Shown: in pieces, positions 1-64,000 of the stretch
How the letters are laid out: the number at the start of each line of letters is the position of its first letter
Position numbering within the stretch: the first letter of the stretch is position 1
Assembly (NCBI GenBank): GCA_965248545.1
Contig: OZ252110.1
Span: 1,270,224-1,334,223 of the forward strand
From: Alteromonadaceae bacterium
GTDB taxonomy: Bacteria > Pseudomonadota > Gammaproteobacteria > Enterobacterales > Alteromonadaceae
Reading direction: 5' to 3'
DNA length: 64,000 nucleotides
Translations under genes and position numbers: made by a program
The notes under the pieces: model-generated
Told to the model about the DNA's origin: nothing
Databases searched by the model: none
What the model saw: the letters and a program-made list of their open reading frames with translations, nothing else

Positions 1-1
1 G

Positions 2-823
2 CAAATCCGCCAGCGCCAGAAACCTCTCACATCGGGCAAAATTCAATTGAGCTTAGCGTTTAGGCCACCGTATAACTGGCCAATGGTAAGAGCTTTCTTA
101 AAAGCACGTGCTATCGCACCGATTGAATCGGTTTGCTCGACAAGCTATCAGCGACTTTTTTCATGTAAGGGTCAACAAGGCAGTGTTAAAGCCACCTTTA
201 ATGAAGCGGCGAATACGTTTGACGTGGCCTTGGCACTACCTGATATGAGTGCCATGACACATGTGATTAATAATTTACGTCGGGTACTGGACTTGGATGC
301 AGACCCGGCCCATATTCACAGCCATCTGATTGCCACCGGATTGAAGCCTGCACAATTGACCGCGGGAATACGACTCCCTGGGGTTTGGAGCCAGTTTGAA
401 GCGGGCTGTCGTGCCATCGTTGGGCAGCAGATCAGTGTCACGGCGGCTATCAATCAGCTGCAACGGCTGTGCGATTACCTCAACCAAGACCACGACGTCA
501 TTGACTTTCCGTCACCCCAGCAATGGTATGAACTGAATCGTGAACAGTTAAAAATGCCGAATGCAAGAAAACAAGCACTGCACAATTTTGCGGAATATTT
601 TGCCAACACTGAAGAATCCAATTACGACGAAATATTGGCCCTAAAAGGTATTGGCCCTTGGACTGTTAGTTATATGCAACTGCGCGGAGATTCTGAACCG
701 GATTTATTGTTAGACAAAGACTTGATCGTGGCACGAGAACTCACAAAACATTCACTAGACTGCGAGCAAGCCGCCCCTTGGCGCAGTTACTTGACCTTTC
801 AGCTGTGGCAATTTGCCAGTTAA
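2..823 (+). CDS. alkA: DNA-3-methyladenine glycosylase II (AlkA), 5'-truncated by the window edge; probably the C-terminal part of an Ada/AraC-AlkA fusion
   Basis: The frame is open from base 2 (QIRQRQKPLTSGKIQLSLAFRPPYNW), so the TTG at 47 is not the true start. AlkA N-domain RPPYNW, GIRLPGVWSQFEAGCRAIVGQQIS and HhH motif LKGIGPWT are present. The fusion is inferred. Confidence 0.85.
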   Translation, partial: QIRQRQKPLTSGKIQLSLAFRPPYNWPMVRAFLKARAIAPIESVCSTSYQRLFSCKGQQGSVKATFNEAANTFDVALALPDMSAMTHVINNLRRVLDLDADPAHIHSHLIATGLKPAQLTAGIRLPGVWSQFEAGCRAIVGQQISVTAAINQLQRLCDYLNQDHDVIDFPSPQQWYELNREQLKMPNARKQALHNFAEYFANTEESNYDEILALKGIGPWTVSYMQLRGDSEPDLLLDKDLIVARELTKHSLDCEQAAPWRSYLTFQLWQFAS

Positions 824-839
824 ATCAAAAGGCGAACCT

Positions 840-1316
840 ATGCAATTTATCGACTACACAGAGACACCTATCGGCTTGCTGCTTGTGGCGGCCAATGAGG
901 TCGGAATATGTCGCGTTGAATTTGTTGAACAGTGCGACACACCGGAAAACCCGAGCAGTCTAACGTCAACTGCGGTTCAGCAATTAAACGAGTACTTCAA
1001 AGGTGCTCGAACTGAATTCGAGTTGCCTTTGGATCCCGCGGGCACACATTTTCAAAAACGCGTATGGCACGCATTGCTCGAAATTGGCTATGGTCAAACG
1101 AACACCTATCAGTTTATAGCCAACCAAATTGGCAATGCCAAGGCATGTCGAGCAGTAGGCGCAGCAAACGGCAGAAACCCAATAGCCTTGGTCGTCCCGT
1201 GTCATCGAATCATTGGTACAAGTGGAAAACTGACCGGTTATGCCGGCGGACTTGATAGAAAACAATGGTTATTGGCGCTGGAAAGCGGTGTTGAGGCATT
1301 ACCTCTCGCGCTCTGA
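840..1316 (+). CDS. ogt: Methylated-DNA--protein-cysteine methyltransferase
   Basis: Active-site VVPCHRIIG, RAVGAANGRNP and GYAGGLDRKQWLL. ATG at 840 chosen over the ORF-track start at 813. Confidence 0.95.
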   Translation: MQFIDYTETPIGLLLVAANEVGICRVEFVEQCDTPENPSSLTSTAVQQLNEYFKGARTEFELPLDPAGTHFQKRVWHALLEIGYGQTNTYQFIANQIGNAKACRAVGAANGRNPIALVVPCHRIIGTSGKLTGYAGGLDRKQWLLALESGVEALPLAL

Positions 1317-1369
1317 TCGACTACACTGCGTCTCGTTTATTTTATGCTCTTAGCCGTTCAACAGGACTT

Positions 1370-2251
1370 TTGTATTTGAAAACTTCCGCAATTATTAAAC
1401 TTTTCGTTCTCGGTGCGATTTGGGGCTCTTCCTTTTTGTTTATGCGCGCCGCAACGCCAGAATTTGGCGTATATGCATTGGTTGAAGTGCGGGCTCTTTT
1501 AGCTGCATTGTTTCTCGTGCCGTTTGTGTGGTTGCAAAAACAGTGGCAGGACATCCGTAATCACTGGTTTCATATTGCTGTGATTGGCGTAGTTAACACT
1601 GCAATACCCTTTTGCTTGTTCAACTACAGTAGCTTGCATTTGGAAGCGGGTTACAACTCTATTTTGAATGCGACGGCACCTATGTTCGGAGCATTGCTCG
1701 CCTTTATTTGGTTGTCCGATCGCTTGTCACCATCGGCGATGGTTGGTTTGGTCATTGGTTTTTTAGGTGTAACACAATTGAGTTGGGCAAAAGTATCGAT
1801 TGGTTCTGCCAGCTTTGCGCCGATTGCCACCGCATTGCTCGCAACTTTGTGCTATGGCGTCGCTGCGTGCTACATGAAGCGCTACATGCAGGGAATTAAG
1901 CCACTCGCTATCGCTGCAGGCAGCCAATTTTTTGCAGCAATTGTACTGTTCCCAATTGCCCTGTATACATGGCCAACAACAGCGCCTGATGCATCGGCAT
2001 GGTGGCAAGCCATTACTTTGGCAATTATATGTACCGGCGTCGCGTACATTTTATACTTTGATTTAATCGCCAATATTGGCCCAGCAAAAGCCATTACGGT
2101 AGCGTACTTAGTGCCATTATTCGGCGTCATTTGGGGCGCAGTGTTCTTGGCTGAAAGACTATCACTGCCGATCTATATCGGCGGATTCTGCATTTTGATT
2201 GGCGTAGCGCTCACGAATGGAATCAAACTACCCACACGCCTCAAGGCATGA
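1370..2251 (+). CDS. DMT/EamA family transporter
   Basis: About 10 hydrophobic segments, N-terminal LGAIWGSSFLF, duplicated EamA pattern (YLVPLFGVIWGAVFLAE). ACAGGA precedes the TTG start. Confidence 0.9.
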   Translation: MYLKTSAIIKLFVLGAIWGSSFLFMRAATPEFGVYALVEVRALLAALFLVPFVWLQKQWQDIRNHWFHIAVIGVVNTAIPFCLFNYSSLHLEAGYNSILNATAPMFGALLAFIWLSDRLSPSAMVGLVIGFLGVTQLSWAKVSIGSASFAPIATALLATLCYGVAACYMKRYMQGIKPLAIAAGSQFFAAIVLFPIALYTWPTTAPDASAWWQAITLAIICTGVAYILYFDLIANIGPAKAITVAYLVPLFGVIWGAVFLAERLSLPIYIGGFCILIGVALTNGIKLPTRLKA

Positions 2252-2254
2252 AGT

Positions 2255-3688
2255 TTATTCGTCGATCAGTTGCATCCGCACAACATTAGAACCATCGCGT
2301 TTAGCTTGATACAACGCGTCATCTGCATAAGCACTAACTTCATTCATGGAGCGTGTGATTGCCGTATACGATATGCCAAACGTAGCGGTCAAGCGCAGGT
2401 TCGGATATCGCTCGGGCGGCTGTATTTGCGTTACCCCATGGCGTAACTGTTGCGCAATATCATAAGCTTCATGGGGACCGGTATCCGGCAACAATAAGAT
2501 GAATTCTTCGCTGCTCCAGCGCCCCACAATGTCTCTATCACGCACCTGACTGGTCAAAAACGAACTAAATCGCTCAATCACCTCGTCACCTATATTGCGA
2601 CCATAGGTATCGTTGATCGTATTGAAGTTGTCGATATCAATGATCACAACTGACATGCTGCGATCTTTTTCCATCAGTTCGTTATATTTTTCTTCTACAT
2701 TGAGACGATCTGGCAAACGGTTGTGGTGGTAGTTTAAGTGGTTTGCTTGCATATCCCTTCGGAAGTAATACAGCATATTGTAAATAATCAAAAACAACGC
2801 AAATATGACTACCAATAGCGTTACAACGCTGACGATAAAACCGCGTGAGATTTCTGTTTGTCTGGCCGTTAATGGGCTAAGGAGATACATGGTCCAATCG
2901 AATTGGCCCAGTTCAATCTCAGCAATCAAATAATCTTGCCCTTTGATCCGAACCAGTCGATTGTTGAGTGATTTGCTGGCTTTTACGCTATCGCTTAACG
3001 CGTCAAACCACGGTAAATCTGCCAAATTTTTAAACTGCGAGTATTCTGCGATCAGCGCTGGGTCAGATGACAACATAATGTCATCTTGAGTATCCACAAA
3101 CACAAAGTCATAGCCGTGCTGCCGTTTATAACTGTCAAATACGTTGAGGAAAATTCCGAGTGCCTTGCCAACACCAAAAAACCCAAGAAAGCGACCATCG
3201 TCATCATAGATCTTTAAATCGATATAAAAGTGCGTGTCTTCCCATTTGCCAATGTCTGCTACCGCATCTCGATCGCCATCTCGGTATTTGAAATACCAGC
3301 TCACTTCACCTTCAACGAGGTCTATTTCGGTGCCATCTGAGTTGATCTGTAAACGCTGCTGTTCGCTGGCAATGAAGAAAATCATGCCGAACTCCTGCTC
3401 TAAGCGTGTCAACATGCTGAGTGCCTGAGTTTTATCTATCTCTCCATCCTCTTCGATGTCCATTAATTCGATGAGTTCACGAGATTTACTGAGCGTTTCA
3501 GCGATATGAAGCGGCTTTAGTAATTGGTCCGCGACGAGATCAATGGCAGGCGACATTGAGGCTTGTTGCGCGCGGCTTTGCTCCGCCACTATCTTACTGA
3601 TACTGAAGTGGACGAGTGTCACGATAGAAATAACGACGACCGAAAATAAAACCAAGATACTTCGGTGTAGCGTTCTGAAAATACTCAC
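2255..3688 (-). CDS. Membrane sensor (Cache-like periplasmic domain) with a degenerate GGDEF domain
   Basis: Two TM helices flank a periplasmic domain. C-terminal DIDNFNTINDTYG...RDRDIVGRWSSEEF has SSEEF in place of GG(D/E)EF. GAGGA precedes the GTG start. Confidence 0.85.
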   Translation of the reverse strand: MSIFRTLHRSILVLFSVVVISIVTLVHFSISKIVAEQSRAQQASMSPAIDLVADQLLKPLHIAETLSKSRELIELMDIEEDGEIDKTQALSMLTRLEQEFGMIFFIASEQQRLQINSDGTEIDLVEGEVSWYFKYRDGDRDAVADIGKWEDTHFYIDLKIYDDDGRFLGFFGVGKALGIFLNVFDSYKRQHGYDFVFVDTQDDIMLSSDPALIAEYSQFKNLADLPWFDALSDSVKASKSLNNRLVRIKGQDYLIAEIELGQFDWTMYLLSPLTARQTEISRGFIVSVVTLLVVIFALFLIIYNMLYYFRRDMQANHLNYHHNRLPDRLNVEEKYNELMEKDRSMSVVIIDIDNFNTINDTYGRNIGDEVIERFSSFLTSQVRDRDIVGRWSSEEFILLLPDTGPHEAYDIAQQLRHGVTQIQPPERYPNLRLTATFGISYTAITRSMNEVSAYADDALYQAKRDGSNVVRMQLIDE

Positions 3689-3837
3689 TGCTATGGAATC
3701 CTCAAAGGAGCTTTACTATCAAAGGCCTACGCCCCTTCTTTAACGCATAATAGCACGTGGCAATATGTTGGCAATTGGCACTGACAATTCATACATTGTC
3801 CGTTACACTTTTCGCAACTCTGACAAGGAATACTTTT

Positions 3838-5196
3838 ATGGCTCTATCAGTAGTCGTGCTTGCAGCCGGCAAAGGCACGCGAATGAAATCAGCTCTCCCT
3901 AAGGTATTGCACCCGATTGCGGGTGTACCAATGGTCCAACGTATCATCAATACCGTGCAACAAATCGGCGCAGATAGCATCCATTTGGTATACGGGCACG
4001 GGGGCGACCAGCTACAACAAACAGTTCAAGGTGACAATCTTAACTGGTGTCTGCAAGCCGAACAGCTTGGTACCGGACATGCAGTACAGCAAGCGGCACC
4101 TGATTTAAATGACGGTGACGACGTCTTGATCTTGGTCGGTGACGCCCCTCTGATCAAACCCGCAACGCTTGAGCGATTATTACTTGCCAAGGCCGATGCT
4201 GACTTGGCCCTTCTGACTGTCGAGCTTGAAGACGCCACAGGTATGGGTCGAATTATCCGTGCTGGCGACAACATTACCGCCATCGTTGAACACAAAGACG
4301 CAACTGACGCGCAGCGCCAAATCAAAGAAATCAATACCGGTATGATGCTCATCCCCGCAACAGACCTTAAACGCTGGCTTGGTGCGTTGAAAAACGATAA
4401 CGCCCAGGGCGAATTCTACCTGACCGACGTGATTGCCATGGCAGCCGAGGAAGGGAAACAGATACGGGCTGCCCACCCCGAAAAAATATATGAGGTGGAA
4501 GGTGTGAACAATCGCGTTCAACTGGCGGCACTGGAACGCGCACATCAGCGAGAAGAGGCCGAGCGAGCGATGCTAAGCGGCGCCACTCTTGCCGATCCAG
4601 CCCGTTTCGACGTTCGTGGTGAACTCAGCATCGGTAACGACGTCAATATCGACATTAACTTCGTCGCTCAGGGCAAAGTTAAATTGGGTAATAATGTCAC
4701 CATCGGCGCAAACTGCGTACTCATAGATTGCGAAATTGGTGACCACGCAGTAATCGAATCAAACTCAGTTGTCGAACAGGCAACTGTCGGTGAACATTGT
4801 AATGTCGGTCCATTCGCTCGCCTTCGTCCTGGCGCAGTGATGCATGAAAAAGCAAAAGTTGGCAATTTCGTTGAAATGAAAAAAACGGTACTTGGTAAAG
4901 GCTCAAAAGCCAACCACTTTACCTATCTCGGCGATACGCGTGTAGGCGAGAATGCCAATATCGGTGCAGGCACAATTACCTGTAACTACGACGGGGTTAA
5001 CAAGTCGAAAACAGATATCGGTGACAATGCCTTTATCGGGTCTAACTCATCGCTTGTCGCACCCGTCAGTATTGGTGCCAACGCGACTGTAGGCGCGGGT
5101 TCGGTAGTCAGCAAAGACGTCGCAGATGAACAACTTGCCATAGCGCGCGGTAAACAACGCAATATCGATGGGTGGCAGCGGCCCACCAAAAAATAG
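3838..5196 (+). CDS. glmU: Bifunctional UDP-N-acetylglucosamine pyrophosphorylase / glucosamine-1-phosphate acetyltransferase
   Basis: [28 protein letters not shown], hexapeptide repeats, [11 protein letters not shown]. The true start is the ATG at 3838 (AAGGA upstream), not 3757. Confidence 0.98.
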
Positions 5197-5205
5197 TATC
5201 CGATC

Positions 5206-5240
5206 GATAGGCTCTAGCAAGGGCCTATCTACTTTTCCTA
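5206..5240 (+). terminator. Probable hairpin terminator after glmU
   Basis: GATAGGCTC-tagcaa-GGGCCTATC followed by TACTTTT. Confidence 0.5.
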
Positions 5241-5326
5241 TGTGTATCGTCATGCCGCTGCGCAATTAGATATGTTTCAAAACGTATACTACTGCATACC
5301 TTACATTTCGTTTTAATACTTGAATG

Positions 5327-5362
5327 TTTCGATTTGAAATGTATATTTGTTTCACTTCGAAA
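5327..5362. promoter_or_regulatory. Candidate operator pair for the DeoR regulator (TTTCGnnnCGAAA-like)
   Basis: TTTCGATTTGAAA (5327-5339) and TTTCACTTCGAAA (5350-5362) just upstream of the DeoR gene. A near-perfect copy TTTCGAATCGAAA lies at 5605-5617. Confidence 0.5.
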
Positions 5363-5378
5363 TTCAAGAGTGTTGAAT

Positions 5379-6158
5379 GTGGCTCGGATCAGTACCCAAA
5401 CGCGGCACAGTGAAATCTTAGATTTACTCTCTGAGCAGGGGGAAGTTAGTGTCGACGCGCTCTCCAGACAATTCAGCACATCGGAAGTTACCATTCGAAA
5501 GGATTTGCGCCAACTTGAGGCGGCGAATCAACTGGTGCGCAAATTTGGTGGCGCGGTCAGTCTACCAACTGAAATTAAAAGTGAAAGTTTAAGCGAAGAT
5601 TATCTTTCGAATCGAAAGTTATCTATCGCCGAACAAGCCGCATCTTTAATACCGTCAGGTGCGCGTATCGCCCTAGACTCAGGCTCTACTGTACTAGCGT
5701 TGCTGACATTTCTAGAACAACGCAATGATCTAGTGGTAATGACCAATTCTTTAACTGTCGCTAATCATTTGACTCAATTGGATACCCCGCCCCAAGTGTT
5801 GTTCACAGGGGGAACATGGGACCAGCAATCACAAGCATTCCAGGGCCAAATGGCGGAGAGAATGCTATCGGCTTACGACTTCGATTTTGCCTTCATTGGC
5901 GCTGCAGGTATTGATGTCGAGCGCGGCACAACAACCTTTAATGAGCTCACTAATCTCAGCAAAGTCATGGCACAAAATGCTGAGAAAGTGGTGATCATGG
6001 CCGAGTCAAACAAACTCAATCGTCGCATTCCAAACGTTGAATTACCGTGGGATAGTATTTCAACTTTGATAACCGATGACGCGATTGACCCTGAATCTTA
6101 TCAAGCAATTACCCAACATGGCGTAGCCGTTATTCGCGCCCAAACTGAGGAAAAATAA
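5379..6158 (+). CDS. DeoR/GlpR family transcriptional regulator upstream of glmS (GlmR-like)
   Basis: [42 protein letters not shown]. Stop is 1 bp before the glmS ATG. GTG at 5379 is the likely start. Confidence 0.92.
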
Positions 6159-6159
6159 T

Positions 6160-7992
6160 ATGTGTGGCATAGTCGGAGCTGTTGCAGAACGCAATGTCGT
6201 AGAAATTCTATTGGAAGGATTAAAGCGCTTAGAATATCGCGGGTACGATTCCGCCGGCGTTGCTTTGTTAACGCATGAGGGTGAATTACGTCGTCTTCGC
6301 AGAGTAGGTAAAGTTCAAGAGCTTGCAGATGTAGTGACCCCCGACAATAGTCTGGGTTCGACAGGTATTGCGCACACTCGCTGGGCGACTCACGGCGGCG
6401 TAACGGAAGAGAACGCCCACCCGCACACATCGTCTGACCGGATCGCAGTCGTTCACAACGGTATTATCGAAAACTATCTAGAGCTTCGTCAGGACCTCAC
6501 AAACCAAGGCTATACCTTTAGCAGCGATACCGATACTGAAACCATCGCTCACACAGTCAATGAAGTACTTAAGTCTTCTAGCTCATTGCTAGAGGCTGTG
6601 CAGAAGTCTGTGAAAAAGTTTCACGGCGCATACGGAACAGTGATTATGGACAAACAAGATGCCAGTCGCGTCGTTGTCGCTCGCTCAGGTAGCCCACTGG
6701 TCATTGGGTTGGGTTTAGGCGAGAACTTCATTGCCTCTGATCAGCTTGCGCTGTTACCCGTGACACGCCGTTTTATCTTCCTCGAAGAAGGCGACGTTGC
6801 TGAAGTAACGCGTCGCGAAGTCAATATATATGACGTCGATGGCAATCCTGTAGAACGTGAAATCATTGAATCCAATGTTGAACACGACGCTGGTGATAAA
6901 GGTGGTTATCGCCACTACATGTTGAAAGAAATTCATGAACAACCCACTGTTGTGCGCAATGCGCTGCAGGGCCGTCTCACCGATTCTGGATTAGCGGATG
7001 GGTTGTTTGGTTCTGACGCGGATAGCATTTTCAAAGATGTGAAGCATGTGCAGATAATCGCCTGTGGTACCAGTTATCACGCGGGGATGACTGCCCGATA
7101 TTGGCTAGAACAATACGCAAACGTATCCTGCAACGTCGAGATCGCCTCCGAATTCCGCTACCGCAAGTCAGTGGTTCATCCGAACAGCTTGTTAGTCACG
7201 ATTTCACAGTCAGGTGAAACAGCCGACACACTTGCAGCTTTGCGCTTGGCAAAAGAATTGGGCTACATGTCGACTCTGACCATATGCAACGTGCCAGGCT
7301 CATCGCTGGTGCGTGAATCTGACCTGGCTTACATGACCAAGGCAGGCGCCGAAATCGGGGTGGCGTCAACAAAGGCGTTCACGACCCAGTTAACCGCGTT
7401 CTTGTTGCTTACGTTGGCGTTGGGAAGACACAATGGTCTGGAAGAACAAGCGCAACAGGCGATTATCAGCGGTTTACACAGCTTGCCGAGCAAGCTAGAA
7501 GAAACACTTAGCCTAACCGGAGGCATCGAGGCTCTTGCAGAAGAGTTTGCCGATAAGAATCACAGCTTGTTCTTGGGCCGCGGCGACCAATACCCAATTG
7601 CGATGGAAGGCGCATTGAAATTAAAGGAAATCTCATACATCCACGCGGAAGCTTATGCCTCAGGTGAGTTAAAGCACGGCCCACTAGCGCTGATTGATGA
7701 TGAAATGCCCGTTATTGTTGTGGCACCGAACAACGAATTACTGGAAAAGCTGAAATCTAACGTTGAAGAAGTACGTGCGCGTGGCGGAATCATGTACGTA
7801 TTTGCCGACAAGGATGCTAAATTTACCGGCGATGACACTATGCGGGTAATCAATGTACCCCATTGTGAACCAGCGATTGCACCAATTATCTATACAATAC
7901 CGCTGCAGCTATTGTCCTACTATGTTGCCTTAATCAAAGGTACTGACGTAGACCAGCCGCGGAACTTGGCAAAATCGGTCACGGTTGAATAA
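6160..7992 (+). CDS. glmS: Glutamine--fructose-6-phosphate aminotransferase
   Basis: N-terminal [33 protein letters not shown]-terminal [15 protein letters not shown]. Confidence 0.99.
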
Positions 7993-8020
7993 CAAAAAGG
8001 GGCGAAAGCCCCTTTTAACT
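7957..8020 (+). other. attTn7 site (TnsD recognition sequence at the glmS 3' end), apparently unoccupied
   Basis: The [11 protein letters not shown]-coding end of glmS is the known TnsD target. The downstream terminator is intact and I see no TGT...ACA Tn7 end. Confidence 0.6.
7995..8016 (+). terminator. Rho-independent terminator of glmS, bidirectional
   Basis: AAAAGGGGC-GAAA-GCCCCTTTT. Confidence 0.9.
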
Positions 8021-8076
8021 TGACCAACATCCATTCTACCCTGCAGACCAAGATATACCGTAATTGCTCAATCAAA

Positions 8077-9207
8077 CTAATTCTCAAGCCTTTGTAGCAA
8101 TCTTGCAGCTAGTGAGTAATCAGGCTTAATTATTAGCGCTTTTTCAAACATGATTCTAGCCTCGTCGAGCTTGCCTTGGTCTCGGCGCACGACTCCCATT
8201 CCAGTGTAAGATTGCTCATTATTGGGATACGTCTCTAAGGCATATTGAAATACCTTTTCTGCGTCAGCTATATTTTTGCCCCTGATTAAGTCCGCACCCA
8301 AGCTAAATATTGTCGATATAGGCGGTTGCATTTCATAGCCATATCTCTTTGATAGCGTTACAAAATGTCGACGCAACTTGTTTAGTTTATCGAGCTTTTC
8401 CACCGGTTTATAGTTAGGGAATAAGTTTAATAGGTGCTTGGTAATATCCATTACAGGAACGTGCCCTTGATTGGTAAATTGGTCGACCGCATAAGTGAGA
8501 TTCTCGGGCTTATGCATAATCAAGGTTGCAGAGAAATCAGGTAGCAATTTTACTATCTCATCAAAATCGTCGTCACTGTATATCACTTGGAGAGTTTTGC
8601 TTTCAGAAAAAGCCTTCGGCAATTTAGTTTTTAACTGGTGTTGTTGCATCGCGGGTAAGTCGCGATGAAACGACGGGCTAGTCGCTAAAAAAGCGTCAAA
8701 CAACTCGGGCCTGTTAAGCATTGTGTAAATAGTAAAAAATCCACTATTAGAGGCTCCAAAAAGCACATCAAACGGCGCAGCTCGGTACGTATTGACAACA
8801 TACGGCAATAGTTCATTTTCGAAGAAGCGGATATAGCTATCGGGAATTGTCGTGTCGTGATCTGTTGCGGTCGGCAACAAAACACCATTTCCTTCCGGTA
8901 AGTCGACACCAATCAAGATCATCGGTGGGACCAGTTTATCTCCCATATAATCGAGTGTAGAAGCAAACATGGCGAATCTTGCTCGATAATCTGAGCCCAT
9001 TATATATAACACGGGATAGTGCCTATTCGAACTATCATAGTCTTGGGGCAAATGAATAGACAGGGTAACGGTTTTATTTAAAATTTTTGATGGTAATGAG
9101 TGAGTTTTGCCCAGCGTCACAACTGGATTTTCTAGTTTGGCAAAAACAGCGAAATTAACTAAAAGCATGAACAGCGAAATAAGGACTATGCGAGATTTGG
9201 ACTTCAT
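8077..9207 (-). CDS. Exported alpha/beta-hydrolase (putative esterase, IroE/Fes-like) with C-terminal TPR
   Basis: Signal peptide, YPVLY, nucleophile elbow FGASNSG, C-terminal TPR-like helices (AEKVFQYALETYP, ARIMFEKALIIKP). Confidence 0.75.
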   Translation of the reverse strand: MKSKSRIVLISLFMLLVNFAVFAKLENPVVTLGKTHSLPSKILNKTVTLSIHLPQDYDSSNRHYPVLYIMGSDYRARFAMFASTLDYMGDKLVPPMILIGVDLPEGNGVLLPTATDHDTTIPDSYIRFFENELLPYVVNTYRAAPFDVLFGASNSGFFTIYTMLNRPELFDAFLATSPSFHRDLPAMQQHQLKTKLPKAFSESKTLQVIYSDDDFDEIVKLLPDFSATLIMHKPENLTYAVDQFTNQGHVPVMDITKHLLNLFPNYKPVEKLDKLNKLRRHFVTLSKRYGYEMQPPISTIFSLGADLIRGKNIADAEKVFQYALETYPNNEQSYTGMGVVRRDQGKLDEARIMFEKALIIKPDYSLAARLLQRLEN

Positions 9208-9348
9208 TAGTACACCATTGATTACACATTACCGGCTTATGACCGTTGAGGGAGAAAGGACAATTCAAACTGAATGAAAAATCACAGAAAAACCTGATGC
9301 CAAGATGATTTATTGCTGATTTTTTGCTGATGCTAACTTTAACTGAAT

Positions 9349-9410
9349 AAACCCATCCGCTGATGGGTTTTGTTCCCGCTCGCATAACCGGCGTTAAGGG
9401 AAGCGGGAAC
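9349..9410 (-). terminator. Two adjacent hairpins downstream of the GlyGly-CTERM gene; probable terminator or mRNA stabiliser
   Basis: AAACCCATC-cgct-GATGGGTTT (9349-9370) and GTTCCCGCT...AGCGGGAAC (9372-9410). Confidence 0.5.
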
Positions 9411-9418
9411 CTCCTAAG

Positions 9419-11314
9419 TTATATCGAAAACCGCTGCTGTCGACGTGTGGCTATGCATAACGCAGCAAGAAGGATACAAACGAACCCAATACTGCCGCCC
9501 GAGTCACTATCTTTCTTTGCGGAGGGCTGATTCACAATCAAATTAATCGCCACACTGACTGATTCGCCAGCCCTGTCGGTCGCGACAATGTCGATTCTGT
9601 AGGTGCCGCTTTGCACAACTGATCCGGATAACATGCCTTGTTCTGATAACGCAAGCCCTGCGGGTAATGTCTGACTTGAGAACGTTAAGGTATCGTCTGC
9701 GTCAATATCTTCTATATATTGAGCCACGTCACGCGAAATAGCTGCGCTCTGAGCTGCGACTATATCGCTAACCACGGTGTTTTCCTTTAAGCGAGGCGCA
9801 TCATTAACATTGATCACTTCAATGCTGAAAATAGGCAGTTCGTCCCCATTGGTACCGTCTGTGCTGGCAATCAAAATATCAGTATAAATACCGACATTGC
9901 TGTTGTTTGGCTGGCCACTCAATTGTCCATCAGTTGGGTTGAATTCCGCCCATTCTGGCTTGTTTTGAATTGAGAAAGACACATTTTCTAAATTGCCAGG
10001 ATATTCAACGCTGGGTAGGAAAGTATAGGTTGCATCTTGATCAACCTGCCCATCAGGATCGCCGGAGATGATAGGTACAGAATCTGAAATTAACGGATTG
10101 CTGTCACTGCCATCAGGCAGCCCATCCCCGTCTGTATCGGGATTGTTAGGGTCGGTACCTATTTGGTATTCGGCTAGGTTATTTAACTCATCTGAATCTG
10201 GGTCTTGAGTCGCGTCGGCTTGCAGTGGATCGAGGCCATTGCCGACTTCAAATCCGTCTGGCATCAAGTCTCCATCAGAATCTGCATTGAGTGGGTCAGT
10301 TTGAGTAGTATTAACTTCTTCGCCGTCGCTTAATCCATCTTGGTCCGAATCAGGGTTGTCTGGATCAGTGCCATAGAGGTTGTTTTCGTCGTCATCTGAC
10401 AACCCATCACCATCACTGTCGACTCCAGATTTCATTATGCGCAACACATTAGTAGCGCCGTTAAGGCCACCTTCTTGGTTAGCAACCACGCGTTCAGTTC
10501 CCGAACCGTCAAGTGCGGCACGAACAACAGATTGTCGCGTGGTGAACAAGAAATGTTGCTCGCCGTCGCGCTCCATGCCTGCAGGCAAATTTGAGGTGTA
10601 TAGCGTCTCAACAAAGGTGCCGTTATTGGCATTAAAAACTAAGATGTTATTACTGCGCTCTGAAGTAACCAACATGCGATTACCGTCAAATAATATACTC
10701 CGTGGCGCATCCATTCCGTTACTACCTTGCGCAATGAATGTTTCGACTTCTTTGGAGTCAATATTAACCCGTACAATGTTGTCTGAATCGTAGCCAGGGA
10801 TGTACAAATAGCCTCCATTCAGCGCGATGCCTGAATCGGCTCCTCGCACGCTACTGCCATTGCTTTGCAATATGGTATCGATGACTTGCCAATTCCTGGT
10901 GTCAATTTTGACCACTTTGTTTTGCGAGTAACTGGCGACGTACAGGTTGTCGTCTTCGTCATACACTGCAGCCACCGGAGTATTGATAAAACTGCCACTA
11001 CTATTGTCAATCACCACCTCAGCTTCAGATAGGGATTCACGGTCGTATTTCACGATCCTGGCATTGTTTTCACTGACAACCAAAATATCACCATCGGGAG
11101 CTTCGAGGACTTTCTGGGGGCCTGAAATAGTGCCAGAAAGATCCAGATCACGAACGAATTCTCCGCTACAACCGTCATATATTTTTACGCTGTTGTTGAA
11201 CCAACTACTGACCAAGTAAAGTGAATCGCAATTGTCATCGCCCAGTTCTTGAGCGGTTGTTTGTGACGTAACTGCAGCCATAACCAGACAAGCTGCCAAG
11301 GTAAGTTTTTTCAT
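9419..11314 (-). CDS. Secreted surface protein: beta-propeller, Ca-binding DxDxDG repeats, Ig/cadherin-like domains and a GlyGly-CTERM sorting signal
   Basis: Signal peptide (AQ-ELG), NHL/YVTN-like propeller repeats, about 5 D(S/T)DGDGL repeats, He_PIG-like LPAGLALSEQGMLSG, C-terminal DSGGSIG plus hydrophobic helix plus RRQQR. Confidence 0.8.
   Translation of the reverse strand: MKKLTLAACLVMAAVTSQTTAQELGDDNCDSLYLVSSWFNNSVKIYDGCSGEFVRDLDLSGTISGPQKVLEAPDGDILVVSENNARIVKYDRESLSEAEVVIDNSSGSFINTPVAAVYDEDDNLYVASYSQNKVVKIDTRNWQVIDTILQSNGSSVRGADSGIALNGGYLYIPGYDSDNIVRVNIDSKEVETFIAQGSNGMDAPRSILFDGNRMLVTSERSNNILVFNANNGTFVETLYTSNLPAGMERDGEQHFLFTTRQSVVRAALDGSGTERVVANQEGGLNGATNVLRIMKSGVDSDGDGLSDDDENNLYGTDPDNPDSDQDGLSDGEEVNTTQTDPLNADSDGDLMPDGFEVGNGLDPLQADATQDPDSDELNNLAEYQIGTDPNNPDTDGDGLPDGSDSNPLISDSVPIISGDPDGQVDQDATYTFLPSVEYPGNLENVSFSIQNKPEWAEFNPTDGQLSGQPNNSNVGIYTDILIASTDGTNGDELPIFSIEVINVNDAPRLKENTVVSDIVAAQSAAISRDVAQYIEDIDADDTLTFSSQTLPAGLALSEQGMLSGSVVQSGTYRIDIVATDRAGESVSVAINLIVNQPSAKKDSDSGGSIGFVCILLAALCIATRRQQRFSI
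10095..10420 (-). repeat. Intragenic Ca-binding (thrombospondin type 3-like) peptide repeats
   Basis: DSDGDGLSDDDE, DSDQDGLSDGEE, DSDGDLMPDGFE, DPDSDELNNLAE, DTDGDGLPDGSD, spaced roughly 20-24 aa apart. Confidence 0.8.
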
Positions 11315-11473
11315 CGTTGCACCTATTGAGTAAATGTCGGCTCAACGTAAAGTGTTCATGCCGTCATATACATGTAGGAGTCTTCCTTTGTCCCTCCTCA
11401 AACCTTCCTTTTTTCAATATACTGCTGAAAATTCTTAGTTTTTCTTACCGTCTTACTTGCAGGGATATCTTTC

Positions 11474-13507
11474 ATGATCAGATTCGGCCATTGGCGTTTT
11501 AATCCGGAAAATGGCGTTATTGAATCGAATGAACAATCACATAGACTGCCACCCCGGCTAGTAAAATTACTCGTACTGCTAACCCAGAACGCTCCAAATT
11601 TGGTGGAAAAGGAATCGCTAGTTGCTGAAATTTGGCAAGACAAAATCGTTAATGATGATGCACTGGCCAGAGCAATCGCGGAGCTCCGCAGACTCCTCGG
11701 TGACAGTAGCCAAACGCCCACATTCATTGAGACGGTGCCGCGTCGCGGTTATCGTTTTATTCAAACTGTTGAAAGCGGCGAACGTACCGCAAAACCGTCG
11801 CCCAAAGTACGCCATATATTTGCTATTTTGTCAGTATGCATAGTCGCAATTGGCGCTTTTTTGTGGGTACCCTCAAAACCTTCACGGGATTCGTTTAATG
11901 ACTGGCAGGCCAAGGTAAACAACGCCGAGCGCTTCACTGCTGATGCACAGTTGGAATATCAACCTGAGCTTTCACCCAGTGGTAAGTGGGTTGCCTATGG
12001 CGCAAAGGATGAACAAGGCATCATTGTCAAAATACTTGATGCTGATGGCCGAGAAAAGTTTCGTATTGAAGAGCCTGGTGCATGGGTGCTATCACCCACT
12101 TGGTCACCCGACGAGAGCGCTATCGCTGTTGCGATTGCAACGTCTGAAGAGTGCCGCGTTATTCTAGTTGCACTTCCTGAACTTAGTCGACAGTACATTA
12201 ATCATTGTAGTATCCCCAATGGCTCGGGCATTTTAGACTGGTCTGGGGATGGAAAAAGAATTGCCTTTGTGGCCAGAATTCAAAGTGAAGATAGTCAACC
12301 CAGTATCATGCTGCATGATTTGGCATCGGGTGAAATCACACGTATCACAACACCGCCAGCATCAAATGTATTCGATACCAGACCAAGGTTTAGCGTTGAC
12401 GGCGATGCGCTATTTTTTCTCAGAGGAACGCGTTCGTCGAGGGACATTTATCGGATCAAACTGAGCGACGGACAAGCTGAGCGTATGACCGACAGTAATG
12501 ATTTCAAGTTGAGTTTAGCGCGGAGTCCTTTTAGAGACGAGATTGTATTCGATAGCAACAGCAAAGGTGATCGCAATTTATGGTTGTTGTCTTTGGCTGA
12601 CTTTTCAGTCAAAAATATTGGAGCCAGAGACAGTCAGTTCCCGTCCGTGTCAGCACTAGGGCAGCTATTGTTTCAAGAAGTCCGTTATCAGGCCAATTTG
12701 TGGGCCTTTGATCTAAACTCTGGTGAGTCAAAACTACTGATTGATTCCCCAAAATACGACAACAACCCCGCTATTTCACCTGATTCATCATTGCTCGCAT
12801 ACATCAGTAATCGATATGGACGAGCGGAAATTTGGTTGAAAACGCTACCCGATGGTGAAGACCTTCGATTTTTTTCTCTACCTGATACCAATTTGGTGTC
12901 CCCAGTTTGGTCAGCGTCTGGCGACACGTTACTCATGAGTAGTCACGGTAACGATGGCTATGGGTGTTACGAATTACGATTGCAAAACAAAGAAGTGGTT
13001 AAGATAGACGGCCGAGATGATGCTATACACAATTGCCATTATGCCGCTGATGACAGTGTATTGGCCGTGCGAAAAACCGAAAATACCGTTCCTGTTTTAC
13101 TCAAAATTGATTCTCAACAGGTAACAGAGTTGACTGACTATGGCGTGAATAAAGCGATAGTGTTGCCGGATGGTCGAATTGTCTTAACCCAGACCAATAC
13201 GACAGGTTTGCACATTTTGGACTGGGAGAATCTAACAATTGAAACGCTGATTGCTGACTACCCTAATCAGAGGTCGGGTAGCTGGACAGTTGCGGATAAC
13301 AAGGTGTATTACATGCACCCTCAACACTCAGGCGAATTTTGGTCTTTGGACATGTCGACGAGTCACCAAGAAAAACTCTTGGATGGGCTCGATGTTGGTA
13401 TTGGAAACGCTATTGCAGTATCACCCGACAAGGCCACAGCAGTGATCAGCCTGAAAGGACAAACCCAAAGTACGTTATTCATCAGCAGCGATAACAACGA
13501 CGACTAG
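11474..13507 (+). CDS. CadC/ToxR-like winged-helix regulator with one TM helix and a periplasmic TolB/PD40 beta-propeller
   Basis: LARAIAELRRLLGD...FIETVPRRGYRF, TM segment, repeated SPDG/WSPD/PRFSVDG/PAISPD motifs. Confidence 0.88.
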   Translation: MIRFGHWRFNPENGVIESNEQSHRLPPRLVKLLVLLTQNAPNLVEKESLVAEIWQDKIVNDDALARAIAELRRLLGDSSQTPTFIETVPRRGYRFIQTVESGERTAKPSPKVRHIFAILSVCIVAIGAFLWVPSKPSRDSFNDWQAKVNNAERFTADAQLEYQPELSPSGKWVAYGAKDEQGIIVKILDADGREKFRIEEPGAWVLSPTWSPDESAIAVAIATSEECRVILVALPELSRQYINHCSIPNGSGILDWSGDGKRIAFVARIQSEDSQPSIMLHDLASGEITRITTPPASNVFDTRPRFSVDGDALFFLRGTRSSRDIYRIKLSDGQAERMTDSNDFKLSLARSPFRDEIVFDSNSKGDRNLWLLSLADFSVKNIGARDSQFPSVSALGQLLFQEVRYQANLWAFDLNSGESKLLIDSPKYDNNPAISPDSSLLAYISNRYGRAEIWLKTLPDGEDLRFFSLPDTNLVSPVWSASGDTLLMSSHGNDGYGCYELRLQNKEVVKIDGRDDAIHNCHYAADDSVLAVRKTENTVPVLLKIDSQQVTELTDYGVNKAIVLPDGRIVLTQTNTTGLHILDWENLTIETLIADYPNQRSGSWTVADNKVYYMHPQHSGEFWSLDMSTSHQEKLLDGLDVGIGNAIAVSPDKATAVISLKGQTQSTLFISSDNNDD

Positions 13508-13522
13508 CTGAAAACGTTAAGG

Positions 13523-14683
13523 TTACGCCATAACGACCCGATTTCGGCCGGCGAGCTTGGCCTGATATAAAGCCTTGTCTGCAATGTCAATGACCCGCTC
13601 CACGACTGCCTCTTCGGTCTTGATCACTGCTACGCCGAAACTCGCTGTTACTTGGATTTTTCTATTCTCAAAGTCAATAACAAGCGCTTCAATTTTCCGG
13701 CGCAATCGCTCTGCGACTTCCAAGGCCGATTTCGAATCCACTCTGCCGAGTAATACGACAAACTCTTCCCCGCCTAATCGTCCCAACAAGTCATCCTTTT
13801 TGATACTTTCATTCACGCGTTTGACGGTTTGAATCAATACTTCATCACCCGCCGCGTGACCGTAGCTGTCATTCAGTTTCTTGAAGTGATCAATGTCCCA
13901 ATAAATCAAACATACATACTGGGATTTACTGAGCATTTTATTAATGCGGTTTTGGGCTAAGTCGTAAAACCCTCTGCGGTTGAGGCTCTTAGTTAAAGGG
14001 TCTGTCATAGCCAAAACCTTCATCTCTTCGGAGAGATCTGACGCTAAAATAAACACAACAAATAGCCCCATCGCTGTAAACGCAACAGGCAGCGAAGCGA
14101 GATTGACCAACACGTAGTAGTTAGCGTACCTGGGGTCAGCTTCAGCCCCTTGTAACAAGGCAAATGTCGCAGCTACTGCTTGGAGAACACCAAACAATAT
14201 GTAGGAGAGCGACGTGCCAATTTCGGCAGGCAATGGTTGGGGCCTAAACCGCCAAATCACAATCCCAATCATCACCAGCATTACTGCATTGGAATAAATG
14301 TATACCGACATACGCAGGCCAACGTGAGGGTTCACCACGGTAAAATATGCAGTTACCAGAGTGGCCAAACCGCCGGCGATGAAAACGTAATAAATCGGCA
14401 ATTTAACGCCAGTTCTCAGCATATGCCCCCATGACCCTAAAATGACCGTGAGAATCGACAGGGCGCACACGATAATCCAGTACAACTCAAATGATGGGAA
14501 ATCTGCGCTGACAATATTCAGCAACTTTTGAAGGCAAACAACCAGAAAGGCGATTCCCCAAATCAGGGTATAGGGTTTTCTTCCCATAGTTGTCCACGCC
14601 ATAAAAAAAATCACGCTCAACGTCAGGCTAATCGCAATCGTTGTGAAGTGGATAAACGTGGTGGGATCCATAAGGTACTGCAT
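13523..14683 (-). CDS. Multi-TM diguanylate cyclase
   Basis: About 7 TM helices, TDPLTKSLNRRGF, DIDHFKKLNDSYGH, intact RLGGEEF. The I-site position reads KKDD, so no RxxD. Start at 14683 or 14671. Confidence 0.9.
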   Translation of the reverse strand: MQYLMDPTTFIHFTTIAISLTLSVIFFMAWTTMGRKPYTLIWGIAFLVVCLQKLLNIVSADFPSFELYWIIVCALSILTVILGSWGHMLRTGVKLPIYYVFIAGGLATLVTAYFTVVNPHVGLRMSVYIYSNAVMLVMIGIVIWRFRPQPLPAEIGTSLSYILFGVLQAVAATFALLQGAEADPRYANYYVLVNLASLPVAFTAMGLFVVFILASDLSEEMKVLAMTDPLTKSLNRRGFYDLAQNRINKMLSKSQYVCLIYWDIDHFKKLNDSYGHAAGDEVLIQTVKRVNESIKKDDLLGRLGGEEFVVLLGRVDSKSALEVAERLRRKIEALVIDFENRKIQVTASFGVAVIKTEEAVVERVIDIADKALYQAKLAGRNRVVMA

Positions 14684-14744
14684 AACGCCAAATAGAAAAG
14701 TCTGATTAAAAGATAGCCTATTGCAGGCGTTTCTCAACTTCCCT

Positions 14745-16118
14745 CTAGTGAGACGGAATTGCTATCGCATCAGATTTCACGGCATCGAGCGGTATAACCC
14801 AATACCCATTTTCAATTTTTCCATCTAACTCTGTGAGTACAACTTTGTCGACGATACTCAACCCGACTTCGGCCATCGACGCGAACGTATCGATGCCGCC
14901 ATTTGGAAAATTCCCACGTGTGCGGTGAATATTAAACTTGCTCGAAAACCTTTGATTGAAGGCTTCTTCAAGTGCTCGCTTACCGTTAATGAACCCCAGA
15001 AGGCCGCCCCAAGTTGCAGCTGGGTTGTCGGAATCCCAACCAGTCAGTACGGCAATCTTTACGGTGTTTTTATAGTCCCCTTCACCGTATAAGAGACTAA
15101 TAATACTGGCAGCAAAGTTGATACCTGAAGCGAAGCAACCATTGCAGTAAAGATCCCTAGCGGTTATGTCATAGCCATCTTGTTGCTCAACCTGATAGCG
15201 CTGATACACCCTATCGCGGGTGGTTTCCCAGGGGATTCCCTGTTCATATTGAGCCGCAACGTAATCATACATTTTGGCTGAATACGACGAATCTGGTAGC
15301 TGCTTTCTCGCTTGTTTGGCCAACCATACAATTTGCTTTTGGGGAGTGAGGCTTGGATCGATTGATGAGGCAAGTGAATGCATCACTACATAGAACTCAG
15401 CGGCCCAAGCGGCATTGTCTCTGGCTGTGGTGCGAATCGGTAAGTACGCCATTTGCAATGCGACAACCGGTTTTGTCGGCGCGTACAACCCAAAGATTTC
15501 CGTGGTTAGCTGGGCATCAATCATGTCGGTGTGCTCATTGCGATGAGGAGCGCTCGTTTCGGGTGGCAGAACCCCTTGTCTCATCAGATCATGAGCGGTT
15601 TGATTTGAGACCCATAAATAATTTTCTGGTTGTCCTTCCAAGGTTTTGAATGGAGTATTTTCGTCAGTGTATATGTGGGTTAACCAGCCATCGCGGATTT
15701 GCTCAGGTGTTAGAGTCGTTGTTTGATGTTTGGCAAGCAGAAATTGATACATGTATTCGATATCGGTGTCATCATCCGCTCCCCAAATCTGGGTTTCATC
15801 CCGGATAACCCAATCAATGGTTTCTGACAAATCACTGGGAATACCCTGCCCCCATATACTCGGTAAATCGGGTTTACCCCAATCATCGCGAGTGTAAAAT
15901 TGACCGTGAATACCTTCGCCACCAATCTTATCCATTTCGGTGATCAGCCCTGTCCAATTAGCGAGACTTTGACCCAACCAAAAACCTTCCAGCTTGTCTT
16001 TGTATTCGGCTTTTGAAATTTTGAGGTAACCAGCCCGGTGTTCCTGTGCTGAAGAAGCGCCTGCTGCAATGGCAAATAGTATCAGGCAAAAACTTGCGAA
16101 GCTCGAAATAGGTTTCAT
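14745..16118 (-). CDS. ADP-ribosylglycohydrolase family protein with a signal peptide
   Basis: KLEGFWLGQSLAN, metal-binding ADDDTDIE and GWDSDNPAATWGG. N-terminal MKPISSFASFCLILFAIAAGASSA signal peptide. Confidence 0.8.
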   Translation of the reverse strand: MKPISSFASFCLILFAIAAGASSAQEHRAGYLKISKAEYKDKLEGFWLGQSLANWTGLITEMDKIGGEGIHGQFYTRDDWGKPDLPSIWGQGIPSDLSETIDWVIRDETQIWGADDDTDIEYMYQFLLAKHQTTTLTPEQIRDGWLTHIYTDENTPFKTLEGQPENYLWVSNQTAHDLMRQGVLPPETSAPHRNEHTDMIDAQLTTEIFGLYAPTKPVVALQMAYLPIRTTARDNAAWAAEFYVVMHSLASSIDPSLTPQKQIVWLAKQARKQLPDSSYSAKMYDYVAAQYEQGIPWETTRDRVYQRYQVEQQDGYDITARDLYCNGCFASGINFAASIISLLYGEGDYKNTVKIAVLTGWDSDNPAATWGGLLGFINGKRALEEAFNQRFSSKFNIHRTRGNFPNGGIDTFASMAEVGLSIVDKVVLTELDGKIENGYWVIPLDAVKSDAIAIPSH

Positions 16119-16167
16119 AGCAGTGCCTTTATGCGGAACATTCATACTCTAGCGATTATTGTCACAA

Positions 16168-16449
16168 TTAATCAGAACTGTTTAGCAACCCAGAACTAAA
16201 ACCGAATCCACCCACGCCCAGGACAAAGCCAAAGTCATACCATCCACCATTGTTGTATATGGCATACACAGCGATATCGTCATAAATGAGTGAGCCGATC
16301 CAAGAAAAAACGATAATCAGTCCATGCCATAATCCATACCAAAAACCGACCTTTTCCATACTCTCTGCTTGCGCGAAGGAAACACTATCAGCGCAGCCAG
16401 AAAGTGCGAGTGCAACCAATACTACGACTAAAATTTTGGGCATTTTCAA
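16168..16449 (-). CDS. Small hypothetical membrane lipoprotein
   Basis: Lipobox LSGC followed by aromatic/Gly-rich hydrophobic stretches (GFWYGLWHGL, GGWYDFGFVLG). Confidence 0.7.
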   Translation of the reverse strand: MKMPKILVVVLVALALSGCADSVSFAQAESMEKVGFWYGLWHGLIIVFSWIGSLIYDDIAVYAIYNNGGWYDFGFVLGVGGFGFSSGLLNSSD

Positions 16450-16518
16450 TCCCTCGTTATATTTAACTATGTGTATATTACTACACGCTTTTTGAACAGT
16501 GTTTTGACCAACATATAG

Positions 16519-16803
16519 CTAAAACCCATAGGGTGTCGCGATAACAAAAAACACGACTGCAATTGATGCTATTCCTGTTGTAATTAACCCGTTTTTCTTT
16601 GACCTAAGCCATCCCGACAAACCAATACTGGCAATTAAGCTGAGAAAACCAAGCCCGTAGCCAATCAGCATGCCGTTCCATAGAACCTGGACGACGGTTG
16701 CGTTTACCGGCATTGGAAACTCCGGATGAAGTAGAATTGTTAACCGCCATGCAGCGACCACTGCGATGAGTAAACAACTGGCCGCTAGCGCTGAAGAAGA
16801 CAC
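16519..16803 (-). CDS. Hypothetical three-TM membrane protein
   Basis: 94-aa hydrophobic ORF co-oriented with its neighbours. GTG start uncertain. Confidence 0.5.
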   Translation of the reverse strand: MSSSALAASCLLIAVVAAWRLTILLHPEFPMPVNATVVQVLWNGMLIGYGLGFLSLIASIGLSGWLRSKKNGLITTGIASIAVVFFVIATPYGF

Positions 16804-17037
16804 GAGTCTAAAAAAAGCCTATCAGACGTCAAACTATTCGCCAATAACAGATGGTCCAAGCATCCGGAATTTCTGCACCAACCCGGAAAACTACACTTTT
16901 TGACAGTCTCTTATAGATTTTGACAGCTCATTACACTCCTAAACACAAACCCAACACATACCTACAACGGTCTTTATTCATAGCATCTAGGATACTTTCG
17001 GTGCGATTGCATTGCCGATTAAAACAAAGGATTTGCT

Positions 17038-19623
17038 ATGAAAATTAACAGTAAGAGATTGAAAGTTTCGCTATTGATTAGTGCGATAGTTAGTTCAGCC
17101 ACTTTGGTTGGCTGCGGAGATTCTAAACAAGATACGCCGCCCCTAACTCGATATGATGGGGTTTGGCAGCAGCAAGGGAACCCGGAGGTTTGGCAGTTCA
17201 ACAACAATGAACTAGCCAGATACAGTGTTAACACCTATGGATGTATACGTTTTTCAAATGAAAAATATACTGACCTAGACGGCTTAGAGAAACATTTAAC
17301 ACTCAATAGCGGCACATTGTCGCTGAATAATGATGCCACGAATACCTGGCGTTTCTCGAAGTTATCCGCACTACCAGAGGCGTGTAATGCACAAAATCAA
17401 TTGGATGCCGCTAGCCCCATCGATAACTTTGAGTTCTTTTGGCATCACTTCAACGACAATTACGCATTCTTTGAACTACGCGATTTAGACTGGCAGGCGA
17501 TTTATACGCAATACCGTCCTGCGATCACAGCACAAACAACGCCAGCGCAACTCGAACAAATCCTCGCTGATATCATTAGCCGTTTCGACGACAGTCATGT
17601 TTCATTGACCGCAACGACTGACGACTATTCGGGTACCGGTGGCCTCAAAGGGTTACCTCTTGAGGCACTGAGATACTTGGTTCTCAATGGTGAAACCGAT
17701 ATCGATGAACGCATTGAAACGGTATATGAACAAATGGTAACCGCCAGAGGTTCACTGATAACCCGTTACATCAATGACCCTGAGCTCACCACTCAAGGGG
17801 AGACAGGCGCTGTGTCTTGGGGACTCATGGGCGACAACATTGGTTACCTGAAAATCAGCAAAGAACACCAAATGCTCAAGCCATTGCCTGAGTCCGGCAC
17901 GATACTGGAGTTACTCAACAATGCCGCACAAGATTACGCCGATACTGATGAGGTCATGCAAGCAGCTATGAATGCTTTGCAGGATACCGAAGTCCTTATC
18001 ATCGACTTGCGCTTGAACGAAGGTGGCTATGACAAAGTTTCGCAAAAAATCGCGAGCTACTTTAATGACCAAGAAAAGGTATTTGGCCGAAAACAGTTAA
18101 CGAGTCTAGATGGCACAATTACAGACGTTGACCTAACGGTTGGTTCGGTTGCAGCACCCTATACTAAGCCGATCTATGTGATCAGTGGACAGTCCAACGT
18201 GAGTGCTGGTGAAGTGCTGACAATGGCATTGACGTCTCTTGACCATGTCACCCTAATCGGCCAACCGAGTAACGGTTCCGTTTCTGACAGTCTAGACTTT
18301 ACCTTACCGAATGGCTGGCAAGCTTCGTTGAGCAACCAAGTGTATACCGACGCTTCTGGACATGTGATTGAAGGCAGTGGCGTGACACCTGATGAGCTAG
18401 TACCTGTGTATGCCATCGAAGACTTTGAATATGAGTCAGACAATGCGATCGACGCGGTGTTGCAGAAGCTCAATCAACCGCTACCCTTTGCGATAACCGA
18501 GCCTCAGTTGGATGCTTTGATTGAAAAAACCCGACAGGAACTGACTATCCCAGGGTTGTCGATAGCGGTTGTGCATGATGGCGAGATCGTATTTGAAAAC
18601 GGCTATGGCGAAAAAGCGCTAGGTACAGGTGTAGCTGTTACAGAAAACACGCCATTTAACGTTGGTTCGATCAGTAAAGCTGTATTGGGTACGGCAATCA
18701 TGCAAAAACTTGAGCAGCAACAAATCAACCTCGACACGCCCGTAAATGACTTAGATTTACCCTTTACTGTCGGCCACCCAGACGCGACTGAAGCGATAAC
18801 ATTGCGACACTTAGTCACTCACACCTCGGGTATTGCAGACACCGCTGCCTACAATTGTAACTACTATATTCACGGCACTGACCTGTCGCTGTTTGCTGCA
18901 TTTGGCGCCTCTCATTGCCCACAACACGCAATCGTTGACCCAACTGCGTTTTACCAGGCGTATTTTGCGCCAGGCAGCGAGATCAATCCCGAGCTTCCGT
19001 ACTACTCAGTTGAACCAGGACAGTTTCACAGTTATTCAAATGTTGGAGCTGGGCTAGCAGCCTATGCAATCGAGTCTCACTTAAACATCGACTTCAGCGA
19101 GGACATGATAACGACGCTTTTTGCGCCATTGGGTATGGCCAATACGCGCTGGAAACACACCGACCTTAGTCCACAAAATGCCAAGGCGACTCAATACACA
19201 ATGGATCAAAACAACGAAGCGCTTGAAGTGCCAGAGTACTCGTATCCAACCTTTTATGATGGCGACTTAAACACCAGCGCACACGATCTAGCGCGCTTGA
19301 TGCTAGCCATTAGTGCTGGCGGTGAACTGAACAACAGCCGTATTTTGAGTGCCTCCAGTATTGGTGAAATGCTGAGTAATCAAACTGGTCTAGACGACTT
19401 TGCATCCGAGCGACAAGGTTTGTTCTGGTTTAGAAGTGGCGCCTTCATAGGTCACACTGGCGGCGATCCGGGTACTAGTGCAACCATGCAATACAATCCT
19501 ACCACCCAAACAGGCATCGTCTTTATGATGAACATCGAAGATGACCATCTGGGCAAAGAGGAGTTGGGCGAGCGCCTATCCCCGCTGATATCCGCTCTAT
19601 ACCAGTTTGGAGTATCTCAGTAA
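17038..19623 (+). CDS. Lipoprotein fusion: S41 peptidase (tricorn C1 plus S41) and beta-lactamase-fold serine hydrolase
   Basis: Lipobox LVGC. S41 motifs NFEFFWHHFNDNYAFF, IIDLRLNEGG, SAGE. Serine-hydrolase triad GSISK (SxxK), YSN (YxN) and HTG. Confidence 0.85.
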   Translation: MKINSKRLKVSLLISAIVSSATLVGCGDSKQDTPPLTRYDGVWQQQGNPEVWQFNNNELARYSVNTYGCIRFSNEKYTDLDGLEKHLTLNSGTLSLNNDATNTWRFSKLSALPEACNAQNQLDAASPIDNFEFFWHHFNDNYAFFELRDLDWQAIYTQYRPAITAQTTPAQLEQILADIISRFDDSHVSLTATTDDYSGTGGLKGLPLEALRYLVLNGETDIDERIETVYEQMVTARGSLITRYINDPELTTQGETGAVSWGLMGDNIGYLKISKEHQMLKPLPESGTILELLNNAAQDYADTDEVMQAAMNALQDTEVLIIDLRLNEGGYDKVSQKIASYFNDQEKVFGRKQLTSLDGTITDVDLTVGSVAAPYTKPIYVISGQSNVSAGEVLTMALTSLDHVTLIGQPSNGSVSDSLDFTLPNGWQASLSNQVYTDASGHVIEGSGVTPDELVPVYAIEDFEYESDNAIDAVLQKLNQPLPFAITEPQLDALIEKTRQELTIPGLSIAVVHDGEIVFENGYGEKALGTGVAVTENTPFNVGSISKAVLGTAIMQKLEQQQINLDTPVNDLDLPFTVGHPDATEAITLRHLVTHTSGIADTAAYNCNYYIHGTDLSLFAAFGASHCPQHAIVDPTAFYQAYFAPGSEINPELPYYSVEPGQFHSYSNVGAGLAAYAIESHLNIDFSEDMITTLFAPLGMANTRWKHTDLSPQNAKATQYTMDQNNEALEVPEYSYPTFYDGDLNTSAHDLARLMLAISAGGELNNSRILSASSIGEMLSNQTGLDDFASERQGLFWFRSGAFIGHTGGDPGTSATMQYNPTTQTGIVFMMNIEDDHLGKEELGERLSPLISALYQFGVSQ

Positions 19624-19747
19624 TTACCAGGGTTTAACCTATGAGAGCAATTGCTAATGGTGATTGCTCTGCTTTTCGTACTTGATTGCGAAGGGTGACA
19701 ATAGGATCATGACCTGGGTTGTCTAACCCTTAAAATCGTCACCAAAA

Positions 19748-20569
19748 TTATAACGTGGCGTCATGTGACCTGTGCCATGAGTACATGGATGTTTGCTTTC
19801 GCATAATCTCTGTTGAGTACACATTGTCACTGCCGCTCTGTGCCGCACCATAACAAACGTGCAAAGGCAACAGGTGCTCCTCTCGGGGATGACAATAACG
19901 CGCATACGGTGCACTACTCCATTCAACAAGTAATTGCTCGCGTTCTAATTCTGATATTGCCCTATCTTTCATAACCGAGGTTAGCCATGCTTCAAAGGCC
20001 AAATTTTTCTGCTTAGTCTGTTGATCTGCTGATGCAAAAAACGCTTGAAGGTTATGAAACGACATTCCCGAACCAATAATCAGTAAATTGTCGTACTCCA
20101 GGCTGGCAAGTGCTTTGCCGATATCAATGTGCCATTGAGCATCTAGTGTGCGCGTTAATGACAATTGTACACACGGTATGTCGGCTTCAGGGTACATCAA
20201 CATAAGTGGAACAAATGCGCCATGATCGAAGCCTCTGGTGGCATTTGACTCAACTTTAAAACCCGCCGACGTCAATGCCGCCACCACTCGATTTGCCAAG
20301 TCAGGCTCTCCTGCACATGGGTAGCGCAGCTCGTAAGCAGCTGTTGGGAATCCGCCATAATCGTAGATCAACGGCGGCCTCTCTGTTGTAGTTACGGTCG
20401 GGAATTCTGTCTCCCAGTGGGCGCTGATAACCAAAATTGCGCGAGGCTTACCGATCTGCAACGCAATTTGACCGAGCGTTGATACCATTTCAGTATGTGC
20501 AGGGTCTCCAAGCACTGGCAGGGGTCCACCACCATGTGAGACATACACAATGTGTCGAGCGCTTGTCAT
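19748..20569 (-). CDS. DODA-type extradiol ring-cleavage dioxygenase (LigB/YgiD family)
   Basis: VSHGGGP, ISAHW, YDYGGFP, RGFDHG, GSGMSFHN, HPREEHLLPL. Confidence 0.9.
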   Translation of the reverse strand: MTSARHIVYVSHGGGPLPVLGDPAHTEMVSTLGQIALQIGKPRAILVISAHWETEFPTVTTTERPPLIYDYGGFPTAAYELRYPCAGEPDLANRVVAALTSAGFKVESNATRGFDHGAFVPLMLMYPEADIPCVQLSLTRTLDAQWHIDIGKALASLEYDNLLIIGSGMSFHNLQAFFASADQQTKQKNLAFEAWLTSVMKDRAISELEREQLLVEWSSAPYARYCHPREEHLLPLHVCYGAAQSGSDNVYSTEIMRKQTSMYSWHRSHDATL

Positions 20570-20580
20570 TGAGTTCGCTC

Positions 20581-21531
20581 CTAAACCAATACTTGTGGGC
20601 CAATGGGCACAATGCCTGTGGGATTGAGCGCTTTGATCGAATAGTAGCCTGCCTTGATGTGCTCAATATTCACGGTATCAGCAATTCCCTTCATGTGGTA
20701 AATACGCTGCATGTAGGCGTGCAAATTGGGCATATCCTTGAGTAGATTCCGGTTACACTTAAACAAACCAAAGTAAGCGGCGTCAAAGCGAATTAAGGTT
20801 ACAAACAAGCGAATATCAGATTCTGTAAACGCGTCTCCAAACAAGTAGGTTCGACCATCCGTCAAACGCTGCTCCAACTCGTCCAGCGTAGCAAATACAT
20901 TGTTGTACGCTTCTTCATAAGCTTGCTGAGTGGTGGCAAAGCCAGCCTGATAAACGCCGTTATTCAAGTTTTTGTACATGGATTCATTCAGGGTGTCGAT
21001 GTCGACACGCAACGACAAAGGGTACAAGTCGGGGCCTTCATCAACCATTCCCTCAAACGCCGTATTAAACATTTTCACAATATCAGCAGATTCATTGTTC
21101 ACAATGGTCTGGCGTTTTTTGTCCCACAATACAGGCACCGTGGCGCGGCCTGTAAATGTAGGATCGACTTTAGAATAGATCTCGTGCATAAAGTTGGCAT
21201 TGTTAAGGGCGTCGGCTGCGCTGCCGGAAAATCCACCAAACTGCCAACCTTGGTCACCCAACTTGGGGTTTACCACGGTAACGGAAATAATATCCTCTAG
21301 TCCTTTTATCGCTCTTGCCATCAAAGCTCTGCTTGCCCACGGACAAATGTACGCAACATATAGATGGTAACGATTGCGCTCTGCCTTAAATCCAGGTTCT
21401 CCTGTTGGGCCGGCCGAACCATCAGGCGTGACCCAATTTCGAAATGAAGACGTTTGACGAATAAACCTACCCTGCTTGTCTTTAGACTGCACAGGTTGCC
21501 AATTTTCTTGCCATATACCATTGACTAACAT
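20581..21531 (-). CDS. yqjG: Glutathionyl-hydroquinone reductase (GST omega/xi class, YqjG-like)
   Basis: RQTSSFRNWVT, CPWA active site, TVPVLWD, NNESADI, NNGVY, HIKAGYY. Confidence 0.9.
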   Translation of the reverse strand: MLVNGIWQENWQPVQSKDKQGRFIRQTSSFRNWVTPDGSAGPTGEPGFKAERNRYHLYVAYICPWASRALMARAIKGLEDIISVTVVNPKLGDQGWQFGGFSGSAADALNNANFMHEIYSKVDPTFTGRATVPVLWDKKRQTIVNNESADIVKMFNTAFEGMVDEGPDLYPLSLRVDIDTLNESMYKNLNNGVYQAGFATTQQAYEEAYNNVFATLDELEQRLTDGRTYLFGDAFTESDIRLFVTLIRFDAAYFGLFKCNRNLLKDMPNLHAYMQRIYHMKGIADTVNIEHIKAGYYSIKALNPTGIVPIGPQVLV

Positions 21532-21587
21532 TGTGATTCTCCGGTTAAGTGTCAGCCTCCGAGGAGGTCAAGGAGGCGACATAATTG

Positions 21588-22082
21588 TTAAGCAAACTGT
21601 TTGTTATCAATTGGTTGGCGGACAACTTTGTCTTTCTGCAGCGCATTCGTAATCACCTTGTCTAAGGAAAAGTGACCAGCGCCTTGGATTGAGAGTGCGA
21701 CTGAGGCTGCGAAAAGTGTTAGTGCAAATTCATAGCCGTTGTTTGATGCAAATAAGCCGTTACTGGCGTGTACTGCGAAAATAGCGACCAGCATGGTAAA
21801 TGCACTGACCAACGCTGCTGGACGCACGAGCAGACCGGCAATCAATGCGATGCCGCCAAAGAATTCTGCACTACCGGCTAGCAACGCCATCATATAACCT
21901 GGCTCCAAACCAATACTGGCCATCCACTGTCCCGTGCCTTCCAGCCCGTAACCACCAAACCAACCAAATAGTTTCTGTGCACCATGTGCCGCTAAGATAA
22001 TGCCCACAGGTACACGCAAAGAGAGTGCTGCGTAGCCTGCATTTGAGTTCAATACGTTGTTTAAAAGTTGTGTTTTCATCAT
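21588..22082 (-). CDS. DoxX family membrane protein
   Basis: AHGAQKLFGWFGG, EFFGG, NNGYE, GAGHFSLD. Confidence 0.9.
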   Translation of the reverse strand: MMKTQLLNNVLNSNAGYAALSLRVPVGIILAAHGAQKLFGWFGGYGLEGTGQWMASIGLEPGYMMALLAGSAEFFGGIALIAGLLVRPAALVSAFTMLVAIFAVHASNGLFASNNGYEFALTLFAASVALSIQGAGHFSLDKVITNALQKDKVVRQPIDNKQFA

Positions 22083-22181
22083 TCATTTCCTTTTCAGAGT
22101 TAGGTAAAACTGACCGCGCAGACCACCTCAATCAGATTGATTAACATCTTAATTACTCCCAATGAGTTGATAAATGCTATT

Positions 22182-22194
22182 ATCATTGAATGAT
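22182..22194. promoter_or_regulatory. Palindrome in the doxX/lysR divergent promoter (candidate LysR box)
   Basis: ATCATT-G-AATGAT. Confidence 0.35.
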
Positions 22195-22217
22195 TACCAA
22201 CATTTTGTTTGCAATAA

Positions 22218-23135
22218 ATGGATAGAATCGAGACTATGAAAGCCTTCGTCACGGTTGTAGAAGAAGGGAGTTTTACTAAAGCTGGTGACAGGCTTGGCAC
22301 CTCAAATCAATTGGTGAGTAAATATGTGTCCCAATTGGAAGAACATTTAGGTGTAAGGCTATTCAACCGCACGACCCGGCGCGTGCATGTAACCGAGGCC
22401 GGTGAACAGTGTTTCCAGCAAGCAAAAAGTATTCTGGAAAGCGTGACCGATATGGAAGGGTACTTTGGTGAGCTGCAGCATAGTATTCAGGGCACACTGA
22501 GAATCAGCGCACCGGTTTCTTTTTCGACACTGCATCTGTCACCTGTGATTCGCGATTTTAGACAACAGCACCCGGATGTAACCATTAATCTTGAATTAAA
22601 CGATCGCAAAGTCGATGTGGTTGAAGAAGGTTTCGACGTGGCACTGCGCATTGGACGTTTGCATGACTCGTCCTACATTGCCAAAAAAATTGTGCCTATT
22701 CGACTGGTGCTGTGTGCTTCGCCGCAATATGCTCAGCGCGTTGGTACGCTGACACACCCTGACCAGCTTAGACCAGAAGATTTCTTGCGCTATACCTATA
22801 TGGACTACCAACAGACATCAAATCCATTGATGCAAAGACTGCGGATCATCAACCAACAACGACTCTCAAAACTAGAAGCCAATAATGGTGAAGTATTGAT
22901 GGAATCAGCTATTGCAGGAGAAGGCTTTATTCTCCAACCAACCTTTATAGTGGGAGAGGCATTACGCAAAAAACAACTCGTCACCTTGCTGGATGACTAT
23001 GAATTTCCGTCAATACATCTATACGCTGTCTATCCTCACCGAAAACTGCAACCACCCAAGTTACGCGTATTTCTCGAGTTCCTGAGCAGTTATTTTGGCT
23101 CGCCACCCTACTGGGATGATGTCAATACGGCGTGA
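22218..23135 (+). CDS. LysR family transcriptional regulator
   Basis: FVTVVEEGSFTKAG, VSQLEEHLGVRLFNRTTR, DVVEEGFDVALRIG. Divergent from the doxX operon. Confidence 0.95.
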   Translation: MDRIETMKAFVTVVEEGSFTKAGDRLGTSNQLVSKYVSQLEEHLGVRLFNRTTRRVHVTEAGEQCFQQAKSILESVTDMEGYFGELQHSIQGTLRISAPVSFSTLHLSPVIRDFRQQHPDVTINLELNDRKVDVVEEGFDVALRIGRLHDSSYIAKKIVPIRLVLCASPQYAQRVGTLTHPDQLRPEDFLRYTYMDYQQTSNPLMQRLRIINQQRLSKLEANNGEVLMESAIAGEGFILQPTFIVGEALRKKQLVTLLDDYEFPSIHLYAVYPHRKLQPPKLRVFLEFLSSYFGSPPYWDDVNTA

Positions 23136-23248
23136 TGACTGAACAATTGTGCCGCTCAACGAATATTCACAAACCCAGAGGGTTTGAATTATGCGGTAAT
23201 GTTGGCTATACCAATGCATATTGGGCGTTGAAGTAGGAGCCAACCGTT

Positions 23249-24115
23249 TTGCAGTGGTATCGAGTGTGTTTCTTGGTGTTTGCGCTCTGGTCATTACCCG
23301 CCAGTGCAGAATCGACTCGCCAACATCTCAATTACTTTGCTCCCGATCACCACACATCGCATTATGTTACCGATATCCTGAAGCTTGCGATGACTAAAAA
23401 TCCTGCGCTACACAATATTCAACTGCGCAACATCGACTATCAATACAGTACTGAGTCTGACCCCATCGCCTTATTAGAACGCGGCGTGATAGATATTTTC
23501 TGGGATGGTACTTCCAATAAACGCGAACAAAACTATGCGCCGGTGCGCGTTCCTTTATACAAAGGGCTACTTGGCTACCGCGTGTTTCTGACCCACAAAG
23601 ATAACCTTAGTAGATTTGAAAATATTGATGAGGCCGCCCTCAAACAGTTAGTTGCGTGCCAAGGCGAATCGTGGCCAGATACCAGCATCCTCAAACACAA
23701 CGGCTACACAGTTGCCACCGCAAGTCGTTTTATTCAATTGATCAAGCTGACCAACAAGAAGCGCTGTGACTATTTCCCTCGCGCGATTTATGAGGGCTTA
23801 AATGAGATCAATTGGTTGGCAGACAAATTTCCTGATTTGAGGCTGGTCGATGATGTATTGCTTTCCTATCGGTTGCCGATTTATCTATTCGTACGCAAAT
23901 CCGACGCCGATCTGGCACATAGCCTCACCGAGGGCTTGATTGCCGCAGTCAATGATGGCAGCTTCCAGCACCTTTTCGATCAACATAGTGCGCTCAAATA
24001 TTTGCATCCACTCGAGCAGTGGCGACATAAAAGCGTATTTACGTTAGACAATCCAACACTTCCACAAAAGACGCCACAGGAACCTGCGTACTGGATTGAC
24101 TTGAAGCGGAAATAA
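23249..24115 (+). CDS. Periplasmic substrate-binding (family 3-like) protein
   Basis: Signal peptide, RVPLYKGLLGYRVF, CQGESWPDT, CDYFPR. Typical orphan solute-binding-fold protein. Confidence 0.75.
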   Translation: MQWYRVCFLVFALWSLPASAESTRQHLNYFAPDHHTSHYVTDILKLAMTKNPALHNIQLRNIDYQYSTESDPIALLERGVIDIFWDGTSNKREQNYAPVRVPLYKGLLGYRVFLTHKDNLSRFENIDEAALKQLVACQGESWPDTSILKHNGYTVATASRFIQLIKLTNKKRCDYFPRAIYEGLNEINWLADKFPDLRLVDDVLLSYRLPIYLFVRKSDADLAHSLTEGLIAAVNDGSFQHLFDQHSALKYLHPLEQWRHKSVFTLDNPTLPQKTPQEPAYWIDLKRK

Positions 24116-24237
24116 CGCGTAGTTTAGTCATCCTTTACGATAGTGACATCTACAGCCTGATTCATACTTGCGTTACCATTTCTTTCCTGTAGCTTTACTG
24201 CATCGTTTAGTCTTCACTTGTTCTGCAAGATTCCCAA

Positions 24238-24849
24238 ATGTCGTTCCAAGAGTTTATCAGTGGCTTTTTAGGTGCTAGCGCGATTGAGATCGTCGCGTCT
24301 GTGAGTGGTTTTTTATGCTTGTATTTACTGATCAAACGCAACATCTGGTGCTGGTTTTTCGGTTTCATTCAGGTATCACTTTTTACTTGGATATTCTTCA
24401 ATGCCAAGCTCTATTCAGACACTGGGCTACATGTCATCTATATGGGACTACAAGTTTATGGGTGGTGGAACTGGCGGCATCATCAAGACGCGCATGATGC
24501 ATTGATTGTTGAGAAGGGCTCCGTCTCTCTGATGCTCAGTTGGGGGCTAGTTGCGATCATAGCTACCGCAATTTTAGGCACATTAATGGATACCTACACT
24601 GACGCTAGCTTTGCCTACCCAGACGCATTCACGACGTCGATGAGTCTCGTCGCACAATGGTTGTTAACCCGGCGCTACATCTTCAACTGGCTGTTTTGGA
24701 TTATCGTCGATGTGGTCGCAATCTACATATATTTGCAAAAAGGTTTGTATCCAACCGCAGTGCTGTACTGCGCTTTTCTAATCATGTGTTTATTTGGATA
24801 CAAAAGCTGGTCGCAACAGTATAAGTCACAGACCAACCCCAATTATTAA
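24238..24849 (+). CDS. pnuC: Nicotinamide riboside transporter PnuC
   Basis: KRNIWCW, KLYSD, YGWWNW, DAFTT, NWLFWIIVD (WxxW), KGLY. Confidence 0.9.
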   Translation: MSFQEFISGFLGASAIEIVASVSGFLCLYLLIKRNIWCWFFGFIQVSLFTWIFFNAKLYSDTGLHVIYMGLQVYGWWNWRHHQDAHDALIVEKGSVSLMLSWGLVAIIATAILGTLMDTYTDASFAYPDAFTTSMSLVAQWLLTRRYIFNWLFWIIVDVVAIYIYLQKGLYPTAVLYCAFLIMCLFGYKSWSQQYKSQTNPNY

Positions 24850-24863
24850 GGAACTGTCTCTTC

Positions 24864-25421
24864 ATGTCTGAGAATAGTGTTAAACGCGTTGTGTTTCTCG
24901 GTGCTCCCAGTACTGGCAAAACAACGATTGCAGAGCGAGTAGCAAAACACTACAACACGGAATTTGTCGCTGAGTTTGGCCGCACATATTGGCTGGAAAA
25001 CCAAGTCGACCGTATACTCACGCAAGCGCAATTATTATATATCGCAGAAGAGCAAATTCGTCAGGAGGATGAAGCCATAAAGTCCGCACAAGACTTTTTG
25101 ATTGTTGACACAAACGCACTGACAACCTGGCACTTTGCGATCGACTATTACGGCTGTGCACTGCCAGCGTTAGATCGCTTAGCAGACGAGAGTAAGCAGC
25201 GCTTTGACCATGTATTTCTGTGCGCCGACGACATTCCTTTCGAAGACACTTGGGAGCGCAGTGGTGATGTAAAACGAAAAGAGTTTCAGGCGTTTATCAC
25301 TCAGCAACTGCACGACCGAGATATCCAATATACCTACCTAACCGGCACAGTTTCGGAGCGATTAGAGCAGGTAAAGAAAGTATTGGGAACACGCCGCTCT
25401 ATAGCAGCACTGAGTCTGTAA
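24864..25421 (+). CDS. NadR-like P-loop kinase (AAA_28; ribosylnicotinamide kinase domain only)
   Basis: GAPSTGKTT Walker A, EFGRTYW, IVDTNALTT. No HxGH adenylyltransferase domain. Confidence 0.85.
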   Translation: MSENSVKRVVFLGAPSTGKTTIAERVAKHYNTEFVAEFGRTYWLENQVDRILTQAQLLYIAEEQIRQEDEAIKSAQDFLIVDTNALTTWHFAIDYYGCALPALDRLADESKQRFDHVFLCADDIPFEDTWERSGDVKRKEFQAFITQQLHDRDIQYTYLTGTVSERLEQVKKVLGTRRSIAALSL

Positions 25422-25427
25422 TCGATT

Positions 25428-25464
25428 TGGCACCATTCGCTAGTATGCTGGCACCTTTTGCTAG
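25428..25464 (+). promoter_or_regulatory. Direct repeat with 21-bp period upstream of the SDR gene (candidate AraC-family site)
   Basis: TGGCACCATTCGCTAG (25428-25443) and TGGCACCTTTTGCTAG (25449-25464). Confidence 0.55.
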
Positions 25465-25522
25465 TTAGTTTTTTTACTTCCACGCCTACCATAGCTGTGT
25501 ATTCAATTAACGAGGCACAGCA

Positions 25523-26308
25523 ATGAAAAATACGACAACAGCACTTATTACCGGAGCATCAAGTGGAATTGGCTTGGAGCTGGCAAAAATTCATGCGAGT
25601 AAAGGTGGCGATCTCGTTCTGGTCGCTCGTTCAGGTAAAAAACTGGAAACCTTGCAGACCGAGCTACAAGACGAATACGGCAGCAAGGTTTCGGTCATCA
25701 CTGAAGACTTGAGTTCACCTGGTGCAGCACAACGTGTTTTCCAACAAACAGAAGCGCTTGGTTTGACTATCGACACTTTAATCAATAACGCAGGAGTTGG
25801 CGGTCATGGCTTGTTTCACGAACGAGAGCTTGAACAGGAACAAGCCATGATGCAACTGAATATGGTAAGTCTTACCGAATTAACTCACCTCTACTTGCAA
25901 GGTATGGTGGCGCGCAATCGCGGTCAGATCCTAAACGTTTCCTCGACCGCGTCATTTATGCCAGGACCTCTGCAAGCCGTCTATTACGCCACTAAAGCTT
26001 ATGTAACGTCTTTTTCACAAGCCATAGCCGAAGAGGTTAAAGATGCGAATGTAACTGTTACCGCACTGTGCCCAGGCGCTGTAGCGACCGGCTTTGTGGA
26101 AGCAGCGGATCTGCAAGGCGTGGAAATCTTCAAACAGGCCAAGAGTCCAGCTTCTGTCGCCCATTGCGGCTATACGGCAATGCAAAATGGGCAACTCGTC
26201 GCTTTCAATGAACGTAAACTTTCGTTTATGCTCAATTGGTTAATTCCATTGATGCCACGAACGCTAGTACTAAAAATTTCTCGACAAGCGATGGAAAAGA
26301 CACATTAA
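25523..26308 (+). CDS. Short-chain dehydrogenase/reductase
   Basis: TGASSGIG, NNAG, NVSS, YYATK (YxxxK), CPG. Confidence 0.95.
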   Translation: MKNTTTALITGASSGIGLELAKIHASKGGDLVLVARSGKKLETLQTELQDEYGSKVSVITEDLSSPGAAQRVFQQTEALGLTIDTLINNAGVGGHGLFHERELEQEQAMMQLNMVSLTELTHLYLQGMVARNRGQILNVSSTASFMPGPLQAVYYATKAYVTSFSQAIAEEVKDANVTVTALCPGAVATGFVEAADLQGVEIFKQAKSPASVAHCGYTAMQNGQLVAFNERKLSFMLNWLIPLMPRTLVLKISRQAMEKTH

Positions 26309-26331
26309 AGGCAGTGCTCTGAGAGGTTCGC

Positions 26332-27327
26332 ATGAAACGTGCAGCAAGGTTCACACTTTCACCAACGTGGAAAGTACTACTTAAGGACATGGCCATCGAC
26401 GCGAGTGAGGTACTCATTCGCGCTGAGTTGCCAGAGGATTTATTCAGTAGAGAAAACGCAACCCTGACCCCAGCGCAGTATTTTGCGCTCTGGCATGGCA
26501 TTGAGCAGTGTGCAGGCAGCGAATCAGTTCCGCTTTTACTGGCAGAACATTTAAGTGTTGAGTCATTTGATGCCCCTCTTTTCGCAGCAATTTGCAGTAA
26601 AAACCTTACCGCTGCCGTAAAGCGAATACAGCAATACAAGCCATTGATCGGTCCCATGGAACTCAAGATTGCACAGACTAACGAGCAGTTAACACTGACA
26701 ATTAACTGTTATGGTTATAGCGGAAATTTACCTGAATCTTATAGTTTGACTGAGTTGGTATTCTTTACCCAGGTCGCCAGACTTTGTACCAGAGAGCCTA
26801 TTTGTCCTACACGCCTCTCCTTGCCGAGCTATCCCAGAGATCGATCGCCGTTTGAAGCCTATTTTGGTTGTCCAATCAACCAAGATAATTGCTGTTCGAT
26901 TAGCTTTAGTTTGAGGGATGCCAACCGACCTTTCATCACCCACAACGCATCAATGTGGCACTTTTTTGAGGATAAACTCAATCGCAAGTTAAACGATTTG
27001 AACCGCTCTGCAACGACCACAGAACGGGTCAGAGCGGCGTTACTTGAATCATTGCCAAGCGGAGAAAGCTCAATCGAATTCATCGCCGACAAACTGGCGA
27101 TGAGCAAAAGGACACTGCAGCGAAAATTGACCCTAGAAGCAGAAACGTACCAATCTGTTTTACAGTCAGTGCGCCTTGACCTTGCCGACCATTATCTGCA
27201 GAAATCAAAAATGACACTAGGTGAGATTGCCTTCCTACTTGGCTTTCAAGAATCCAACTCATTCATCAGAGCCTACAGCGCGTGGAAAGGGACACCACCC
27301 GCAAGTTTTCGAGGCACGCAACACTAA
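26332..27327 (+). CDS. AraC family regulator (OruR/VirS-type N-domain)
   Basis: C-terminal double HTH: MSKRTLQRKL, EIAFLLGFQESNSFIRAY. Confidence 0.92.
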   Translation: MKRAARFTLSPTWKVLLKDMAIDASEVLIRAELPEDLFSRENATLTPAQYFALWHGIEQCAGSESVPLLLAEHLSVESFDAPLFAAICSKNLTAAVKRIQQYKPLIGPMELKIAQTNEQLTLTINCYGYSGNLPESYSLTELVFFTQVARLCTREPICPTRLSLPSYPRDRSPFEAYFGCPINQDNCCSISFSLRDANRPFITHNASMWHFFEDKLNRKLNDLNRSATTTERVRAALLESLPSGESSIEFIADKLAMSKRTLQRKLTLEAETYQSVLQSVRLDLADHYLQKSKMTLGEIAFLLGFQESNSFIRAYSAWKGTPPASFRGTQH

Positions 27328-27367
27328 AAAAGCCGGTTCACCTCAATGACTAGGTGAACCGGCTTTT
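27327..27367. terminator. Bidirectional Rho-independent terminator between the AraC gene and the TBDR
   Basis: AAAAAGCCGGTTCACCT-caatgact-AGGTGAACCGGCTTTT. Confidence 0.9.
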
Positions 27368-27388
27368 AAGCTCTTTGGCATAACGGAT

Positions 27389-30241
27389 TTAGAAAGTCCC
27401 TCTCAAGCCAATCGAGTAACGCGGCTCCTGCACGTTTTCGTATAAGAACTGGTCTCTGAATCGACCAAACTGTTTTTGGCTCTCACCGGTGATATTGAGC
27501 ACTTCAAAACTAACCGCAACATTATCGGTCAATTGATAAGAAGAGCTGAAATCCCACTGCGTGTACTCATCAAAAAAGACGGGTTCATTTGGAGCGCGAA
27601 GCTGATTTTCCGAAAATAAGAATTCGTCTCGCCAGTTGGCAGCCAAACGCGCTGAGAATTTGTCGTCCTCATAGAATCCAACCACATTCCAAGAGTCACT
27701 CAAACCGATCAATATTGACTGTTGAGAAAAATTGTTCGGATCAAACTCTGCATCACTGTCTACCGTCGTGTAGTTGGCTTGAACACCAAATCCAGTGTCG
27801 GCAAAGAGGTGTTGGATTGCGATTTCCCAACCGTCAATTGAGCGCTCCTTTGAGTTTAATGGTTTGGATGTCAAGAAAACTGCCGCTGGGTCACCCGCTT
27901 GACTGAAAACCGGTGTTGACACTTGGTTCGGCGATGTCGTAGGGACATAACGTCCTTGTGGATCAAGCAGCGGGTCACCATTAATATCCGGAATCGTATC
28001 TTCTAAAACTTCTGTGGCAATGTAGTCTTCAACTTCCTTATTGAAGAACGCGAGTGAGAAATAACTCCCTTCTGCATAATAGTATTCGTAGGAAAGATCC
28101 AAGTTGTAAGACGAATATGGTTTCAACCCTGGATTGCCCGCACTAGCCGTGCTGTTCCCCGGGCGATAGTCACTGACTGTCGTCAACGGGCGCAGCGCAT
28201 TTAGGTCTGGGCGCGCAATGCTCTTGCCGTATGAAATTCTCACCACATGATCATCTGCTGGCTCAACTTGGAAATCAATTGACGGCAAAAACACTGAGTA
28301 GTCCGCCTCAACCTCGAAGAATTCTGGTGCAGCATTTGGTGCGAAGATAACGGACCCCTCGGTATTGGTTGTAATTGACAATCCAATCGGGAATGTTTGG
28401 AATGCAGAGCCAATAACATCGGTTGACTCGTGACGTGCGCCTATGATGATTTGAGCAGGCATGTCGCCGAGGTCAAAGTCAGTCTCATAGTTCACGTAAA
28501 ACGCCGTAGATTCTTCCGATGCACCAAAGAAAGTGGGTGGGAACTGTTGCAAAATGCTGTCGATGGAATTTGGGAAAGCTTGGTTTACCAACGCATTAAC
28601 ATCAAATTCAACAACCACACCAAAGCCACTGGGGGCATCAATAAAGTTGCGAGTAAAATCATCTGCACAGCCAGTACAGGCATCCAAACCTTGGAAGAAA
28701 AAGCCCGTGCCAATCGCATTCGTTTCGACCTGATAATCTGTATATGAAGCGCCAGCCGAGATTGAATAAGTATCGCCCATCCAATTGCCTTCAAACTGAT
28801 ACTGATCTACCGTGTTTTCAATCGCAATATTTCTCAGTACTGAACCTAGTGGAGAGAAACCATCTACGTCTTGAAACTCAGTCACATTTGGACGTGGATC
28901 ACCACCACCAAACTGCTGCTGTCCACGGAATGCCCCCGAATCATCAACACCGATTGCAACACCGTTCTCGCTATAGTCAAGGGCGAAGTTGATGCCGAGT
29001 GGACCCTGTATCAGCTGCAAGTTATCGTTTAATTGTCCATCGGGTTGACTGACTGCCTCTGAGCTATGCGCATCAAACTCAAGAGACAAGCGGTCATTTA
29101 CTGTCCACTCTACATTGAGGCCGATAGAGTCATTTTCGATCACCAATTCATTTTCATAGACTAAAGCATCAGCAGCGCCACCGAGTCGATTCGCTTGGTC
29201 TACAGTGTAATTGCTGGTTAACCGAGTCCCCGTTACAGTGCTGCCATCAACAACACCAAACAGGCCTGTTTGATAACGGTCCTGATCACGTTTAAAACGC
29301 GACAATACATAGTCAGCAGTAATGATGAGGTCTTCCGTCGGCTGCGCTTGGAATACAAATTGCGCGTTGGTGCGACGGCGCTTGTTATGTTGGACTTCTG
29401 AAATGTTGGTTACCGGACGATAGACGTAAGGCGCATCACCACAATTTGAACTCGCATCGCCACACCATGCGGCGTAGCCACCGCCACCTTGCTCGTCTCG
29501 CAACCATCCATCTGTATGAGTAGATAGCTCACTAAATTGCCGTTCTGAATATGAGAAGTTAGCTAAGACACCAAATTTGCCATCGCCAAATGTGGTCGAA
29601 AACAATCCACCGAATTCGGGTGTAACGTCATCTCCTTCAATAACCGAAGCGTCATGGACAGCTGCGACATTCGCCAGAATAGTCGTGTCACTGTAATCAA
29701 ATGGTCGTGCCGTCTCAATATTAACGGTGGCGCCCATCCCCCCTGTCGGTTGGTTAGCTTTCGACGTCTTGTATACTTGGACGCCGGTAACAGATTCCGA
29801 CGCTATTTCCGCAAAATTGAACGCGCGGCTTTGTGTGGCAGACGCGATACTTTCTTGTTCAGGTGAAGAGGCTGCCGGCATTTGGCGACCGTTCAATGTT
29901 ACCATGTTGAAGTTTGGCCCTAAGCCGCGAACAGTAATTTGGTTACCTTCGCCATTTTGCCGATCAATTGAAACGCCGGTAATACGCTGGAGAGATTCGG
30001 CTAAGTTAGCATCGGGGAATTTACCGATATCTTCTGCAGTAATAGCATCTACGACCCCACTACTCGAACGTTTCAGATCCATGGATTGAACCAGGCTGCC
30101 TTTTATCCCTCTGACTTCAATCACTTCTACATCATCTGACTGTGTGTCTTGTTGAGCAGCGACTGCTAACGAATGAGAGCCTAAAATTGTGGCGACTGAC
30201 AATGCAATTAGGTTTGGTTTTAATTTTGTGTGCAATTTCAT
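27389..30241 (-). CDS. TonB-dependent receptor (sugar-type) of the xylan locus
   Basis: Signal peptide from ATG 30241 (GGAG upstream), VIEVRGI TonB box region, DAITAEDIGKFPDANLAESLQRITGV plug, C-terminal PRYSIGLRGTF. Confidence 0.95.
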   Translation of the reverse strand: MKLHTKLKPNLIALSVATILGSHSLAVAAQQDTQSDDVEVIEVRGIKGSLVQSMDLKRSSSGVVDAITAEDIGKFPDANLAESLQRITGVSIDRQNGEGNQITVRGLGPNFNMVTLNGRQMPAASSPEQESIASATQSRAFNFAEIASESVTGVQVYKTSKANQPTGGMGATVNIETARPFDYSDTTILANVAAVHDASVIEGDDVTPEFGGLFSTTFGDGKFGVLANFSYSERQFSELSTHTDGWLRDEQGGGGYAAWCGDASSNCGDAPYVYRPVTNISEVQHNKRRRTNAQFVFQAQPTEDLIITADYVLSRFKRDQDRYQTGLFGVVDGSTVTGTRLTSNYTVDQANRLGGAADALVYENELVIENDSIGLNVEWTVNDRLSLEFDAHSSEAVSQPDGQLNDNLQLIQGPLGINFALDYSENGVAIGVDDSGAFRGQQQFGGGDPRPNVTEFQDVDGFSPLGSVLRNIAIENTVDQYQFEGNWMGDTYSISAGASYTDYQVETNAIGTGFFFQGLDACTGCADDFTRNFIDAPSGFGVVVEFDVNALVNQAFPNSIDSILQQFPPTFFGASEESTAFYVNYETDFDLGDMPAQIIIGARHESTDVIGSAFQTFPIGLSITTNTEGSVIFAPNAAPEFFEVEADYSVFLPSIDFQVEPADDHVVRISYGKSIARPDLNALRPLTTVSDYRPGNSTASAGNPGLKPYSSYNLDLSYEYYYAEGSYFSLAFFNKEVEDYIATEVLEDTIPDINGDPLLDPQGRYVPTTSPNQVSTPVFSQAGDPAAVFLTSKPLNSKERSIDGWEIAIQHLFADTGFGVQANYTTVDSDAEFDPNNFSQQSILIGLSDSWNVVGFYEDDKFSARLAANWRDEFLFSENQLRAPNEPVFFDEYTQWDFSSSYQLTDNVAVSFEVLNITGESQKQFGRFRDQFLYENVQEPRYSIGLRGTF

Positions 30242-30474
30242 CGACTGTACTCCGTGCAGTATGCTGTTGGGCAATCGCCGCCAAACCTCATGACTGACTT
30301 TCGGTTCTAAGTTAAAAGTGTCCTGTGTTAACGTTTCTTTTCGGTCCAATTGACCTTGTTTTGGCAGACTCAGAAAATTTCAGAGTCTGGGTGTAAACGA
30401 TTTGTTAACGCATTCAAACTAGCAACGCCCCGAGATTGAATCAATTCCACATCTTTACGTTTTTTAACTTACAT

Positions 30475-30488
30475 AATTACGATTTATT
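30475..30488 (-). promoter_or_regulatory. Candidate XylR site upstream of the TBDR
   Basis: Minus strand AATAAATCGTAATT, matching sites upstream of tal, xylA and xylB. Confidence 0.5.
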
Positions 30489-30647
30489 TTAATCTGACCA
30501 ATGCCCCAAAAAAATCCCCAAAAGCCTCATAACCCGCATTTATATTAGAGATAACAATTCTGTTTTTGACGTGATAACTTTCACAAAAAATGAAACTAAA
30601 ATTAACCTTTAAATATTTTTTATCATATTTCATCACAAAAAAAGGCC

Positions 30648-30681
30648 AATAATTCGTAATGGTAAGAGCAAAATTCGTAAA
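30648..30681 (+). promoter_or_regulatory. Candidate XylR direct repeat upstream of tal
   Basis: AATAATTCGTAAT (30648-30660) and CAAAATTCGTAAA (30669-30681), period 21 bp. Confidence 0.55.
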
Positions 30682-30739
30682 AGCCCCCCCCTGCTCGATC
30701 CCTCATAATGTTAATTCTATTAACAAACGACTTTGTGCT

Positions 30740-31702
30740 ATGTCTAAACTAGATTCACTGAAAAAGATGACTGCAATAGTTGCTGACACAGGTGACTTAA
30801 AATCAATCACCAACACTAGGCCTCTTGATGCAACAACAAACCCATCTTTGTTGCTGAAAGCCGCAAAATCAGGGGTTTACAATCACTTATTGGAAAAAGC
30901 GAGTATCGGCGAAAACAATCAAAGACGCTCACCAAGCACAGCTGCAGAGATTTTTGCGGTCTTAATTGGTGCCGAAATTGCGGACATTGTACCTGGCAGA
31001 GTTTCCACCGAAGTGGACGCGCGCCTATCGTTTGATACGCATGCTATGGTAGAGACGGCAACGAGACTGATTGAATTATATGAACAACACGGTGTTGATC
31101 GCTCTCGGGTTCTGATCAAAATTGCGGCCACATGGGAAGGCATAAGAGCGGCTGAACAATTAGAGAAACAAAATATACAGTGCAATCTAACCTTGTTGTT
31201 TAATATGGCACAAGCGCGTGCGTGTGCTGAGGCGGGTGTGTATCTGATATCCCCGTTCGTGGGCCGTATTTACGACTATTATAAATTGGCTGACCCGGGT
31301 CGAAAGTTTACACCACAAAACGATCCTGGGGTGTTATCAGTAAAAGCCATATTCGAGTTTTATCGAGAGCACGATTTCAAAACGATTGTGATGGGTGCCA
31401 GTTTTCGGACTACCGAGCAAGTACTTGCGCTTGCTGGGTGTGATCGCTTAACCGTCTCTCCGAATCTGCTGCAAGCGCTCAATGAAGAAGATGGAGAGGT
31501 CGTGCAAACACTGCATGTGCCAACATCGAAGTCTGCGTTTGATACCCCGCGCCTGACGGAATCCGAGTTCCGATTTGCTTTGTGCACCGATCCTATGGCT
31601 AACACTAAACTTGCTGAAGGAATTGCACAGTTTTGTAAAGATCAAATCGCACTAGAAACCTTGCTAGACAATACACTCCAACAGGAGAGGCATTATGCAT
31701 AA
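30740..31702 (+). CDS. tal: Transaldolase
   Basis: IVADTGD, DATTNPSLL, VSTEVDARLS, LIKIAATWEG, NLTLLF, LISPFVGRI. Start ATG 30740. Confidence 0.97.
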   Translation: MSKLDSLKKMTAIVADTGDLKSITNTRPLDATTNPSLLLKAAKSGVYNHLLEKASIGENNQRRSPSTAAEIFAVLIGAEIADIVPGRVSTEVDARLSFDTHAMVETATRLIELYEQHGVDRSRVLIKIAATWEGIRAAEQLEKQNIQCNLTLLFNMAQARACAEAGVYLISPFVGRIYDYYKLADPGRKFTPQNDPGVLSVKAIFEFYREHDFKTIVMGASFRTTEQVLALAGCDRLTVSPNLLQALNEEDGEVVQTLHVPTSKSAFDTPRLTESEFRFALCTDPMANTKLAEGIAQFCKDQIALETLLDNTLQQERHYA

Positions 31703-32411
31703 GCAACAGCGAGAATTTGACCTAGACGCCCTGTCAGCGCAATTTTGGCAGAATGGCTACATCGTTATTGAGAACTTTTTTGAGTCTGACTTAATGAAGC
31801 AATGCCAAGAGACAATAATGGGTCATTTTGGTTTAACACCGGAATTTTTACACGATGAAAACTTTATCGAAGCGTCAAAAACCGAAGTGATCCCATGGTT
31901 TCCGCAACGCGAAGGCGTCGCTCTGTTCGATCGCGTTGAGCAGCTAGAAGCACTGCGAAGCCTAACTCAAGCGATTCTAAATTCGGGTTGGCAATCGCAA
32001 TATTGTATGGTGATGTTTTCAAAAAGTGGCACGAGCGGCCAAGCCTGGCACCAAGATTGTCCTCCCGAAGATCCGAGGTGCTTCAATTTAAATCGCCTAG
32101 TTTATACCATGGACGTAACGGACCAGACTGGTGGCGAAGTCTACATCTTGCCGCAAAGCCACAAGCGTGGAGCTTTGACAGAAGGTCCAGTGTTTGAAGA
32201 CTTTCCGGACCAAGTGAAATTAACGCCTGCCACAGGGACCTTGGTTCTGTTACATGGTCATTGTTGGCACCGCATCGGAGATATCAAAGGTGATTATCGC
32301 GTTTCAACTAACTATCGCGCTGCGCCACTCGGGGTCCCAGATGACATAACAGACATCTGCGTATATCGAAACATGCGCTATCAGTTTTCGACATCTCAAA
32401 TCGTCGGCTAA
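31695..32411 (+). CDS. Fe(II)/2-oxoglutarate dioxygenase, phytanoyl-CoA dioxygenase (PhyH) family
   Basis: FWQNGYIVIENF, WHQD (HxD), ILPQSHK, distal HGHCWH, YRVS. Start overlaps the tal stop by 8 bp. Confidence 0.88.
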   Translation: MHKQQREFDLDALSAQFWQNGYIVIENFFESDLMKQCQETIMGHFGLTPEFLHDENFIEASKTEVIPWFPQREGVALFDRVEQLEALRSLTQAILNSGWQSQYCMVMFSKSGTSGQAWHQDCPPEDPRCFNLNRLVYTMDVTDQTGGEVYILPQSHKRGALTEGPVFEDFPDQVKLTPATGTLVLLHGHCWHRIGDIKGDYRVSTNYRAAPLGVPDDITDICVYRNMRYQFSTSQIVG

Positions 32412-33373
32412 AGCTCCCTAACTGCCTCTATTTGTTCTTGAAAGGCGATGGAGGCATCCAAAGGAACCACTTCTGATTCCGTTTTGCCCAGTCTGATCGC
32501 ATCACAAACATGCTCGATTTGAAATTCAAAGCCCGAACCTTCACGCGGATCATTGAAACTCTTCTGCGGCTTCTCTAATTCGTACAAATGACACTCAGAT
32601 GCGCGCCAAAAATCAGGGATCTGAATGGTTCCTTTGGTACCAATGATAATCCCGACATTCGGTAACTTAGCTTTAAACGAAGTGTGCATAAATGCTGTGC
32701 TTTTTTCGTACTGCCACGTCCAGCATACGTCATCCTCGACCCCATTGGGTGCAAAGCGCTGCATTCCCGCTATGGATGTAGGTTGAATGGCATGCAACAA
32801 CCGGTTAAAGGCGATTGGGTATATCCCCATTTCGAGCAGACAGCCGCCCGCGAAATGTGCATCATATTCTCGCAATGACGGGGAATAGGGCAATGGGTAA
32901 CCAAAATCCGCTCGCACATGCAACAGCTCACCGATCTCGCCTGCTTTGACCCACTCTACCGCTTTTTGAATCGCCGGCAGAAAATATGTCCACATCGCTT
33001 CCATCAGAAAAATGTTGTGCTCTTGTGCAAGCTGCTTCAGATATCTCATGTCTTCACTGGACGTCACTATCGGTTTTTCGCACAACACGTGTTTCCCATT
33101 TCTGATTGCTTGCTCAACTTGCTCTTTATGCAAAGTATGCGGCGATGCAATGTATACAGCGTCGATATCTGGATGTTCAAAAATTCGGTCATAGCCTGCA
33201 TATGCCTCGGCGATACCATATTGGTCAGCGAATAACTGAGCTTTTGCCTGGTCTCTTGCTGCAACAGCCTGGATGATTGTGTTTTGACAAAACTTAATGT
33301 CTTTAGCAAAAGTGTGCGTTATGCGACCAGCGGTGATCACACCCCAACGAATCACCCCATCGTTACCCAACAT
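32408..33373 (-). CDS. Gfo/Idh/MocA oxidoreductase (related to dihydrodiol/D-xylose dehydrogenase)
   Basis: IRWGVI, DAVYIASPHTLH, HVLCEKP, FLMEAMWT, GGCLLEMGIYP. Confidence 0.92.
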   Translation of the reverse strand: MLGNDGVIRWGVITAGRITHTFAKDIKFCQNTIIQAVAARDQAKAQLFADQYGIAEAYAGYDRIFEHPDIDAVYIASPHTLHKEQVEQAIRNGKHVLCEKPIVTSSEDMRYLKQLAQEHNIFLMEAMWTYFLPAIQKAVEWVKAGEIGELLHVRADFGYPLPYSPSLREYDAHFAGGCLLEMGIYPIAFNRLLHAIQPTSIAGMQRFAPNGVEDDVCWTWQYEKSTAFMHTSFKAKLPNVGIIIGTKGTIQIPDFWRASECHLYELEKPQKSFNDPREGSGFEFQIEHVCDAIRLGKTESEVVPLDASIAFQEQIEAVREL

Positions 33374-33382
33374 AATGACCTC

Positions 33383-34939
33383 CTATCGACTTAACTCGTG
33401 TTCAAGCTGTTCAAGACTCTTGCCGCTTGTCTCCGGCAATAGTCGAATCACCAATACTAAACTGATAACGGCAAATACCGCATAAATTAAAAATGTCACT
33501 GCTGCCCCCAGATTCGCTAGCTCCCATGGAAACGCCAGCTGCACGATAAAACTCACAATACTATTGACCACACCAACAACCGAAATTGCTAAGCCGCGCA
33601 AATGATTTGGAAAAATTTCAGAAAATAGTACCCACATAACAGGACCGAGGGAAAACGCAAAGCACGCAACAAACCCCAAAATACCGACCAGTATCAACAC
33701 TGAATTGAGTGACGCTGATACCTGTATGATATGTCCTTGATTGGCTTGGAACACTGTTTCTCCGATCCGCTCAACGACCGCTTGCTTAAATTCAATATCA
33801 CTAGTGAACACATGGTTCACGAGTGGTTGTAGTTGGCTCACATCGACGTTAATGGCGAGTGCTTTCAGTGCTTCGGGTGTCAACTGGTATTGGGCTTCAC
33901 TGTAGCCATAAGCGCATATCAGCATGCTTACCACCACGCCAGACAAGCCAAAAATCAGCAGTGGCCGACGACCCAATCGGTCAATTAGTGCAATCGCAAC
34001 CAGGGTAAAAACAACGTTGATGATGCCCACCCAAATCGCCTGTGCAAAAGCTGCGTTCGTGCCGACGCCAGTTTGTTCAAAGATTGTCGGCGCGTAAAAA
34101 TAAATCGCATTGACGCCAGTCGCTTGTTGGGCAATTCCCACCACCAAACCAATCACTAACGCTGTTCGCATGGTGGGTCCAAAGATTTCCTTTAGATGCA
34201 TCAGAACATTGGTTTGACTAGTTTCTGCCGTCGCAGCAATTTCGCTAATATTGGATTGCAGCGATTCTTCATCTTGCTCAGGATACAGCTGCTTGAGAAC
34301 TTTAGAAGCTTCATCACTACGATGCTGCACAATCAACCATCTGGGGCTTCTTGGGATCACAAATAACAACAAAAAATAAAGCGTAGCGGGTACGATTTCG
34401 AGTCCAAGCATCCAGCGCCACGTTGCCTGATCAATCTTTGCCATAGTAACCCAGTCCAGCGAACTTTGACTAAGTTGCAACAAGAAGTAATTCGCAAAGT
34501 AGGCGACTGAGAAACCGATAACAATGTTGAGTTGATTGATCGAAACCATCTTCCCTCGAGCTTTGGCAGGAGCAATCTCAGCTATATACATTGGCGCTAT
34601 CATCAACGAACAAAACGCTAAACCACCAATAAAGCGAGCAACAACCAAGGCTGCATAGCTTGGCGCAAATGCAGAGAGTATGGCACTGAGCAGATATAGT
34701 GCTGCGATGATCATTAACGTGGTGCGTCGCCCAATACGGTCAGCAATGTAGCCCGCTGACAGGGTCGCAAGTATCCCCCCAAGCGTTGGCGCGGCTACCA
34801 CAAACCCTTGTTCAATATGATTTAATTCAAATTCAACGCTGATTAGCCCGACGGCGCCAGAAATGACTGAAGCGTCAAAACCAAAGATAAACCCACCCAT
34901 GGAAACAATCAGCGTGTAGAACAAAACCGGGTTGCGCAT
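33383..34939 (-). CDS. Sugar porter family MFS transporter (xylose or xylo-oligosaccharide candidate)
   Basis: GGFIFGFD, DRIGRR, PMYIAEIAP, PRSPRWL, QQATGVNAIYFYAP, DRLGRRPLL, SEIFP, PETSGKSLE. Confidence 0.95.
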   Translation of the reverse strand: MRNPVLFYTLIVSMGGFIFGFDASVISGAVGLISVEFELNHIEQGFVVAAPTLGGILATLSAGYIADRIGRRTTLMIIAALYLLSAILSAFAPSYAALVVARFIGGLAFCSLMIAPMYIAEIAPAKARGKMVSINQLNIVIGFSVAYFANYFLLQLSQSSLDWVTMAKIDQATWRWMLGLEIVPATLYFLLLFVIPRSPRWLIVQHRSDEASKVLKQLYPEQDEESLQSNISEIAATAETSQTNVLMHLKEIFGPTMRTALVIGLVVGIAQQATGVNAIYFYAPTIFEQTGVGTNAAFAQAIWVGIINVVFTLVAIALIDRLGRRPLLIFGLSGVVVSMLICAYGYSEAQYQLTPEALKALAINVDVSQLQPLVNHVFTSDIEFKQAVVERIGETVFQANQGHIIQVSASLNSVLILVGILGFVACFAFSLGPVMWVLFSEIFPNHLRGLAISVVGVVNSIVSFIVQLAFPWELANLGAAVTFLIYAVFAVISLVLVIRLLPETSGKSLEQLEHELSR

Positions 34940-34944
34940 CTTCT

Positions 34945-36111
34945 TCACCACCATTGCCCCTGGATCCAGGTTTCCTTGTTTTGGGTTTCAGCTAGCCATT
35001 TATCCAAGATTTCTGGGTTAGCATGAACTCGCGTGTCACCCCAGTAGCCTTGTGGACAAGTTGGCGTTCCTGCTGTTGCGTTCTTTGCGCAAAACCACAT
35101 CGGTTGGCTTTCCCAATGAGTATTAATGTATGCAAGTGCTTTTATGACGTCCTCATTTGCTTCGATAAATTCAAACAAGGGTCTATACCAACGCAGCCAA
35201 ACCTGCTCTGCAGTTACTTTTTTCTGATCATTCACTGATATATAACCCTGCGTAAGGGTCGTAAGGTTGTAAGCTTGAGGCGCGGCTTCAGCAATCATGA
35301 CTGGCTTGCCTTCCTTGCGAGCAAAATCCAATACTTTTTGTTGTGCCGAAGCAGGCGTATCCACCGGCGTATAATGCCATTGATGAAGATCGCGATAGAA
35401 TGTCGAAATCGAAACCCAATCTACTGCATCAGGCCCCGGATACCAGTCATTTAAATGCTGTGAGTTACGGTGGTCGTAGTCCTTTTCACGCTCGCCAGCA
35501 ATAGTGGGATCCGGCCAAGTAGCTGATTGCCAAACTGTCACAACATTGTCGGCGTTTTGTTCATTTAAAAGTTTAGCAATACGTCGATAAGCGCGCTTGT
35601 AAGTATCCTGCTGATAACAATTCCACGGGCCATCAAATTCATAACCAATACGCAGAAAAATCGGTCGAGGAGCTTGCGCCTTAAACCAATCAATCATGAA
35701 TGTAATTGACGCATCATAATCTCCATCTGCAATGTGTTTACCGTGATGGGGTTGATTGCAGCTATCGAAGGCCAGGCCCACCGCAAGAGCGGCAAATGGA
35801 GCTTGTGTTAGTGTATGGGTAAAATCTACCTCGCCGGCATGCCAATTACTCACTTGTCGGAGGCCAAACAAGGTTTGTTGCGGATCAGCCGATTTTATCT
35901 GGGTGTAAAGAGTCACACCTTCAAGCTGATCTTGCGGAACTGCGGATTGATAGTCATTAATCGTGTCCGTGTCTTGTCCCATGAACAACAACCGCTGTCC
36001 CGGTTTGAGCGGAACATACTGTTCATTGACGAGTCTGGTGACACTCTGGCTATGACAGGCGACGAGCAAGCCCGCGAATGTCAGTACTTTGGCAAATCGT
36101 GCTATCTTCAT
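34945..36111 (-). CDS. GH26 lipoprotein, probable endo-beta-1,3-xylanase
   Basis: Lipobox LVAC. GQD near the N-terminus, acid/base LRIGYEFDGPWN, WYPG..VDW, nucleophile GKPVMIAEAAPQ, W...W..P.F, YIN..W.SQ..W, GYWGDTRV.AN. As I recall the sequences, this motif series follows the Vibrio GH26 beta-1,3-xylanases rather than mannanases. Confidence 0.8.
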   Translation of the reverse strand: MKIARFAKVLTFAGLLVACHSQSVTRLVNEQYVPLKPGQRLLFMGQDTDTINDYQSAVPQDQLEGVTLYTQIKSADPQQTLFGLRQVSNWHAGEVDFTHTLTQAPFAALAVGLAFDSCNQPHHGKHIADGDYDASITFMIDWFKAQAPRPIFLRIGYEFDGPWNCYQQDTYKRAYRRIAKLLNEQNADNVVTVWQSATWPDPTIAGEREKDYDHRNSQHLNDWYPGPDAVDWVSISTFYRDLHQWHYTPVDTPASAQQKVLDFARKEGKPVMIAEAAPQAYNLTTLTQGYISVNDQKKVTAEQVWLRWYRPLFEFIEANEDVIKALAYINTHWESQPMWFCAKNATAGTPTCPQGYWGDTRVHANPEILDKWLAETQNKETWIQGQWW

Positions 36112-36283
36112 TGTGTTTATTGTTAGTGAAAATCACGGTTTCATATTGGTAACAGTATTCAAAACCGGTTTAAAGGGGCGCACTTGTGAATACTAAAAAT
36201 GGTTATTCTTAAACTAAAAAAAATAATTGTTGGCAGTGCCTTGATTGCGGATTCTGTGCCAAATGAACGAGTGTTAGACAACT

Positions 36284-37903
36284 ATGAATACAATGACCGA
36301 TAACCCTATCTTGCCGGGCTTTCACCCGGACCCATCCATCGTGCGTAGCGGTGATGATTACTATATTGCAACCTCAACGTTCGAGTGGTACCCAGGGGTT
36401 TGTATCTACCATTCCAATGACTTAAAAAACTGGCGACTGGTGGATCGGCCACTCAGCAGTCTCGAGCACTTGGATATGCGGGGTAACCCAGACTCATGTG
36501 GTGTCTGGGCGCCATGTTTAACCATAAAATCAGGGATTTTTTATCTCGCGTTTACCAATACCCGTCGATTTGCGGGGAATTTCAAAGATACGCCTAATTA
36601 CTATATTTACGCAGACGCGATAGGTGGGCCATGGTCTGAGCCGGTCTATGTGAACAGTAGCGGATTTGATCCGTCTCTCTTTCACGATGATGACGGTAAG
36701 AGCTATTGGCTCAATATGGTGTGGGACCACCGTCCAGCTAAAGGGCGCAACAACTTTGCGCCAAATGCGTTTTTTGCGGGGATCATGTGTCAGCAAATCA
36801 ATCTATCTAACGGTCAGCTGGTGGGAGAAGCCAAGATGATATACCCCGGCTCATCTATCGGGTTGACTGAAGGGCCGCATATTAAGAAACGCGACGATTT
36901 TTATTACCTGATTACTGCGGAGGGGGGTACTGGCACTCAGCACGCAGTTTCAGTTGCACGTGCTAAACGTATTTTTGGCCCGTACGAAACCGCTCCAAAC
37001 AACCCTTTGATTACCAGTGCATTGTCTCCAAGTATAGGGCTAAAGCGCTCTGGTCACGGTGATTGGGCTGAGACTGATAACGGAGAGGGTGTACTTGTAC
37101 ACTTGAGCAGTCGCCCCCTGACATACCGCGGGCGCTCGGTCATGGGCCGCGAGACCGCTATGCACAAGATCAGTTGGACTACTGATGGCTGGCCGATTTT
37201 GAGTCATGGTGAAAATGCACCATTAGAGCCTATGTCTGAAGAGACGATGAAGGCAAACGCCGTTGACGAACATGTCAATTTTGCAACGGACACGTTGCCT
37301 ATGACCTATCATAGTCTGCGCTACCCAATCGAATCAAAACACGCATATGTAGACCGTCAGCGAGGCCAATATTGCCTGCTTGGTCAAGAGAGTATCGGTA
37401 GCCATTTTCAACAGAGTCTATTGGCTCGCCGGCAACAGGCTTTCGTGTACGATTACAGCCTTACACTTGACTTTCAACCAGCCTCCTTTCAGCAAATGGC
37501 TGGTCTAACTTGTTATTACAATAGCCAGAAATTTTTCTATCTGCACATAACACATGACGAGACGCTCGGGCGCGTGTTAGATATAGCATTCTGCGCAGGT
37601 GAGTGGACAATGCGTTATCCACAGGCAGAGCCTATCTCCCTCCCAGAAAGCGGCACGGTCGGTTTAAAAGTAAAGGTCGACCATGATATCGCTATATTCG
37701 CTTATCAGTTGGAAGGTGAGGATTGGCGAGAGCTTGATGTACGGCTTGATTACAGTGTGCTATGCGATGAATTGGGTGATGGCGGAGCAGACGCGAACTT
37801 TACGGGCAGTTTTGTTGGATTTTGTTGTCAAGATCTAACCGGGCAGAACCAGCCCGCTTTTTTTGACCATTTGCGCTATCAAGAATACCCAAGTCAACCT
37901 TAA
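36284..37903 (+). CDS. GH43 beta-xylosidase with C-terminal beta-sandwich (beta-1,3-xylosidase candidate), cytoplasmic
   Basis: GFHPDPSI (base), WAP, GFDPSLF, TEGPHI (acid), GHGD, GRET, GGADANFTGSFVG. No signal peptide. Confidence 0.92.
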   Translation: MNTMTDNPILPGFHPDPSIVRSGDDYYIATSTFEWYPGVCIYHSNDLKNWRLVDRPLSSLEHLDMRGNPDSCGVWAPCLTIKSGIFYLAFTNTRRFAGNFKDTPNYYIYADAIGGPWSEPVYVNSSGFDPSLFHDDDGKSYWLNMVWDHRPAKGRNNFAPNAFFAGIMCQQINLSNGQLVGEAKMIYPGSSIGLTEGPHIKKRDDFYYLITAEGGTGTQHAVSVARAKRIFGPYETAPNNPLITSALSPSIGLKRSGHGDWAETDNGEGVLVHLSSRPLTYRGRSVMGRETAMHKISWTTDGWPILSHGENAPLEPMSEETMKANAVDEHVNFATDTLPMTYHSLRYPIESKHAYVDRQRGQYCLLGQESIGSHFQQSLLARRQQAFVYDYSLTLDFQPASFQQMAGLTCYYNSQKFFYLHITHDETLGRVLDIAFCAGEWTMRYPQAEPISLPESGTVGLKVKVDHDIAIFAYQLEGEDWRELDVRLDYSVLCDELGDGGADANFTGSFVGFCCQDLTGQNQPAFFDHLRYQEYPSQP

Positions 37904-38418
37904 CAACCGGAAGTGGTGAGCGTAATCGTCGGCTCTGCCCCTGCCGCTGTGGGGGCGATATAGGTAATGTAACAATTGCCCGTTGTTATCGGCACATTGT
38001 TGACTTTCTGGCCGGCACCACTCTGTGAAAGTGAGGCAGTAGTTAACACGACTCGCTGCGGACTTAAACGCGAACTCCATGCCCATTCGGAAGCAAAATC
38101 ACCGCTAAGTGCCAACGTGATACCTGTACTCCTAGCATCACTGGGGTAGCCGTATTCGGTATCAATATCGCCGGTCCCATCGCCGTCTAAATCCACGCTC
38201 GCGGTCGCCTGTTGATGAACATTTTGAATAATGGCCTTAGAGAAAACCAATTGACCCGCCGTTTTTATGACCCCTTCCATACCTTCCAAGGTGGCAACAT
38301 TGGCATCACTACTTAGATTGATAAATCGAGGGGCTGCGGTGACAGCCAATATGCCGAGGATAACAATTACGATAATGAGTTCAATAAGCGTAAAGCCAGA
38401 ATTTCTGAAGTGTTGCAT
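37900..38418 (-). CDS. Type IV pilin / MSHA-like prepilin
   Basis: Class III signal FRNSG/FTLIELIIVIVILGILAVTAAPRF, MshA-like alpha helix, C-terminal Cys pair (NCY...SGC*). Confidence 0.88.
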   Translation of the reverse strand: MQHFRNSGFTLIELIIVIVILGILAVTAAPRFINLSSDANVATLEGMEGVIKTAGQLVFSKAIIQNVHQQATASVDLDGDGTGDIDTEYGYPSDARSTGITLALSGDFASEWAWSSRLSPQRVVLTTASLSQSGAGQKVNNVPITTGNCYITYIAPTAAGAEPTITLTTSGC

Positions 38419-38507
38419 AAACGGCCGGATAAAAACCAAAGTATTAGCCAAACGATATAGTAGCTGGGGAGCGAATGTCTACAGGGTTTAACGTGTCAAT
38501 GATAAAA

Positions 38508-38568
38508 AAAACAGACTACGCCTAAGCACACCGGGACAAAGTGAACCTAAGGGCAGTCTGCTCATCGG
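38508..38568 (-). terminator. Probable xylA terminator (imperfect long hairpin plus T run)
   Basis: Minus strand CAGACTGCC...GGCGTAGTCTG followed by a T run. Confidence 0.5.
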
Positions 38569-38588
38569 ACGTTATGTTGTGGCGGTTG

Positions 38589-39908
38589 TTAGCCAAAAAT
38601 AACGCGATTGACCTTGTTTTCAAGTAACTCCTGACGGCCTGAACGATGCCGTGGCTGCAAATCAAGTTTTTGCGCTTTGGTGGCTAGTTGGTCAAGCGAA
38701 AGTTTCCCTGCCAGTACATCTTGCCCCAATTCACTGCTCCACCCTTTGTATCGTTGTGCCACACTTTCAGATAAGAAGTCACCTTCAATCAATTTAGCTG
38801 CGTGCTTCAACGCGATTGCTATATTATCCATTGCGCCTATATGACCATAAAACATATCGGCTGGATCATTGCTCTGTCGACGGAGTTTTGTATCAAAATT
38901 AAATCCACCTGTAGTGAAACCACCAGATTTTAAAATTTCGTATACAACCAATGTCAATTCATCGACATCAATAGGGAACTGATCAGTATCCCAGCCGTTT
39001 TGAGGATCTCCTCGGTTGGCATCTAAGCTGCCAAAAATCCCCAGTGAAATCGCCGTTGCTACTTCGTGATGGAATGAATGACCCGCAAGAGTTGCATGGT
39101 TGGTTTCAATATTTACGGCAAATTCATTCTCTAGACCGAACTGTTTCAAAAAGCCGTAAACCGTTGCAGTGTCGTAATCATATTGATGTTTAGTAGGCTC
39201 TTGCGGTTTTGGCTCAATGAGCAAAGTGCCTTTAAAGCCGATTTTATGCTTGTGCTCAACGACCATACTCAAGAACCGTCCCATCTGCTGACGCTCTTGT
39301 CGCAAATCCGTATTTAGCAGCGACTCATAACCTTCTCGGCCACCCCAAAGCACGTAATTTTCACCACCGAGACGATGGGTAGCATTCATTGCTTGACACA
39401 CTTGCGCAGCCCCGTATGCGAACACCTCGGGATTTGGATTTGTGGCGGCTCCAGCTGCAAAACGTGGATTACTAAATAGATTAGCGGTTCCCCACAATAA
39501 CTTAACCCCAGTCTGCGCTTGTTTTTCGGCGAGATCTTCAACCATTTCACTAAAATTTGCCGTGTAGGAGGCTAAATTGTGGCCTTCCGGCGCAACATCG
39601 ACGTCGTGAAAGCAATAGTAAGGGATGCCGAGTTTACTGAAAAACTCAAATGCCACATCCGCCTTTTGTTTCGCACGCTGCATAGCATCACCGGGTTGCA
39701 ACCATGGTCTGCCAAAGGTCCCTTGTCCAAAGACATCTGCGCCGTCCCAACAAAAGTTATGCCAGTAACAAGCTGCAAAACGCAAATGCTCCTGCATTGA
39801 TTTACCTAAAACTTTCTCGTCGGCATTGTAATGGCGAAAGGCCAGTAAGTTATCAGACTCTGGCCCTTCATAGGCTACCTTTTCAATCGAATCAAAGTAA
39901 TCAGCCAT
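38589..39908 (-). CDS. xylA: Xylose isomerase (class II)
   Basis: [54 protein letters not shown]. Confidence 0.98.
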
Positions 39909-39967
39909 AGTGTAGTTTCCTGTTTCTCAATCTTTATTGGATTATTCTGCTATCGCGCTTGCGCGAC

Positions 39968-39981
39968 AATTACGTAATTTC
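39968..39981 (-). promoter_or_regulatory. Candidate XylR site upstream of xylA
   Basis: Minus strand GAAATTACGTAATT, 60 bp upstream of the ATG. Confidence 0.55.
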
Positions 39982-40014
39982 ATTTGCCTATTGTGCTTCT
40001 TCGTAACATTGTTT

Positions 40015-42021
40015 TTACAAACTGAAGTGTTGCACTGTGGCGGTGACGATCGCACTTTTAGTCAAACCAAAATGCTCATACAAGTGTTCAGCCGGTGCCG
40101 ATTCACCAAAACTGTTGACAGCAAAAACCCGTCCATCAAGACCCACATATTGATACCAAGGTTGTGCGCAAGCGGCTTCAATCGCCACCCTTTTTCGGCA
40201 CGCGTCAGGTAAGACAGTGTTTTTGTATGCCGCTGATTGTTGATCGAATCGATTCATACACGGCATCGAGATCAGGTTAACGTTAATTCTATACCGTTGT
40301 CGCAGCTCCTCGCAGACCTGTAGTGCCAGCGATACCTCTGAACCCGCTGACATTACAAGAATGTCAGGCTCATCTGCGTCTGTTTGAAGCACGTAGCCGC
40401 CTCTTTCAATTAGGGCAGGATTCGACAGCCCATTGGTTACTGCGGGTAGCCCTTGGCGAGACAAGCACAACGCAGAAGGCATTCGTTGCTGTTCTGCCGC
40501 ACACAACCATGCCACCGTCGTTTCAAGTTGATCACATGGCCGCCAAGTGTCTAGGTTTGGGGTTGCGCGCAAATTCGCTATTTGCTCAACTGGCTGGTGA
40601 GTCGGCCCATCTTCTCCCAATCCAATCGAGTCGTGAGTGAAGACATAGATGGTTGGCAACTTCATCAATGCTGACATGCGCACAGCATTGCGGGCGTATT
40701 CCATGAACATCAAGAAAGTCGCACCAAAGCACTTGAGCCCGCCATGGGCATTGACCCCATTGGCGATAGCTGCCATACCGAATTCTCGCACGCCATAATG
40801 CAGGTATTGCCCCTGAGGATTGTGGTGCGCAAATGCTTCGGCTTGCCTCCATTGCGTTAGATTTGACGGCGCTAAATCAGCTGACCCTCCGACGAGCTCG
40901 GGCAATAGCGGTTTAATCCTGTCGAGGGCGGTTTGCGATGATTTTCGGGAAGCTTGTTTATTTGCCTGAGCTTGTGTTTCTGTGATGATTCTTTCTTTAC
41001 CTGCGTCCCAACTGTATGGCAACTGTCCCGACATTCGTCGTTGAAACTGTTCAGCCAGCTCTGGATACAATTCCGCATACTGCTTAAACGCAGCAAGCCA
41101 TTCGGACTCCGCTTGCTGGCCTGACACTTTTGCATCCCAAGCTGCTCGGATATTCTCGAGCAGTTCAAACGGTGTTTGTGGCCAGCCAATTTGCTGCTTA
41201 AAAAGCGCGATTTCTTCTTGACCCAAAGGCGCGCCATGACATTCGTGGGAGCCAGCTTTATTGGGCGCCCCTTCACCAATATTGGTTTTACAGCAAATAA
41301 GTGTAGGTTGGCGCGAGCACTTGGCACGTTCAATGGCGGAATCAATTGCCATGTGATCATGTCCATCAACCTTGTCTATGACTTGCCAGCCATAGCTCTC
41401 GAAGCGCTTCGCTGTGTCATCAGTGAACCAGCCATCGACTTCGCCATCGATTGAAATGCCATTGTCATCATAAAACACGATGAGTTTGTTCAATTGCCAG
41501 GTACCGGCCAACGATGCTACTTCATGTGAAATCCCTTCCATCAAACAACCATCACCCACGAAACAGTAAGTAAAATGGTCGACGATTTGATGGTTAGGGT
41601 GGTTAAACTCGGCAGCTAGCATTCGCTCCGCTAGCGCAAAACCGACGGCATTGGCAAGACCTTGCCCCAGCGGTCCAGTCGTTGTCTCCACTCCTGGTGT
41701 GTAACCGAGTTCAGGATGACCTGGGGTTTTTGAATGCAACTGTCGAAAGTTCTTAAGGTCTTCAAGCTCAACATCATAGCCCGTCAAGTAAAGTAGGCTA
41801 TAGAGCAGCATTGAGCCATGGCCATTAGACAGAACAAAACGGTCGCGGTTGTACCACTCTGGATTTGAAGGGTTGTGACGTAAGTGTTTCGCCCACAATA
41901 CCTGAGCAATGTCGGCCATGCCCATCGGCATTCCGGGATGCCCAGAGTTGGCCTGTTGTACCGCGTCAACACTTAATACTCGAATGGCATCCGCCATTTG
42001 TTTTGCGTCAAATTCGGTCAT
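40015..42021 (-). CDS. tkt: Transketolase
   Basis: [34 protein letters not shown] ThDP motif, [19 protein letters not shown] at 42021 overlaps the xylB stop (ATGA). Confidence 0.98.
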
Positions 42022-43493
42022 GTTAACTGCTCCCATATACGTCGTTGACTGGCTTGTTCTGAAAACTGTTTAAAATATGAATAACGGTGATTGTGTACCT
42101 CTGTCATCTCAGGTCTAGGCAAGTGTGACGCAATTGCTGCGGGCGCTGGACATATTGCTTCAATGTCTCGTTCAGGGTGCAGTGCTAACTGTGCCAATCG
42201 CGCTGCTCCTAGAGCAGGTCCAACGTCACCTCCCTCACGATAGACAATTGCGACTTCAAGCACATCAGCAATTAATTGGCGCCAAAATTTACTGCGTGCG
42301 CCACCACCGATTATGGAAATTTCGGACGGAAAAACGCCCGCTTCATGCATTACCTCAAGCCCGTTCTTAAAAGCAAACGCAATGCCTTCAAGGATGGCAT
42401 AAGTCATATTTGCACGTGTAGTGGATGCTGAAATTCCGACAAATTCACCGCCCATACTAGGATTGTTGTACGGGGTGCGCTCGCCGCTGAGATATGGCAA
42501 AAAGAATCCGTTTGAGTCAGGTGTAACATCGCTGTTTTCAAGCTCATCAAGCAACGTATCCACTGAGCCTTGTGCGGCAATATCTGCAAACCACTGCAGG
42601 CATGAAGCGGCACTTAGATGAACTGACATAACGTGCCATTTGCCGGGAATAGCATGACAAAAACTGTGCAGTGCACGTTTAGGGTTTGAGAGATACCGCT
42701 CCGAAGCAGAAAACAATACACCCGACGTGCCAAGCGATAAAATTGTTTGCCCATCAAACACTACACCACTGCCTACCGCGCCCGCTGCATTGTCACCGCC
42801 ACCACCCGCGATGGGCACAGCAGACATTCCCCAACGATTGGCAAGAGACATGTGCAGCCGGCCGGTGATCTGATTACCCTCACACAACTCGGGCATCTGT
42901 GCCGCTGTTAGGCCACACGCTGCGAGCATAGGCGCTGACCAGTCGCGTTTCGCAACATCTAACCAACTCGTGCCGGCCGCATCTGACATATCGCTATAAA
43001 AGGTTCCGCATAGCAGAAAGCGGATATAGTCTTTTGGTAACAGTACCTTGGCGACTCGAGAAAATAAGTCCGGTTCATTGTTCGCCACCCACAATAATTT
43101 AGGTGCGGTAAATCCCGGCATCACCAAGTTGCCTGTGATCCCATGCACATCCTTTACACGATTTGTCAGTAAGTCACATTCTGCGGCGCTCCGTCCATCA
43201 TTCCACATAATAGCGGGGCGCAATACTTCGTTGTTTTCATTAAGTAATACTGCACCATGCATTTGCCCCGTCAATCCGATGGCTGTGACGCGTCTCGTCA
43301 TCCCTTTGTGAGCGAGTTTATCCAAGCACTCTGAAACCGCTAACCACCAATCGAGGGGCTGTTGCTCAGACCACATTGGGCGAGGGTTCTGTACTGACAA
43401 TGGCTCAGAATGGCTACCTATCACTGCGCCTTGCTCGTCGCAGATGACCACTTTGACACCCGAAGTGCCAATATCAATTCCCATGTACGCCAT
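42018..43493 (-). CDS. xylB: Xylulokinase
   Basis: [54 protein letters not shown]. Confidence 0.97.
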
Positions 43494-43548
43494 GTTTAAA
43501 CCCTTTTAATTAGTCATTATTTAGACTAAAGATAGAGCGACTTCTGGC

Positions 43549-43562
43549 AATTACGAAAATTC
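43549..43562 (-). promoter_or_regulatory. Candidate XylR site upstream of xylB
   Basis: Minus strand GAATTTTCGTAATT, 56 bp upstream of the ATG, in the xylB/xylR divergent region. Confidence 0.55.
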
Positions 43563-43698
43563 ACATTCGCTGTTGATATTTCTTACAGTTCATTTGCCAC
43601 TTTGATAAAAAACGTTATTCTGAATCGGTGAAAACGAAGCTATGCTGGTCTGTGCACCACATACATTGCAGTAAAAAACGTAAAAGCTGAGTTGAAGA

Positions 43699-44865
43699 AT
43701 GTTCGATGTGCGTCACAGCATTAGCTTGCTGTTTAATGCCAATAAGGTATACGACCGGCAAGTTATAGCTGGAATCGGAAATTATTTACAAGCCTCTAAA
43801 GTCAATTGGGACATATATTTAGAGGAAGATTTTTTATGTCGTTTACAGCACATAGAGGAATGGTCTGGAGATGGCATTATTGCCGACTTTGATGACGCTA
43901 CCATCCGCGAGGCACTTAAGGGGATCAACAAACCCATTATCGGTGTTGGCGGTTCCTATCAGGATGAAAGTGCTTATCCTAGTGTTCCGTATGTCGCTAC
44001 TGACAATCACAAGTTGGTCGAAGACGCCTACAAGCATTTAAAAAATAAAGCACTGGAACGCTTCGCCTTCTACGGCATCCCCCATGATGATTCTCATTGC
44101 TGGGCACGAGAGCGCAAGCAGTCATTCTTTCAATTAACCGAAGCGGATGGATACAAATGCCATTATTTTGAAGGAATCCCAACGACTCCTGACACATGGC
44201 AATATGCGATGAATCGATTGTCGGACTGGTTGCAGCGACTACCAAAACCGATCGGGATTTTGGCCGTCACTGATAGCCGGGCTCGGCATATTTTACAAGC
44301 CTGTGATCAAACCAATATTGCAGTACCTGATATGGTCTCCGTCATCGGCATAGACAATGATGAAATTGCTCGGCATCTGAGTCGAATCAGTCTGAGTTCA
44401 GTGAGCCAAGGTTGTGTTGAAATGGGGTATCGAGCAGCAAAGCTGCTACACAATCGGCTGACGACTGAATCAGAAAAACTGCCTCGGATTCTGGTACCAC
44501 CTACCGGTGTAATTGAGCGACAATCGACGGATTATCAGTCCCTACGTGATCCTTTCGTCATTCAAGCCATGCAGTTTATTCGACAGAATGCCACTCTCGG
44601 CATCAAAGTAGAGCAGGTCACCGACTATGTCGGTATGTCACGTTCAAATCTCGAACCCCGTTTCGTTGCGGAACGTGGCCACACGGTTCACGTGGAAATC
44701 CACAATGAGAAACTGCGCCGAGCCTGCAGATTACTCAAAACAACGGAGATGCCGACCAAAGAAATTGCGCAACTGTGTGGTTATCCATCGATACAATACA
44801 TGTACGCCGTATTTAAAAAGCACTTTAATCAAACGCCAAAACAGTATCGAGGCGAAGAAAAATAG
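43699..44865 (+). CDS. xylR: Xylose operon activator XylR (periplasmic-binding-protein-like N-domain plus AraC HTH)
   Basis: FNANKVYDRQVIAGIG, DGIIADFD, YVATDN, VIGIDN, SLSSV, C-terminal AraC (CGYPSIQYMYAVFKK). Confidence 0.95.
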   Translation: MFDVRHSISLLFNANKVYDRQVIAGIGNYLQASKVNWDIYLEEDFLCRLQHIEEWSGDGIIADFDDATIREALKGINKPIIGVGGSYQDESAYPSVPYVATDNHKLVEDAYKHLKNKALERFAFYGIPHDDSHCWARERKQSFFQLTEADGYKCHYFEGIPTTPDTWQYAMNRLSDWLQRLPKPIGILAVTDSRARHILQACDQTNIAVPDMVSVIGIDNDEIARHLSRISLSSVSQGCVEMGYRAAKLLHNRLTTESEKLPRILVPPTGVIERQSTDYQSLRDPFVIQAMQFIRQNATLGIKVEQVTDYVGMSRSNLEPRFVAERGHTVHVEIHNEKLRRACRLLKTTEMPTKEIAQLCGYPSIQYMYAVFKKHFNQTPKQYRGEEK

Positions 44866-44882
44866 TATTCTGTTTCGGCCCC

Positions 44883-45020
44883 TCAATCCCCTTTTTGCTG
44901 GAGTTTGAGCGCCTCTAACTCCAATATTTTCATTGATTTTTTGTGATTCAAGTACAGTACAAACATCACAAAAATAGCCGCTACTACTAACCCGAAACTT
45001 AAAAAACCCCACAATGTCAT
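44883..45020 (-). CDS. Unannotated 45-aa single-pass membrane protein
   Basis: Read manually: AGGAGAGCGAC-ATG, then MTLWGFLSFGLVVAAIFVMFVLYLNHKKSMKILELEALKLQQKGD*. Starts 22 bp after the acyltransferase stop on the same strand. Below the 60-aa cutoff of the ORF track. Confidence 0.75.
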   Translation of the reverse strand: MTLWGFLSFGLVVAAIFVMFVLYLNHKKSMKILELEALKLQQKGD

Positions 45021-45042
45021 GTCGCTCTCCTAATTTAGTGTT

Positions 45043-46269
45043 TTACCGAGTCAAATGTGCATCGGATTTACTCTCCAACGTCCACACATGAGGCTTACGC
45101 TTTCCATTAAGCGTAGCACCGATAAATGATGTTCGAACAAAGGCTTCATACAACGCGATTGATATAACCACCGTGATAATACAAATGCTGGAAAGCTTGA
45201 CCAACCAATGTAATGGCAATTCAGCAAATACAACTTGTAACCCTACCACTATTGGCAGATGAATTAGATACAACCAGTAAGAAGCATCCGCCACATAGCG
45301 CACCCACTTTGAAGCCCTTGAAAACAATCTGCTGCAGACACCCAGACTCACAACCACCATTGACCACATCATTACCGCGTAGGCTACAGTAAAAGCGAGT
45401 TTAATTTCGGCAAAATACATATGTCCGGGCTGACTTTCATACGGCGACAGCAGTACACAAATCAATGCCGCCACACATGCCAAGATCCCACGCCCCCAAC
45501 TGAGCTTACCCCAACGCTGGATCAGAGTCCCTTGTCTCTGTAAACACCAACCAAACACAAAGCAACCAGCATAAAGAGCGGTCACCGGTAGGTGTGGCCA
45601 CAGAGACTGATCGGGCGTATCGACTCCCCACCGCTGCATAAACCAAAGACATAGAATGGTCGGTAGCGCTATGACAAAAAGACCCATTGGACTTGAACAC
45701 AACCATGCAATCAAACTGTCGCTGGCACGTTTAAAAGTGTCGGCTACACTCGGTAACAACCCAATCGCATTGCGCAATAAAACAACCGCCAACGTGATAA
45801 AGAAGAGGTAATACAAAAACCATAAGTGAGTGCCCACAAACAAGTTACTCGGCAAATCACCTAATGACGCAAAGCCTTCCTTGAACGCTAACAGCCATTG
45901 TGCATCGCCGCGCATACTTTGCATACCTGCGATCCAGCCGGCCACCAGCAAGGGGCGCAGAACGAACCAACCGACGACAAAGGGTAATCCTATTCTGAAG
46001 ACGCGAGATTTTAGGAAACCCTGCCACCCGAGTCGGTGATAGGTCATATGGCTAAAAAAGCCCGCAATCAGGAAAAATAGTTCCATCCGAAATGAGTGAC
46101 TTATCATACCGAAGACGGCAACGGCTTGGCTGGTTGAAATGTCCATTACGGCCCAGCCAATAAAAATCGGCATGAACGATAAACTGGCATGAAAGACGAT
46201 ACCCAACAGCAGGGCAAAAGCTCGCACAGCATCTAGGTAATCCAGTCTTGGTTGAGATAGCGTAGTCAT
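45043..46269 (-). CDS. Acyltransferase family 3 (OpgC/MdoC-like) membrane protein
   Basis: RLDYLDAVRAFALLLGIVFHA, HSFRMELFFLIAGFF, THLWFLYYL, DASYWLYLIHLP. Confidence 0.9.
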   Translation of the reverse strand: MTTLSQPRLDYLDAVRAFALLLGIVFHASLSFMPIFIGWAVMDISTSQAVAVFGMISHSFRMELFFLIAGFFSHMTYHRLGWQGFLKSRVFRIGLPFVVGWFVLRPLLVAGWIAGMQSMRGDAQWLLAFKEGFASLGDLPSNLFVGTHLWFLYYLFFITLAVVLLRNAIGLLPSVADTFKRASDSLIAWLCSSPMGLFVIALPTILCLWFMQRWGVDTPDQSLWPHLPVTALYAGCFVFGWCLQRQGTLIQRWGKLSWGRGILACVAALICVLLSPYESQPGHMYFAEIKLAFTVAYAVMMWSMVVVSLGVCSRLFSRASKWVRYVADASYWLYLIHLPIVVGLQVVFAELPLHWLVKLSSICIITVVISIALYEAFVRTSFIGATLNGKRKPHVWTLESKSDAHLTR

Positions 46270-46341
46270 GTTTGTCACCCAATCATTTTAATTTGCATAG
46301 ATAACGCGAGCGTTGTTGCTCGCGCAGTGCTGTGTGCTCAA

Positions 46342-46941
46342 TTAATAAAAACTGACTTCGTCTAATTCAAAATCGAATTCACCTGGCTGCAGTCCGAAAG
46401 CCACAATACTCAAACTATTAACCGTCTTGGGATTCAATGCAGTCTGTTCTGACCACATGCGTTTCATAGAATCGAAAGGTACCTTAACTTCGTGAAATTC
46501 ACCGTCGCTGCGTAAGACAACTTGTGCTGCGTGGTAATCAAAATTGGTTACTTCATTGCTGTTTGCTGACAATGACAAACTACCGCTATTCAGTTTTACC
46601 AGTAAGCGCACGCCTTGGTACTCGCTTAAATCCGGCGCTTCACCCATAGGTGCAAGTGGCAGAACCGAACTAGCCCAACCAGGTTGACCACGAGGAGGGG
46701 TTATCTTACCGGTTACATGCATAACACCACTGTGGACTTTCGTTTCAGATTGGGAGCCGCCACCCGCCATAGCATCAGTCATAAAAATGCGGTCAAACCC
46801 ATAACTGTTCTGTGTAGCGCTATCAAACGCATCCACAACTGCAGTTCCAGCAAACGCAGTTGATACCAGTGCGCTAGAAATTAGCACAGCTGTGCTGACG
46901 GTTTTCATCGTGTGACACAATTTTGTGAATGTCGTTTTCAT
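46342..46941 (-). CDS. Exported CIA30-family (carbohydrate-binding-module-like) protein
   Basis: Signal peptide from ATG 46941, MTDAMAGGGS, GWASS, DLSEYQGVRL, VKVPFDSM, FELDEV. Confidence 0.8.
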   Translation of the reverse strand: MKTTFTKLCHTMKTVSTAVLISSALVSTAFAGTAVVDAFDSATQNSYGFDRIFMTDAMAGGGSQSETKVHSGVMHVTGKITPPRGQPGWASSVLPLAPMGEAPDLSEYQGVRLLVKLNSGSLSLSANSNEVTNFDYHAAQVVLRSDGEFHEVKVPFDSMKRMWSEQTALNPKTVNSLSIVAFGLQPGEFDFELDEVSFY

Positions 46942-47025
46942 CTTTTGTATTCCTCTTGTTGCATAACGTTGTTTAATGAGTCGAAAGCGACGCAGTGCGC
47001 TTTTTTTCGCTTCGTTGCTATACAA

Positions 47026-47055
47026 GTGCCAAGGTCAAATCTAAAGGTGACAAAT
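47026..47055 (-). promoter_or_regulatory. Candidate ECF sigma promoter of the CIA30 operon
   Basis: Minus strand ATT-TGTCAC-CTTTAGATTTGACCTT(16 nt)-GGCAC; twin of 48885-48914. Confidence 0.65.
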
Positions 47056-47078
47056 TTTTTTAATTTTTTTTGTTTTGC

Positions 47079-47105
47079 TGTCCCCATCCGCAGTGTTTGA
47101 TCGTT
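47079..47105 (+). promoter_or_regulatory. Candidate ECF (ECF42-like) promoter of the YciI gene
   Basis: TGTCCC-17 nt-CGTT, about 50 bp before the ATG. Confidence 0.4.
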
Positions 47106-47156
47106 TAGTCATTGCATTACATGCTATTTTTAAACACAAAAAGATGAGGATAAAAC

Positions 47157-47507
47157 ATGAACGATTACGTACTTTTATACCAAGGTGGAGATCCTGATTG
47201 GGCTGCAAATACCTCTCCTGAAGAGATGCAAGCCTCTATGGCGAAATGGGAGGAATGGATGACTCAATTGAGCGCTCAAGGTAAGTTAGTATCCGGTGGT
47301 GACCCATTGCATTATGCCGGCAAGCGAGTCACCGCTGATGGTGTCGCAACCGACATTGCTGCATCAGAACTGAAAGAACTTGTCAGTGGCTATTCCATCG
47401 TTAAAACCGCGACTTTAGAAGACGCTGTGGAGATTGCAAAAACATGTCCCATTATGGATTACCCCGATATCGTGGTTGAGGTTAGACAAGTTTTCAGGAT
47501 GGATTAA
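47157..47507 (+). CDS. YciI/DGPF-family protein
   Basis: YVLLY, GKLVSGGDPL, KELVSGYSIV, LEDAVEIAKTCP, VEVRQV. GAGGA precedes the ATG. Confidence 0.85.
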   Translation: MNDYVLLYQGGDPDWAANTSPEEMQASMAKWEEWMTQLSAQGKLVSGGDPLHYAGKRVTADGVATDIAASELKELVSGYSIVKTATLEDAVEIAKTCPIMDYPDIVVEVRQVFRMD

Positions 47508-48764
47508 TCACACCTTTATCTGCCGAACTAAAGTGTTGAAATCCAGCTGTGGCAGGCCTGCCTGCCTAGCTTTATCAGCATATGCGAGGGCAGTTTCACG
47601 CTGCCCTCGCTTCCAATTGATGTAAGCCAAGGTTGCAAAGTAATGCCCTTTTATTGCGTCATATTCGATGAATTCATTTTCGTCGAGTAATGCCAATGCG
47701 TCCCGTACGTCACCCATTTCCGTCATTGCAACTGCCGCGCTTAAAAGATTTAGCGCTGAGGGATTAATGTTCAATAGCACCTTATAGTGCTGCACGATGG
47801 TCTGCCATTGGGTTTGCGCAAACTCTGTGGCTCGGCAGTGCTCAAAGGCAATTAACGCTTCCAATAAATAAACCGATGGCGTGCTATTCGCGCTGTCCAG
47901 CGCTCTTTGTAACAATGACATACCCAGTTTTAAATGAGGTGCCAGCCAAGTGCTTCGGTCTTGCTCCATCAAAGTCAGTGGCAAGCCCCTGATATCAAAA
48001 CGACTCGGTAAGCGGGCGTAGTGCAAGTGCATCAACGCTGTAAGAGAAAGTGACTCAGCATTGCGAAAGCGCGGCTCACTAATGATTAAGCGCATAAAGC
48101 CTAGCGCAGATGCGCAGATATCATTTCGACTCGCCGGATTCGGATTGTGTGCACTTATCCCCTCATTAAACAGCAGATATAGACATTGATGGACTCGGTC
48201 CAGAGCGGCGGGCAATTCGTCGTCACATGGAATCTCGAATTGCACCTCAACGAGTTGCCGTTTTGCTCGTGATAAACGCTTTTTTATGGTCTCAGGCTTA
48301 GACAACAAGGCTCGTGCGATAGCATCGACATTCATGCCACACAAGATCTTAAGTGCTAGAGGCAAACGTTGCGCGGCAGACAGCTCAGTACTGCTTAACC
48401 AAAACAAAAGTCGCAGTTGGTCGTCTTGTACCAGTTGTTCGGAAAAAGCCGACTCCATCGCATGTGACAATGTCCATTCACTTTGCAATGTGGGTAAGAC
48501 GGCGTGATTCAAAATGTGCTGGCGTTTATTGTGTTGCCGCAAGTGATCGATTGCCGCGCGTTTTGCCGTGAGTTTCAGCCATGCCGCAGGGGCTTCTGGT
48601 AAACCATCTGCTTCCCAGTGCTGTAGCGCTTTACTAAATGCTTCTTGAACAAGATCTTCTGCGAGGGCTAGATTGGACGGCCCCAGTACGCGCAGCAAAG
48701 TAGCAAGAACTTTACTCGCCTCCTGCTGATACAAGTCATTAATTGTGTCTTGGATGCTAAGCAT
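47508..48764 (-). CDS. ECF sigma factor with C-terminal DUF6596/TPR extension (ECF42-like)
   Basis: LAEDLVQEAF..AL..W, sigma-4 region ETIKKRLSRAK, VHQCLYLLFNEG, YLLEALIAFEH, TPR-like end. AGGTG precedes ATG 48764. Confidence 0.85.
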   Translation of the reverse strand: MLSIQDTINDLYQQEASKVLATLLRVLGPSNLALAEDLVQEAFSKALQHWEADGLPEAPAAWLKLTAKRAAIDHLRQHNKRQHILNHAVLPTLQSEWTLSHAMESAFSEQLVQDDQLRLLFWLSSTELSAAQRLPLALKILCGMNVDAIARALLSKPETIKKRLSRAKRQLVEVQFEIPCDDELPAALDRVHQCLYLLFNEGISAHNPNPASRNDICASALGFMRLIISEPRFRNAESLSLTALMHLHYARLPSRFDIRGLPLTLMEQDRSTWLAPHLKLGMSLLQRALDSANSTPSVYLLEALIAFEHCRATEFAQTQWQTIVQHYKVLLNINPSALNLLSAAVAMTEMGDVRDALALLDENEFIEYDAIKGHYFATLAYINWKRGQRETALAYADKARQAGLPQLDFNTLVRQIKV

Positions 48765-48884
48765 ACACCTGCTGACGTTCACAAATATTCAGTGCGTTTC
48801 GCTATCCTATCAGCTATTTCACCGTCATATCAGCATAAGATGTGCAGTCGAGTTGGGCATGCAACGCAAAAATAAATTAACTAT

Positions 48885-48914
48885 ATTTGTCACCTTTATT
48901 GGCAAATGCGGCAC
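48885..48914 (+). promoter_or_regulatory. Candidate autoregulated ECF promoter
   Basis: ATT-TGTCAC-CTTTATTGGCAAATGC(16 nt)-GGCAC, 30 bp before ATG 48945; twin of 47026-47055. Confidence 0.65.
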
Positions 48915-48944
48915 ATACTGTTAAACGATCATAGAGTGAAAACC

Positions 48945-50558
48945 ATGAACCTATTTTCTAAAGCCGGCTCCGACATCGATGACGCTACACTGGTGATGCA
49001 CTCACTCGGCGGGGATCGTGACGCATTTTGTGAAATCGTCACTCGTTACCAAACCTTGTTGTGCTCCATCGCCTACTCCTCAGTGGGCGACATAAAACAC
49101 AGTGAAGACATAGCTCAAGAGGCTTTTGTAGAGGCCTGGCGCAAGCTTGATACACTCAAGGACCCAGCCAAACTCAAATCGTGGCTATGCGGGATTTTGC
49201 GCTTTAAGGTCAGTCGTTTTAGGCGCAAAGAGGTCGGCCAGCCCGCTTCCGATCTCAATGACGTACAAGAGCAGACGTTAGCAGACCACGCCGCTCCCAA
49301 CATGGATCAAAGTGCGATTGAACAGCAGCAACAAGTCCTATTGTGGAAAGCACTCGATGGCATGGATGCAACCTATCGAGAACCTTTAGTATTGTTTTAC
49401 CGTGAGCAGCGCTCTATCGAGCGAGTCGCAGCAGAGCTTGAACTTACCGAAGATACGGTAAAACAGCGATTGTCTCGAGGTCGGAAGCTGCTAAAACAAG
49501 CGATGAGTGTCTTTGTGGAAGATGCACTTGAGAAAACTAAACCAGGTGTTGCATTCACTACGGGCGTGTTGGCAGCGATTAGCTCAATTTCCCCACCGGC
49601 AAAAGCCGCAGTTCTAGGCGCAGGCGCAGCCAAAACCAGTAGTATGTTCAGTGGCGCCACAATCATTGCGATACTAGCCTCGACTTCTGGTTTAATTAGC
49701 GGTTTTTTCGGACTGCGCTCAAGCCTAGATCAATCCAGAACTGAGCAAGAACGTCAATTAACGAAAAAAGTTGTCGCTCTGTTTATCCTGTCCGCTGTGT
49801 TATTTGTTGGCGGCGTTTTCGGACTGCGGCAATTGGCGCTCTTGCATCAAGAGCAAACGTGGCTTTACGCTTTAGGTGCTCAAATTGTGGTAGCCGGTTT
49901 CATAGTGAGCTACTTCGTACTGGTCTCGCGCGCCTTTGGCGCCATCAAAAATCAACGCGCACACGAACGAATTTTCAATCCCGATGCGTTTAAAGCAGAA
50001 GTCGATCAAGTAAATGCCAAACAACGCGAGTACAAAAGTGCGTTCCAGTTATTTGGTGTTCCGCTTGTTCATTTTCAATTTGGCATGCCCGAGGTGACCG
50101 ACAAGCCCGCGTTCGGTTGGATTGCCGGAGGTACATACGCAAGAGGATTATTATTCGCGTGGGGCGGTGTGGCAATCGCGCCTGTGAGTGTGGGTATTAT
50201 TTCCTATGGAATATTCACTATCGGCGCTGTTGGGATCGGCATTTTTAGTGCAAGCGCTGTGGCAGTCGGGATCGTCGGCTTCGGCAGCGCTGCAATTGGA
50301 TATAAGGCTTATTCTTCTCTGTCTTCACTGGGTTGGGAGAGTGCCTTTAGCAATGGTTTTTCAATCGCCAAAGACGCGGCTATTGGGCCGATTGCCTTTG
50401 CACAAGAAGTCAATAATGAAGCAGCCGCACAATTGTCCAACCTGACCACATTGGATAATGTCTATCAATGGGTGCTCGCAACCATCGCGATACTTGTTAT
50501 TATTCCGTCAATCTGGCATTCAACTAAGGTTCGCAAACGCATGAAGCTTGACAAATAG
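48945..50558 (+). CDS. ECF sigma factor fused to a multi-pass, Gly-rich membrane extension
   Basis: Sigma-2 SEDIAQEAFVEAW...SWLCGILR and sigma-4 YREPLVLFY...TVKQRLSRGR, then at least 4-5 hydrophobic segments and REYKS..LFGVPLVH plus Gly-rich repeats. Confidence 0.85.
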   Translation: MNLFSKAGSDIDDATLVMHSLGGDRDAFCEIVTRYQTLLCSIAYSSVGDIKHSEDIAQEAFVEAWRKLDTLKDPAKLKSWLCGILRFKVSRFRRKEVGQPASDLNDVQEQTLADHAAPNMDQSAIEQQQQVLLWKALDGMDATYREPLVLFYREQRSIERVAAELELTEDTVKQRLSRGRKLLKQAMSVFVEDALEKTKPGVAFTTGVLAAISSISPPAKAAVLGAGAAKTSSMFSGATIIAILASTSGLISGFFGLRSSLDQSRTEQERQLTKKVVALFILSAVLFVGGVFGLRQLALLHQEQTWLYALGAQIVVAGFIVSYFVLVSRAFGAIKNQRAHERIFNPDAFKAEVDQVNAKQREYKSAFQLFGVPLVHFQFGMPEVTDKPAFGWIAGGTYARGLLFAWGGVAIAPVSVGIISYGIFTIGAVGIGIFSASAVAVGIVGFGSAAIGYKAYSSLSSLGWESAFSNGFSIAKDAAIGPIAFAQEVNNEAAAQLSNLTTLDNVYQWVLATIAILVIIPSIWHSTKVRKRMKLDK

Positions 50559-51745
50559 TGCCGCAACTCACATACAAGGAATGCTGTTTACCGATGCTAT
50601 CTCAGCCGCAAAACATTGAAGATTTAACGACCCCGTGCTGCCTCATTGATAAGGCAAAAATGCAACGCAATATCGCTCGCCTCGCTGAGCACACAGGCCG
50701 CTTGGGCTGCAAAATCAGGCCGCATGTCAAAACGCATAAATCTATCGAAGTGGCGAAATGCATTGAAGCGGGCGGCAATGTAGCAGGGATCACCGTATCG
50801 ACACTGCAAGAAGCGCAACACTTTTTTGCTCACGGTTATCACGACATCCTGTACGCTGTCGGGATCGTACCGAACAAACTGTCGACGGTTGCCAATCTGA
50901 TTGAACAAGGCTGTGACCTCAAAATTGTGTTGGATAATCCAGCCATGGCGCAATTAGTAGTGGCCAAAGCAAACCAGTTTAGTTGTCGCTTCAAGGTACT
51001 AATCGAACTCGACACCGATGGGCATCGCTCTGGTATCGAGCCGCGCAGTCAGGCGTTACTAGACGTTGCGGAGCAATTGGCAAAAGCGCCCAACATCGAG
51101 TTACTCGGTGTCATGACTCACGCTGGTGAGTCGTATACCTGCTTCACGTCAGATGCTCAACTCAAAATGGCAAAACAAGAGCGCGACCTTTCTTTGCTCG
51201 CAGCTGAGCGGTTGCGCGCCGCGGGTTACCCATGCCCAGTGGTATCGATAGGCTCTACACCAACCGCCTTTGCGATAGATGACCTAACCGGAATAACGGA
51301 AGTGCGTGCCGGCGTTTATGTGTTTTTCGACTTAGTGATGGCTGGGTTAGGTGTTTGTAACGCGGCCGATGTCGCTATCAGTGTGCTCGCCAGTGTCATT
51401 GGTTATCAAGAAGATAAGAATTGGGTCATTACCGACGCAGGTTGGATGGCTATGTCTCGCGATCGCGGAACATCGAATCACTCTGTCGACCAAGGCTATG
51501 GTCTAGTTTGCGACGCCAGTGGTAAATCGTTGGATACCTACATCGTCAGTAGTGCCAACCAAGAACACGGTATTATTGCCAACAGAGAAACCAAACAGGA
51601 CACAGACTATTCTCTGTTTCCACTGGCTTCTCACATACGTGTTTTACCCAATCACGCGTGTTCAACGGCAGCGCAATTTAGCCATCTATATATCATTGAA
51701 GATGGTAAAGTTGTCGACCAATGGCCGTTGACCCGCGGTTGGTAA
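50558..51745 (+). CDS. Fold-type III PLP enzyme, DSD1-type D-serine dehydratase / D-threonine aldolase family
   Basis: TPCCLID, RPHVKTHK (PLP Lys), GVMTHAG, SIGSTPT, EVRAGVYVFFD, NQEHG, PNHAC metal site. Start overlaps the ECF stop; 50591 is an alternative start. Confidence 0.9.
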   Translation: MPQLTYKECCLPMLSQPQNIEDLTTPCCLIDKAKMQRNIARLAEHTGRLGCKIRPHVKTHKSIEVAKCIEAGGNVAGITVSTLQEAQHFFAHGYHDILYAVGIVPNKLSTVANLIEQGCDLKIVLDNPAMAQLVVAKANQFSCRFKVLIELDTDGHRSGIEPRSQALLDVAEQLAKAPNIELLGVMTHAGESYTCFTSDAQLKMAKQERDLSLLAAERLRAAGYPCPVVSIGSTPTAFAIDDLTGITEVRAGVYVFFDLVMAGLGVCNAADVAISVLASVIGYQEDKNWVITDAGWMAMSRDRGTSNHSVDQGYGLVCDASGKSLDTYIVSSANQEHGIIANRETKQDTDYSLFPLASHIRVLPNHACSTAAQFSHLYIIEDGKVVDQWPLTRGW

Positions 51746-51753
51746 CCGAGATT

Positions 51754-53163
51754 TTAGCGCCCCTGTAGAAAGGTGATTTGCTCACTGATATCAACGCCTT
51801 CAGCATCGGTCACTCGGATCTTAAAACGCGTGACCGCTGCATTTAATGTCGCCGGATCAACCACAAGAGAGAGTGGATAGCGAGCCAGCTCACTGGCAGG
51901 TACCACAACTTCCTTAGGTCCATTGAACGCGATAAGATTGAGATCCTGAATACTGATAGTGAATTGTTGCGCTTGCTGCGTTTTATTGCGAATAATCAGT
52001 GTGTAGACGTTCTCGATATGCCCTTCAAATGTCTCACGATACAGGGCCGTGCGATCACGGATGATATCGATATCGTGATTATTTCTAGATGCGATATCAA
52101 ACACTAATGCAGCACTCATGATCAACAGCACACTGAAATAGCCGATCACCTTAGGACGCAATAATTTGGCAGATTGCCCGAATGTCGCGTTTTCCGAACG
52201 ATAGGCAATTAAGTCTTTTGCGTAGCCCATCTTATCCATGACACCATTGCACGCATCCACACAAGCTCCGCAGTTTATACATTCATATTGCAGGCCATTG
52301 CGGATATCAATTCCCGTCGGGCAAACCTGCACGCAAAGATTACAGTCGATACAATCTCCGAGTCCCTGTTGCTGATACACCTGCTGTGGCATTTTTCGAG
52401 GACGCGGCCCTCTCCCCTCTCCTCGCTTGCTATTATAAGTAACAGTCAAAGTATCACTGTCAAACATCGATGATTGAAAGCGCGCGTAAGGGCACATGTG
52501 CGTACACATGATTTCTCGCATCCAACCGGCGTTGATGTAGGTGCAAAAGGCGAAGAAAACCACGTAGAACGTGGGCCAAAATGCTAATTCAAAAGTCGCG
52601 ATATCGATGAAAACCTGTTGGATAGGCACAAAGTAACCGACAAACGTCATGGAGGTTAGCGCGGCAATCGCGAGCCAAATAGCATGCTTGGTAGCTTTTT
52701 TGATGACTTTCTGGGCGGAGTTAGGTTGCTTGTCGAGCATGATGCGCTTGTTTCTAGCACCTTCAACTTTTTCTTCAACCCAGACAAACAAAAAGGTGAA
52801 CACCGTTTGTGGACACATAAACCCACACCACACACGCCCCCAAATGGCTGTGACAACAAACAAAGCAAACGCGGCAACAATAAACAACCAAGCGAGCAAG
52901 GTTAAGTCTTGCGGCCACAAGGTTAAGCCAAACAAATGGAAACGTTGGGCAGCAAAATCAAACAGGATGGCTTGGTGACCATCGAAGGTTAGCCAAGGTA
53001 GAAGCGCGAATAGAGCCAGAAACAACAGACCAAACCAACGTCGAAATACTTCAATCGTGCCCTTGACCGACCTAATGTAGATTTTGTTGGATAGCGCCGC
53101 TACTGTTGCAGCTGGTTTGGCATCCGTAACGTCGACAATTTTTATTGGCTGACCGATAGACAT
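51754..53163 (-). CDS. ccoG: CcoG/FixG/RdxA family 4Fe-4S membrane protein
   Basis: GRVWCGFMCPQT, CTHMCPYARFQ, CIDCNLCVQVCPTGIDIRNGLQYECINCGACVDAC, C-terminal Ig-like FixG domain. Confidence 0.95.
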   Translation of the reverse strand: MSIGQPIKIVDVTDAKPAATVAALSNKIYIRSVKGTIEVFRRWFGLLFLALFALLPWLTFDGHQAILFDFAAQRFHLFGLTLWPQDLTLLAWLFIVAAFALFVVTAIWGRVWCGFMCPQTVFTFLFVWVEEKVEGARNKRIMLDKQPNSAQKVIKKATKHAIWLAIAALTSMTFVGYFVPIQQVFIDIATFELAFWPTFYVVFFAFCTYINAGWMREIMCTHMCPYARFQSSMFDSDTLTVTYNSKRGEGRGPRPRKMPQQVYQQQGLGDCIDCNLCVQVCPTGIDIRNGLQYECINCGACVDACNGVMDKMGYAKDLIAYRSENATFGQSAKLLRPKVIGYFSVLLIMSAALVFDIASRNNHDIDIIRDRTALYRETFEGHIENVYTLIIRNKTQQAQQFTISIQDLNLIAFNGPKEVVVPASELARYPLSLVVDPATLNAAVTRFKIRVTDAEGVDISEQITFLQGR

Positions 53164-53220
53164 GTTGCACCCTGGACCTATTGAATTTGCACGCGCATAG
53201 TTTAGGATGTGAACCCAAAG

Positions 53221-53256
53221 GGTACAGGTACAGTTTTGTAAAACATAATGGGTACA
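53221..53256. promoter_or_regulatory. GGTACA repeats in the ccoG/MocR divergent promoter
   Basis: GGTACA at 53221, 53227 and 53251. Confidence 0.4.
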
Positions 53257-54702
53257 AAAAAAATTCTCTCCCCACCGCTAAGCACCCACAAATACCAGTG
53301 GTTAGCCGCGCAACTTGAACAGCTCGTTGCCCACGGACTCAAGCCCGGTGACAAATTACCCTCTATACGCAAGTTGGTAGCCCAATATCACTTATCCAAG
53401 AATACTGTGATTCAAGCACTGCATGAGTTGGAAACCAAAGGCCTCATCGACGCCAAACCCAAAAGCGGTTACACCGTTCGTATTCAACAATACGTACGCC
53501 CGCCTTCAGAGCCTGCGTTTAACAACATTCAGCCATCCAAAGTGACCGTTCCAGAGTTACTTCAGGATGTCATCGTTAGAGGCGCTGCATTTGACATAAG
53601 ACCAACTGAAACGCCAACCCAATTACCCGGTCTAATGACCAAGCTGCACCGTAATATCAATCGCAGTATGCGCTCTCAAGTAACGCGCAAATCACTCTAT
53701 TACGATGACCCTCAGGGACAAGTAACGCTGCGTGAAGAGATATCACTGCATTATCGCTATCGCGACGTGCAGCTCTCTGCAGATGAAATATGTATAACAG
53801 GTGGGTGCCAACACAGCCTGCTGTTAGCACTCATGGCTACGTGTAAAGCGGGTGACAATGTGGCGATTGAATCACCCGGTTTTTACGGCGTTATTCAATT
53901 GCTCGACAAACTTGGTTTGCACGCTATCGAAATACCCAGCCATAGCACGAATGGCATAGCGGTTGACGTGCTTGAGGAGGTACTGGACAAGTTTGACGTT
54001 ACTGCATGTGTTGTTAGCCCCTGTTTTTCGACACCAAGTGGGGCCTGTATGTCTTTGGAGGATAAACGGCGTTTGATCGAACTGGCTAATCAGCACGACC
54101 TCGCCGTGATCGAAGATGACATCTACGGCGACCTCAGTTTTGAGCAGCCTTTGGCGCCAATTAAGTCTTTGGACACGCAAGAACGCGTGATTTTGTGCGG
54201 TTCATTTTCAAAGTCGTTGTCACGTGATTTGCGCCTGGGTTGGATAATGGCTGCGCGCTGGCAATCCGAAATCGTGCGTTTAAGTGTTCTCAGCCACATT
54301 GCCAACAGCCAAGCAATTCAAACAGGTTTGTACTGGTTTATGCGCGATGGTGACTACAATCGATATCTGTATCAGTTTCGACACCAGCTGTTGCGCCAAA
54401 AGAATCAGATGGAGGGTGCTCTCCAACGTTTTTGGCACAACGATATCCGCTTCTCCCATCCCAAAGGAGGGCTCTCCCTATGGGTTGAACTGCACCACTC
54501 AGTCGATACGCTCAAACTATATACGGCCGCCCTGCCACACCGTATCTTGATCACGCCGGGAGCATTGTTCAGTGTAGAGCAAGACTTTTCAAACTTTATG
54601 CGCTTGAGTTTTTGTCACCCAACAGAGGGCGCAAGAGAGGCCGCATTGCAGAAATTGCAGGTGTTAAGTAAACAACAAGTATCAAATTTGTCGTTCACCT
54701 AA
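53248..54702 (+). CDS. MocR (GntR plus PLP aminotransferase domain) transcriptional regulator
   Basis: GDKLPSIR wHTH, AKPKSGY, ITGGCQ, ESPGF, IEDDIY, GSFSKSLSRDLRLGW. Confidence 0.95.
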   Translation: MGTKKILSPPLSTHKYQWLAAQLEQLVAHGLKPGDKLPSIRKLVAQYHLSKNTVIQALHELETKGLIDAKPKSGYTVRIQQYVRPPSEPAFNNIQPSKVTVPELLQDVIVRGAAFDIRPTETPTQLPGLMTKLHRNINRSMRSQVTRKSLYYDDPQGQVTLREEISLHYRYRDVQLSADEICITGGCQHSLLLALMATCKAGDNVAIESPGFYGVIQLLDKLGLHAIEIPSHSTNGIAVDVLEEVLDKFDVTACVVSPCFSTPSGACMSLEDKRRLIELANQHDLAVIEDDIYGDLSFEQPLAPIKSLDTQERVILCGSFSKSLSRDLRLGWIMAARWQSEIVRLSVLSHIANSQAIQTGLYWFMRDGDYNRYLYQFRHQLLRQKNQMEGALQRFWHNDIRFSHPKGGLSLWVELHHSVDTLKLYTAALPHRILITPGALFSVEQDFSNFMRLSFCHPTEGAREAALQKLQVLSKQQVSNLSFT

Positions 54703-54803
54703 CCCAGCAACGCCACAGATAAACAGCTTTTGAGATAAGTTCTGCATCGTGCGCAAAAACTTTTAACTCACTGTATTTATTAAATTTTATGCGGTTAAAA
54801 AAG

Positions 54804-54824
54804 TCTGAAACTAGCAGTTTCAGA
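54804..54824. promoter_or_regulatory. Perfect 9-3-9 inverted repeat, candidate operator
   Basis: TCTGAAACT-AGC-AGTTTCAGA, 77 bp upstream of ATG 54902. Confidence 0.5.
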
Positions 54825-54901
54825 TAACTTCAGTAATCGTTGATTGCAAAAAAGTGGCTATCGCTCACCATGGCCCGGCAACTTTTCACAAGGAGAGCAA
54901 C

Positions 54902-55198
54902 ATGGAAAACCGTAAAACAAAATCTTTCTACATGGGCGTGATCGCCGTCGCTGCAGTGGCTTTCATTTCTGGATGTCAAAGTAGTCAAACCGCTTCTTCG
55001 TCTTCAGGCTCAAACAGAGCAGCTGCACTAGACGACGATGATGGTGTAATATGTAAAATGGAGAAGCGCGTAGGCTCAAATATGATGACTCGCGTATGTC
55101 GCACAGCTGAGCAGCGCGCTGCCCAAGAAGAAGCAGCTCGTGAAGGTATGCTTCGCCTACAAGGTGGAAGCATGACTACTGGAGCGGATGGCGAATAA
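54902..55198 (+). CDS. Small lipoprotein with a Cys pair
   Basis: AAGGAG precedes ATG 54902. Lipobox ISGC, then CKMEKRVGSNMMTRVC. Confidence 0.8.
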   Translation: MENRKTKSFYMGVIAVAAVAFISGCQSSQTASSSSGSNRAAALDDDDGVICKMEKRVGSNMMTRVCRTAEQRAAQEEAAREGMLRLQGGSMTTGADGE

Positions 55199-55217
55199 TT
55201 AAGTTCAGGTAAACTCA

Positions 55218-55694
55218 ATGAAGAAAAGTCTGGTTCACTTAGGGGCTGCGTTAGCGCTTTTTACTGTGTGTGTTATGTCGTCAGCTTACGCAAACCCGGA
55301 TAGAGTGATACTAAAGACCGCTGTCGTTGAGACTATGTTGGTGCCTGAATCTGGGGAAGCGCTCTCGTGGGAGCGCTCCTTCCCAGAAACCATGTTTATG
55401 CCACGCGATATCGAGCGCGCTGGTGTACGTGGCTGTGGTATTTTTAGCTTCAACATCGGTAAAGACGGCAAAGCCAAAGATATCGAAACAGAAGCGGCCG
55501 TGCCCAGTTTCGGTCTTAGCCGTTTAGCAAAGGACTACATTGAACTGTGGCGTTGGGAAGCCAAACCCTCAGGTGGTATCGAAGAACAAGTGCTGTTGCG
55601 CCTAGATTTTTGCATTGCCGGTGCAACTGAAGAAGAAGTTAAGCAGTTTTGTGCATACCAGGCGACTTTGCCATGCAAAGATAAGCGTGGATAA
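55218..55694 (+). CDS. Exported TonB C-terminal domain-like protein
   Basis: Signal peptide, P.FMPRDIERAGVRGCGIFSFNIGKDGKAKDI, ends in Cys-containing tail. Confidence 0.65.
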   Translation: MKKSLVHLGAALALFTVCVMSSAYANPDRVILKTAVVETMLVPESGEALSWERSFPETMFMPRDIERAGVRGCGIFSFNIGKDGKAKDIETEAAVPSFGLSRLAKDYIELWRWEAKPSGGIEEQVLLRLDFCIAGATEEEVKQFCAYQATLPCKDKRG

Positions 55695-55757
55695 TGCAGA
55701 CTGCACTAAGAGAATTAATCCAATCACCTACTAAAGAATAATAAATACATCCGCACT

Positions 55758-57323
55758 ATGGCATTGCTAAAGACCGCAGGCATTGAAATTAATAAAGAAC
55801 AACGCACTGTTCACTATCAGCAACAGCCGCTTGCGCTAAAAGGTCTTACCTTTGATATGTTCCTCGCACTCGTTGAAGCCAACAACGAAGTTGTAAGTAT
55901 CGACACCCTCTCAGAACGAGTTTGGAAAGGTAAAGTGGTCAGCGATGATACGATCGCTCAACGTATTTCATTATTGCGCAAAGCATTACCTGAGCACGCC
56001 AGTACACACATAGAATCGGCCAGAAGTGAAGGATATCGCTGGCTAGCAAAAGTTGACCACACTGGCGTGAATGATGCTTCACCTAAGAAGAAAAAACTGG
56101 GTGCTGCCGCGATAGTAATCACCGTGCTAATTGCAGTTGGATTCAGCGTCTTTTGGTTTAGCGATCAGGAGCAGCCTCTGAATGACCAGATGGTTCTGGA
56201 CCCCAATAATATCCCAGGTCACGGTCTAGACGCAGACGTTTTCACACGGGTCAAATTGGCACGTGCGCAACAATATGCGAATGCTCTGACTGCTGAGAGC
56301 AATGTTATTGCCGTCAAAATGTACCGTGAGTTGCTGGAAAGTGACAATTCGAATCCTCTCTTCAAACTCGGGTTAGCGCAAACGTTGCTGTATGGTGTAG
56401 CTGAATTCAATTCTGATCCAAGGGTACTCGAAGAAGCTGAATCGCTCAGCGCGGAGTTGATAGAGCTAAATCAGTTCCAGCCTCAATATCTGTGGTTGCG
56501 CGGTTTTTACTACGAAACAGCAAAACAAATGCAACTCGCTTTAGACACCTACGAAGCAGCACTGGCTCAGTCACCTGATGATCCACAAATAGCACTGAGT
56601 TTAGCCAACCTTTACGCCGAAAATGGTCGCCTGTTTGAAGCAATGCAGTTAAATGTAAAGCCGTCCATTCGAGGAGAGAGTCGTCAGCTGCGTCAAATCG
56701 CAAGGTTATTGTATTTAACCGACCAAACAGAACTTGCCCGCGATTGGCTCAATGCTTCTTTGCAATTAGCGCCCAACGACGCATCGGCGAGCTTTGAATT
56801 GGCGAAGTTTTTAATGGTCAATGACCGGCCCACTGAAGCAATGGAAGTGATTACTGAATTTCATCAAAGTGCCAAGGGCAACGCAGAAAGTCACTTACTT
56901 GAATTCTTCTTGCAGCTCTATTTTGAAGAAACGAATTTAGCTGAAACTGCGCTTATCGCGGCTGAAGCCGCCCAGCCCGAGTCCGTTCAAGTCCTAGCAT
57001 GGCGACAGTGGTTTAATCAGCAACAATCGGAACCGCTTTCAGCCACACAGGTCTCCTTTGCGGAGAGCGACTGGCCAACGTCACAGGTCGCAGGTTGTGT
57101 GCAAGCAATGGCTAATGACAATACCCAAGAAGCGCTGCTCTTACTGACTCGAGCGCTGCGTTTAGGCTATTTGGACTATAAATATATCCTACACATGCCA
57201 GCGTTCATTCCATTGCAAGATAACCCAATGTTCAATGAGATTTTACTCTTGATGCAGCAGCGTCAAATCGAAGAAAAACGCCGCATCGTTGCTATCCAAA
57301 TTCCGGAACTCGGTAGTAGCTAA
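55758..57323 (+). CDS. CadC-like winged-helix regulator with TM helix and periplasmic TPRs
   Basis: VWKGKVVSDDTIAQRISLLRKAL, ESARSEGYRW, TM segment, multiple TPR-like repeats. Confidence 0.85.
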   Translation: MALLKTAGIEINKEQRTVHYQQQPLALKGLTFDMFLALVEANNEVVSIDTLSERVWKGKVVSDDTIAQRISLLRKALPEHASTHIESARSEGYRWLAKVDHTGVNDASPKKKKLGAAAIVITVLIAVGFSVFWFSDQEQPLNDQMVLDPNNIPGHGLDADVFTRVKLARAQQYANALTAESNVIAVKMYRELLESDNSNPLFKLGLAQTLLYGVAEFNSDPRVLEEAESLSAELIELNQFQPQYLWLRGFYYETAKQMQLALDTYEAALAQSPDDPQIALSLANLYAENGRLFEAMQLNVKPSIRGESRQLRQIARLLYLTDQTELARDWLNASLQLAPNDASASFELAKFLMVNDRPTEAMEVITEFHQSAKGNAESHLLEFFLQLYFEETNLAETALIAAEAAQPESVQVLAWRQWFNQQQSEPLSATQVSFAESDWPTSQVAGCVQAMANDNTQEALLLLTRALRLGYLDYKYILHMPAFIPLQDNPMFNEILLLMQQRQIEEKRRIVAIQIPELGSS

Positions 57324-57351
57324 ACTCAGACAACTGGTTAAGGAGCTAAAT

Positions 57352-57888
57352 ATGAAAATCATCATCACTGGGCTCAGCTTCTTACTGCTGATAATGTCAC
57401 ACATGGTATTTGCACAAGATTCAGATGTTACTGCAGAGCAACGTGTAGAGCGGTTGGAATTGACCTTAGTCAACAAAGGTGAACCTCAAGCCGCTTACGT
57501 TTATGCCGTACGAACTGGCAATTTACTCTTTCTTGCTGGACATATTTCAGTTGATAACCAAGGCAAACCCATCGTTGGCAAATTAGGTGATGATATGTCG
57601 ACTGAAAGTGGTGCTTTGGCCGCCAGGGCGGCTGGGATCTCTATTTTAGCCACGATTAAACAGCAATTGGGTTCACTTAACAGAGTGAAAAAGTTTGTTA
57701 AAGTTACTGGGATGGTCAATGCAACTGCCGACTTCACCGAACATTCTCAAGTGGTCAATGGTTTTTCCAATCTGATGATCGAGGTGTTCGGGGAGAACGG
57801 CAAACATGCCCGTTCAGCAGTAGGCATGAGTTCATTGCCTGTCGGCGCAGCAGTAGAAATAGAAGTAATATTGGAAGTTCAGGAATAA
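57352..57888 (+). CDS. RidA/YjgF-family protein with a signal peptide
   Basis: AYVYAVRTGNLLFLAGH, HARSAVG (conserved Arg), LPVGAAVEIE. N-terminal MKIIITGLSFLLLIMSHMVFA. AAGGAG RBS. Confidence 0.85.
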   Translation: MKIIITGLSFLLLIMSHMVFAQDSDVTAEQRVERLELTLVNKGEPQAAYVYAVRTGNLLFLAGHISVDNQGKPIVGKLGDDMSTESGALAARAAGISILATIKQQLGSLNRVKKFVKVTGMVNATADFTEHSQVVNGFSNLMIEVFGENGKHARSAVGMSSLPVGAAVEIEVILEVQE

Positions 57889-57914
57889 CCGAGGTTCAGC
57901 TGCACTGTGGCAGG

Positions 57915-59009
57915 TCAATCGGCGAGCTGGAAGTTTTGTTTACCGGTTTTTTTCACCTGGTACATCATCTGATCGGCTTTTTTGCGCAATTCCTCAATCG
58001 TGTTCGCATGATCCGGGTAAATCGCCCCGCCAATGCTAACCCCAATCTCCAGTGTTAACGCCTCGAATACAATAGGTTTTTGAATTTGTGCTAATAGTCG
58101 GCTCAACACATCAACCAACATTGTTGAGCCTTCAACGTCTGGCATTACAATCATAAACTCATCGCCACCGATCCGGCAGCAGGTATCCGACTGTCGCGTA
58201 AGCGACAACATTCGCTCTGCCACGCTATTGAGCACCCGGTCTCCTGCGGCGTGGCCATGTTGATCATTGATGACTTTAAAATTATCCAGATCGAGGTATA
58301 TCAACGCAGTTTTCAACTGTCGTCGCTGCGCCAGTTTCATCGCCATGTCTAGACGATCGAGGGCCAATCGTAAGTTAGGCAATCCGGTCAGTTGATCGTG
58401 ATTCGCTAAATATTCAATTTCTTTCTTCTGTTCATTGACAAGCTCCGCATATACCCGCGTTTCAAGTAACAAGCTTTCAAGAATGTCTGTAAAAAAATAC
58501 GCCAGCATTAAAAAGATAACAGCGAACATGACCCAACTCGCGACAGCGGTGTTTTGTTGATTCAGATCTGCCCCTAGTGACAACCACCCCAATGTCCAAG
58601 CGAGGCCAAATAAGGCGACTATGACAAATAGCACTGCCGCCAATATCCGACCGGATTTATTGCCGTAAATGGCCGTTGCCATGGCAACACTGGTGAGTAG
58701 AAACATAAAACCCACTGAGCTGAGCGCAAACTGGGCAAATCCCGCGACTGCAGCCGAGACGAACATCAAAATACAGAACATAACCTTCGTTTCGAGCGAC
58801 AGTTTGTGTCGATTCAAGAAAACCACAATAACGGGAACAAAAAAGGCAATATGCAAAAGATGAATCGGAAGCAAGCCAAGTTCAAGCACACGAAACAGAG
58901 AGGCGGTCAAACCGAAAACCCCCATAACAAATAAAAACTTCGTCACACGCTCGACAAATGTCGCTTTAATTTGCTCAAGTTTTTCGTTGTGCTGAAACTG
59001 ACTGCTCAC
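57915..59009 (-). CDS. Multi-TM diguanylate cyclase
   Basis: HDQLTGLPN, DLDNFKVINDQHGH, intact RIGGDEF, I-site RQSD. Confidence 0.92.
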   Translation of the reverse strand: MSSQFQHNEKLEQIKATFVERVTKFLFVMGVFGLTASLFRVLELGLLPIHLLHIAFFVPVIVVFLNRHKLSLETKVMFCILMFVSAAVAGFAQFALSSVGFMFLLTSVAMATAIYGNKSGRILAAVLFVIVALFGLAWTLGWLSLGADLNQQNTAVASWVMFAVIFLMLAYFFTDILESLLLETRVYAELVNEQKKEIEYLANHDQLTGLPNLRLALDRLDMAMKLAQRRQLKTALIYLDLDNFKVINDQHGHAAGDRVLNSVAERMLSLTRQSDTCCRIGGDEFMIVMPDVEGSTMLVDVLSRLLAQIQKPIVFEALTLEIGVSIGGAIYPDHANTIEELRKKADQMMYQVKKTGKQNFQLAD

Positions 59010-59208
59010 ATTATTAACAACTCAATATGGCGAGAACTACCACAGCTCTCGCAACTCTGTTTAACAGTAGTCAAACAGGCCCCACTATTCAAATCGTGAG
59101 CACTGCCGCTGGTGGCTTTTCGTTTGGTATTAGGTATACCGCTTAGATATACAAAAAAGATGACAATGTGCCACACTCAAACACGTCGCAATAATCGAGA
59201 AACAACGG

Positions 59209-60423
59209 ATGGCTAATACGCATTTTGTTTTTGCAGTCGCGCTGCAAGATTCAGGGCTTCTAGAAGAAGTGCTTGGCGAAACAGTAGTAGACTACGCGTG
59301 GGAACAGCTACTGCAGCGCATCGAACCACAACTTAACGCCTTGTTTGTGCGCTACAGTCACGTAACGGACTTAGAGCGAATCGACTATGCATGCTATCTG
59401 TTTGCGAGCATCGACGCGCATGATGCTATGTTTGATCTGGATGAGCAACGCAGTGTCCTGTTTGAAAACACTCAACGCGTGCTTCGGGAATCTTTGGTGG
59501 AATACTTTGGTGGTGGTAGCGGCCGAAAAATACACTTTTCGATGTTATTCGACGCCGTTCCGGATCCGCAGCATGTCGCCCCAGAACACATTCCCGCCTG
59601 GTTGGCAGAGAGAGGCACAACAGACGTCATGCTCATCGAGCAAGGTGATCAGCTGTCATCGCCATTCGCTGACATTACCAAATCCGAATTTGTTGCACTG
59701 CTCGAACAACAGCAACTGCAGACATTCGCACAATCTATAGTCAAATTAGACGATTTATCAGTGGTTGGATACGAAGTGTTGACGCGAGGCCCCAGTGGTT
59801 CTGAGGTAGAGCGGGCGGATAAACTGTTTGGCTCGGCCAGTCACTTTGGCCTGACTAACGAGATTGAATTGGCCTGCGTAAAGCAAGCGTTAACACACGT
59901 AGCGGAGTTACCGGAACCGCTATTCATGACAATAAATATCGGACCTGAAATTCTTACCAGTGATGCCCTCATGGCGCTTCTCAACGCAGAACACGTGAAA
60001 CCATTTTATCATCAACTGGCTTTTGAGTTGACCGAACACCTGCCGCTAGCCGACCTAGACGGGGTGATTGCCTCCGTTAAGCGTCTCCAAGACATGGGTA
60101 TTCAAGTGTGCCTAGATGACACTGGGTGCGGTTTTTTCGACATCACAACCGCTGAAGTACTACACCCTTCCATTGTGAAGCTCTGCATATCCGTTATCAG
60201 ACGCATTGACGCCAGTGATACAGTGACCCAAGAAATTGTGCAAACCCGTGAACGTCTCGATAACTTAAACGCACTCACACTGGGTGAGGGAGTAGAAGAG
60301 CCTTTCCAAGTGGAAGCCCTCCAACGCGCCGGCGTGCACTTGGCACAGGGTTACTATTTTGACAAACCCAAGCCTATTGGCCAAGCGTTATCGCAGGCGA
60401 ACGACGATCTTCCCCTCTGTTGA
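59209..60423 (+). CDS. EAL domain protein
   Basis: FAQSIV, YEVLTR, TINI, FELTE, LDDTGCG, IVKL, GEGVE, AQGYYFDKP. Confidence 0.88.
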   Translation: MANTHFVFAVALQDSGLLEEVLGETVVDYAWEQLLQRIEPQLNALFVRYSHVTDLERIDYACYLFASIDAHDAMFDLDEQRSVLFENTQRVLRESLVEYFGGGSGRKIHFSMLFDAVPDPQHVAPEHIPAWLAERGTTDVMLIEQGDQLSSPFADITKSEFVALLEQQQLQTFAQSIVKLDDLSVVGYEVLTRGPSGSEVERADKLFGSASHFGLTNEIELACVKQALTHVAELPEPLFMTINIGPEILTSDALMALLNAEHVKPFYHQLAFELTEHLPLADLDGVIASVKRLQDMGIQVCLDDTGCGFFDITTAEVLHPSIVKLCISVIRRIDASDTVTQEIVQTRERLDNLNALTLGEGVEEPFQVEALQRAGVHLAQGYYFDKPKPIGQALSQANDDLPLC

Positions 60424-60522
60424 TAAACCGTCGAATTGACATAAATCAAATCAATGAATGGAGTTAGACATTAAGCTGAATTTGTCGAATAAACCACCAG
60501 CGCAACTGAAGAGGGAAGCAAC

Positions 60523-60810
60523 ATGAAAACACGTGACCAATATGCCGAGCAGCTCAAACAGACCATTGATGAAATCAACGAAAAAATCTCTGAGTTAGAA
60601 CAAAAGGCCGAAGCGGACCTGGCTGAGCTCAAGACTGAAATCGATAGCAAAGTTGCGCCAGTCAAGGAACAGATGAAGCCTTACACTGACAAGCTAGAAG
60701 AGCTCAAAGAAGAAGGCGAAGAGAAGTTAGAAGAATATGCAAAGGAAGCAAAGAAAGTTCGTGACGCTTTCATTCATTCTTACAACTACTTTAAGTCTCA
60801 AATCAAATAA
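60523..60810 (+). CDS. Small coiled-coil protein
   Basis: 95 aa, Lys/Glu-rich amphipathic helices. GAGGGA RBS, own terminator. Confidence 0.75.
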   Translation: MKTRDQYAEQLKQTIDEINEKISELEQKAEADLAELKTEIDSKVAPVKEQMKPYTDKLEELKEEGEEKLEEYAKEAKKVRDAFIHSYNYFKSQIK

Positions 60811-60813
60811 TCT

Positions 60814-60839
60814 AAATGGCGCCGATCGGCGCCATTTTT
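60814..60839. terminator. Bidirectional terminator
   Basis: Perfect palindrome AAATGGCGCCGATCGGCGCCATTT plus extra Ts, between convergent genes. Confidence 0.85.
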
Positions 60840-60843
60840 GTCT

Positions 60844-62226
60844 CTATTTTCCCCTGATTTTTGCCAACCAATCCAAGGTTGTCTGTGCGACTCTGGGATC
60901 GTAGTGTGATTCCGGCTCCGCAGGATTGTAGCGCCCACTATTGCGTGCTTGCATGTGAGCAGCACGGTCCTTGTAACGCATAAAGGCATGCTCAGCACCT
61001 TCAATGACCGTCGCTTGGCTTTTGGGGTTTGCATTTTGAGCCACTACATCAAACGCCCACTCTTGGCTAATAGCTTGAATATCCAGACTACCGTGCATCA
61101 TCAACACTGGCACTTTTGATGTCTTCCACAACTGACTGAAGTCATAACGATTCAAATCACGGAAAAAGCTGAAGTGTCGATTAATGACCTGGTCGCCACT
61201 GACACCAATCAATTCAGACGAGATCGCCGCTTGTACATCGTCATCCGCGAGCATTTCCTCCCAAGGCGTATCAGTATTCAGAAGTAAATGCCAAAAGGGT
61301 TGTACGAGTTTTGTATTACGCTGTGCTTGCGCTTGCGGGGTATCAAAGTGTTTAACACTTTGTATGGCATATATATCCAGCATGTAGTCGTACCAAGGCT
61401 TATACACACCACCATAACCGATGATGCCGGCTACTGCCTCTTGTTCTGCGACCACCGGCGCGTGCAACACACCCAGAGAGTGTCCCCATATATATACCTG
61501 TGACGCGTCAACATAGTCCTTCTGTTTAAGGGCTTTTAACCCGTGCACGAAGGCTTGGGCTTCCTGACTAAAATTAATTTGGTCACAGTTCACTTCTGAC
61601 TGACTATCGCCGAGACCCGGCTTCTCGATTCGGTAAACCACATAACCCGCTTCCGCGAAGCGCTCGACCATTTGACGTGTGGTCACGTTCGGCGCCATAC
61701 CATAGTCTATCGAGCTACAGGTATAACCTTGGATGAAGAAGATCGCCGGAGCGCGCTGCCCGGATTGCAGAGAGCTAGGCTTATATACAATTGAACGCAG
61801 ATGATTACCTGCATATTTTACCGAGTCGTAAATAACCTCTGCGGTTTCACTGGTTTCAAACGGACGCGGTTGCATGTGACCAGACAGCGTCCTTGAGGCT
61901 TCATCGCGGGTAATCGACACTTGGATTGCGGCACCAGTTGTTAAATTGCGAATTGCCGCTAACAGCGACGAGAAGTCTGGCGTAGCCTCACCGTTGATAC
62001 TGTGGACTATGTCGCCTTGCTGTAATCCTAGTTGGCTTGCCGTACTATTCGGCAGTATTTGCTGTAAGACAACGTGCTGATTTTGTCCAACTTGCTCAGG
62101 AATGATACCCAGCAAGGTTCCTCGTGAAAGCCCATCAGCGGCTTGTGCGAGTGTCAATGTCATTGTTGAACCAATGACCAGAAGCCCGCAAAACTGCTGG
62201 CACAACCGACGGTAAATTCCCTTCAT
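60844..62226 (-). CDS. Exported PDZ domain plus alpha/beta-hydrolase (S9/S33-like)
   Basis: Signal peptide, PDZ (LGII...STASQLGLQQGDIVHSING), WGHSLG nucleophile, HGSLD, GAEH. Confidence 0.85.
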   Translation of the reverse strand: MKGIYRRLCQQFCGLLVIGSTMTLTLAQAADGLSRGTLLGIIPEQVGQNQHVVLQQILPNSTASQLGLQQGDIVHSINGEATPDFSSLLAAIRNLTTGAAIQVSITRDEASRTLSGHMQPRPFETSETAEVIYDSVKYAGNHLRSIVYKPSSLQSGQRAPAIFFIQGYTCSSIDYGMAPNVTTRQMVERFAEAGYVVYRIEKPGLGDSQSEVNCDQINFSQEAQAFVHGLKALKQKDYVDASQVYIWGHSLGVLHAPVVAEQEAVAGIIGYGGVYKPWYDYMLDIYAIQSVKHFDTPQAQAQRNTKLVQPFWHLLLNTDTPWEEMLADDDVQAAISSELIGVSGDQVINRHFSFFRDLNRYDFSQLWKTSKVPVLMMHGSLDIQAISQEWAFDVVAQNANPKSQATVIEGAEHAFMRYKDRAAHMQARNSGRYNPAEPESHYDPRVAQTTLDWLAKIRGK

Positions 62227-62229
62227 GGT

Positions 62230-63540
62230 TTACTCCTCATTGTTGGTAAATTCAGACAGATACGTCAATGCGATTGGCGGTTGATTGCCAAGTCTCAGTA
62301 CTCTGTTGCGAAGCTGACTTAATGGCATATCTGGGTTCAGCGTTGCTTGTTGCTCAAGCGCTGCCTCGATTAGGTGTTTGCCATATACATACGTGATCAC
62401 TTGTACTGGCCAACGTTTGATCCGCGCAATTTCTCTGTGCATGATATGTTCCTCACCAGGCAAGTATTGTTGCCACAAACTCTCAGCTCGCTCGTCACTC
62501 CAAGCTTCATGGTGCAAGCCGACATCAATGAGTACGCGCAAGGCTCTGAGTACACGCCATTTCAGCGCGTACACGTGACTCTCGGGATGTTGAAACAGCC
62601 CCAACGCTTTGCCTAACAGTTCGATGTAACCCGCCCAACCTTCAGCACTTACTAATGGCGTAGACATAAAACTTAATGAAGGACACAGAGGCGATGCTTG
62701 CAGTACCGCAAATTGCAAATGGTGGCCGGGCAACGCCTCGTGCAAGAACAACCAATCCATGCTCATCTCATGCATTACACCGTTTTGTAGGTGATACAGA
62801 AACGTCGCAGTAGTGTTATCGTAAATGCCTGGTGCAGGGAATGATGGCGGCAATCCAGAGGGTTGGATGTTAAACGGCGCGATTGGCTTATCAATCGCTA
62901 AAACCTCGGATAGCTGCTTGCTGACCAACGCTTCTCGGTCGCGAAACGCCGCGACAATTGCGTGATGTTGGTCAGCTGGAAACTTTTTTAACTGCTCTGT
63001 TGCTCCAGTCTTCGCTCGTTGGGCCCGCTCCAGCAACTGACTGGCGGTTAACAGTTCTTGTTCAGCTATGCGATTGATGTCTGCTATCTCTATTTTGCCG
63101 AGTAACCAACTATCCAACCAATGTTGGTACCACTCTCGACCATCTGGCAATTCAGTGAATAATCCCGAGTAGGAGGGCTTTTTGGACTGCGACGCTAACG
63201 TCGCTGTCAACACCGTTCGCTGTTCAATTAGTCCAAGAAAATGGCTCAGGCTAGCTTGCTGAATCGATTCACATGCCCCTATTGGCGTCAGCGCCTTGTT
63301 GCGCGCTTGTAAGGCCTGAATTGTGTTTTTAGGAGGTAAGGCGTCAAGATCCAATGTGCGCCAAAAGTTAGCAAAATCCATCTGGAACGGCACAAAATTC
63401 AATTGCTCAACATCTTGCGATAAAGCCTCGAATTCATGCGCAAACGAAGCGGCGCTTAACGGCACCTTTGCAACGCTTGCAGCCGAAGCAGAGAGTAAAA
63501 ATAACCCCCCAAAGAGGCAAAACTTAACAAAAGTATGCAT
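62230..63540 (-). CDS. DUF885-family exported protein (metallopeptidase-like)
   Basis: Signal peptide, LHEALPGHHLQ, AEGWAGYIE, RALRVLIDVGLH, EIAR..RWPVQ..TY..G. Confidence 0.85.
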   Translation of the reverse strand: MHTFVKFCLFGGLFLLSASAASVAKVPLSAASFAHEFEALSQDVEQLNFVPFQMDFANFWRTLDLDALPPKNTIQALQARNKALTPIGACESIQQASLSHFLGLIEQRTVLTATLASQSKKPSYSGLFTELPDGREWYQHWLDSWLLGKIEIADINRIAEQELLTASQLLERAQRAKTGATEQLKKFPADQHHAIVAAFRDREALVSKQLSEVLAIDKPIAPFNIQPSGLPPSFPAPGIYDNTTATFLYHLQNGVMHEMSMDWLFLHEALPGHHLQFAVLQASPLCPSLSFMSTPLVSAEGWAGYIELLGKALGLFQHPESHVYALKWRVLRALRVLIDVGLHHEAWSDERAESLWQQYLPGEEHIMHREIARIKRWPVQVITYVYGKHLIEAALEQQATLNPDMPLSQLRNRVLRLGNQPPIALTYLSEFTNNEE

Positions 63541-63718
63541 ATGCTGTGACTGCCAATTTCATTACCGTGTCCTTTGAATGGGTGTAGCAGATAAACTGAG
63601 TGTCCAAGTTAGTTGCTGCGGCCGTTATTGTGTTAACGTCGCTTGAGTTTTACCTATATTGGTTATTTTTAGCCTAAATTTACGTTAAATGTAATCGCGC
63701 AGAAACCGAGATCTACAC

Positions 63719-64000
63719 ATGCAACAATCGTTAACAGGCATCGTCTACTTTATCGCCTTTAGCCATGCATTAATGCTGACCATTCTGTTGTTTAAGCAAT
63801 CTGGCCTGACGCGACCGGGTAAGTGGTTAGCCCTGATATCGCTGGTCATTACATACAAGCTCTATGAAGGCGGCGCCATGTATTCAGGTTTGTATCAGTA
63901 TGTGGCGCATAGTATGGATTTGCTCCCCGGCGCGGTGCTCTTCGTGGGGCCAATGCTATGGCTGTACGTTTGTCAGGTGAGAGGTAACCAGCAATCGACA
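63719..64000 (+). CDS. N-terminal multi-TM region of a probable membrane-anchored AraC regulator (3'-truncated)
   Basis: Read manually: MQQSLTGIVYFIAFSHALMLTILLFKQ...LFVGPMLWLYV, open to the window end. The family call comes from the GP.L.LYV pattern only. Confidence 0.55.
   Translation, partial: MQQSLTGIVYFIAFSHALMLTILLFKQSGLTRPGKWLALISLVITYKLYEGGAMYSGLYQYVAHSMDLLPGAVLFVGPMLWLYVCQVRGNQQST

Follow-up and report, generated by a model that had tools for sequence, protein, structure and literature searches.

A TonB-dependent receptor-type locus in an Alteromonadaceae genome with a probable role in the use of β-1,3-linked algal xylan

Which glycan is served by a 17.5-kb gene cluster of a marine Alteromonadaceae bacterium in which a TonB-dependent receptor (TBDR) and a GH26-like lipoprotein are encoded together with genes of xylose catabolism? 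The sequence-only reading of the window, i.e. the whole 64-kb stretch of DNA analyzed here, had pointed to β-1,3-xylan, and this interpretation is partly supported: the affinity of the GH26-like protein, the synteny in related genomes and the lack of a β-1,4-xylanase family speak for it, while the supposed equivalence of the GH43 enzyme to XloA was not borne out, the self-sufficiency of the locus towards the polymer is doubtful, and the pathway has meanwhile been described. On balance, the locus is probably, though by no means certainly, a TBDR-type system for β-1,3-linked algal xylan or its oligosaccharides, and its most likely role is the uptake and catabolism of β-1,3-xylan fragments from green and red seaweeds.

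Gene content of the locus

All nine genes previously named, encoding the TBDR, the GH26-like protein, a major facilitator superfamily (MFS) transporter, the GH43 enzyme, XylA, XylB, XylR, transketolase and transaldolase, were found in place within the interval, along with three further genes for a PhyH dioxygenase, a Gfo/Idh/MocA dehydrogenase and a pilin-like protein. The left border of the locus is marked by a strong bidirectional terminator hairpin with a 16-bp stem (27328..27367), located between an AraC gene on the plus strand and the TBDR gene on the minus strand. Pfam scans of approximately 35 further ORFs in the window, covering those of 110 aa or more except for some overlapping shadow ORFs, detected no CAZymes besides the glycoside hydrolases of the locus. 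The window is indeed devoid of GH10, GH11 and debranching enzymes, as had been claimed, and the complete 4.198-Mb genome likewise contains no GH10, no GH11, no second copy of the GH26-like gene, and no secreted or CBM-bearing xylanase. The description of the genome as Alteromonadaceae-like is appropriate, the same-family genomes being those of Thalassotalea, Colwellia and Algibacillus.

Affinities of the GH26-like lipoprotein

The lipoprotein (P0001; 34945..36111, minus strand) is a single-domain catalytic protein of 388 aa with an LVAC lipobox, in which Cys19 is followed by His at position +2. As it had no matches in Pfam or NCBIfam, GH26 included, its assignment to this clan relies on homology to solved GH26 xylanases. 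Matches in the structure database were restricted to xylan-active GH26 enzymes (XYL4, 1.4e-35; AlXyn26A, 5.5e-22), with no mannanase among the sequence matches to solved structures. A profile of the P0001 clade also ranked XYL4 (8.4e-63, 215 bits) ahead of AlXyn26A (2.7e-34, 122 bits), lichenase (1.6e-7) and the mannanases (weaker than 7e-4), and the AF2 model (pLDDT 92) gave TM scores of 0.88 to 2DDX, 0.82 to 7XJR, 0.74 to lichenase and at most 0.56 to mannanases. P0001 is thus nearest to the Vibrio β-1,3-xylanase XYL4 and next to the mixed-linkage xylanase AlXyn26A, and is distant from lichenase and mannanases; the earlier view of a GH26 enzyme of the β-1,3-xylanase kind is supported by this affinity and by an intact pair of catalytic glutamates.

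In common with the XYL4/TxyA type (PDB 2DDX, 3VPL), P0001 has the (β/α)8 GH26 fold in its model, both catalytic glutamates, which are invariant and predicted to act as acid/base (E158) and nucleophile (E275), the conserved sugar-stacking residues (Q46, Y69, W163, F238, W333 and W357), and the loop motif GYWGD(S/T)R. It shares with AlXyn26A (PDB 7XJR; PMC10470212) the xylan-active branch of GH26, a single domain of similar size and an extended loop1, but the similarity is weaker than that to XYL4, and XYL4-type sequence takes the place of the tunnel-forming PWHDW motif (Trp296, Trp299) of mixed-linkage xylanases. Unlike the XYL4/TxyA type, P0001 has neither CBM31 nor CBM6, carries a lipobox instead of a secretion signal, and contains cysteine-bearing insertions in two loops adjoining the active site. 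The first, of five residues, includes Cys118, gives loop1 the length of the lid loop of mixed-linkage xylanases, and is accompanied by Cys165 after GPWN; the second, of nine residues, lies in loop2 between the invariant Cys341 and Cys352. The proteins with these insertions, most of them lipid-anchored, form a fully supported clade separate from the XYL4/TxyA type. P0001 can be regarded as a candidate β-1,3-xylanase of a clade known from sequence alone; its identity of 32% to XYL4 and the insertions beside the active site count against the β-1,3-xylan interpretation.

Conservation in related genomes

The clustering of these genes is not accidental, as the same genes co-occur in 15 related loci. 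An orthologous TBDR, a reciprocal best match of the one studied here, adjoins the clade GH26 gene in 13 of the 15; GH43_11 accompanies it equally often (13/15) and PhyH nearly so (12/15), and the dehydrogenase and sugar porter genes are paired in eight. The proposed TBDR-based route is supported to the extent that TBDR, GH26 and GH43 constitute a conserved unit, to which some relatives add a secreted XYL4-type xylanase: two Colwellia-type loci (L021, L022) contain an XYL4-type GH26 that is 62% identical to XYL4, and the secreted enzyme of the Saccharophagus locus is 44% identical. Reduced versions also occur, a congener (G005) having kept only xylR-xylB-xylA and another genome (G004) having lost GH26-MFS, which indicates that the xylose core can be separated from the glycan module.

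Transporters and the GH43 xylosidase

The TBDR (27389..30349, minus strand) contains the Pfam plug and barrel domains and belongs to the carbohydrate-type TonB-Xanth-Caul subfamily, scoring 621 bits with TIGR01782, for which the cut-off is 310. Met37 at 30241, followed by a signal peptide, is its probable true start; a gene call gives a protein of 950 aa. The sole inner-membrane carrier of the locus is an XylE-like MFS sugar porter of 523 aa (33383..34954, minus strand), assigned by domain and family matches, with a 59% identical paralogue elsewhere in the genome. Finding a porter of this monosaccharide type as the only carrier weakens the β-1,3-xylan interpretation, and no MFS_2/GPH-type oligosaccharide importer is present in the locus, while the Saccharophagus and Shewanella loci have a GPH (MFS_2) carrier beside GH43 instead. 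The notion of a self-contained route starting from the polymer is therefore doubtful, as the locus contains neither this type of importer nor a secreted CBM-bearing xylanase that could attack an insoluble polymer.

The GH43 gene (36284..37903, plus strand) encodes an exo-β-xylosidase of the subfamily-11 type with a C-terminal ConA-like domain (GH43_C2), lacks a signal peptide and appears to be cytoplasmic. It had been equated with XloA, but orthology was rejected, since the protein is placed outside the XloA-type β-1,3-xylosidase clade, shares 40% identity with the XloA-type enzyme of Vibrio, and scores higher with the β-1,4-xylosidase 1YRZ (509 bits) than with that enzyme (402 bits); this also weakens the β-1,3-xylan interpretation.

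Xylose catabolism, regulation and the proposed pathway

Genes for xylose isomerase (xylA, 38589..39908, minus strand), the FGGY-family xylulokinase (xylB, 42018..43493, minus strand) and XylR (43699..44865, plus strand) are present in single copy in the genome, while transketolase (tkt, 40015..42036, minus strand) and transaldolase (tal, 30659..31702, plus strand) are extra copies, 60% and 56% identical, respectively, to housekeeping paralogues elsewhere. XylR combines a LacI-type xylose-binding domain with an AraC-type HTH domain, the architecture of E. coli XylR and Vibrio XylRA, and is 59% identical to XylR of Vibrio sp. SM6. Putative XylR operators upstream of GH43, xylA and xylB agree with the experimentally validated Vibrio XylRA motif. 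With a matrix built from 24 Vibrio XylRA sites (Sun et al. Table S6), the site 5' of GH43 in the divergent GH26-GH43 intergenic region (36195..36233, plus strand) ranked second genome-wide at 18.1 bits. Another operator-like site (…TGAAATTACGTAATTG) is located upstream of xylA (39963..40001, minus strand), and a second copy of the CAATTACGWAAWTTCA box lies in the divergent xylB-xylR region (43548..43563, plus strand).

In the proposed pathway, the GH26-like protein would be an outer-membrane lipoprotein acting as a retaining endo-xylanase through E158 and E275, cleaving β-1,3-xylan chains or oligomers at the cell surface or in the periplasm. The dedicated TBDR would carry the oligomers through the outer membrane, the MFS carrier may move small products across the inner membrane, and the GH43_11 enzyme would release xylose in the cytoplasm, for conversion to xylulose-5-phosphate by XylA and XylB and channeling into glycolysis by the extra Tkt and Tal. 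Xylose sensed by XylR would switch the genes on. Several relatives encode a secreted, CBM-bearing xylanase of the XYL4 type within the locus; as this genome has none, the cell may depend on its surface enzyme only, or on oligomers freed by other bacteria.

Comparison with known systems

This glycan pathway, earlier considered little-studied, was worked out in Vibrio by Sun et al. (ISME J 2025; PMC12125979), who catalogued 47 β-1,3-xylan loci, including gammaproteobacterial loci in which TBDTs and MFS occur together with tal and tkt, and TBDT-containing loci in Colwelliaceae and Cellvibrionaceae. The locus described here is a further instance of this type with a different branch of endo-enzyme. 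It resembles EA2 and the catalogued systems in having a GH26 endo-xylanase, a cytoplasmic GH43, xylA, xylB, an MFS transporter and a xylose-sensing E. coli-type XylR, and in the Colwellia and Gilvimarinus entries these are joined by tal and tkt, a TonB-dependent receptor, a dioxygenase and a 'predicted dehydrogenase' (PMC12125979). EA2, however, encodes an ABC importer with a specialized binding protein as well as a GPH-type XylT, and its enzymes include an extra GH3 and a pair of secreted xylanases of 488 and 582 aa. The present locus instead combines a TBDR with an MFS of the sugar-porter type and a single lipoprotein of 388 aa, and the GH43 of those systems is of the XloA/Xyl43 type, which this one is not. 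Xyn26B is 95.6% identical to XYL4 whereas P0001 is 32% identical, which falls below the survey thresholds (identity >35%, E <1e-50; PMC12125979), and the genera with the P0001 clade (Thalassotalea, Shewanella, Saccharophagus, Ferrimonas and Psychrosphaera) are absent from part 1 of the two parts of Table S7.

Going by their published description, Xyn49 and Xyn89 of Gilvimarinus xylanilyticus resemble P0001 in size and in degree of identity to Xyl4 (31-34%). These single-domain GH26 proteins of 40 kDa were found in the 1,3-xylan secretome, and their expression in E. coli failed (PMC9638140). The CUT loci of Xanthomonas and Caulobacter are similar in that a TonB-Xanth-Caul TBDR is found near glycoside hydrolases, MFS and a regulator, and in the logic of actively taking up oligomers across the outer membrane, but their GH10/GH30 xylanases, glucuronidases and GPH transporters for β-1,4-xylan have no counterparts here.

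Alternative substrates

Red-algal mixed-linkage β-1,3/1,4-xylan (MLX) of the Palmaria or Porphyra type is a rather unlikely candidate for the true substrate; GH26 would then cut beside the β-1,3 kinks and GH43_11 would trim the β-1,4 stretches, as happens in the MLX systems of flavobacteria. GH26 does include a characterized class of MLXases, with AlXyn26A as the second-best match of P0001, the loop1 insertion is MLXase-like in length and loop2 longer still, and the GH43 enzyme is no less close to β-1,4-xylosidases than to anything else. Specificities within GH26 moreover overlap, as one study found XYL4 to act on MLX, and pure β-1,3 oligomers are cleaved by MLXases. Nevertheless, P0001 is much nearer to XYL4 than to AlXyn26A in both bit and TM scores, has the XYL4-type GYWGD and not Trp296 of the MLXase +1/-1 site, relatives combine its clade with XYL4-type enzymes, and the genome offers no GH10 for the β-1,4 stretches.

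It is less likely still that the locus is a regulon for scavenging xylose or generic xylo-oligosaccharides by cross-feeding on fragments released by other bacteria, with the TBDR and GH43 accepting any small xylo-oligomer and GH26 being a minor periplasmic trimmer that does not degrade the polymer. The presence in the locus of the genome's sole copies of xylA, xylB and xylR, the lack of a secreted or CBM-bearing xylanase in the genome, the lipid-anchored and CBM-free GH26, the monosaccharide-type porter and the separable xylose core seen in G005 and G004 would all fit such a regulon; however, the joint occurrence of GH26, TBDR, GH43 and PhyH in different genera and families favors a dedicated glycan, and lipoprotein glycanases are a known route of surface display in marine Gammaproteobacteria. 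Action of the GH26-like protein on some other β-linked glycan, such as a glucose-containing β-1,3-glucoxylan or another algal hemicellulose, seems improbable; PhyH and the dehydrogenase would then process a non-xylose or modified sugar imported via the porter. In its favor, Cys-stapled loops peculiar to the clade surround the cleft, and PhyH and the pair of dehydrogenase and sugar porter are conserved even though the isomerase pathway does not need them. Against this, P0001 keeps all sugar-contacting residues common to XYL4 and AlXyn26A, and all related loci are linked to xylA/xylB or GH43 xylosidases.

Accessory genes

Under the favored β-1,3-xylan interpretation, PhyH and the dehydrogenase may provide an additional cytoplasmic step. 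The PhyH-family Fe(II)/2-oxoglutarate dioxygenase, identified by Pfam (31695..32411, plus strand; 8-bp overlap with tal), has H119-x-D121, H189/H192 and R202 invariant in an alignment of 13 orthologues, and its low-confidence model matches Fe/2OG oxygenases. The Gfo/Idh/MocA protein (32408..33373, minus strand) is by its domain matches a cytoplasmic NAD(P) oxidoreductase, with dimeric dihydrodiol/D-xylose dehydrogenase (2O48, E=3.7e-45) as the closest solved relative. The pilin-like gene (37900..38451, minus strand), which by domain and family matches encodes a protein with a prepilin-type N-methylation motif, occurs in the decayed locus of a congener, but neither the 75% relative nor other genera have it, and it is probably a lineage-specific passenger.

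Gene content and proposed role of the locus

The stretch at 27389-44865 is read here, with moderate confidence, as a locus for the use of beta-1,3-linked xylan or its oligomers by a seven-step route. A GH26 enzyme anchored in the outer membrane would cleave beta-1,3-linked xylan or oligomers, a TonB-dependent receptor (TBDR) would import the oligomers, an MFS carrier would move small products inward, a GH43 enzyme would release xylose, XylA, XylB, Tkt and Tal would assimilate it, XylR would induce the genes, and a PhyH dioxygenase together with a Gfo/Idh/MocA oxidoreductase (GfoDH) would contribute an additional, unspecified step. The main interest of the locus lies in an uncharacterised clade of lipoprotein GH26 proteins and in the conserved PhyH and dehydrogenase genes.

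All nine genes that had been named from the sequence alone were recovered in the ORF map and the Pfam/NCBIfam scans, with three further genes interspersed among them. From left to right, the locus comprises the TBDR (27389-30349, -), tal (30659-31702, +), the PhyH dioxygenase (31695-32411, +), GfoDH (32408-33373, -), an XylE-like MFS sugar porter (33383-34954, -), the 388-aa lipoprotein P0001 (34945-36111, -; ORF map), P0002 with GH43 and GH43_C2 domains (36284-37903, +), a prepilin-type protein (37900-38451, -), xylA (38589-39908, -), tkt (40015-42036, -), xylB (42018-43493, -) and xylR (43699-44865, +). Orientation and overlaps divide these genes into the units TBDR, tal-phyH, GH26-MFS-gfoDH, GH43, xylB-tkt-xylA(-pilin) and xylR. 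GH26, GH43, xylA, xylB, a transporter and a regulator all lie within 17.5 kb, the clustering that Sun et al. (ISME J 2025; PMC12125979) use as a criterion, with either GH3 or GH43 accepted as the xylosidase. The left border is a bidirectional terminator with a 16-bp stem (27328-27367), and apart from this hairpin a sigma-70 and terminator scan yielded nothing exceeding chance.

The window belongs to a genome that is complete in one contig (4,198,446 bp). The lack of GH10 and GH11 enzymes, remarked on earlier for the window, extends to this whole genome (none of either family), which also holds no second GH26-like gene; Pfam scans of the other window ORFs of at least 110 aa (about 35, excluding a few overlapping shadow ORFs) revealed no further carbohydrate-active enzymes. 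The xylA, xylB, xylR, GH43, PhyH and GfoDH genes are each single-copy in the genome, and tal and tkt supplement housekeeping paralogues to which they are 56% and 60% identical, respectively. A Bacteroidota-type PUL (SusC/SusD) was ruled out, with no SusD-family match among the window proteins scanned. Recent insertion as an island was also rejected, given the absence of an integrase or tRNA, the unremarkable GC content and the decayed version of the locus that one congener carries.

The lipoprotein GH26 clade

P0001 has no match in Pfam or NCBIfam, even at E=10, and the Pfam GH26 model gives no match across the genome. A word-prefiltered search retrieved 820 GH26 homologues at E <= 1e-5, mostly annotated 'hypothetical' because these models miss the lipoprotein. 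Among PDB sequences, P0001 matches only xylan-active GH26 enzymes, with E=1.4e-35 for the Vibrio beta-1,3-xylanase XYL4 (2DDX/3VPL) and E=5.5e-22 for the mixed-linkage xylanase AlXyn26A. A profile built from 35 clade members ranks XYL4 (8.4e-63) ahead of AlXyn26A (2.7e-34), the lichenase CtLic26A (1.6e-7) and the mannanases (weaker than 7e-4). The AlphaFold2 model (pLDDT 92) has the (beta/alpha)8 fold of GH26, and its leading Foldseek matches are all GH26 enzymes in the same order as in the profile ranking: 2DDX (TM 0.88), 7XJR, which is AlXyn26A (0.82), lichenase (0.74) and mannanases (at most 0.56). A mannanase or lichenase function was rejected on these E-values and TM scores.

In alignments with AlXyn26A and XYL4, residues E158 (YEFDGPWN) and E275 (IAEAAPQ) fall at the catalytic positions, which are Glu147 and Glu243 in AlXyn26A; invariant in the 35 clade members, they are the predicted catalytic pair (acid/base and nucleophile, on strands 4 and 7). 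Also invariant are Q46, Y69, F238, W333 and W357, the counterparts of sugar-contacting residues of AlXyn26A. A tree of 108 sequences places P0001 in a clade of 51 rows that has full support and is distinct from the XYL4/CBM31 clade; its members are proteins of marine Gammaproteobacteria (Shewanella, Saccharophagus, Thalassotalea, Colwellia, Ferrimonas, Psychrosphaera, Marinibactrum and Algibacillus) as well as actinobacterial proteins named endo-1,3-beta-xylanase by NCBI. The clade is marked by a five-residue insertion in loop1 with Cys118, by Cys165 following GPWN, and by a nine-residue insertion in loop2 between the invariant Cys341 and Cys352, an arrangement that points to two disulfides around the cleft. 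A lipobox is found in most marine members and reads LVAC in P0001, with Cys19 and His at +2. In E. coli the +2 residue governs the sorting of lipoproteins to the outer membrane, and because it is His in P0001, outer-membrane sorting would be expected under that rule.

No published activity was found in the literature searched for any member of the clade, and P0001 is a candidate beta-1,3-xylanase. Gilvimarinus xylanilyticus secretes two single-domain GH26 proteins of 40 kDa that are 31-34% identical to Xyl4 and for which expression attempts failed (PMC9638140); these may belong to the same clade. The survey of PMC12125979 accepted GH26 proteins with identity >35% and E <1e-50 to Xyn26A or Xyn26B, and P0001, at 32% identity and E=1e-46 to XYL4 (95.6% identical to Xyn26B), lies below these thresholds relative to Xyn26B/XYL4. 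The genera carrying the clade are absent from the first of the two parts of Table S7 of that paper. This widespread clade appears to escape both common annotation and survey thresholds. In the distantly related Teredinibacter sp. ISS155, a GH26 homologue extends across two frames (L002, 10001-11139; residues 7-197 and 197-385), and within 10 kb the usual partner genes are all missing; the homologue is possibly a pseudogene or an assembly error.

The GH43 enzyme and its relation to XloA

P0002 has no signal peptide and carries PF04616 and PF17851, the five-bladed GH43 propeller and C-terminal ConA-like domain of the GH43_11 type. Residues 5-535 match the PDB entries 1YRZ (2.1e-151), 2EXH (4.3e-136) and 3C2U (2.5e-133), and its full-length relatives are the GH43 beta-xylosidases 1YRZ, XynB3 and SXA, which belong to GH43 subfamily 11.

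As the XloA-type reference we used the single GH43_11 enzyme of Vibrio sp. SM6, whose genome also encodes an 80%-identical XYL4 homologue. No GH43 gene lies near the XYL4-like genes of Vibrio sp. SM6 or V. coralliilyticus, and the SM6 enzyme was found by a whole-genome search, in the order xylB-xylR-[ORF]-xylA-GH43-tal-tkt. Among its relatives are a UniRef entry named 'xylan 1,3-beta-xylosidase' and a protein of V. maritimus, for which a xul-like locus has been listed. The sequence-only reading had likened P0002 to XloA, the Vibrio GH43 beta-1,3-xylosidase, and this equivalence is not borne out: P0002 is 40% identical to the SM6 enzyme, to which members of the XloA-type clade are at least 55% identical, and in the GH43 tree the enzymes that accompany P0001-type GH26 genes group into two separate clades, neither of which lies within the XloA-type clade. 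The best PDB match of the XloA-type enzyme is itself the beta-1,4-xylosidase 1YRZ, so the linkage specificity of P0002 is not assignable from its sequence, and comparison of PDB scores was rejected as a separator of beta-1,3- from beta-1,4-xylosidases.

Distribution among relatives

The cluster was seen in several relatives at amino-acid identities of 40-93%: a 75%-identical relative (L005), Thalassotalea agarivorans (G016), two further genomes (G010 and G058), Colwellia-type genomes, Cellvibrionaceae AOL6, Saccharophagus and Shewanella sp. WXL01. GH43 and TBDR genes are the most frequent partners (each in 13 of 15 related loci), followed by PhyH (12/15), GfoDH and the sugar porter (8/15 each) and MFS_2 (4/15). 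In two Colwellia-type loci, an XYL4-type GH26 gene is present together with the P0001-type lipoprotein gene (L021, 1554-2531, and L022, 18511-19488; 62% to XYL4), and the Saccharophagus locus with a P0001-type gene also encodes an XYL4-type GH26 of 1519 aa (L015, 12837-17396; 44% to XYL4, no Pfam match). These companions are the best indirect link of the P0001 module to beta-1,3-xylan. Lacking the secreted XYL4-type enzyme of the Colwellia-type and Saccharophagus loci, the window version is a reduced form, and this variant may signal an oligosaccharide-scavenging lifestyle.

Within the family, 13 of the 401 species sampled have the locus, as do 12 of the 59 genera; all five congeners lack it. 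One congener, G004, has a decayed locus (L026, G004:C114:1-14000) from which GH26-MFS and xylB-tkt-xylA were deleted and which keeps a C-terminal xylR fragment (aa 241-384), the pilin, GH43 (74%), a GfoDH fragment (aa 262-320) and PhyH (78%); another congener retains xylR-xylB-xylA alone. Loss therefore contributes to the patchy distribution.

Transport

The TBDR scores 621 bits with TIGR01782 (cut-off 310), which places it in the carbohydrate TonB-Xanth-Caul subfamily, and has Pfam Plug and barrel domains. A start at Met37 (30241) exposes a signal peptide, agrees with a 950-aa gene call and is probably the true one. The TBDRs of related loci match this receptor best, rather than the other TBDRs of the genome.

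The sole inner-membrane carrier in the locus is the sugar-porter-family MFS protein, which scores 318 bits with the XylE model, below its cut-off. In Saccharophagus and Shewanella a GPH (MFS_2) carrier lies beside GH43, in place of or besides the sugar porter, and the GPH genes of the window genome sit in an unrelated beta-glucan locus. Thus, the route of oligomers to the cytoplasmic GH43 is the weakest link of the model. The porter (33383-34954) exceeds its Shewanella orthologue by about 60 aa, owing to an insertion after about residue 352. A paralogue at genome positions 207991-209535 (59% identity over 520 aa) probably shares the insertion, as the alignment spans nearly the full length.

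Regulation

XylR combines an N-terminal LacI-type sugar-binding domain with a C-terminal AraC HTH (PF22177, PF13377 and PF12833), the architecture of E. coli and Vibrio XylRA. The Vibrio XylRA-type operator is an AT-rich direct repeat ending in CGTAATTG, and operator-like sites lie at 36195, 39963 and 43548. When the genome is scored with a weight matrix derived from the 24 Vibrio XylRA sites of PMC12125979, the rank-2 match is 36195-36233, upstream of GH43, and another match is 39963-40001, upstream of xylA. The 16-mer CAATTACGWAAWTTCA occurs upstream of xylA and xylB and is perfect only at these two places; no exact 8- to 10-mer is common to all three divergent promoter regions. The three operator-like sites match the validated XylRA motif and are predicted XylR sites. 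Given the XylRA-type regulator and the operator-like sites, co-regulation by xylose is therefore plausible.

PhyH, GfoDH and the prepilin-type gene

PhyH retains an intact HxD…H triad, with H119-x-D121…H189/H192 invariant in 13 orthologues. Its sequence has no match among PDB sequences, its structure model is poor (pLDDT 63), and the fold matches are no more specific than 'Fe/2OG oxygenase'. The best PDB match of GfoDH is dimeric dihydrodiol/D-xylose dehydrogenase. The pair (31695-33373) recurs with the P0001 GH26 clade, and in the loci that have it GfoDH is always next to the sugar porter (8/15). PhyH recurs in Flammeovirga loci too. Table S8 of PMC12125979 lists a dioxygenase 11 times and a dehydrogenase 26 times, in other beta-1,3-xylan loci including those of Flammeovirga, and the main text is silent on both.

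The prepilin-type gene (37900-38451), between xylA and GH43, has an 83%-identical counterpart in the decayed locus of G004. As neither the 75%-identical relative nor any other genus compared has it, it is probably a lineage-specific insertion and not part of the pathway.

Known systems and alternative readings

Siphonous green algae and certain red algae are the source of beta-1,3-xylan, a marine carbon pool of considerable size that has received little study. The only pathway resolved by experiment is the ABC-transporter type found in Vibrio sp. EA2, with two secreted GH26 xylanases, an ABC importer, the MFS protein XylT, cytoplasmic GH43 and GH3, XylA/XylB and the xylose-sensing XylRA (PMC12125979). 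The same study catalogued 47 loci in 11 families, among which those of Colwellia and Gilvimarinus have TonB-dependent receptors, MFS, tal, tkt, a 'predicted dehydrogenase' and a dioxygenase. TonB-receptor versions (Alteromonadaceae, Colwellia-type, Shewanella and Cellvibrionaceae) are known as gene lists only, and no experiments on such a system in Gammaproteobacteria were found in the literature searched. The locus is a compact example of this version from a complete genome; it leaves the known picture unchanged and provides targets for enzymology. The sequence-only reading was right in kind. Apart from the XloA equivalence, it overstated the self-containment of the locus from polymer onwards, as the window version has no secreted xylanase and the GPH carriers lie outside the locus, and it overstated how unexplored the pathway is, the EA2 route and TBDR-bearing loci having been described.

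Mixed-linkage beta-1,3/1,4-xylan is a rather unlikely alternative substrate. GH26 includes mixed-linkage xylanases (PMC10470212) and the specificities of GH26 xylanases overlap (PMC12706835); the loop associated with mixed-linkage specificity reads PQGYWGDTR in P0001, NEGYWGDSR in XYL4 and FPWHDWKDAR in the mixed-linkage enzyme, and XYL4 leads in both the profile and the fold rankings. Less probable again is a generic regulon for scavenging xylose and xylo-oligomers with a minor part for GH26, a reading that would suit the XylE-like porter and the single-copy xylA, xylB and xylR and would account poorly for the recurrence of the GH26 clade with its TBDR and GH43. A different or modified glycan seems improbable: PhyH and GfoDH would leave room for it, but P0001 keeps the sugar-contacting residues that XYL4 and AlXyn26A share.

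Besides the favoured beta-1,3-xylan route, a more far-reaching proposal can be put forward tentatively. The lipoprotein GH26 clade, its own TBDR, a distinct GH43_11 lineage, PhyH and the GfoDH-sugar porter pair may form a conserved module of several Gammaproteobacterial families with a mechanism unlike that of Vibrio xul. Its GH26, with lid loops stapled by disulfides, would represent a third class of specificity, such as one restricted to oligomers or tolerant of glucoxylan, and PhyH and the dehydrogenase would oxidise a xylan-derived sugar in a step not described so far.

Flanking genes and a second TBDR locus

An AraC regulator with an arabinose-binding-type domain (26332-27327) and an SDR (25523-26308) flank the TBDR and are conserved there only in the 75% relative. 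Just to the right of the locus, 47508-50558 encodes two sigma factors of the ECF type; one has DUF6596, and the other is 550 aa long with a long C-terminal extension. Elsewhere in the genome, a second TBDR locus at 1.90 Mb (L017, C1:1897000-1916900) encodes SapC, a tryptophan halogenase, a TBDR, a CBM9 protein, a kinase-like gene, GH94, MFS_2, GH3, MFS_1, GH1 and MFS_2; it was rejected as a related system, being of the beta-glucan or cellodextrin type (GH94, GH3, GH1 and MFS_2).

What the first reader, a model, noticed from the sequence alone, without database searches (positions are those of the whole stretch)
31695..33373. PhyH dioxygenase plus Gfo/Idh/MocA oxidoreductase inside the xylan locus: possible undescribed sugar-tailoring step
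Seen: the dioxygenase is coupled to tal (8-bp overlap) and the oxidoreductase ends the GH26-MFS operon. The two meet tail to tail. Neither is needed for the isomerase pathway, and no xylonate dehydratase is visible for an oxidative route. Established: a 2OG/Fe dioxygenase plus an NADPH reductase (KanJ/KanK) converts a substituted sugar carbon to a ketone and then a hydroxyl, and marine bacteria oxidatively demethylate O-methyl sugars (P450 for 6-O-methylgalactose). Inference: this pair may demethylate, deaminate or epimerise a modified pentose from algal xylan and feed it to XylA/XylB.
Basis: inference. Interest (0 to 1): 0.75.

Follow-up and report, generated by a model that had tools for sequence, protein, structure and literature searches.

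The report
Conserved oxygenase-reductase pair in algal-xylan loci
Two uncharacterised redox enzymes, an iron/2-oxoglutarate oxygenase and an NADP-type sugar oxidoreductase, sit next to each other beside a sugar transporter in marine beta-1,3-xylan gene clusters of at least six bacterial phyla, which points to an oxygen-dependent sugar-processing step missing from the published pathway.

Summary
The Gfo/Idh/MocA gene closes the GH26-MFS operon. The two genes meet tail to tail with a 4-bp overlap.

The locus (27389-44865) is a beta-1,3-xylan locus: TonB receptor, GH26 closest to beta-1,3-xylanase XYL4, cytoplasmic GH43, XylE-like MFS, xylA, xylB, tkt, tal and xylR.

The PhyH protein has every catalytic mark of an Fe(II)/2OG oxygenase. 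It has no characterised close relative. The Gfo protein is closest to dimeric dihydrodiol dehydrogenase, which also acts as D-xylose dehydrogenase and 1,5-anhydrofructose reductase.

In 80 PhyH loci, Gfo lies within three genes in 51, in three different relative orientations. GH26 lies within three genes in 27. Where Gfo is missing, an aldo-keto reductase, Fe-ADH or SDR sometimes stands nearby. PhyH co-occurs with GH26 in two bacterial families (p 1e-8 and 2e-6).

Gfo-MFS pairs also occur without PhyH, beside xylAB. A bare PhyH-Gfo-MFS trio occurs in SAR92-type genomes where GH26 and XylA were not found.

Best reading: a cytoplasmic oxygenase plus carbonyl-reductase step acting on an imported sugar. 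The substrate is unknown, and no paper found assigns a function.

The parts
27389..30349 (-). TonB-dependent receptor (TonB-Xanth-Caul type). Outer-membrane uptake for the locus.
   Evidence: TIGR01782, 621 bits against a cut-off of 310. Plug and barrel domains in Pfam.
30659..31702 (+). Transaldolase (talAB type). Its stop overlaps the PhyH start by 8 bp.
   Evidence: PF00923, E 2e-86. TIGR00874, 416 bits. Junction read.
31695..32411 (+). PhyH-family Fe(II)/2-oxoglutarate oxygenase, 238 aa, cytoplasmic, single copy in the genome.
   Evidence: PF05721, 40.5 bits against 22. H119, D121, H192, R202 and S204 are invariant in 34 homologues. AlphaFold model with pLDDT 92; Foldseek finds 2OG oxygenases SptF, SnoN, TlxI and FtmOx1. 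One copy in the genome.
32408..33373 (-). Gfo/Idh/MocA oxidoreductase, 321 aa, of the dimeric dihydrodiol dehydrogenase type. Last gene of the GH26-MFS-Gfo operon.
   Evidence: PF01408 and PF22725. Best solved relative is 2o48, dimeric dihydrodiol dehydrogenase, E 3.7e-45, covering residues 8-319. EKP Lys100, E181-x3-Y185 and Arg40 are conserved in 65 orthologues.
33383..34954 (-). MFS sugar porter (XylE/GlcP-like), 523 aa. The only inner-membrane transporter identified among the locus genes.
   Evidence: PF00083, E 1e-105. TIGR00879, 360 bits. XylE model, 318 bits, below its cut-off of 608.
34945..36111 (-). GH26-type endo-xylanase with a lipoprotein signal (MKIARFAKVLTFAGLLVAC). Closest to beta-1,3-xylanase.
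   Evidence: 2ddx/3vpl beta-1,3-xylanase XYL4, E 1.4e-35. AlXyn26A (7xjr), E 5.5e-22. Translation.
36284..37903 (+). GH43 beta-xylosidase with a GH43_C2 domain. No signal peptide, so cytoplasmic.
   Evidence: PF04616 starts at residue 6. PF17851 also matches.
38589..39908 (-). Xylose isomerase XylA (class II).
   Evidence: TIGR02630, 686 bits against a cut-off of 533.
40015..42036 (-). Transketolase.
   Evidence: TIGR00232, 948 bits.
42018..43493 (-). Xylulokinase XylB.
   Evidence: TIGR01312, 564 bits against a cut-off of 380.
43699..44865 (+). XylR-type regulator (periplasmic-binding-protein-like domain plus AraC HTH).
   Evidence: PF22177 (XylR N-terminal domain), PF13377 and PF12833.

Best explanation
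PhyH, Gfo and the XylE-like MFS porter form the core of an accessory, oxygen-dependent sugar-processing module. In most lineages this module travels with GH26 beta-1,3-xylanase and GH43 genes.

Proposed mechanism:
1. The TonB receptor and the GH26 lipoprotein deliver xylo-oligosaccharides. The MFS brings the small sugar into the cytoplasm. Gene content is shown; the direction of flow is inferred.
2. The PhyH enzyme is a true Fe(II)/2OG oxygenase. It hydroxylates a ring C-H that hydrolases and isomerases cannot act on. This would be a carbon that carries a substituent or glycosidic oxygen, or a deoxy or anhydro carbon. The result is a carbonyl or a restored hydroxyl (inferred).
3. The NADP(H)-type, dihydrodiol-dehydrogenase-like Gfo enzyme reduces the keto or osone carbonyl made by PhyH, or alternatively supplies the PhyH substrate. 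The product is an ordinary sugar for central metabolism (inferred).

Shown here: catalytic integrity of both enzymes, their physical and phylogenetic coupling, and their absence from the described pathway. Inferred: the order of the two steps, the carbon attacked and the identity of the substrate.
For: - Catalytic integrity of PhyH: HxD...H and RxS are invariant in 34 homologues from several phyla. The model is confident and has the double-stranded beta-helix fold.
- Catalytic integrity of Gfo: EKP Lys and D/E-x3-Tyr are conserved in 65 sequences. Its best characterised relative acts on pyranose C1/C2 (PMC12441222 cites it as a 1,5-anhydrofructose reductase).
- Linkage: Gfo is immediately adjacent to PhyH in 38 of 80 loci and within three genes in 51, across six phyla.
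- Linkage survives rearrangement. PhyH->Gfo occurs in 19 loci, 8 of them with a 4-bp overlap. Gfo->PhyH occurs in 4. The convergent layout occurs in 15.
- GH26->PhyH is co-directional in 17 loci, with gaps of 30 bp or less.
- Where Gfo is absent, another NAD(P) oxidoreductase sometimes lies within three genes: an aldo-keto reductase in 2 loci, Fe-ADH in 3 and an SDR in 1. An SDR also stands in the published Flammeovirga loci.
- Genome profiles, PhyH against GH26: in Alteromonadaceae both 7, PhyH only 2, GH26 only 3 of 151 genomes, p 1.3e-8. In Flavobacteriaceae both 5, PhyH only 1, GH26 only 7 of 201 genomes, p 1.8e-6.
- Between this window and Bacteroidota loci, PhyH is 52-58% identical. That is more conserved than XylA (49-52%), GH43 (44-48%), Gfo (31-45%) and GH26 (28-34%).
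- Gut Bacteroides beta-1,3-xylan loci listed in part 2 of Table S8 of PMC12125979 carry no PhyH. This fits an oxygen-dependent step.
Against: - No biochemical or expression data exist for either protein.
- Gfo orthologues occur without PhyH in about 15 of the 21 Alteromonadaceae genomes that have Gfo, next to xylB-xylA or the MFS. They interleave with PhyH-linked copies in the tree. Gfo therefore does not need PhyH.
- PhyH occurs without any recognised reductase nearby in about 23 of 80 loci. An example is Glaciecola, where it follows GH3 and precedes peptidase genes.
- Vibrio sp. EA2 degrades beta-1,3-xylan completely without either gene (PMC12125979). No chemical modification of algal beta-1,3-xylan that would call for an oxygenase is known to me.
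- The bare trio in genomes without GH26 or XylA shows that the substrate need not come from xylan.
Confidence: 0.45

Rival explanations
1. The two enzymes are neighbours but do not act in sequence. Gfo would be a stand-alone NADP-dependent aldose (D-xylose) 1-dehydrogenase or dicarbonyl/osone reductase tied to xylose uptake, for redox balance or metabolite repair around XylA. PhyH would act independently on something else released with the GH26 product.
For: - Gfo-MFS pairs and xylB-xylA-Gfo arrangements occur without PhyH.
- Gfo is more widespread than PhyH: 21 against 9 of 151 genomes.
- PhyH-linked and PhyH-less Gfo copies interleave in the tree.
- The best relative, dimeric dihydrodiol dehydrogenase, is also a D-xylose 1-dehydrogenase (established knowledge, EC 1.1.1.179).
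- PhyH occurs without Gfo behind GH3 or GH2 genes.
Against: - Gfo is by far the commonest PhyH neighbour. Eight loci have 4-bp translational coupling, and adjacency is kept in three orientations.
- Reductases from other families stand near PhyH in some loci that lack Gfo.
- The genome has only two IlvD/Edd-family genes, neither near the locus, so xylonate would be a dead end.
- Gfo scores 92 bits against a cut-off of 350 for the curated xylose dehydrogenase Gfo6 model.
Confidence: 0.27
2. Salvage of an anhydro sugar. Gfo would reduce 1,5-anhydro-D-fructose, or a pentose analogue, to the 1,5-anhydro-alditol. PhyH would hydroxylate C1 to regenerate an ordinary aldose such as glucose, mannose or xylose. 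This matches the Sinorhizobium morelense pathway, whose C1 hydroxylase has never been identified. Red algae make 1,5-anhydrofructose from floridean starch.
For: - The two characterised relatives of Gfo both reduce 1,5-anhydrofructose. Dimeric dihydrodiol dehydrogenase is the best hit, E 3.7e-45. AFR (2glx/4koa) scores E 3e-20 (Hara 2020 and Kuhn 2006 as cited in PMC12441222).
- The animal 1,5-anhydrofructose reductase is an aldo-keto reductase, and aldo-keto reductases stand beside PhyH in two loci.
- The reading explains why the trio with a hexose/pentose porter stands alone in SAR92-type genomes where GH26 and XylA were not found and no kinase reached the XylB cut-off.
- Hydroxylating an ether carbon needs an oxygenase.
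Against: - The dominant context is GH26, GH43 and xylAB, not starch or glucan-lyase genes. None was seen among the recurring neighbour families of the 80 loci.
- Gfo without PhyH would then make a dead-end anhydro-alditol.
- The S. morelense hydroxylase was thought to be P450-like (PMC12441222).
- No natural pentose analogue is known to me.
Confidence: 0.13
3. PhyH acts on a non-carbohydrate. It could hydroxylate a protein, or an osmolyte or other small molecule as ectoine hydroxylase does. It would then be in the locus for regulatory or incidental reasons.
For: - Source databases name homologues 'ectoine hydroxylase-related'.
- EctD and the amino-acid hydroxylase GriE appear among remote profile hits.
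- Glaciecola copies lie next to peptidase genes.
Against: - Consistent operon membership with glycoside hydrolases (GH26, GH3, GH2) and sugar transporters across phyla.
- The sequence relationship to EctD is remote, E 9e-5 with the profile.
- The invariant residues include many aromatic and polar side chains of the kind often found in sugar-binding sites. This last point is inference.
Confidence: 0.1

Closest known systems
KanJ/KanK of kanamycin biosynthesis: a PhyH-family 2OG dioxygenase followed by an NADPH reductase (own knowledge, Sucipto et al. 2012)
   Same: A PhyH-superfamily Fe/2OG oxygenase is paired with an NAD(P)H-dependent reductase. The logic is oxidation of a sugar ring carbon to a ketone, then reduction to a hydroxyl.
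   Different: KanJ is not a detectable sequence relative at E <= 1 with the family profile. The setting here is catabolic, cytoplasmic and transporter-linked, not an antibiotic gene cluster. No amino sugar is implied. The substrate is unknown.
[quoted passage not shown] EA2 (Sun et al. 2025, PMC12125979)
   Same: GH26 beta-1,3-xylanase, GH43 xylosidase, MFS transporter, XylA, XylB and a xylose-responsive regulator are clustered together.
   Different: xul has no PhyH and no Gfo, and it uses an ABC importer. The paper calls the pathway complete without them. Its Table S8 lists PhyH and 'predicted dehydrogenase' genes in Aquimarina and Flammeovirga loci, and a dihydrodiol-dehydrogenase gene without PhyH in the rows shown for Cellulophaga. 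It gives them no function.
Dimeric dihydrodiol dehydrogenase, DHDH (PDB 2o48): D-xylose 1-dehydrogenase (NADP+) and 1,5-anhydro-D-fructose reductase
   Same: It is the best characterised relative of the Gfo protein, E 3.7e-45 over nearly the full length. The EKP Lys and the acid-x3-Tyr motif are shared, as is the AARD segment after the second strand.
   Different: It is a mammalian enzyme with no operon context. The bacterial protein has Glu in place of Asp in the acid-x3-Tyr motif. Its activity has not been tested.
1,5-anhydro-D-fructose pathway of Sinorhizobium morelense: Gfo-family AFR plus an unidentified C1 hydroxylase
   Same: A Gfo-family sugar reductase is followed by an oxygenase that restores a normal aldose. 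The oxygenase gene is still unknown (PMC12441222).
   Different: AFR is a more distant relative, 76 bits. The hydroxylase there was thought to be P450-like. Here the context is xylan, not glucan.
SnoN/SnoK, 2OG oxygenases acting on the sugar of nogalamycin
   Same: SnoN is among the top structural matches, Foldseek E 1e-12 and TM 0.66. It has a similar size of about 250 aa and acts on a sugar ring carbon.
   Different: Identity is 15-17%. It is a secondary-metabolite tailoring enzyme with a large aglycone-bearing substrate.
Cytochrome P450 demethylase of 6-O-methyl-D-galactose in marine porphyran loci (own knowledge, Reisky et al. 2018)
   Same: An oxygen-dependent oxygenase is embedded in an algal polysaccharide utilisation locus, where it handles a sugar that hydrolases cannot.
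   Different: It belongs to a different enzyme superfamily and has different redox partners (ferredoxin and reductase). Its substrate is a defined methyl ether.

Membership tests
Fe(II)/2-oxoglutarate oxygenase, PhyH family (PF05721) | Significant match to the family profile | tested here: met
   40.5 bits against a gathering cut-off of 22, residues 19-193.
Fe(II)/2-oxoglutarate oxygenase, PhyH family (PF05721) | HxD...H iron-binding facial triad | tested here: met
   H119, D121 and H192 are invariant in 34 homologues.
Fe(II)/2-oxoglutarate oxygenase, PhyH family (PF05721) | Arg (RxS) that binds the C5 carboxylate of 2OG | tested here: met
   R202 and S204 are invariant.
Fe(II)/2-oxoglutarate oxygenase, PhyH family (PF05721) | Double-stranded beta-helix fold | tested here: met
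   AlphaFold pLDDT 92.3, pTM 0.90. Foldseek top hits are all 2OG oxygenases, E about 1e-12, TM 0.6-0.72.
Fe(II)/2-oxoglutarate oxygenase, PhyH family (PF05721) | Substrate-coupled conversion of 2OG to succinate and CO2 | not testable with these tools
   Needs an enzyme assay.
KanJ/KanK-type oxygenase-reductase pair | Detectable homology of the oxygenase to KanJ | tested here: not met
   No KanJ chain appears among PDB hits at E <= 1 with the family profile or among the 50 best Foldseek matches. Only superfamily membership is shared.
KanJ/KanK-type oxygenase-reductase pair | A dedicated NAD(P)H reductase encoded next to the oxygenase | tested here: met
   Gfo lies within three genes in 51 of 80 loci. 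An aldo-keto reductase, Fe-ADH or SDR lies within three genes in 6 of the loci that lack Gfo.
KanJ/KanK-type oxygenase-reductase pair | Keto-sugar intermediate passed from the oxygenase to the reductase | not testable with these tools
   Needs coupled assays and product analysis.
Gfo/Idh/MocA oxidoreductases, dimeric dihydrodiol / D-xylose dehydrogenase subgroup | N-terminal Rossmann domain plus C-terminal alpha/beta domain | tested here: met
   PF01408, E 4e-26, and PF22725, E 6e-18.
Gfo/Idh/MocA oxidoreductases, dimeric dihydrodiol / D-xylose dehydrogenase subgroup | Catalytic EKP lysine and acid-x3-Tyr/His motif | tested here: met
   K100 is present in 64 of 65 sequences, E/D181 in 65 of 65 and Y185 in 65 of 65.
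Gfo/Idh/MocA oxidoreductases, dimeric dihydrodiol / D-xylose dehydrogenase subgroup | Closest characterised relative belongs to the subgroup | tested here: met
   2o48, E 3.7e-45, residues 8-319 against 3-322.
D-xylose 1-dehydrogenase Gfo6 (NF041392 equivalog) | Score above the curated cut-off | tested here: not met
   92 bits against a cut-off of 350.
Oxidative (Weimberg/Dahms) xylose pathway | Xylonate dehydratase of the IlvD/Edd family in the locus, or as an extra genomic copy | tested here: not met
   The genome has only two IlvD/Edd-family genes, at 1.16 and 3.90 Mb and not near the locus. Enolase-type dehydratases were not searched.
[quoted passage not shown] | GH26 beta-1,3-xylanase, GH3/GH43 xylosidase, transporter, XylA and XylB clustered | tested here: met
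   The activities are inferred from homology only.
1,5-anhydro-D-fructose pathway | Reductase orthologous to AFR, and a source of anhydrofructose (glucan lyase) in context | tested here: inconclusive
   AFR scores 76 bits, but the best relative, DHDH, is an anhydrofructose reductase. No glucan-lyase or starch genes were seen among the recurring neighbour families of the 80 loci.

The most novel reading that the evidence does not exclude
This PhyH family is a new class of carbohydrate-active Fe/2OG oxygenase in marine glycan catabolism. Together with its reductase and porter, it would carry out a reaction that hydrolases and isomerases cannot. Four candidate reactions remain open:
- oxidative cleavage or unblocking of a beta-1,3-xyloside;
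- re-hydroxylation of a 3-deoxy-pentose or 3-deoxy-pentosone formed when 1,3-linked reducing ends peel;
- C1 hydroxylation of an anhydro-alditol, which would make it the long-missing oxygenase of the anhydrofructose pathway;
- an irreversible, XylA-independent conversion of xylose via xylosone to xylulose, suited to oligotrophs such as SAR92.
Probability: 0.3. Interest if true: 0.85.

Novelty: new variant of a known kind. Interest (0 to 1): 0.68.

Why it matters
[quoted passage not shown] Their bacterial catabolism was declared complete in 2025 with hydrolases, transporters and the isomerase pathway alone.

Many marine loci, and a few freshwater or other non-marine ones, carry an oxygenase-reductase pair in addition. 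The pair is conserved across phyla, and PhyH is more conserved than xylose isomerase. That argues for an unrecognised substrate or by-product of algal xylan turnover and for an oxygen-dependent step in its use.

The module also stands alone, with only a sugar porter, in abundant coastal oligotrophs of the SAR92 clade. Its substrate may therefore be a free dissolved sugar derivative of ecological weight.

Both proteins are small and soluble, and culturable carriers exist, so the question can be tested directly. Fe/2OG oxygenases acting on free sugars in catabolism are, to my knowledge, essentially undescribed.

Tried and rejected
- Chance neighbourhood: rejected by the 80-locus survey and two genome profiles.
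- Oxidative xylose route starting from Gfo: made unlikely by the lack of a third IlvD/Edd-family gene. The two SGL lactonase-family hits are weak and distant. Enolase-type dehydratases were not searched.
- Function transfer for PhyH from solved structures: only remote hits. TlxI scores E 2.5e-6 with the profile. Foldseek TM is about 0.66 at under 20% identity.
- NCBIfam gives no family for PhyH.
- Six literature searches for a characterised PhyH or Gfo in xylan loci found nothing. [quoted passage not shown] HypA and HypB of Vibrio xul are 678 and 347 aa hypothetical proteins, not this pair.
- Shared operator between the tal-PhyH promoter, the GH26 promoter and the xylA/xylB promoters: the 16-bp box occurs only at xylA and xylB. 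Co-regulation by XylR remains unshown.
- SAR92 xylulokinase: the best FGGY kinase is below the XylB cut-off and lies among glycerol-3-phosphate-dehydrogenase-like genes.
- Earlier scan notes hold no follow-up on this family.


Full report
**Observation**

The six-frame ORF list and family scans confirm the gene order. Reading left to right:
- TonB-dependent receptor, 27389-30349 (-)
- transaldolase, 30659-31702 (+)
- PhyH-family protein, 31695-32411 (+)
- Gfo/Idh/MocA oxidoreductase, 32408-33373 (-)
- XylE-like MFS sugar porter, 33383-34954 (-)
- a 388-aa lipoprotein, 34945-36111 (-)
- GH43 with a GH43_C2 domain, 36284-37903 (+)
- xylA, tkt, xylB and a XylR-type regulator, up to 44865

The lipoprotein has no Pfam hit. 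Its best solved relative is beta-1,3-xylanase XYL4 (E 1.4e-35), ahead of the mixed-linkage xylanase AlXyn26A (E 5.5e-22). The GH43 domain starts at residue 6, so that enzyme is cytoplasmic.

- The PhyH ATG, preceded by AGGAGAG, overlaps the tal stop. The overlap is 8 bp.
- PhyH and Gfo converge, and their stop codons overlap.
- Gfo follows the MFS gene after 9 bp.
- GH26 and MFS overlap by 10 bp.

The genome is a single 4.2-Mb contig from the family Alteromonadaceae, as judged by its nearest loci. It holds one PhyH copy.

**The two proteins**

An alignment of 34 PhyH homologues, 57-79% identical to the window protein, shows H119, D121, H192, R202 and S204 invariant. These are the HxD...H iron triad and the RxS 2-oxoglutarate anchor.

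The AlphaFold model is confident (pLDDT 92). Its nearest solved folds are all Fe/2OG oxygenases: SptF, SnoN (which acts on a sugar ring carbon), TlxI, AusE and FtmOx1. TM-scores are only about 0.66 and identity is below 20%. Sequence and profile searches of the PDB give only remote hits, and KanJ is not among them. NCBIfam has no model for the protein. PhyH is therefore a genuine 2OG oxygenase with no characterised close relative.

The Gfo protein matches dimeric dihydrodiol dehydrogenase over its whole length (E 3.7e-45). It keeps the EKP lysine, the acid-x3-Tyr motif and Arg40 in all or nearly all of 65 orthologues. It scores far below the curated cut-offs for inositol dehydrogenase, archaeal xylose dehydrogenase and the 3-dehydrogenase families.

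The mammalian relative oxidises D-xylose at C1 (established knowledge). According to work cited in PMC12441222, it is also an efficient 1,5-anhydro-D-fructose reductase.

**Co-occurrence**

A scan of one genome per species returned 245 relatives of PhyH, of which 80 loci were kept. They come from eight named phyla:
- Pseudomonadota: Alteromonas, Glaciecola, Paraglaciecola, Cellvibrionaceae, Halieaceae and the SAR92 clade of Porticoccaceae
- Bacteroidota: Flagellimonas, Aquimarina, Cyclobacteriaceae and Chitinophagaceae
- Calditrichota, Ignavibacteriota, Lentisphaerota, Planctomycetota, Chloroflexota and Actinomycetota

I clustered the neighbouring genes without prior labels. Counts over the 80 loci:

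| Neighbour of PhyH | Immediately adjacent | Within three genes |
|---|---|---|
| Gfo | 38 | 51 |
| MFS porter | 5 | 34 |
| GH26 | 17 | 27 |
| GH43 | 2 | 24 |

Adjacency survives rearrangement:
- PhyH->Gfo is co-directional in 19 loci. Eight have a 4-bp overlap and 16 have gaps of 9 bp or less.
- Gfo->PhyH occurs in 4 loci.
- The convergent layout seen in this window occurs in 15 loci.
- GH26->PhyH is co-directional in 17 loci, with gaps of 30 bp or less.

Where Gfo is missing, another NAD(P) oxidoreductase sometimes lies within three genes:
- an aldo-keto reductase in a Phycisphaeraceae and a Halioglobus locus;
- an Fe-alcohol dehydrogenase, with a sodium-solute symporter (SSS family) and a GH2 glycosidase, in Paraglaciecola.

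An SDR fills this place in the published Flammeovirga loci.

Genome-wide profiles agree:
- Among 151 Alteromonadaceae genomes, PhyH occurs in 9 and a strong GH26 orthologue in 10. Seven genomes, from seven genera, have both (Fisher p 1.3e-8).
- Among 201 Flavobacteriaceae genomes, PhyH occurs in 6 and GH26 in 12. Five have both, and in all five PhyH starts 10-25 bp after GH26 (p 1.8e-6).

These p-values ignore shared ancestry. The patchy distribution across genera makes simple inheritance an unlikely explanation.

Between this window and Bacteroidota loci, PhyH is the best-conserved protein of the module. It is 52-58% identical, against 49-52% for XylA and 28-34% for GH26.

**What complicates the simple story**

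1. Gfo is more widespread than PhyH. Orthologues at 42% identity or more occur in 21 of 151 Alteromonadaceae genomes. Without PhyH they sit beside xylB-xylA or the MFS porter. In the tree, PhyH-linked and PhyH-less copies interleave. Gfo therefore has a xylose-associated role of its own.
2. The trio also stands alone. In the ten genomes sampled with PhyH and Gfo side by side and no GH26 or GH43 nearby, the three genes where present form a tight operon among housekeeping genes. These are SAR92/Porticoccaceae genomes, Paraglaciecola arctica and one Pseudomonadales MAG. None of the ten has GH26. Only one has a class II XylA at E <= 1e-30. None has a kinase above the XylB cut-off. The best SAR92 kinase lies among glycerol-3-phosphate-dehydrogenase-like genes. 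The trio is thus an autonomous unit, and its product need not be xylose destined for XylA.
3. Vibrio sp. EA2 uses beta-1,3-xylan completely without either gene. The gut Bacteroides loci in the part of that paper's Table S8 that I read carry no PhyH. This fits an accessory, oxygen-dependent function.
4. The genome has only two IlvD/Edd-family genes, both far from the locus. A Weimberg/Dahms route starting from Gfo is therefore unlikely.

**Mechanism**

The evidence best fits a cytoplasmic two-enzyme redox step on the sugar that the porter imports. The oxygenase attacks a C-H bond that hydrolases and isomerases cannot handle. A carbonyl reductase works before or after it. The reductase is usually Gfo and sometimes comes from another family.

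I put 0.45 on this general scheme. The specific chemistry remains open. The candidates, all inferred, are:
- (b) reduction, then re-hydroxylation, of the 3-deoxy-pentosone that 3-O-linked reducing ends form by beta-elimination; the mammalian relative of Gfo is a 3-deoxyglucosone reductase (own knowledge);
- (c) reduction of an anhydroketose followed by C1 hydroxylation of the anhydro-alditol, as in the Sinorhizobium pathway, whose hydroxylase gene is still unidentified;
- (d) C2 oxidation of xylose to xylosone, then aldehyde reduction to xylulose, which would bypass XylA.

Reading (c) explains the stand-alone trio best. Readings (a) and (b) explain the GH26 linkage best.

The main rival, at 0.27, is that the two enzymes share a locus but not a pathway.

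**Novelty**

Both superfamilies are well known. PhyH and dehydrogenase genes are even listed in a published supplementary table of beta-1,3-xylan loci. No paper found here assigns or discusses a function.

New here:
- recognition of a cross-phylum PhyH-Gfo-porter module;
- its statistical tie to beta-1,3-xylanase-type GH26 genes;
- reductases of other families standing near PhyH where Gfo is absent;
- its stand-alone form in SAR92-type genomes.

I class this as a new variant of a known kind, namely an oxygenase-reductase sugar-tailoring pair used in catabolism. There is a fair chance that the chemistry is new.

**Limits**

- There is no biochemistry.
- The neighbour genes in other loci were called with a simple ORF heuristic.
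- A 16-bp box shared by the xylA and xylB promoters is absent from the tal-PhyH and GH26 promoters. Regulation of the pair by XylR is therefore not shown.

Noticed in passing
window 39967-39982 and 43548-43563: The 16-bp box CAATTACG[T/A]AA[T/A]TTCA occurs exactly twice in 64 kb, upstream of xylA and upstream of xylB (the xylB-xylR divergent region). It is a candidate XylR operator. It is absent from the TBDR-tal and GH26-GH43 intergenic regions.
   Followed up: partly
window 37900-38451 (-): A 183-aa protein with a type IV pilin N-terminal methylation motif (PF07963) lies between GH43 and xylA, inside the xylan locus. An 83%-identical copy lies near GH43 in the related Alteromonas locus L001.
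   Followed up: no
L003, L004, L014, L042 (related loci): In related xylan loci the TonB receptor is followed by SapC-like and tryptophan-halogenase-like genes plus a LacI regulator. This is the receptor/halogenase/SapC cassette of unknown function noted in earlier scan reports. This window lacks the cassette and has an AraC-type regulator (26332-27327) and an SDR (25523-26308) beside the receptor instead.
   Followed up: no
L033, L038, L068, L069 and published Aquimarina/Flammeovirga loci: A secreted protein of about 445 aa, with only a weak GH2 TIM-barrel match (PF02836, E 1e-8), sits between PhyH and Gfo in some Bacteroidota loci. It may be a further uncharacterised clan GH-A glycosidase of the module.
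   Followed up: partly
L035 (Cellvibrio sp. OA-2007), about 4989-5672 (-) and 10001-10675 (+): Two PhyH paralogues, 56% and 59% identical to the window protein, lie in one locus about 4 kb apart.
   Followed up: no
L102 8034-9608 (-) (SAR92 strain HTCC2207): An FGGY kinase scores best with the XylB model but below its cut-off (262 against 380 bits). It lies in a cluster with a glycerol-3-phosphate-dehydrogenase-like flavoprotein, a GlcD-like FAD oxidase, two SDR-type reductases and a GliR-like AraC regulator. The substrate is unknown.
   Followed up: partly
window 19748-21531 (-): A LigB-type extradiol dioxygenase subunit and a glutathione S-transferase lie side by side, next to a LysR regulator (22218-23135). 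This is a small aromatic-cleavage cassette unrelated to the xylan locus.
   Followed up: no
L021, L022, L024, L026, L036 (Paraglaciecola-type loci): Here PhyH ends an operon of an Fe-alcohol dehydrogenase, a sodium-solute symporter and a 1050-aa GH2 (LacZ-like) glycosidase. This is a second, non-xylan context for the same oxygenase family.
   Followed up: partly

Follow-up and report, generated by a model that had tools for sequence, protein, structure and literature searches.

Two copies of a bipartite element in the genome of an Alteromonadaceae bacterium are, with a probability of roughly 0.85, the cognate promoters of a membrane-fused ECF sigma factor. One copy would serve the sigma gene itself and the other a divergent operon encoding a CIA30-domain protein and an Acyltransferase_3 (AT3) enzyme. 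The case is built on sequence comparison within the window, i.e., the whole stretch of 64,000 nt that was analyzed, within its genome, and among orthologous loci from several bacterial groups.

Twin elements in the window and in its genome

A motif search of the window found TGTCACCTTTAGATTTGACCTTGGCAC on the minus strand and TGTCACCTTTATTGGCAAATGCGGCAC on the plus strand (Table 1), each oriented towards its own gene. At both sites exactly 16 nt separate TGTCAC from GGCAC, and 14 consecutive nucleotides, ATTTGTCACCTTTA, agree fully between 47055-47042 (-) and 48885-48898 (+). A distance of 1836 bp separates the two -35 elements. Measured from the first T, the plus-strand -35 precedes the ECF ATG (48945) by 57 nt and the minus-strand -35 precedes the CIA30 ATG (46944) by 108 nt. 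Both sites thus show the bipartite -35/-10 arrangement with a fixed spacer by which ECF promoters are recognized. When the window was shuffled 100 times with its dinucleotides preserved, two matches never occurred (mean of 0.05 per shuffle). The positions and the shuffles bear out what an earlier note on this DNA had reported, namely twin TGTCAC-N16-GGCAC elements sharing 14 of 14 nucleotides. The gene identities proposed there were confirmed by Pfam for both sigma factors, the DSD1-like enzyme, CIA30, the acyltransferase and YCII.

Table 1. Positions of the predicted promoters and the genes of the locus (window coordinates).
Feature	Position	Strand	Basis
P_ecf, predicted ECF-type promoter of the fused sigma gene	48888-48914	+	motif, 34.9 bits, orthologue footprint
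P_ecf -35, TGTCAC(CTTT)	48888-48897	+	
P_ecf -10, GGCAC(ATA)	48910-48917	+	
P_ecf predicted transcription start	near 48919-48923	+	
P_cia30, predicted ECF-type promoter of the CIA30-AT3 operon	47052-47026	-	motif, 38.5 bits, orthologous sites
P_cia30 -35, TGTCAC(CTTT)	47052-47043	-	
P_cia30 -10, GGCAC(TTG)	47030-47023	-	
P_cia30 predicted transcription start	near 47021-47017	-	
Fused ECF sigma, 537 aa	48945-50558	+	Pfam, NCBIfam, alignment, hydropathy, AlphaFold2
DSD1-like PLP enzyme (Ala_racemase_N + D-ser_dehydrat)	50558-51745; likely start ATG 50594	+	Pfam
CIA30-domain protein with signal peptide, first operon gene	46342-46944	-	Pfam PF08547
Acyltransferase_3 (AT3), polytopic membrane acyltransferase, second operon gene	45043-46278	-	Pfam PF01757
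45-aa membrane microprotein, operon end	44883-45020	-	ORF listing
Inserted cassette (YCII + ECF42-like sigma)	47157-48782		Pfam; other module loci without cassette
YCII gene	47157-47507	+	Pfam
ECF42-like sigma gene (DUF6596)	47508-48782; likely ATG 48764	-	Pfam
Separate ECF42-type promoter of YCII, TGTCCC-N17-CGTT, TGTCCCCATCCGCAGTGTTTGATCGTT	47079-47105	+	

The window's genome is a single contig of 4.198 Mb. We scored it with a position weight matrix that took 90 orthologous sites as input. The two highest scores in the genome were those of the window sites, 38.5 bits on the minus strand and 34.9 bits on the plus strand. The third-ranked site scored 17.9 bits, which is ~17 bits below the weaker of the two window sites; it is without GGCAC and has no gene downstream. 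The genome-wide scan for TGTCAC-N16-GGCAC that the earlier note had called for was also run, and it returned five exact matches in 4.2 Mb against ~2 expected by chance. In the three matches outside the twin elements the extended motif is missing. Two of these fall within long ORFs, with scores of 7.9 and 8.9 bits; the third ranks outside the 30 best-scoring sites. Judging from the matrix scores and the weakness of the extra matches, the element marks exactly two places in this genome.

Conservation of the element upstream of fused sigma genes

A scan of species-representative genomes for the fused sigma yielded 80 loci. About 59 of them hold full-length orthologues, 534-547 aa long and 43-66% identical. 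The hosts comprise Alteromonadaceae, Colwellia, Psychrobium, Cellvibrionaceae, Woeseiaceae, Lysobacterales MAGs, Verrucomicrobiota and Acidobacteriota; the full-length orthologues are thus spread over Gammaproteobacteria, Verrucomicrobiota and Acidobacteriota.

Nearly all orthologues carry TGTCACCTTT-N12-GGCAC(T/A)TA 5' of the sigma gene. The motif was also recovered by an unbiased k-mer count in 57 distinct 150-nt regions upstream of orthologous sigma genes, with GTCACC present in 56 regions and TGTCACC and GGCAC in 54 each; the top 7-mers of a coding control reached 17 at most. The resulting consensus is aaaaa..tTGTCACCTTT-N12-GGCAC(T/A)TA. Conservation extends beyond the pattern that was searched for, to the C at +6, the TTT and the TA after GGCAC, and the spacer and flanking positions carry <0.4 bit each. 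The spacer is N16, rarely N15, and the -35 is located 43-159 nt upstream of the sigma start codon. In a few orthologues (L036, L039, L051) the site is weak or rearranged. The -10 element GGCAC departs from the CGTC that is usual for ECF promoters. Distant paralogues in Kofleriaceae, which show ~40% identity in the sigma core only, are associated with a related motif, TGTCACC-N15-GCGACTAT.

A single full-length orthologue turned up in 40 relatives of the window organism; its host (G010) belongs to another genus. The module was not found in genomes of the window organism's own genus. The 39 relatives without the sigma contain four matches to TGTCACCT-N14-GGCAC in total, against ~4.6 expected, and in the two genomes with the sigma the pattern is confined to the module. 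Thus, the motif and the sigma co-occur. Nine other sigma-positive genomes gave the same picture, as TGTCACC-N15-GGCAC marks the module and additional matches are at chance level. A lone strong-looking motif in a sigma-less genome (locus L096 in G006) was taken as chance; the surrounding intergenic region is rich in repeats, a PEP-CTERM gene lies 315 nt away, and no module genes are nearby.

The element ahead of the sigma gene therefore has the properties of an autoregulated promoter: it lies upstream of the sigma gene and faces it, it is conserved, and it is specific to sigma-bearing genomes. In 64 orthologous loci (~1 Mb) sites of at least 20 bits occur at the sigma-side and CIA30-side positions only, which predicts that the regulon probably consists of two promoters.

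The CIA30-AT3 operon and lineage-specific neighbors

In about 55 loci the direct divergent neighbor of the sigma gene is a CIA30 gene, with an Acyl_transf_3 gene next in line. The divergent intergenic region measures 170-430 bp in orthologous loci, most of which have a second motif copy facing CIA30. On the CIA30 side the -10 is degenerate in several lineages (GGTAC, GTCAC, GGCTC) and the CTTA that follows is retained. The AT3 protein scored 150.9 bits with the NCBIfam MdoC model, which has a cut-off of 338, and is thus OpgC/MdoC-like below the curated cut-off. This relation to the glucan succinyltransferase MdoC/OpgC suggests that the operon could acylate a periplasmic or surface glycan. An open literature search returned no paper connecting ECF sigmas with CIA30. 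We also considered a riboswitch or attenuator in the CIA30 5'UTR. This was dropped, since an Rfam scan of 44500-52000 gave no family and the 5'UTR folded no better than its shuffles (z = 0.53).

In the earlier note the fused ECF was proposed to drive its own gene, the DSD1-like gene and a CIA30-acyltransferase-microprotein operon. Autoregulation and control of the CIA30-acyltransferase operon hold up, given TGTCACC in 54 of the 57 upstream regions and the second, CIA30-facing copies. Regulon membership of the DSD1-like gene and the microprotein does not, because neither is conserved; sharing a transcript here is the most that can be proposed for them. The ECF stop and the DSD1 start are at most 35 nt apart, and no terminator-like site was found in between. 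The DSD1-like gene was not found near the module in other loci. Neither was a shared +1 gene downstream of the sigma in the orthologous loci, and a conserved gene at this position was rejected on that ground. We consider that the DSD1-like gene probably shares a transcript with the sigma gene, and does so in this genome only. A small ORF comparable to the 45-aa microprotein was present in one of 54 loci, so that the microprotein was rejected as a conserved operon member; it is probably co-transcribed here and lineage-specific. As neither is conserved in other loci, both genes are best regarded as lineage-specific passengers.

An ECF42 unit between the two predicted promoters

The space between the twin promoters is occupied in the window by a YCII gene and an ECF42-like sigma gene. 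Neither ECF42 nor YCII was found beside the about 59 other modules, which still keep both motif copies, and in these other genomes the twin promoters are back to back, normally 10-180 bp apart. The YCII/ECF42 pair, in turn, is present in congeners and in further relatives that have no fused sigma. One congener (G005) encodes an ECF42 that is 61% identical and a YCII that is 79% identical, in an unrelated context; the fused sigma and the TGTCACC motif are both missing from this genome.

An ECF42-type motif was derived empirically from YCII upstream regions. In seven genomes, the window's included, TGTCC(C/T)-N17-CGT(C/T) precedes YCII genes that lie beside ECF42-like sigmas. The twin elements do not follow ECF42 from genome to genome and do not stand upstream of YCII/DGPF genes, as promoters of an ECF42 regulon would. 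Judging from the loci compared, the 1.6 kb cassette is an independent ECF42 unit that was inserted between formerly back-to-back promoters.

Architecture of the fused sigma

Pfam placed sigma regions 2 and 4 at residues ~25-190, followed by a hydrophobic C-terminus of ~350 residues. In an alignment of 48 orthologues of 534-547 aa the sigma-4 helix KQRLSRGRKLL (K173 Q174 R175 ... R178 G179 R180) is invariant, as are many residues of sigma-2. This pattern fits an invariant promoter.

The C-terminal part is also conserved among orthologues. Hydropathy analysis revealed five hydrophobic stretches, one of which is 54 residues long and has room for 2-3 spans. In the AlphaFold2 model (mean pLDDT 70), residues 237-344 form three long helices and residues 500-533 a terminal one, and the Gly-rich beta domain at 360-453 is modelled with confidence; the linker at 194-235 is short and of low confidence. 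Beyond residue ~195 there was no Pfam or NCBIfam match and no recognizable anti-sigma domain. Class I anti-sigma factors have a helical domain of ~80-90 aa before the first TM helix; here ~15-40 residues lie between sigma-4 and the first hydrophobic segment. A fold search with the AlphaFold2 model matched the sigma domain only and thus gave no fold clue to the C-terminal domain. No anti-sigma gene was found near the fused sigma gene.

Regular spacing of the divergent -35 elements

The distance from first T to first T of divergent TGTCAC pairs falls into clusters of 21-23, 30-33, 44-45, 54-57, 65-66 and 74-78 bp, and the orthologous loci show almost no distances between these clusters. A Rayleigh test peaked at a period of 11 bp (z = 25, n = 51; z = 9.3 when distinct values only are used), a statistic that is inflated by the relatedness of the loci. 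Between close relatives the distance changes by about 10-12, 20-22 or 45-47 bp, which indicates that the spacing classes arose repeatedly. The 11-bp steps could stem from steric phasing between two polymerases, from shared A-tracts or from cooperative binding. The -35 elements are widely separated in the window and in one orthologous locus (L034, 1723 bp), and close coupling of the promoters is thus dispensable.

The spacing could also be read as a sign that the fused sigma is a membrane-anchored one-component envelope sensor that engages both promoters cooperatively while at the membrane, for example as a dimer formed via the conserved Gly-rich domain. We regard this as distinctly unlikely. 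If true, the 11-bp spacing would be a helical-register requirement between two tethered holoenzymes.

Proposed circuit and alternative explanations

In the circuit that we propose, P_ecf would drive the sigma gene, creating positive feedback, with read-through to the DSD1-like gene in this genome. P_cia30 would drive the sole conserved effector operon, which encodes the exported CIA30 protein, the AT3 acyltransferase and, here, the 45-aa microprotein. RNA polymerase carrying the fused sigma is predicted to start a few nt after GGCAC(T/A)TA. The tethered sigma domain would stay inactive until an envelope signal activates it, most likely by freeing it proteolytically, by analogy with other fused ECFs; the output would be an acylated periplasmic or surface glycan. 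The ancestral state was presumably one with both promoters back to back between the divergent genes, the cassette having been inserted later in this lineage. The regulon is probably minimal, comprising the sigma gene and the CIA30-AT3 operon.

As an alternative, the earlier note had suggested a sigma cascade in which the ECF42-like sigma reads the TGTCAC elements. Its gene is close by, and the TGTC start of the -35 is common to both motifs. We nevertheless reject the cascade as very improbable, because the cassette is independent, has its own motif and is missing from other modules: the modules without ECF42 or YCII nearby keep both motif copies, the YCII genes next to ECF42-like sigmas have a different motif, and G005 combines ECF42 and YCII with neither fused sigma nor TGTCACC. 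It is also unlikely that a factor encoded elsewhere, either a sigma or a DNA-binding regulator, reads the element and that the fused sigma is a co-regulated passenger. Such a factor would be in line with the atypical -10, and the ~11-bp spacing steps could reflect a phased DNA-binding protein; moreover, the pairing of sigma and motif is drawn from comparison. However, no regulator other than the fused sigma is shared by all loci, which span at least three phyla, and the motif is at chance level where the sigma is missing. The asymmetric bipartite motif with its fixed 16-nt spacer and its gene-facing orientation also has the layout of an ECF promoter, not of an operator.

There is next to no probability that the pair arose as a chance match or is the functionless remnant of a repeat. 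Exact core matches are expected by chance in a genome of this size, and the three additional ones look non-functional, but no shuffle gave two matches and a wide gap in score separates the window sites from the next genomic site. Above all, the motif is kept across phyla while its flanks carry little information, and this cross-phylum conservation led us to exclude the explanation. We therefore retain the twin elements as cognate promoters of the fused ECF.

With this reading an uncharacterized ECF family of marine Gammaproteobacteria, Verrucomicrobiota and Acidobacteriota becomes directly testable as one sigma, two promoters and one operon. The logic of the circuit, an autoregulated ECF with a neighboring target, is textbook. 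Being self-contained, the circuit is a convenient model for the activation of a multiply membrane-tethered sigma, and it could supply an orthogonal sigma/promoter pair for synthetic biology.

Comparison with known systems

Autoregulation is the norm for ECF sigmas and the basis of promoter prediction in this group (PMC7826278). The promoters of ECF41 sigmas read TGTCACA-n16-CGTC (PMC3426412); their spacer is also 16 nt long, and their -35 almost equals that of the twin elements (TGTCAC). Likewise, the ECF41 motif is found at the sigma gene and at one neighboring target, the sole detectable one, and ECF41 carries a C-terminal extension with a regulatory role and lacks a separate anti-sigma factor. 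The -10, in contrast, is CGTC in ECF41 and GGCAC(T/A)TA here, and position 7 of the -35 is A in ECF41 and C here. The ECF41 extension is a soluble SnoaL-like domain, whereas the fused sigma has a polytopic membrane domain with no SnoaL match. ECF41 targets are carboxymuconolactone decarboxylase, oxidoreductase or epimerase genes in place of a CIA30-AT3 operon. With a different -10 and a different extension, the system described here is not of the ECF41 type.

ECF263 comprises ECFs with an extension of five or seven TM helices (PMC7826278); in the literature that we searched, the group is mentioned only in that work, as journal article and preprint. Like the fused sigma, ECF263 has an ECF core with a C-terminal extension of multiple hydrophobic segments and no anti-sigma gene nearby. 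In the AlphaFold2 model of the fused sigma, which has four long helices, part of the hydrophobic region (360-453) is instead Gly-rich beta structure. The fused sigma may belong to ECF263, a comparison made by the description of the extension only.

Regulated proteolysis activates the fused sigma/anti-sigma proteins IutY of Pseudomonas putida (ECF243) and SCO4117 (ECF52) (PMC8999054). In these proteins the sigma domain is likewise covalently tethered to the membrane, which makes proteolytic release the obvious route of activation. They possess a recognizable anti-sigma or zinc-finger domain, 1-2 TM helices and a large extracytoplasmic sensor; unlike them, the fused sigma has a mostly membrane-embedded extension and a short linker.

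ECF42 sigmas with a YCII/DGPF target are represented in the window by the unit at 47079-48782, which has a TGTC-type -35 upstream of YCII. Its motif is unlike the twin elements, and the unit is separate and inserted between them. Taken together, the twin elements and the genes that they face most likely form a standard ECF circuit, here for an unstudied membrane-fused family.

Spacing of the divergent promoters and the cassette between them

The CIA30 and fused sigma genes flank an intergenic region in which the separation of the two divergent -35 elements varies in steps of ~11 bp (loci L001-L063). The spacings fall into classes of 21-23, 30-33, 44-45, 54-57, 65-66, and 74-78 bp, and a period of 11 bp gives a Rayleigh z of 25, a value inflated by relatedness among the loci. 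Different classes are found in close relatives.

The YCII and ECF42-like sigma cassette has a conserved promoter type of its own, TGTCC(C/T)-N17-CGT(C/T), upstream of YCII. In G005, a congener without the fused sigma, the same gene pair is present in an unrelated context (L108).

Coordinates of the features described
Feature	Position	Remark
YCII + ECF42-like sigma cassette	window 47079-48782	independent unit inserted between the twin promoters
FixG-like gene	window 51754-53163	extra paralogue
Second FixG-like copy	genome 2340287-2341609	
Fused sigma gene remnant	L075:2106-2535	Rheinheimera baltica DSM 14885; internal deletion
Small membrane ORF	L002:5300-5560	Colwellia MAG; 88 aa
Extra motif matches	C4:354-380; C19:100294-100320	G049; outside the module

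Sequence features of the fused sigma and its surroundings

Across 48 orthologues of the fused sigma, which is encoded at window 48945-50558, the region 2 cysteines C40 and C82 are invariant, and the linker (residues 200-222) carries the conserved motif KPG.AFT..VLAAI..I.PPAKAA. In the AlphaFold2 model, residues 360-453, a hydrophobic block rich in Gly, are confidently folded as beta structure, not TM helices. In the Rheinheimera baltica remnant, residues 1-71 (75% identity) are fused straight onto residues 482-534; the element TGTCACCTTTT-N12-GGCACTTA is still intact upstream, and neither a CIA30 nor an AT3 gene was detected in this 10.5-kb locus.

A small membrane ORF follows the acyltransferase gene at only one locus besides the window, that of the Colwellia MAG, where it lies downstream of AT3. 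Its N-terminus is similar to that of the 45-aa microprotein of the window (LEVEALKI vs LELEALKL).

The window FixG-like gene is only 58% identical to the second copy in the same genome and 57-58% identical to the single copies of the congeners. The fused sigma is also missing from the congeners, and this suggests that the surrounding stretch is accessory DNA.

Related motifs elsewhere

The two extra matches in G049, the genome of locus L013, lie on contigs C4 and C19 and are nearly identical to each other, TGTCACCTATCCAGTC(G/A)ACCTTGGCAC, possibly representing two copies of one repeated element. In Kofleriaceae MAGs (L065-L074) a related motif, TGTCACC-N15-GCGACTAT, lies ~40-60 nt upstream of paralogous ECF sigma genes, whose products share ~40% identity with the fused sigma, in the sigma core only. 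The finding points to a possible wider ECF clade with a common -35 element.
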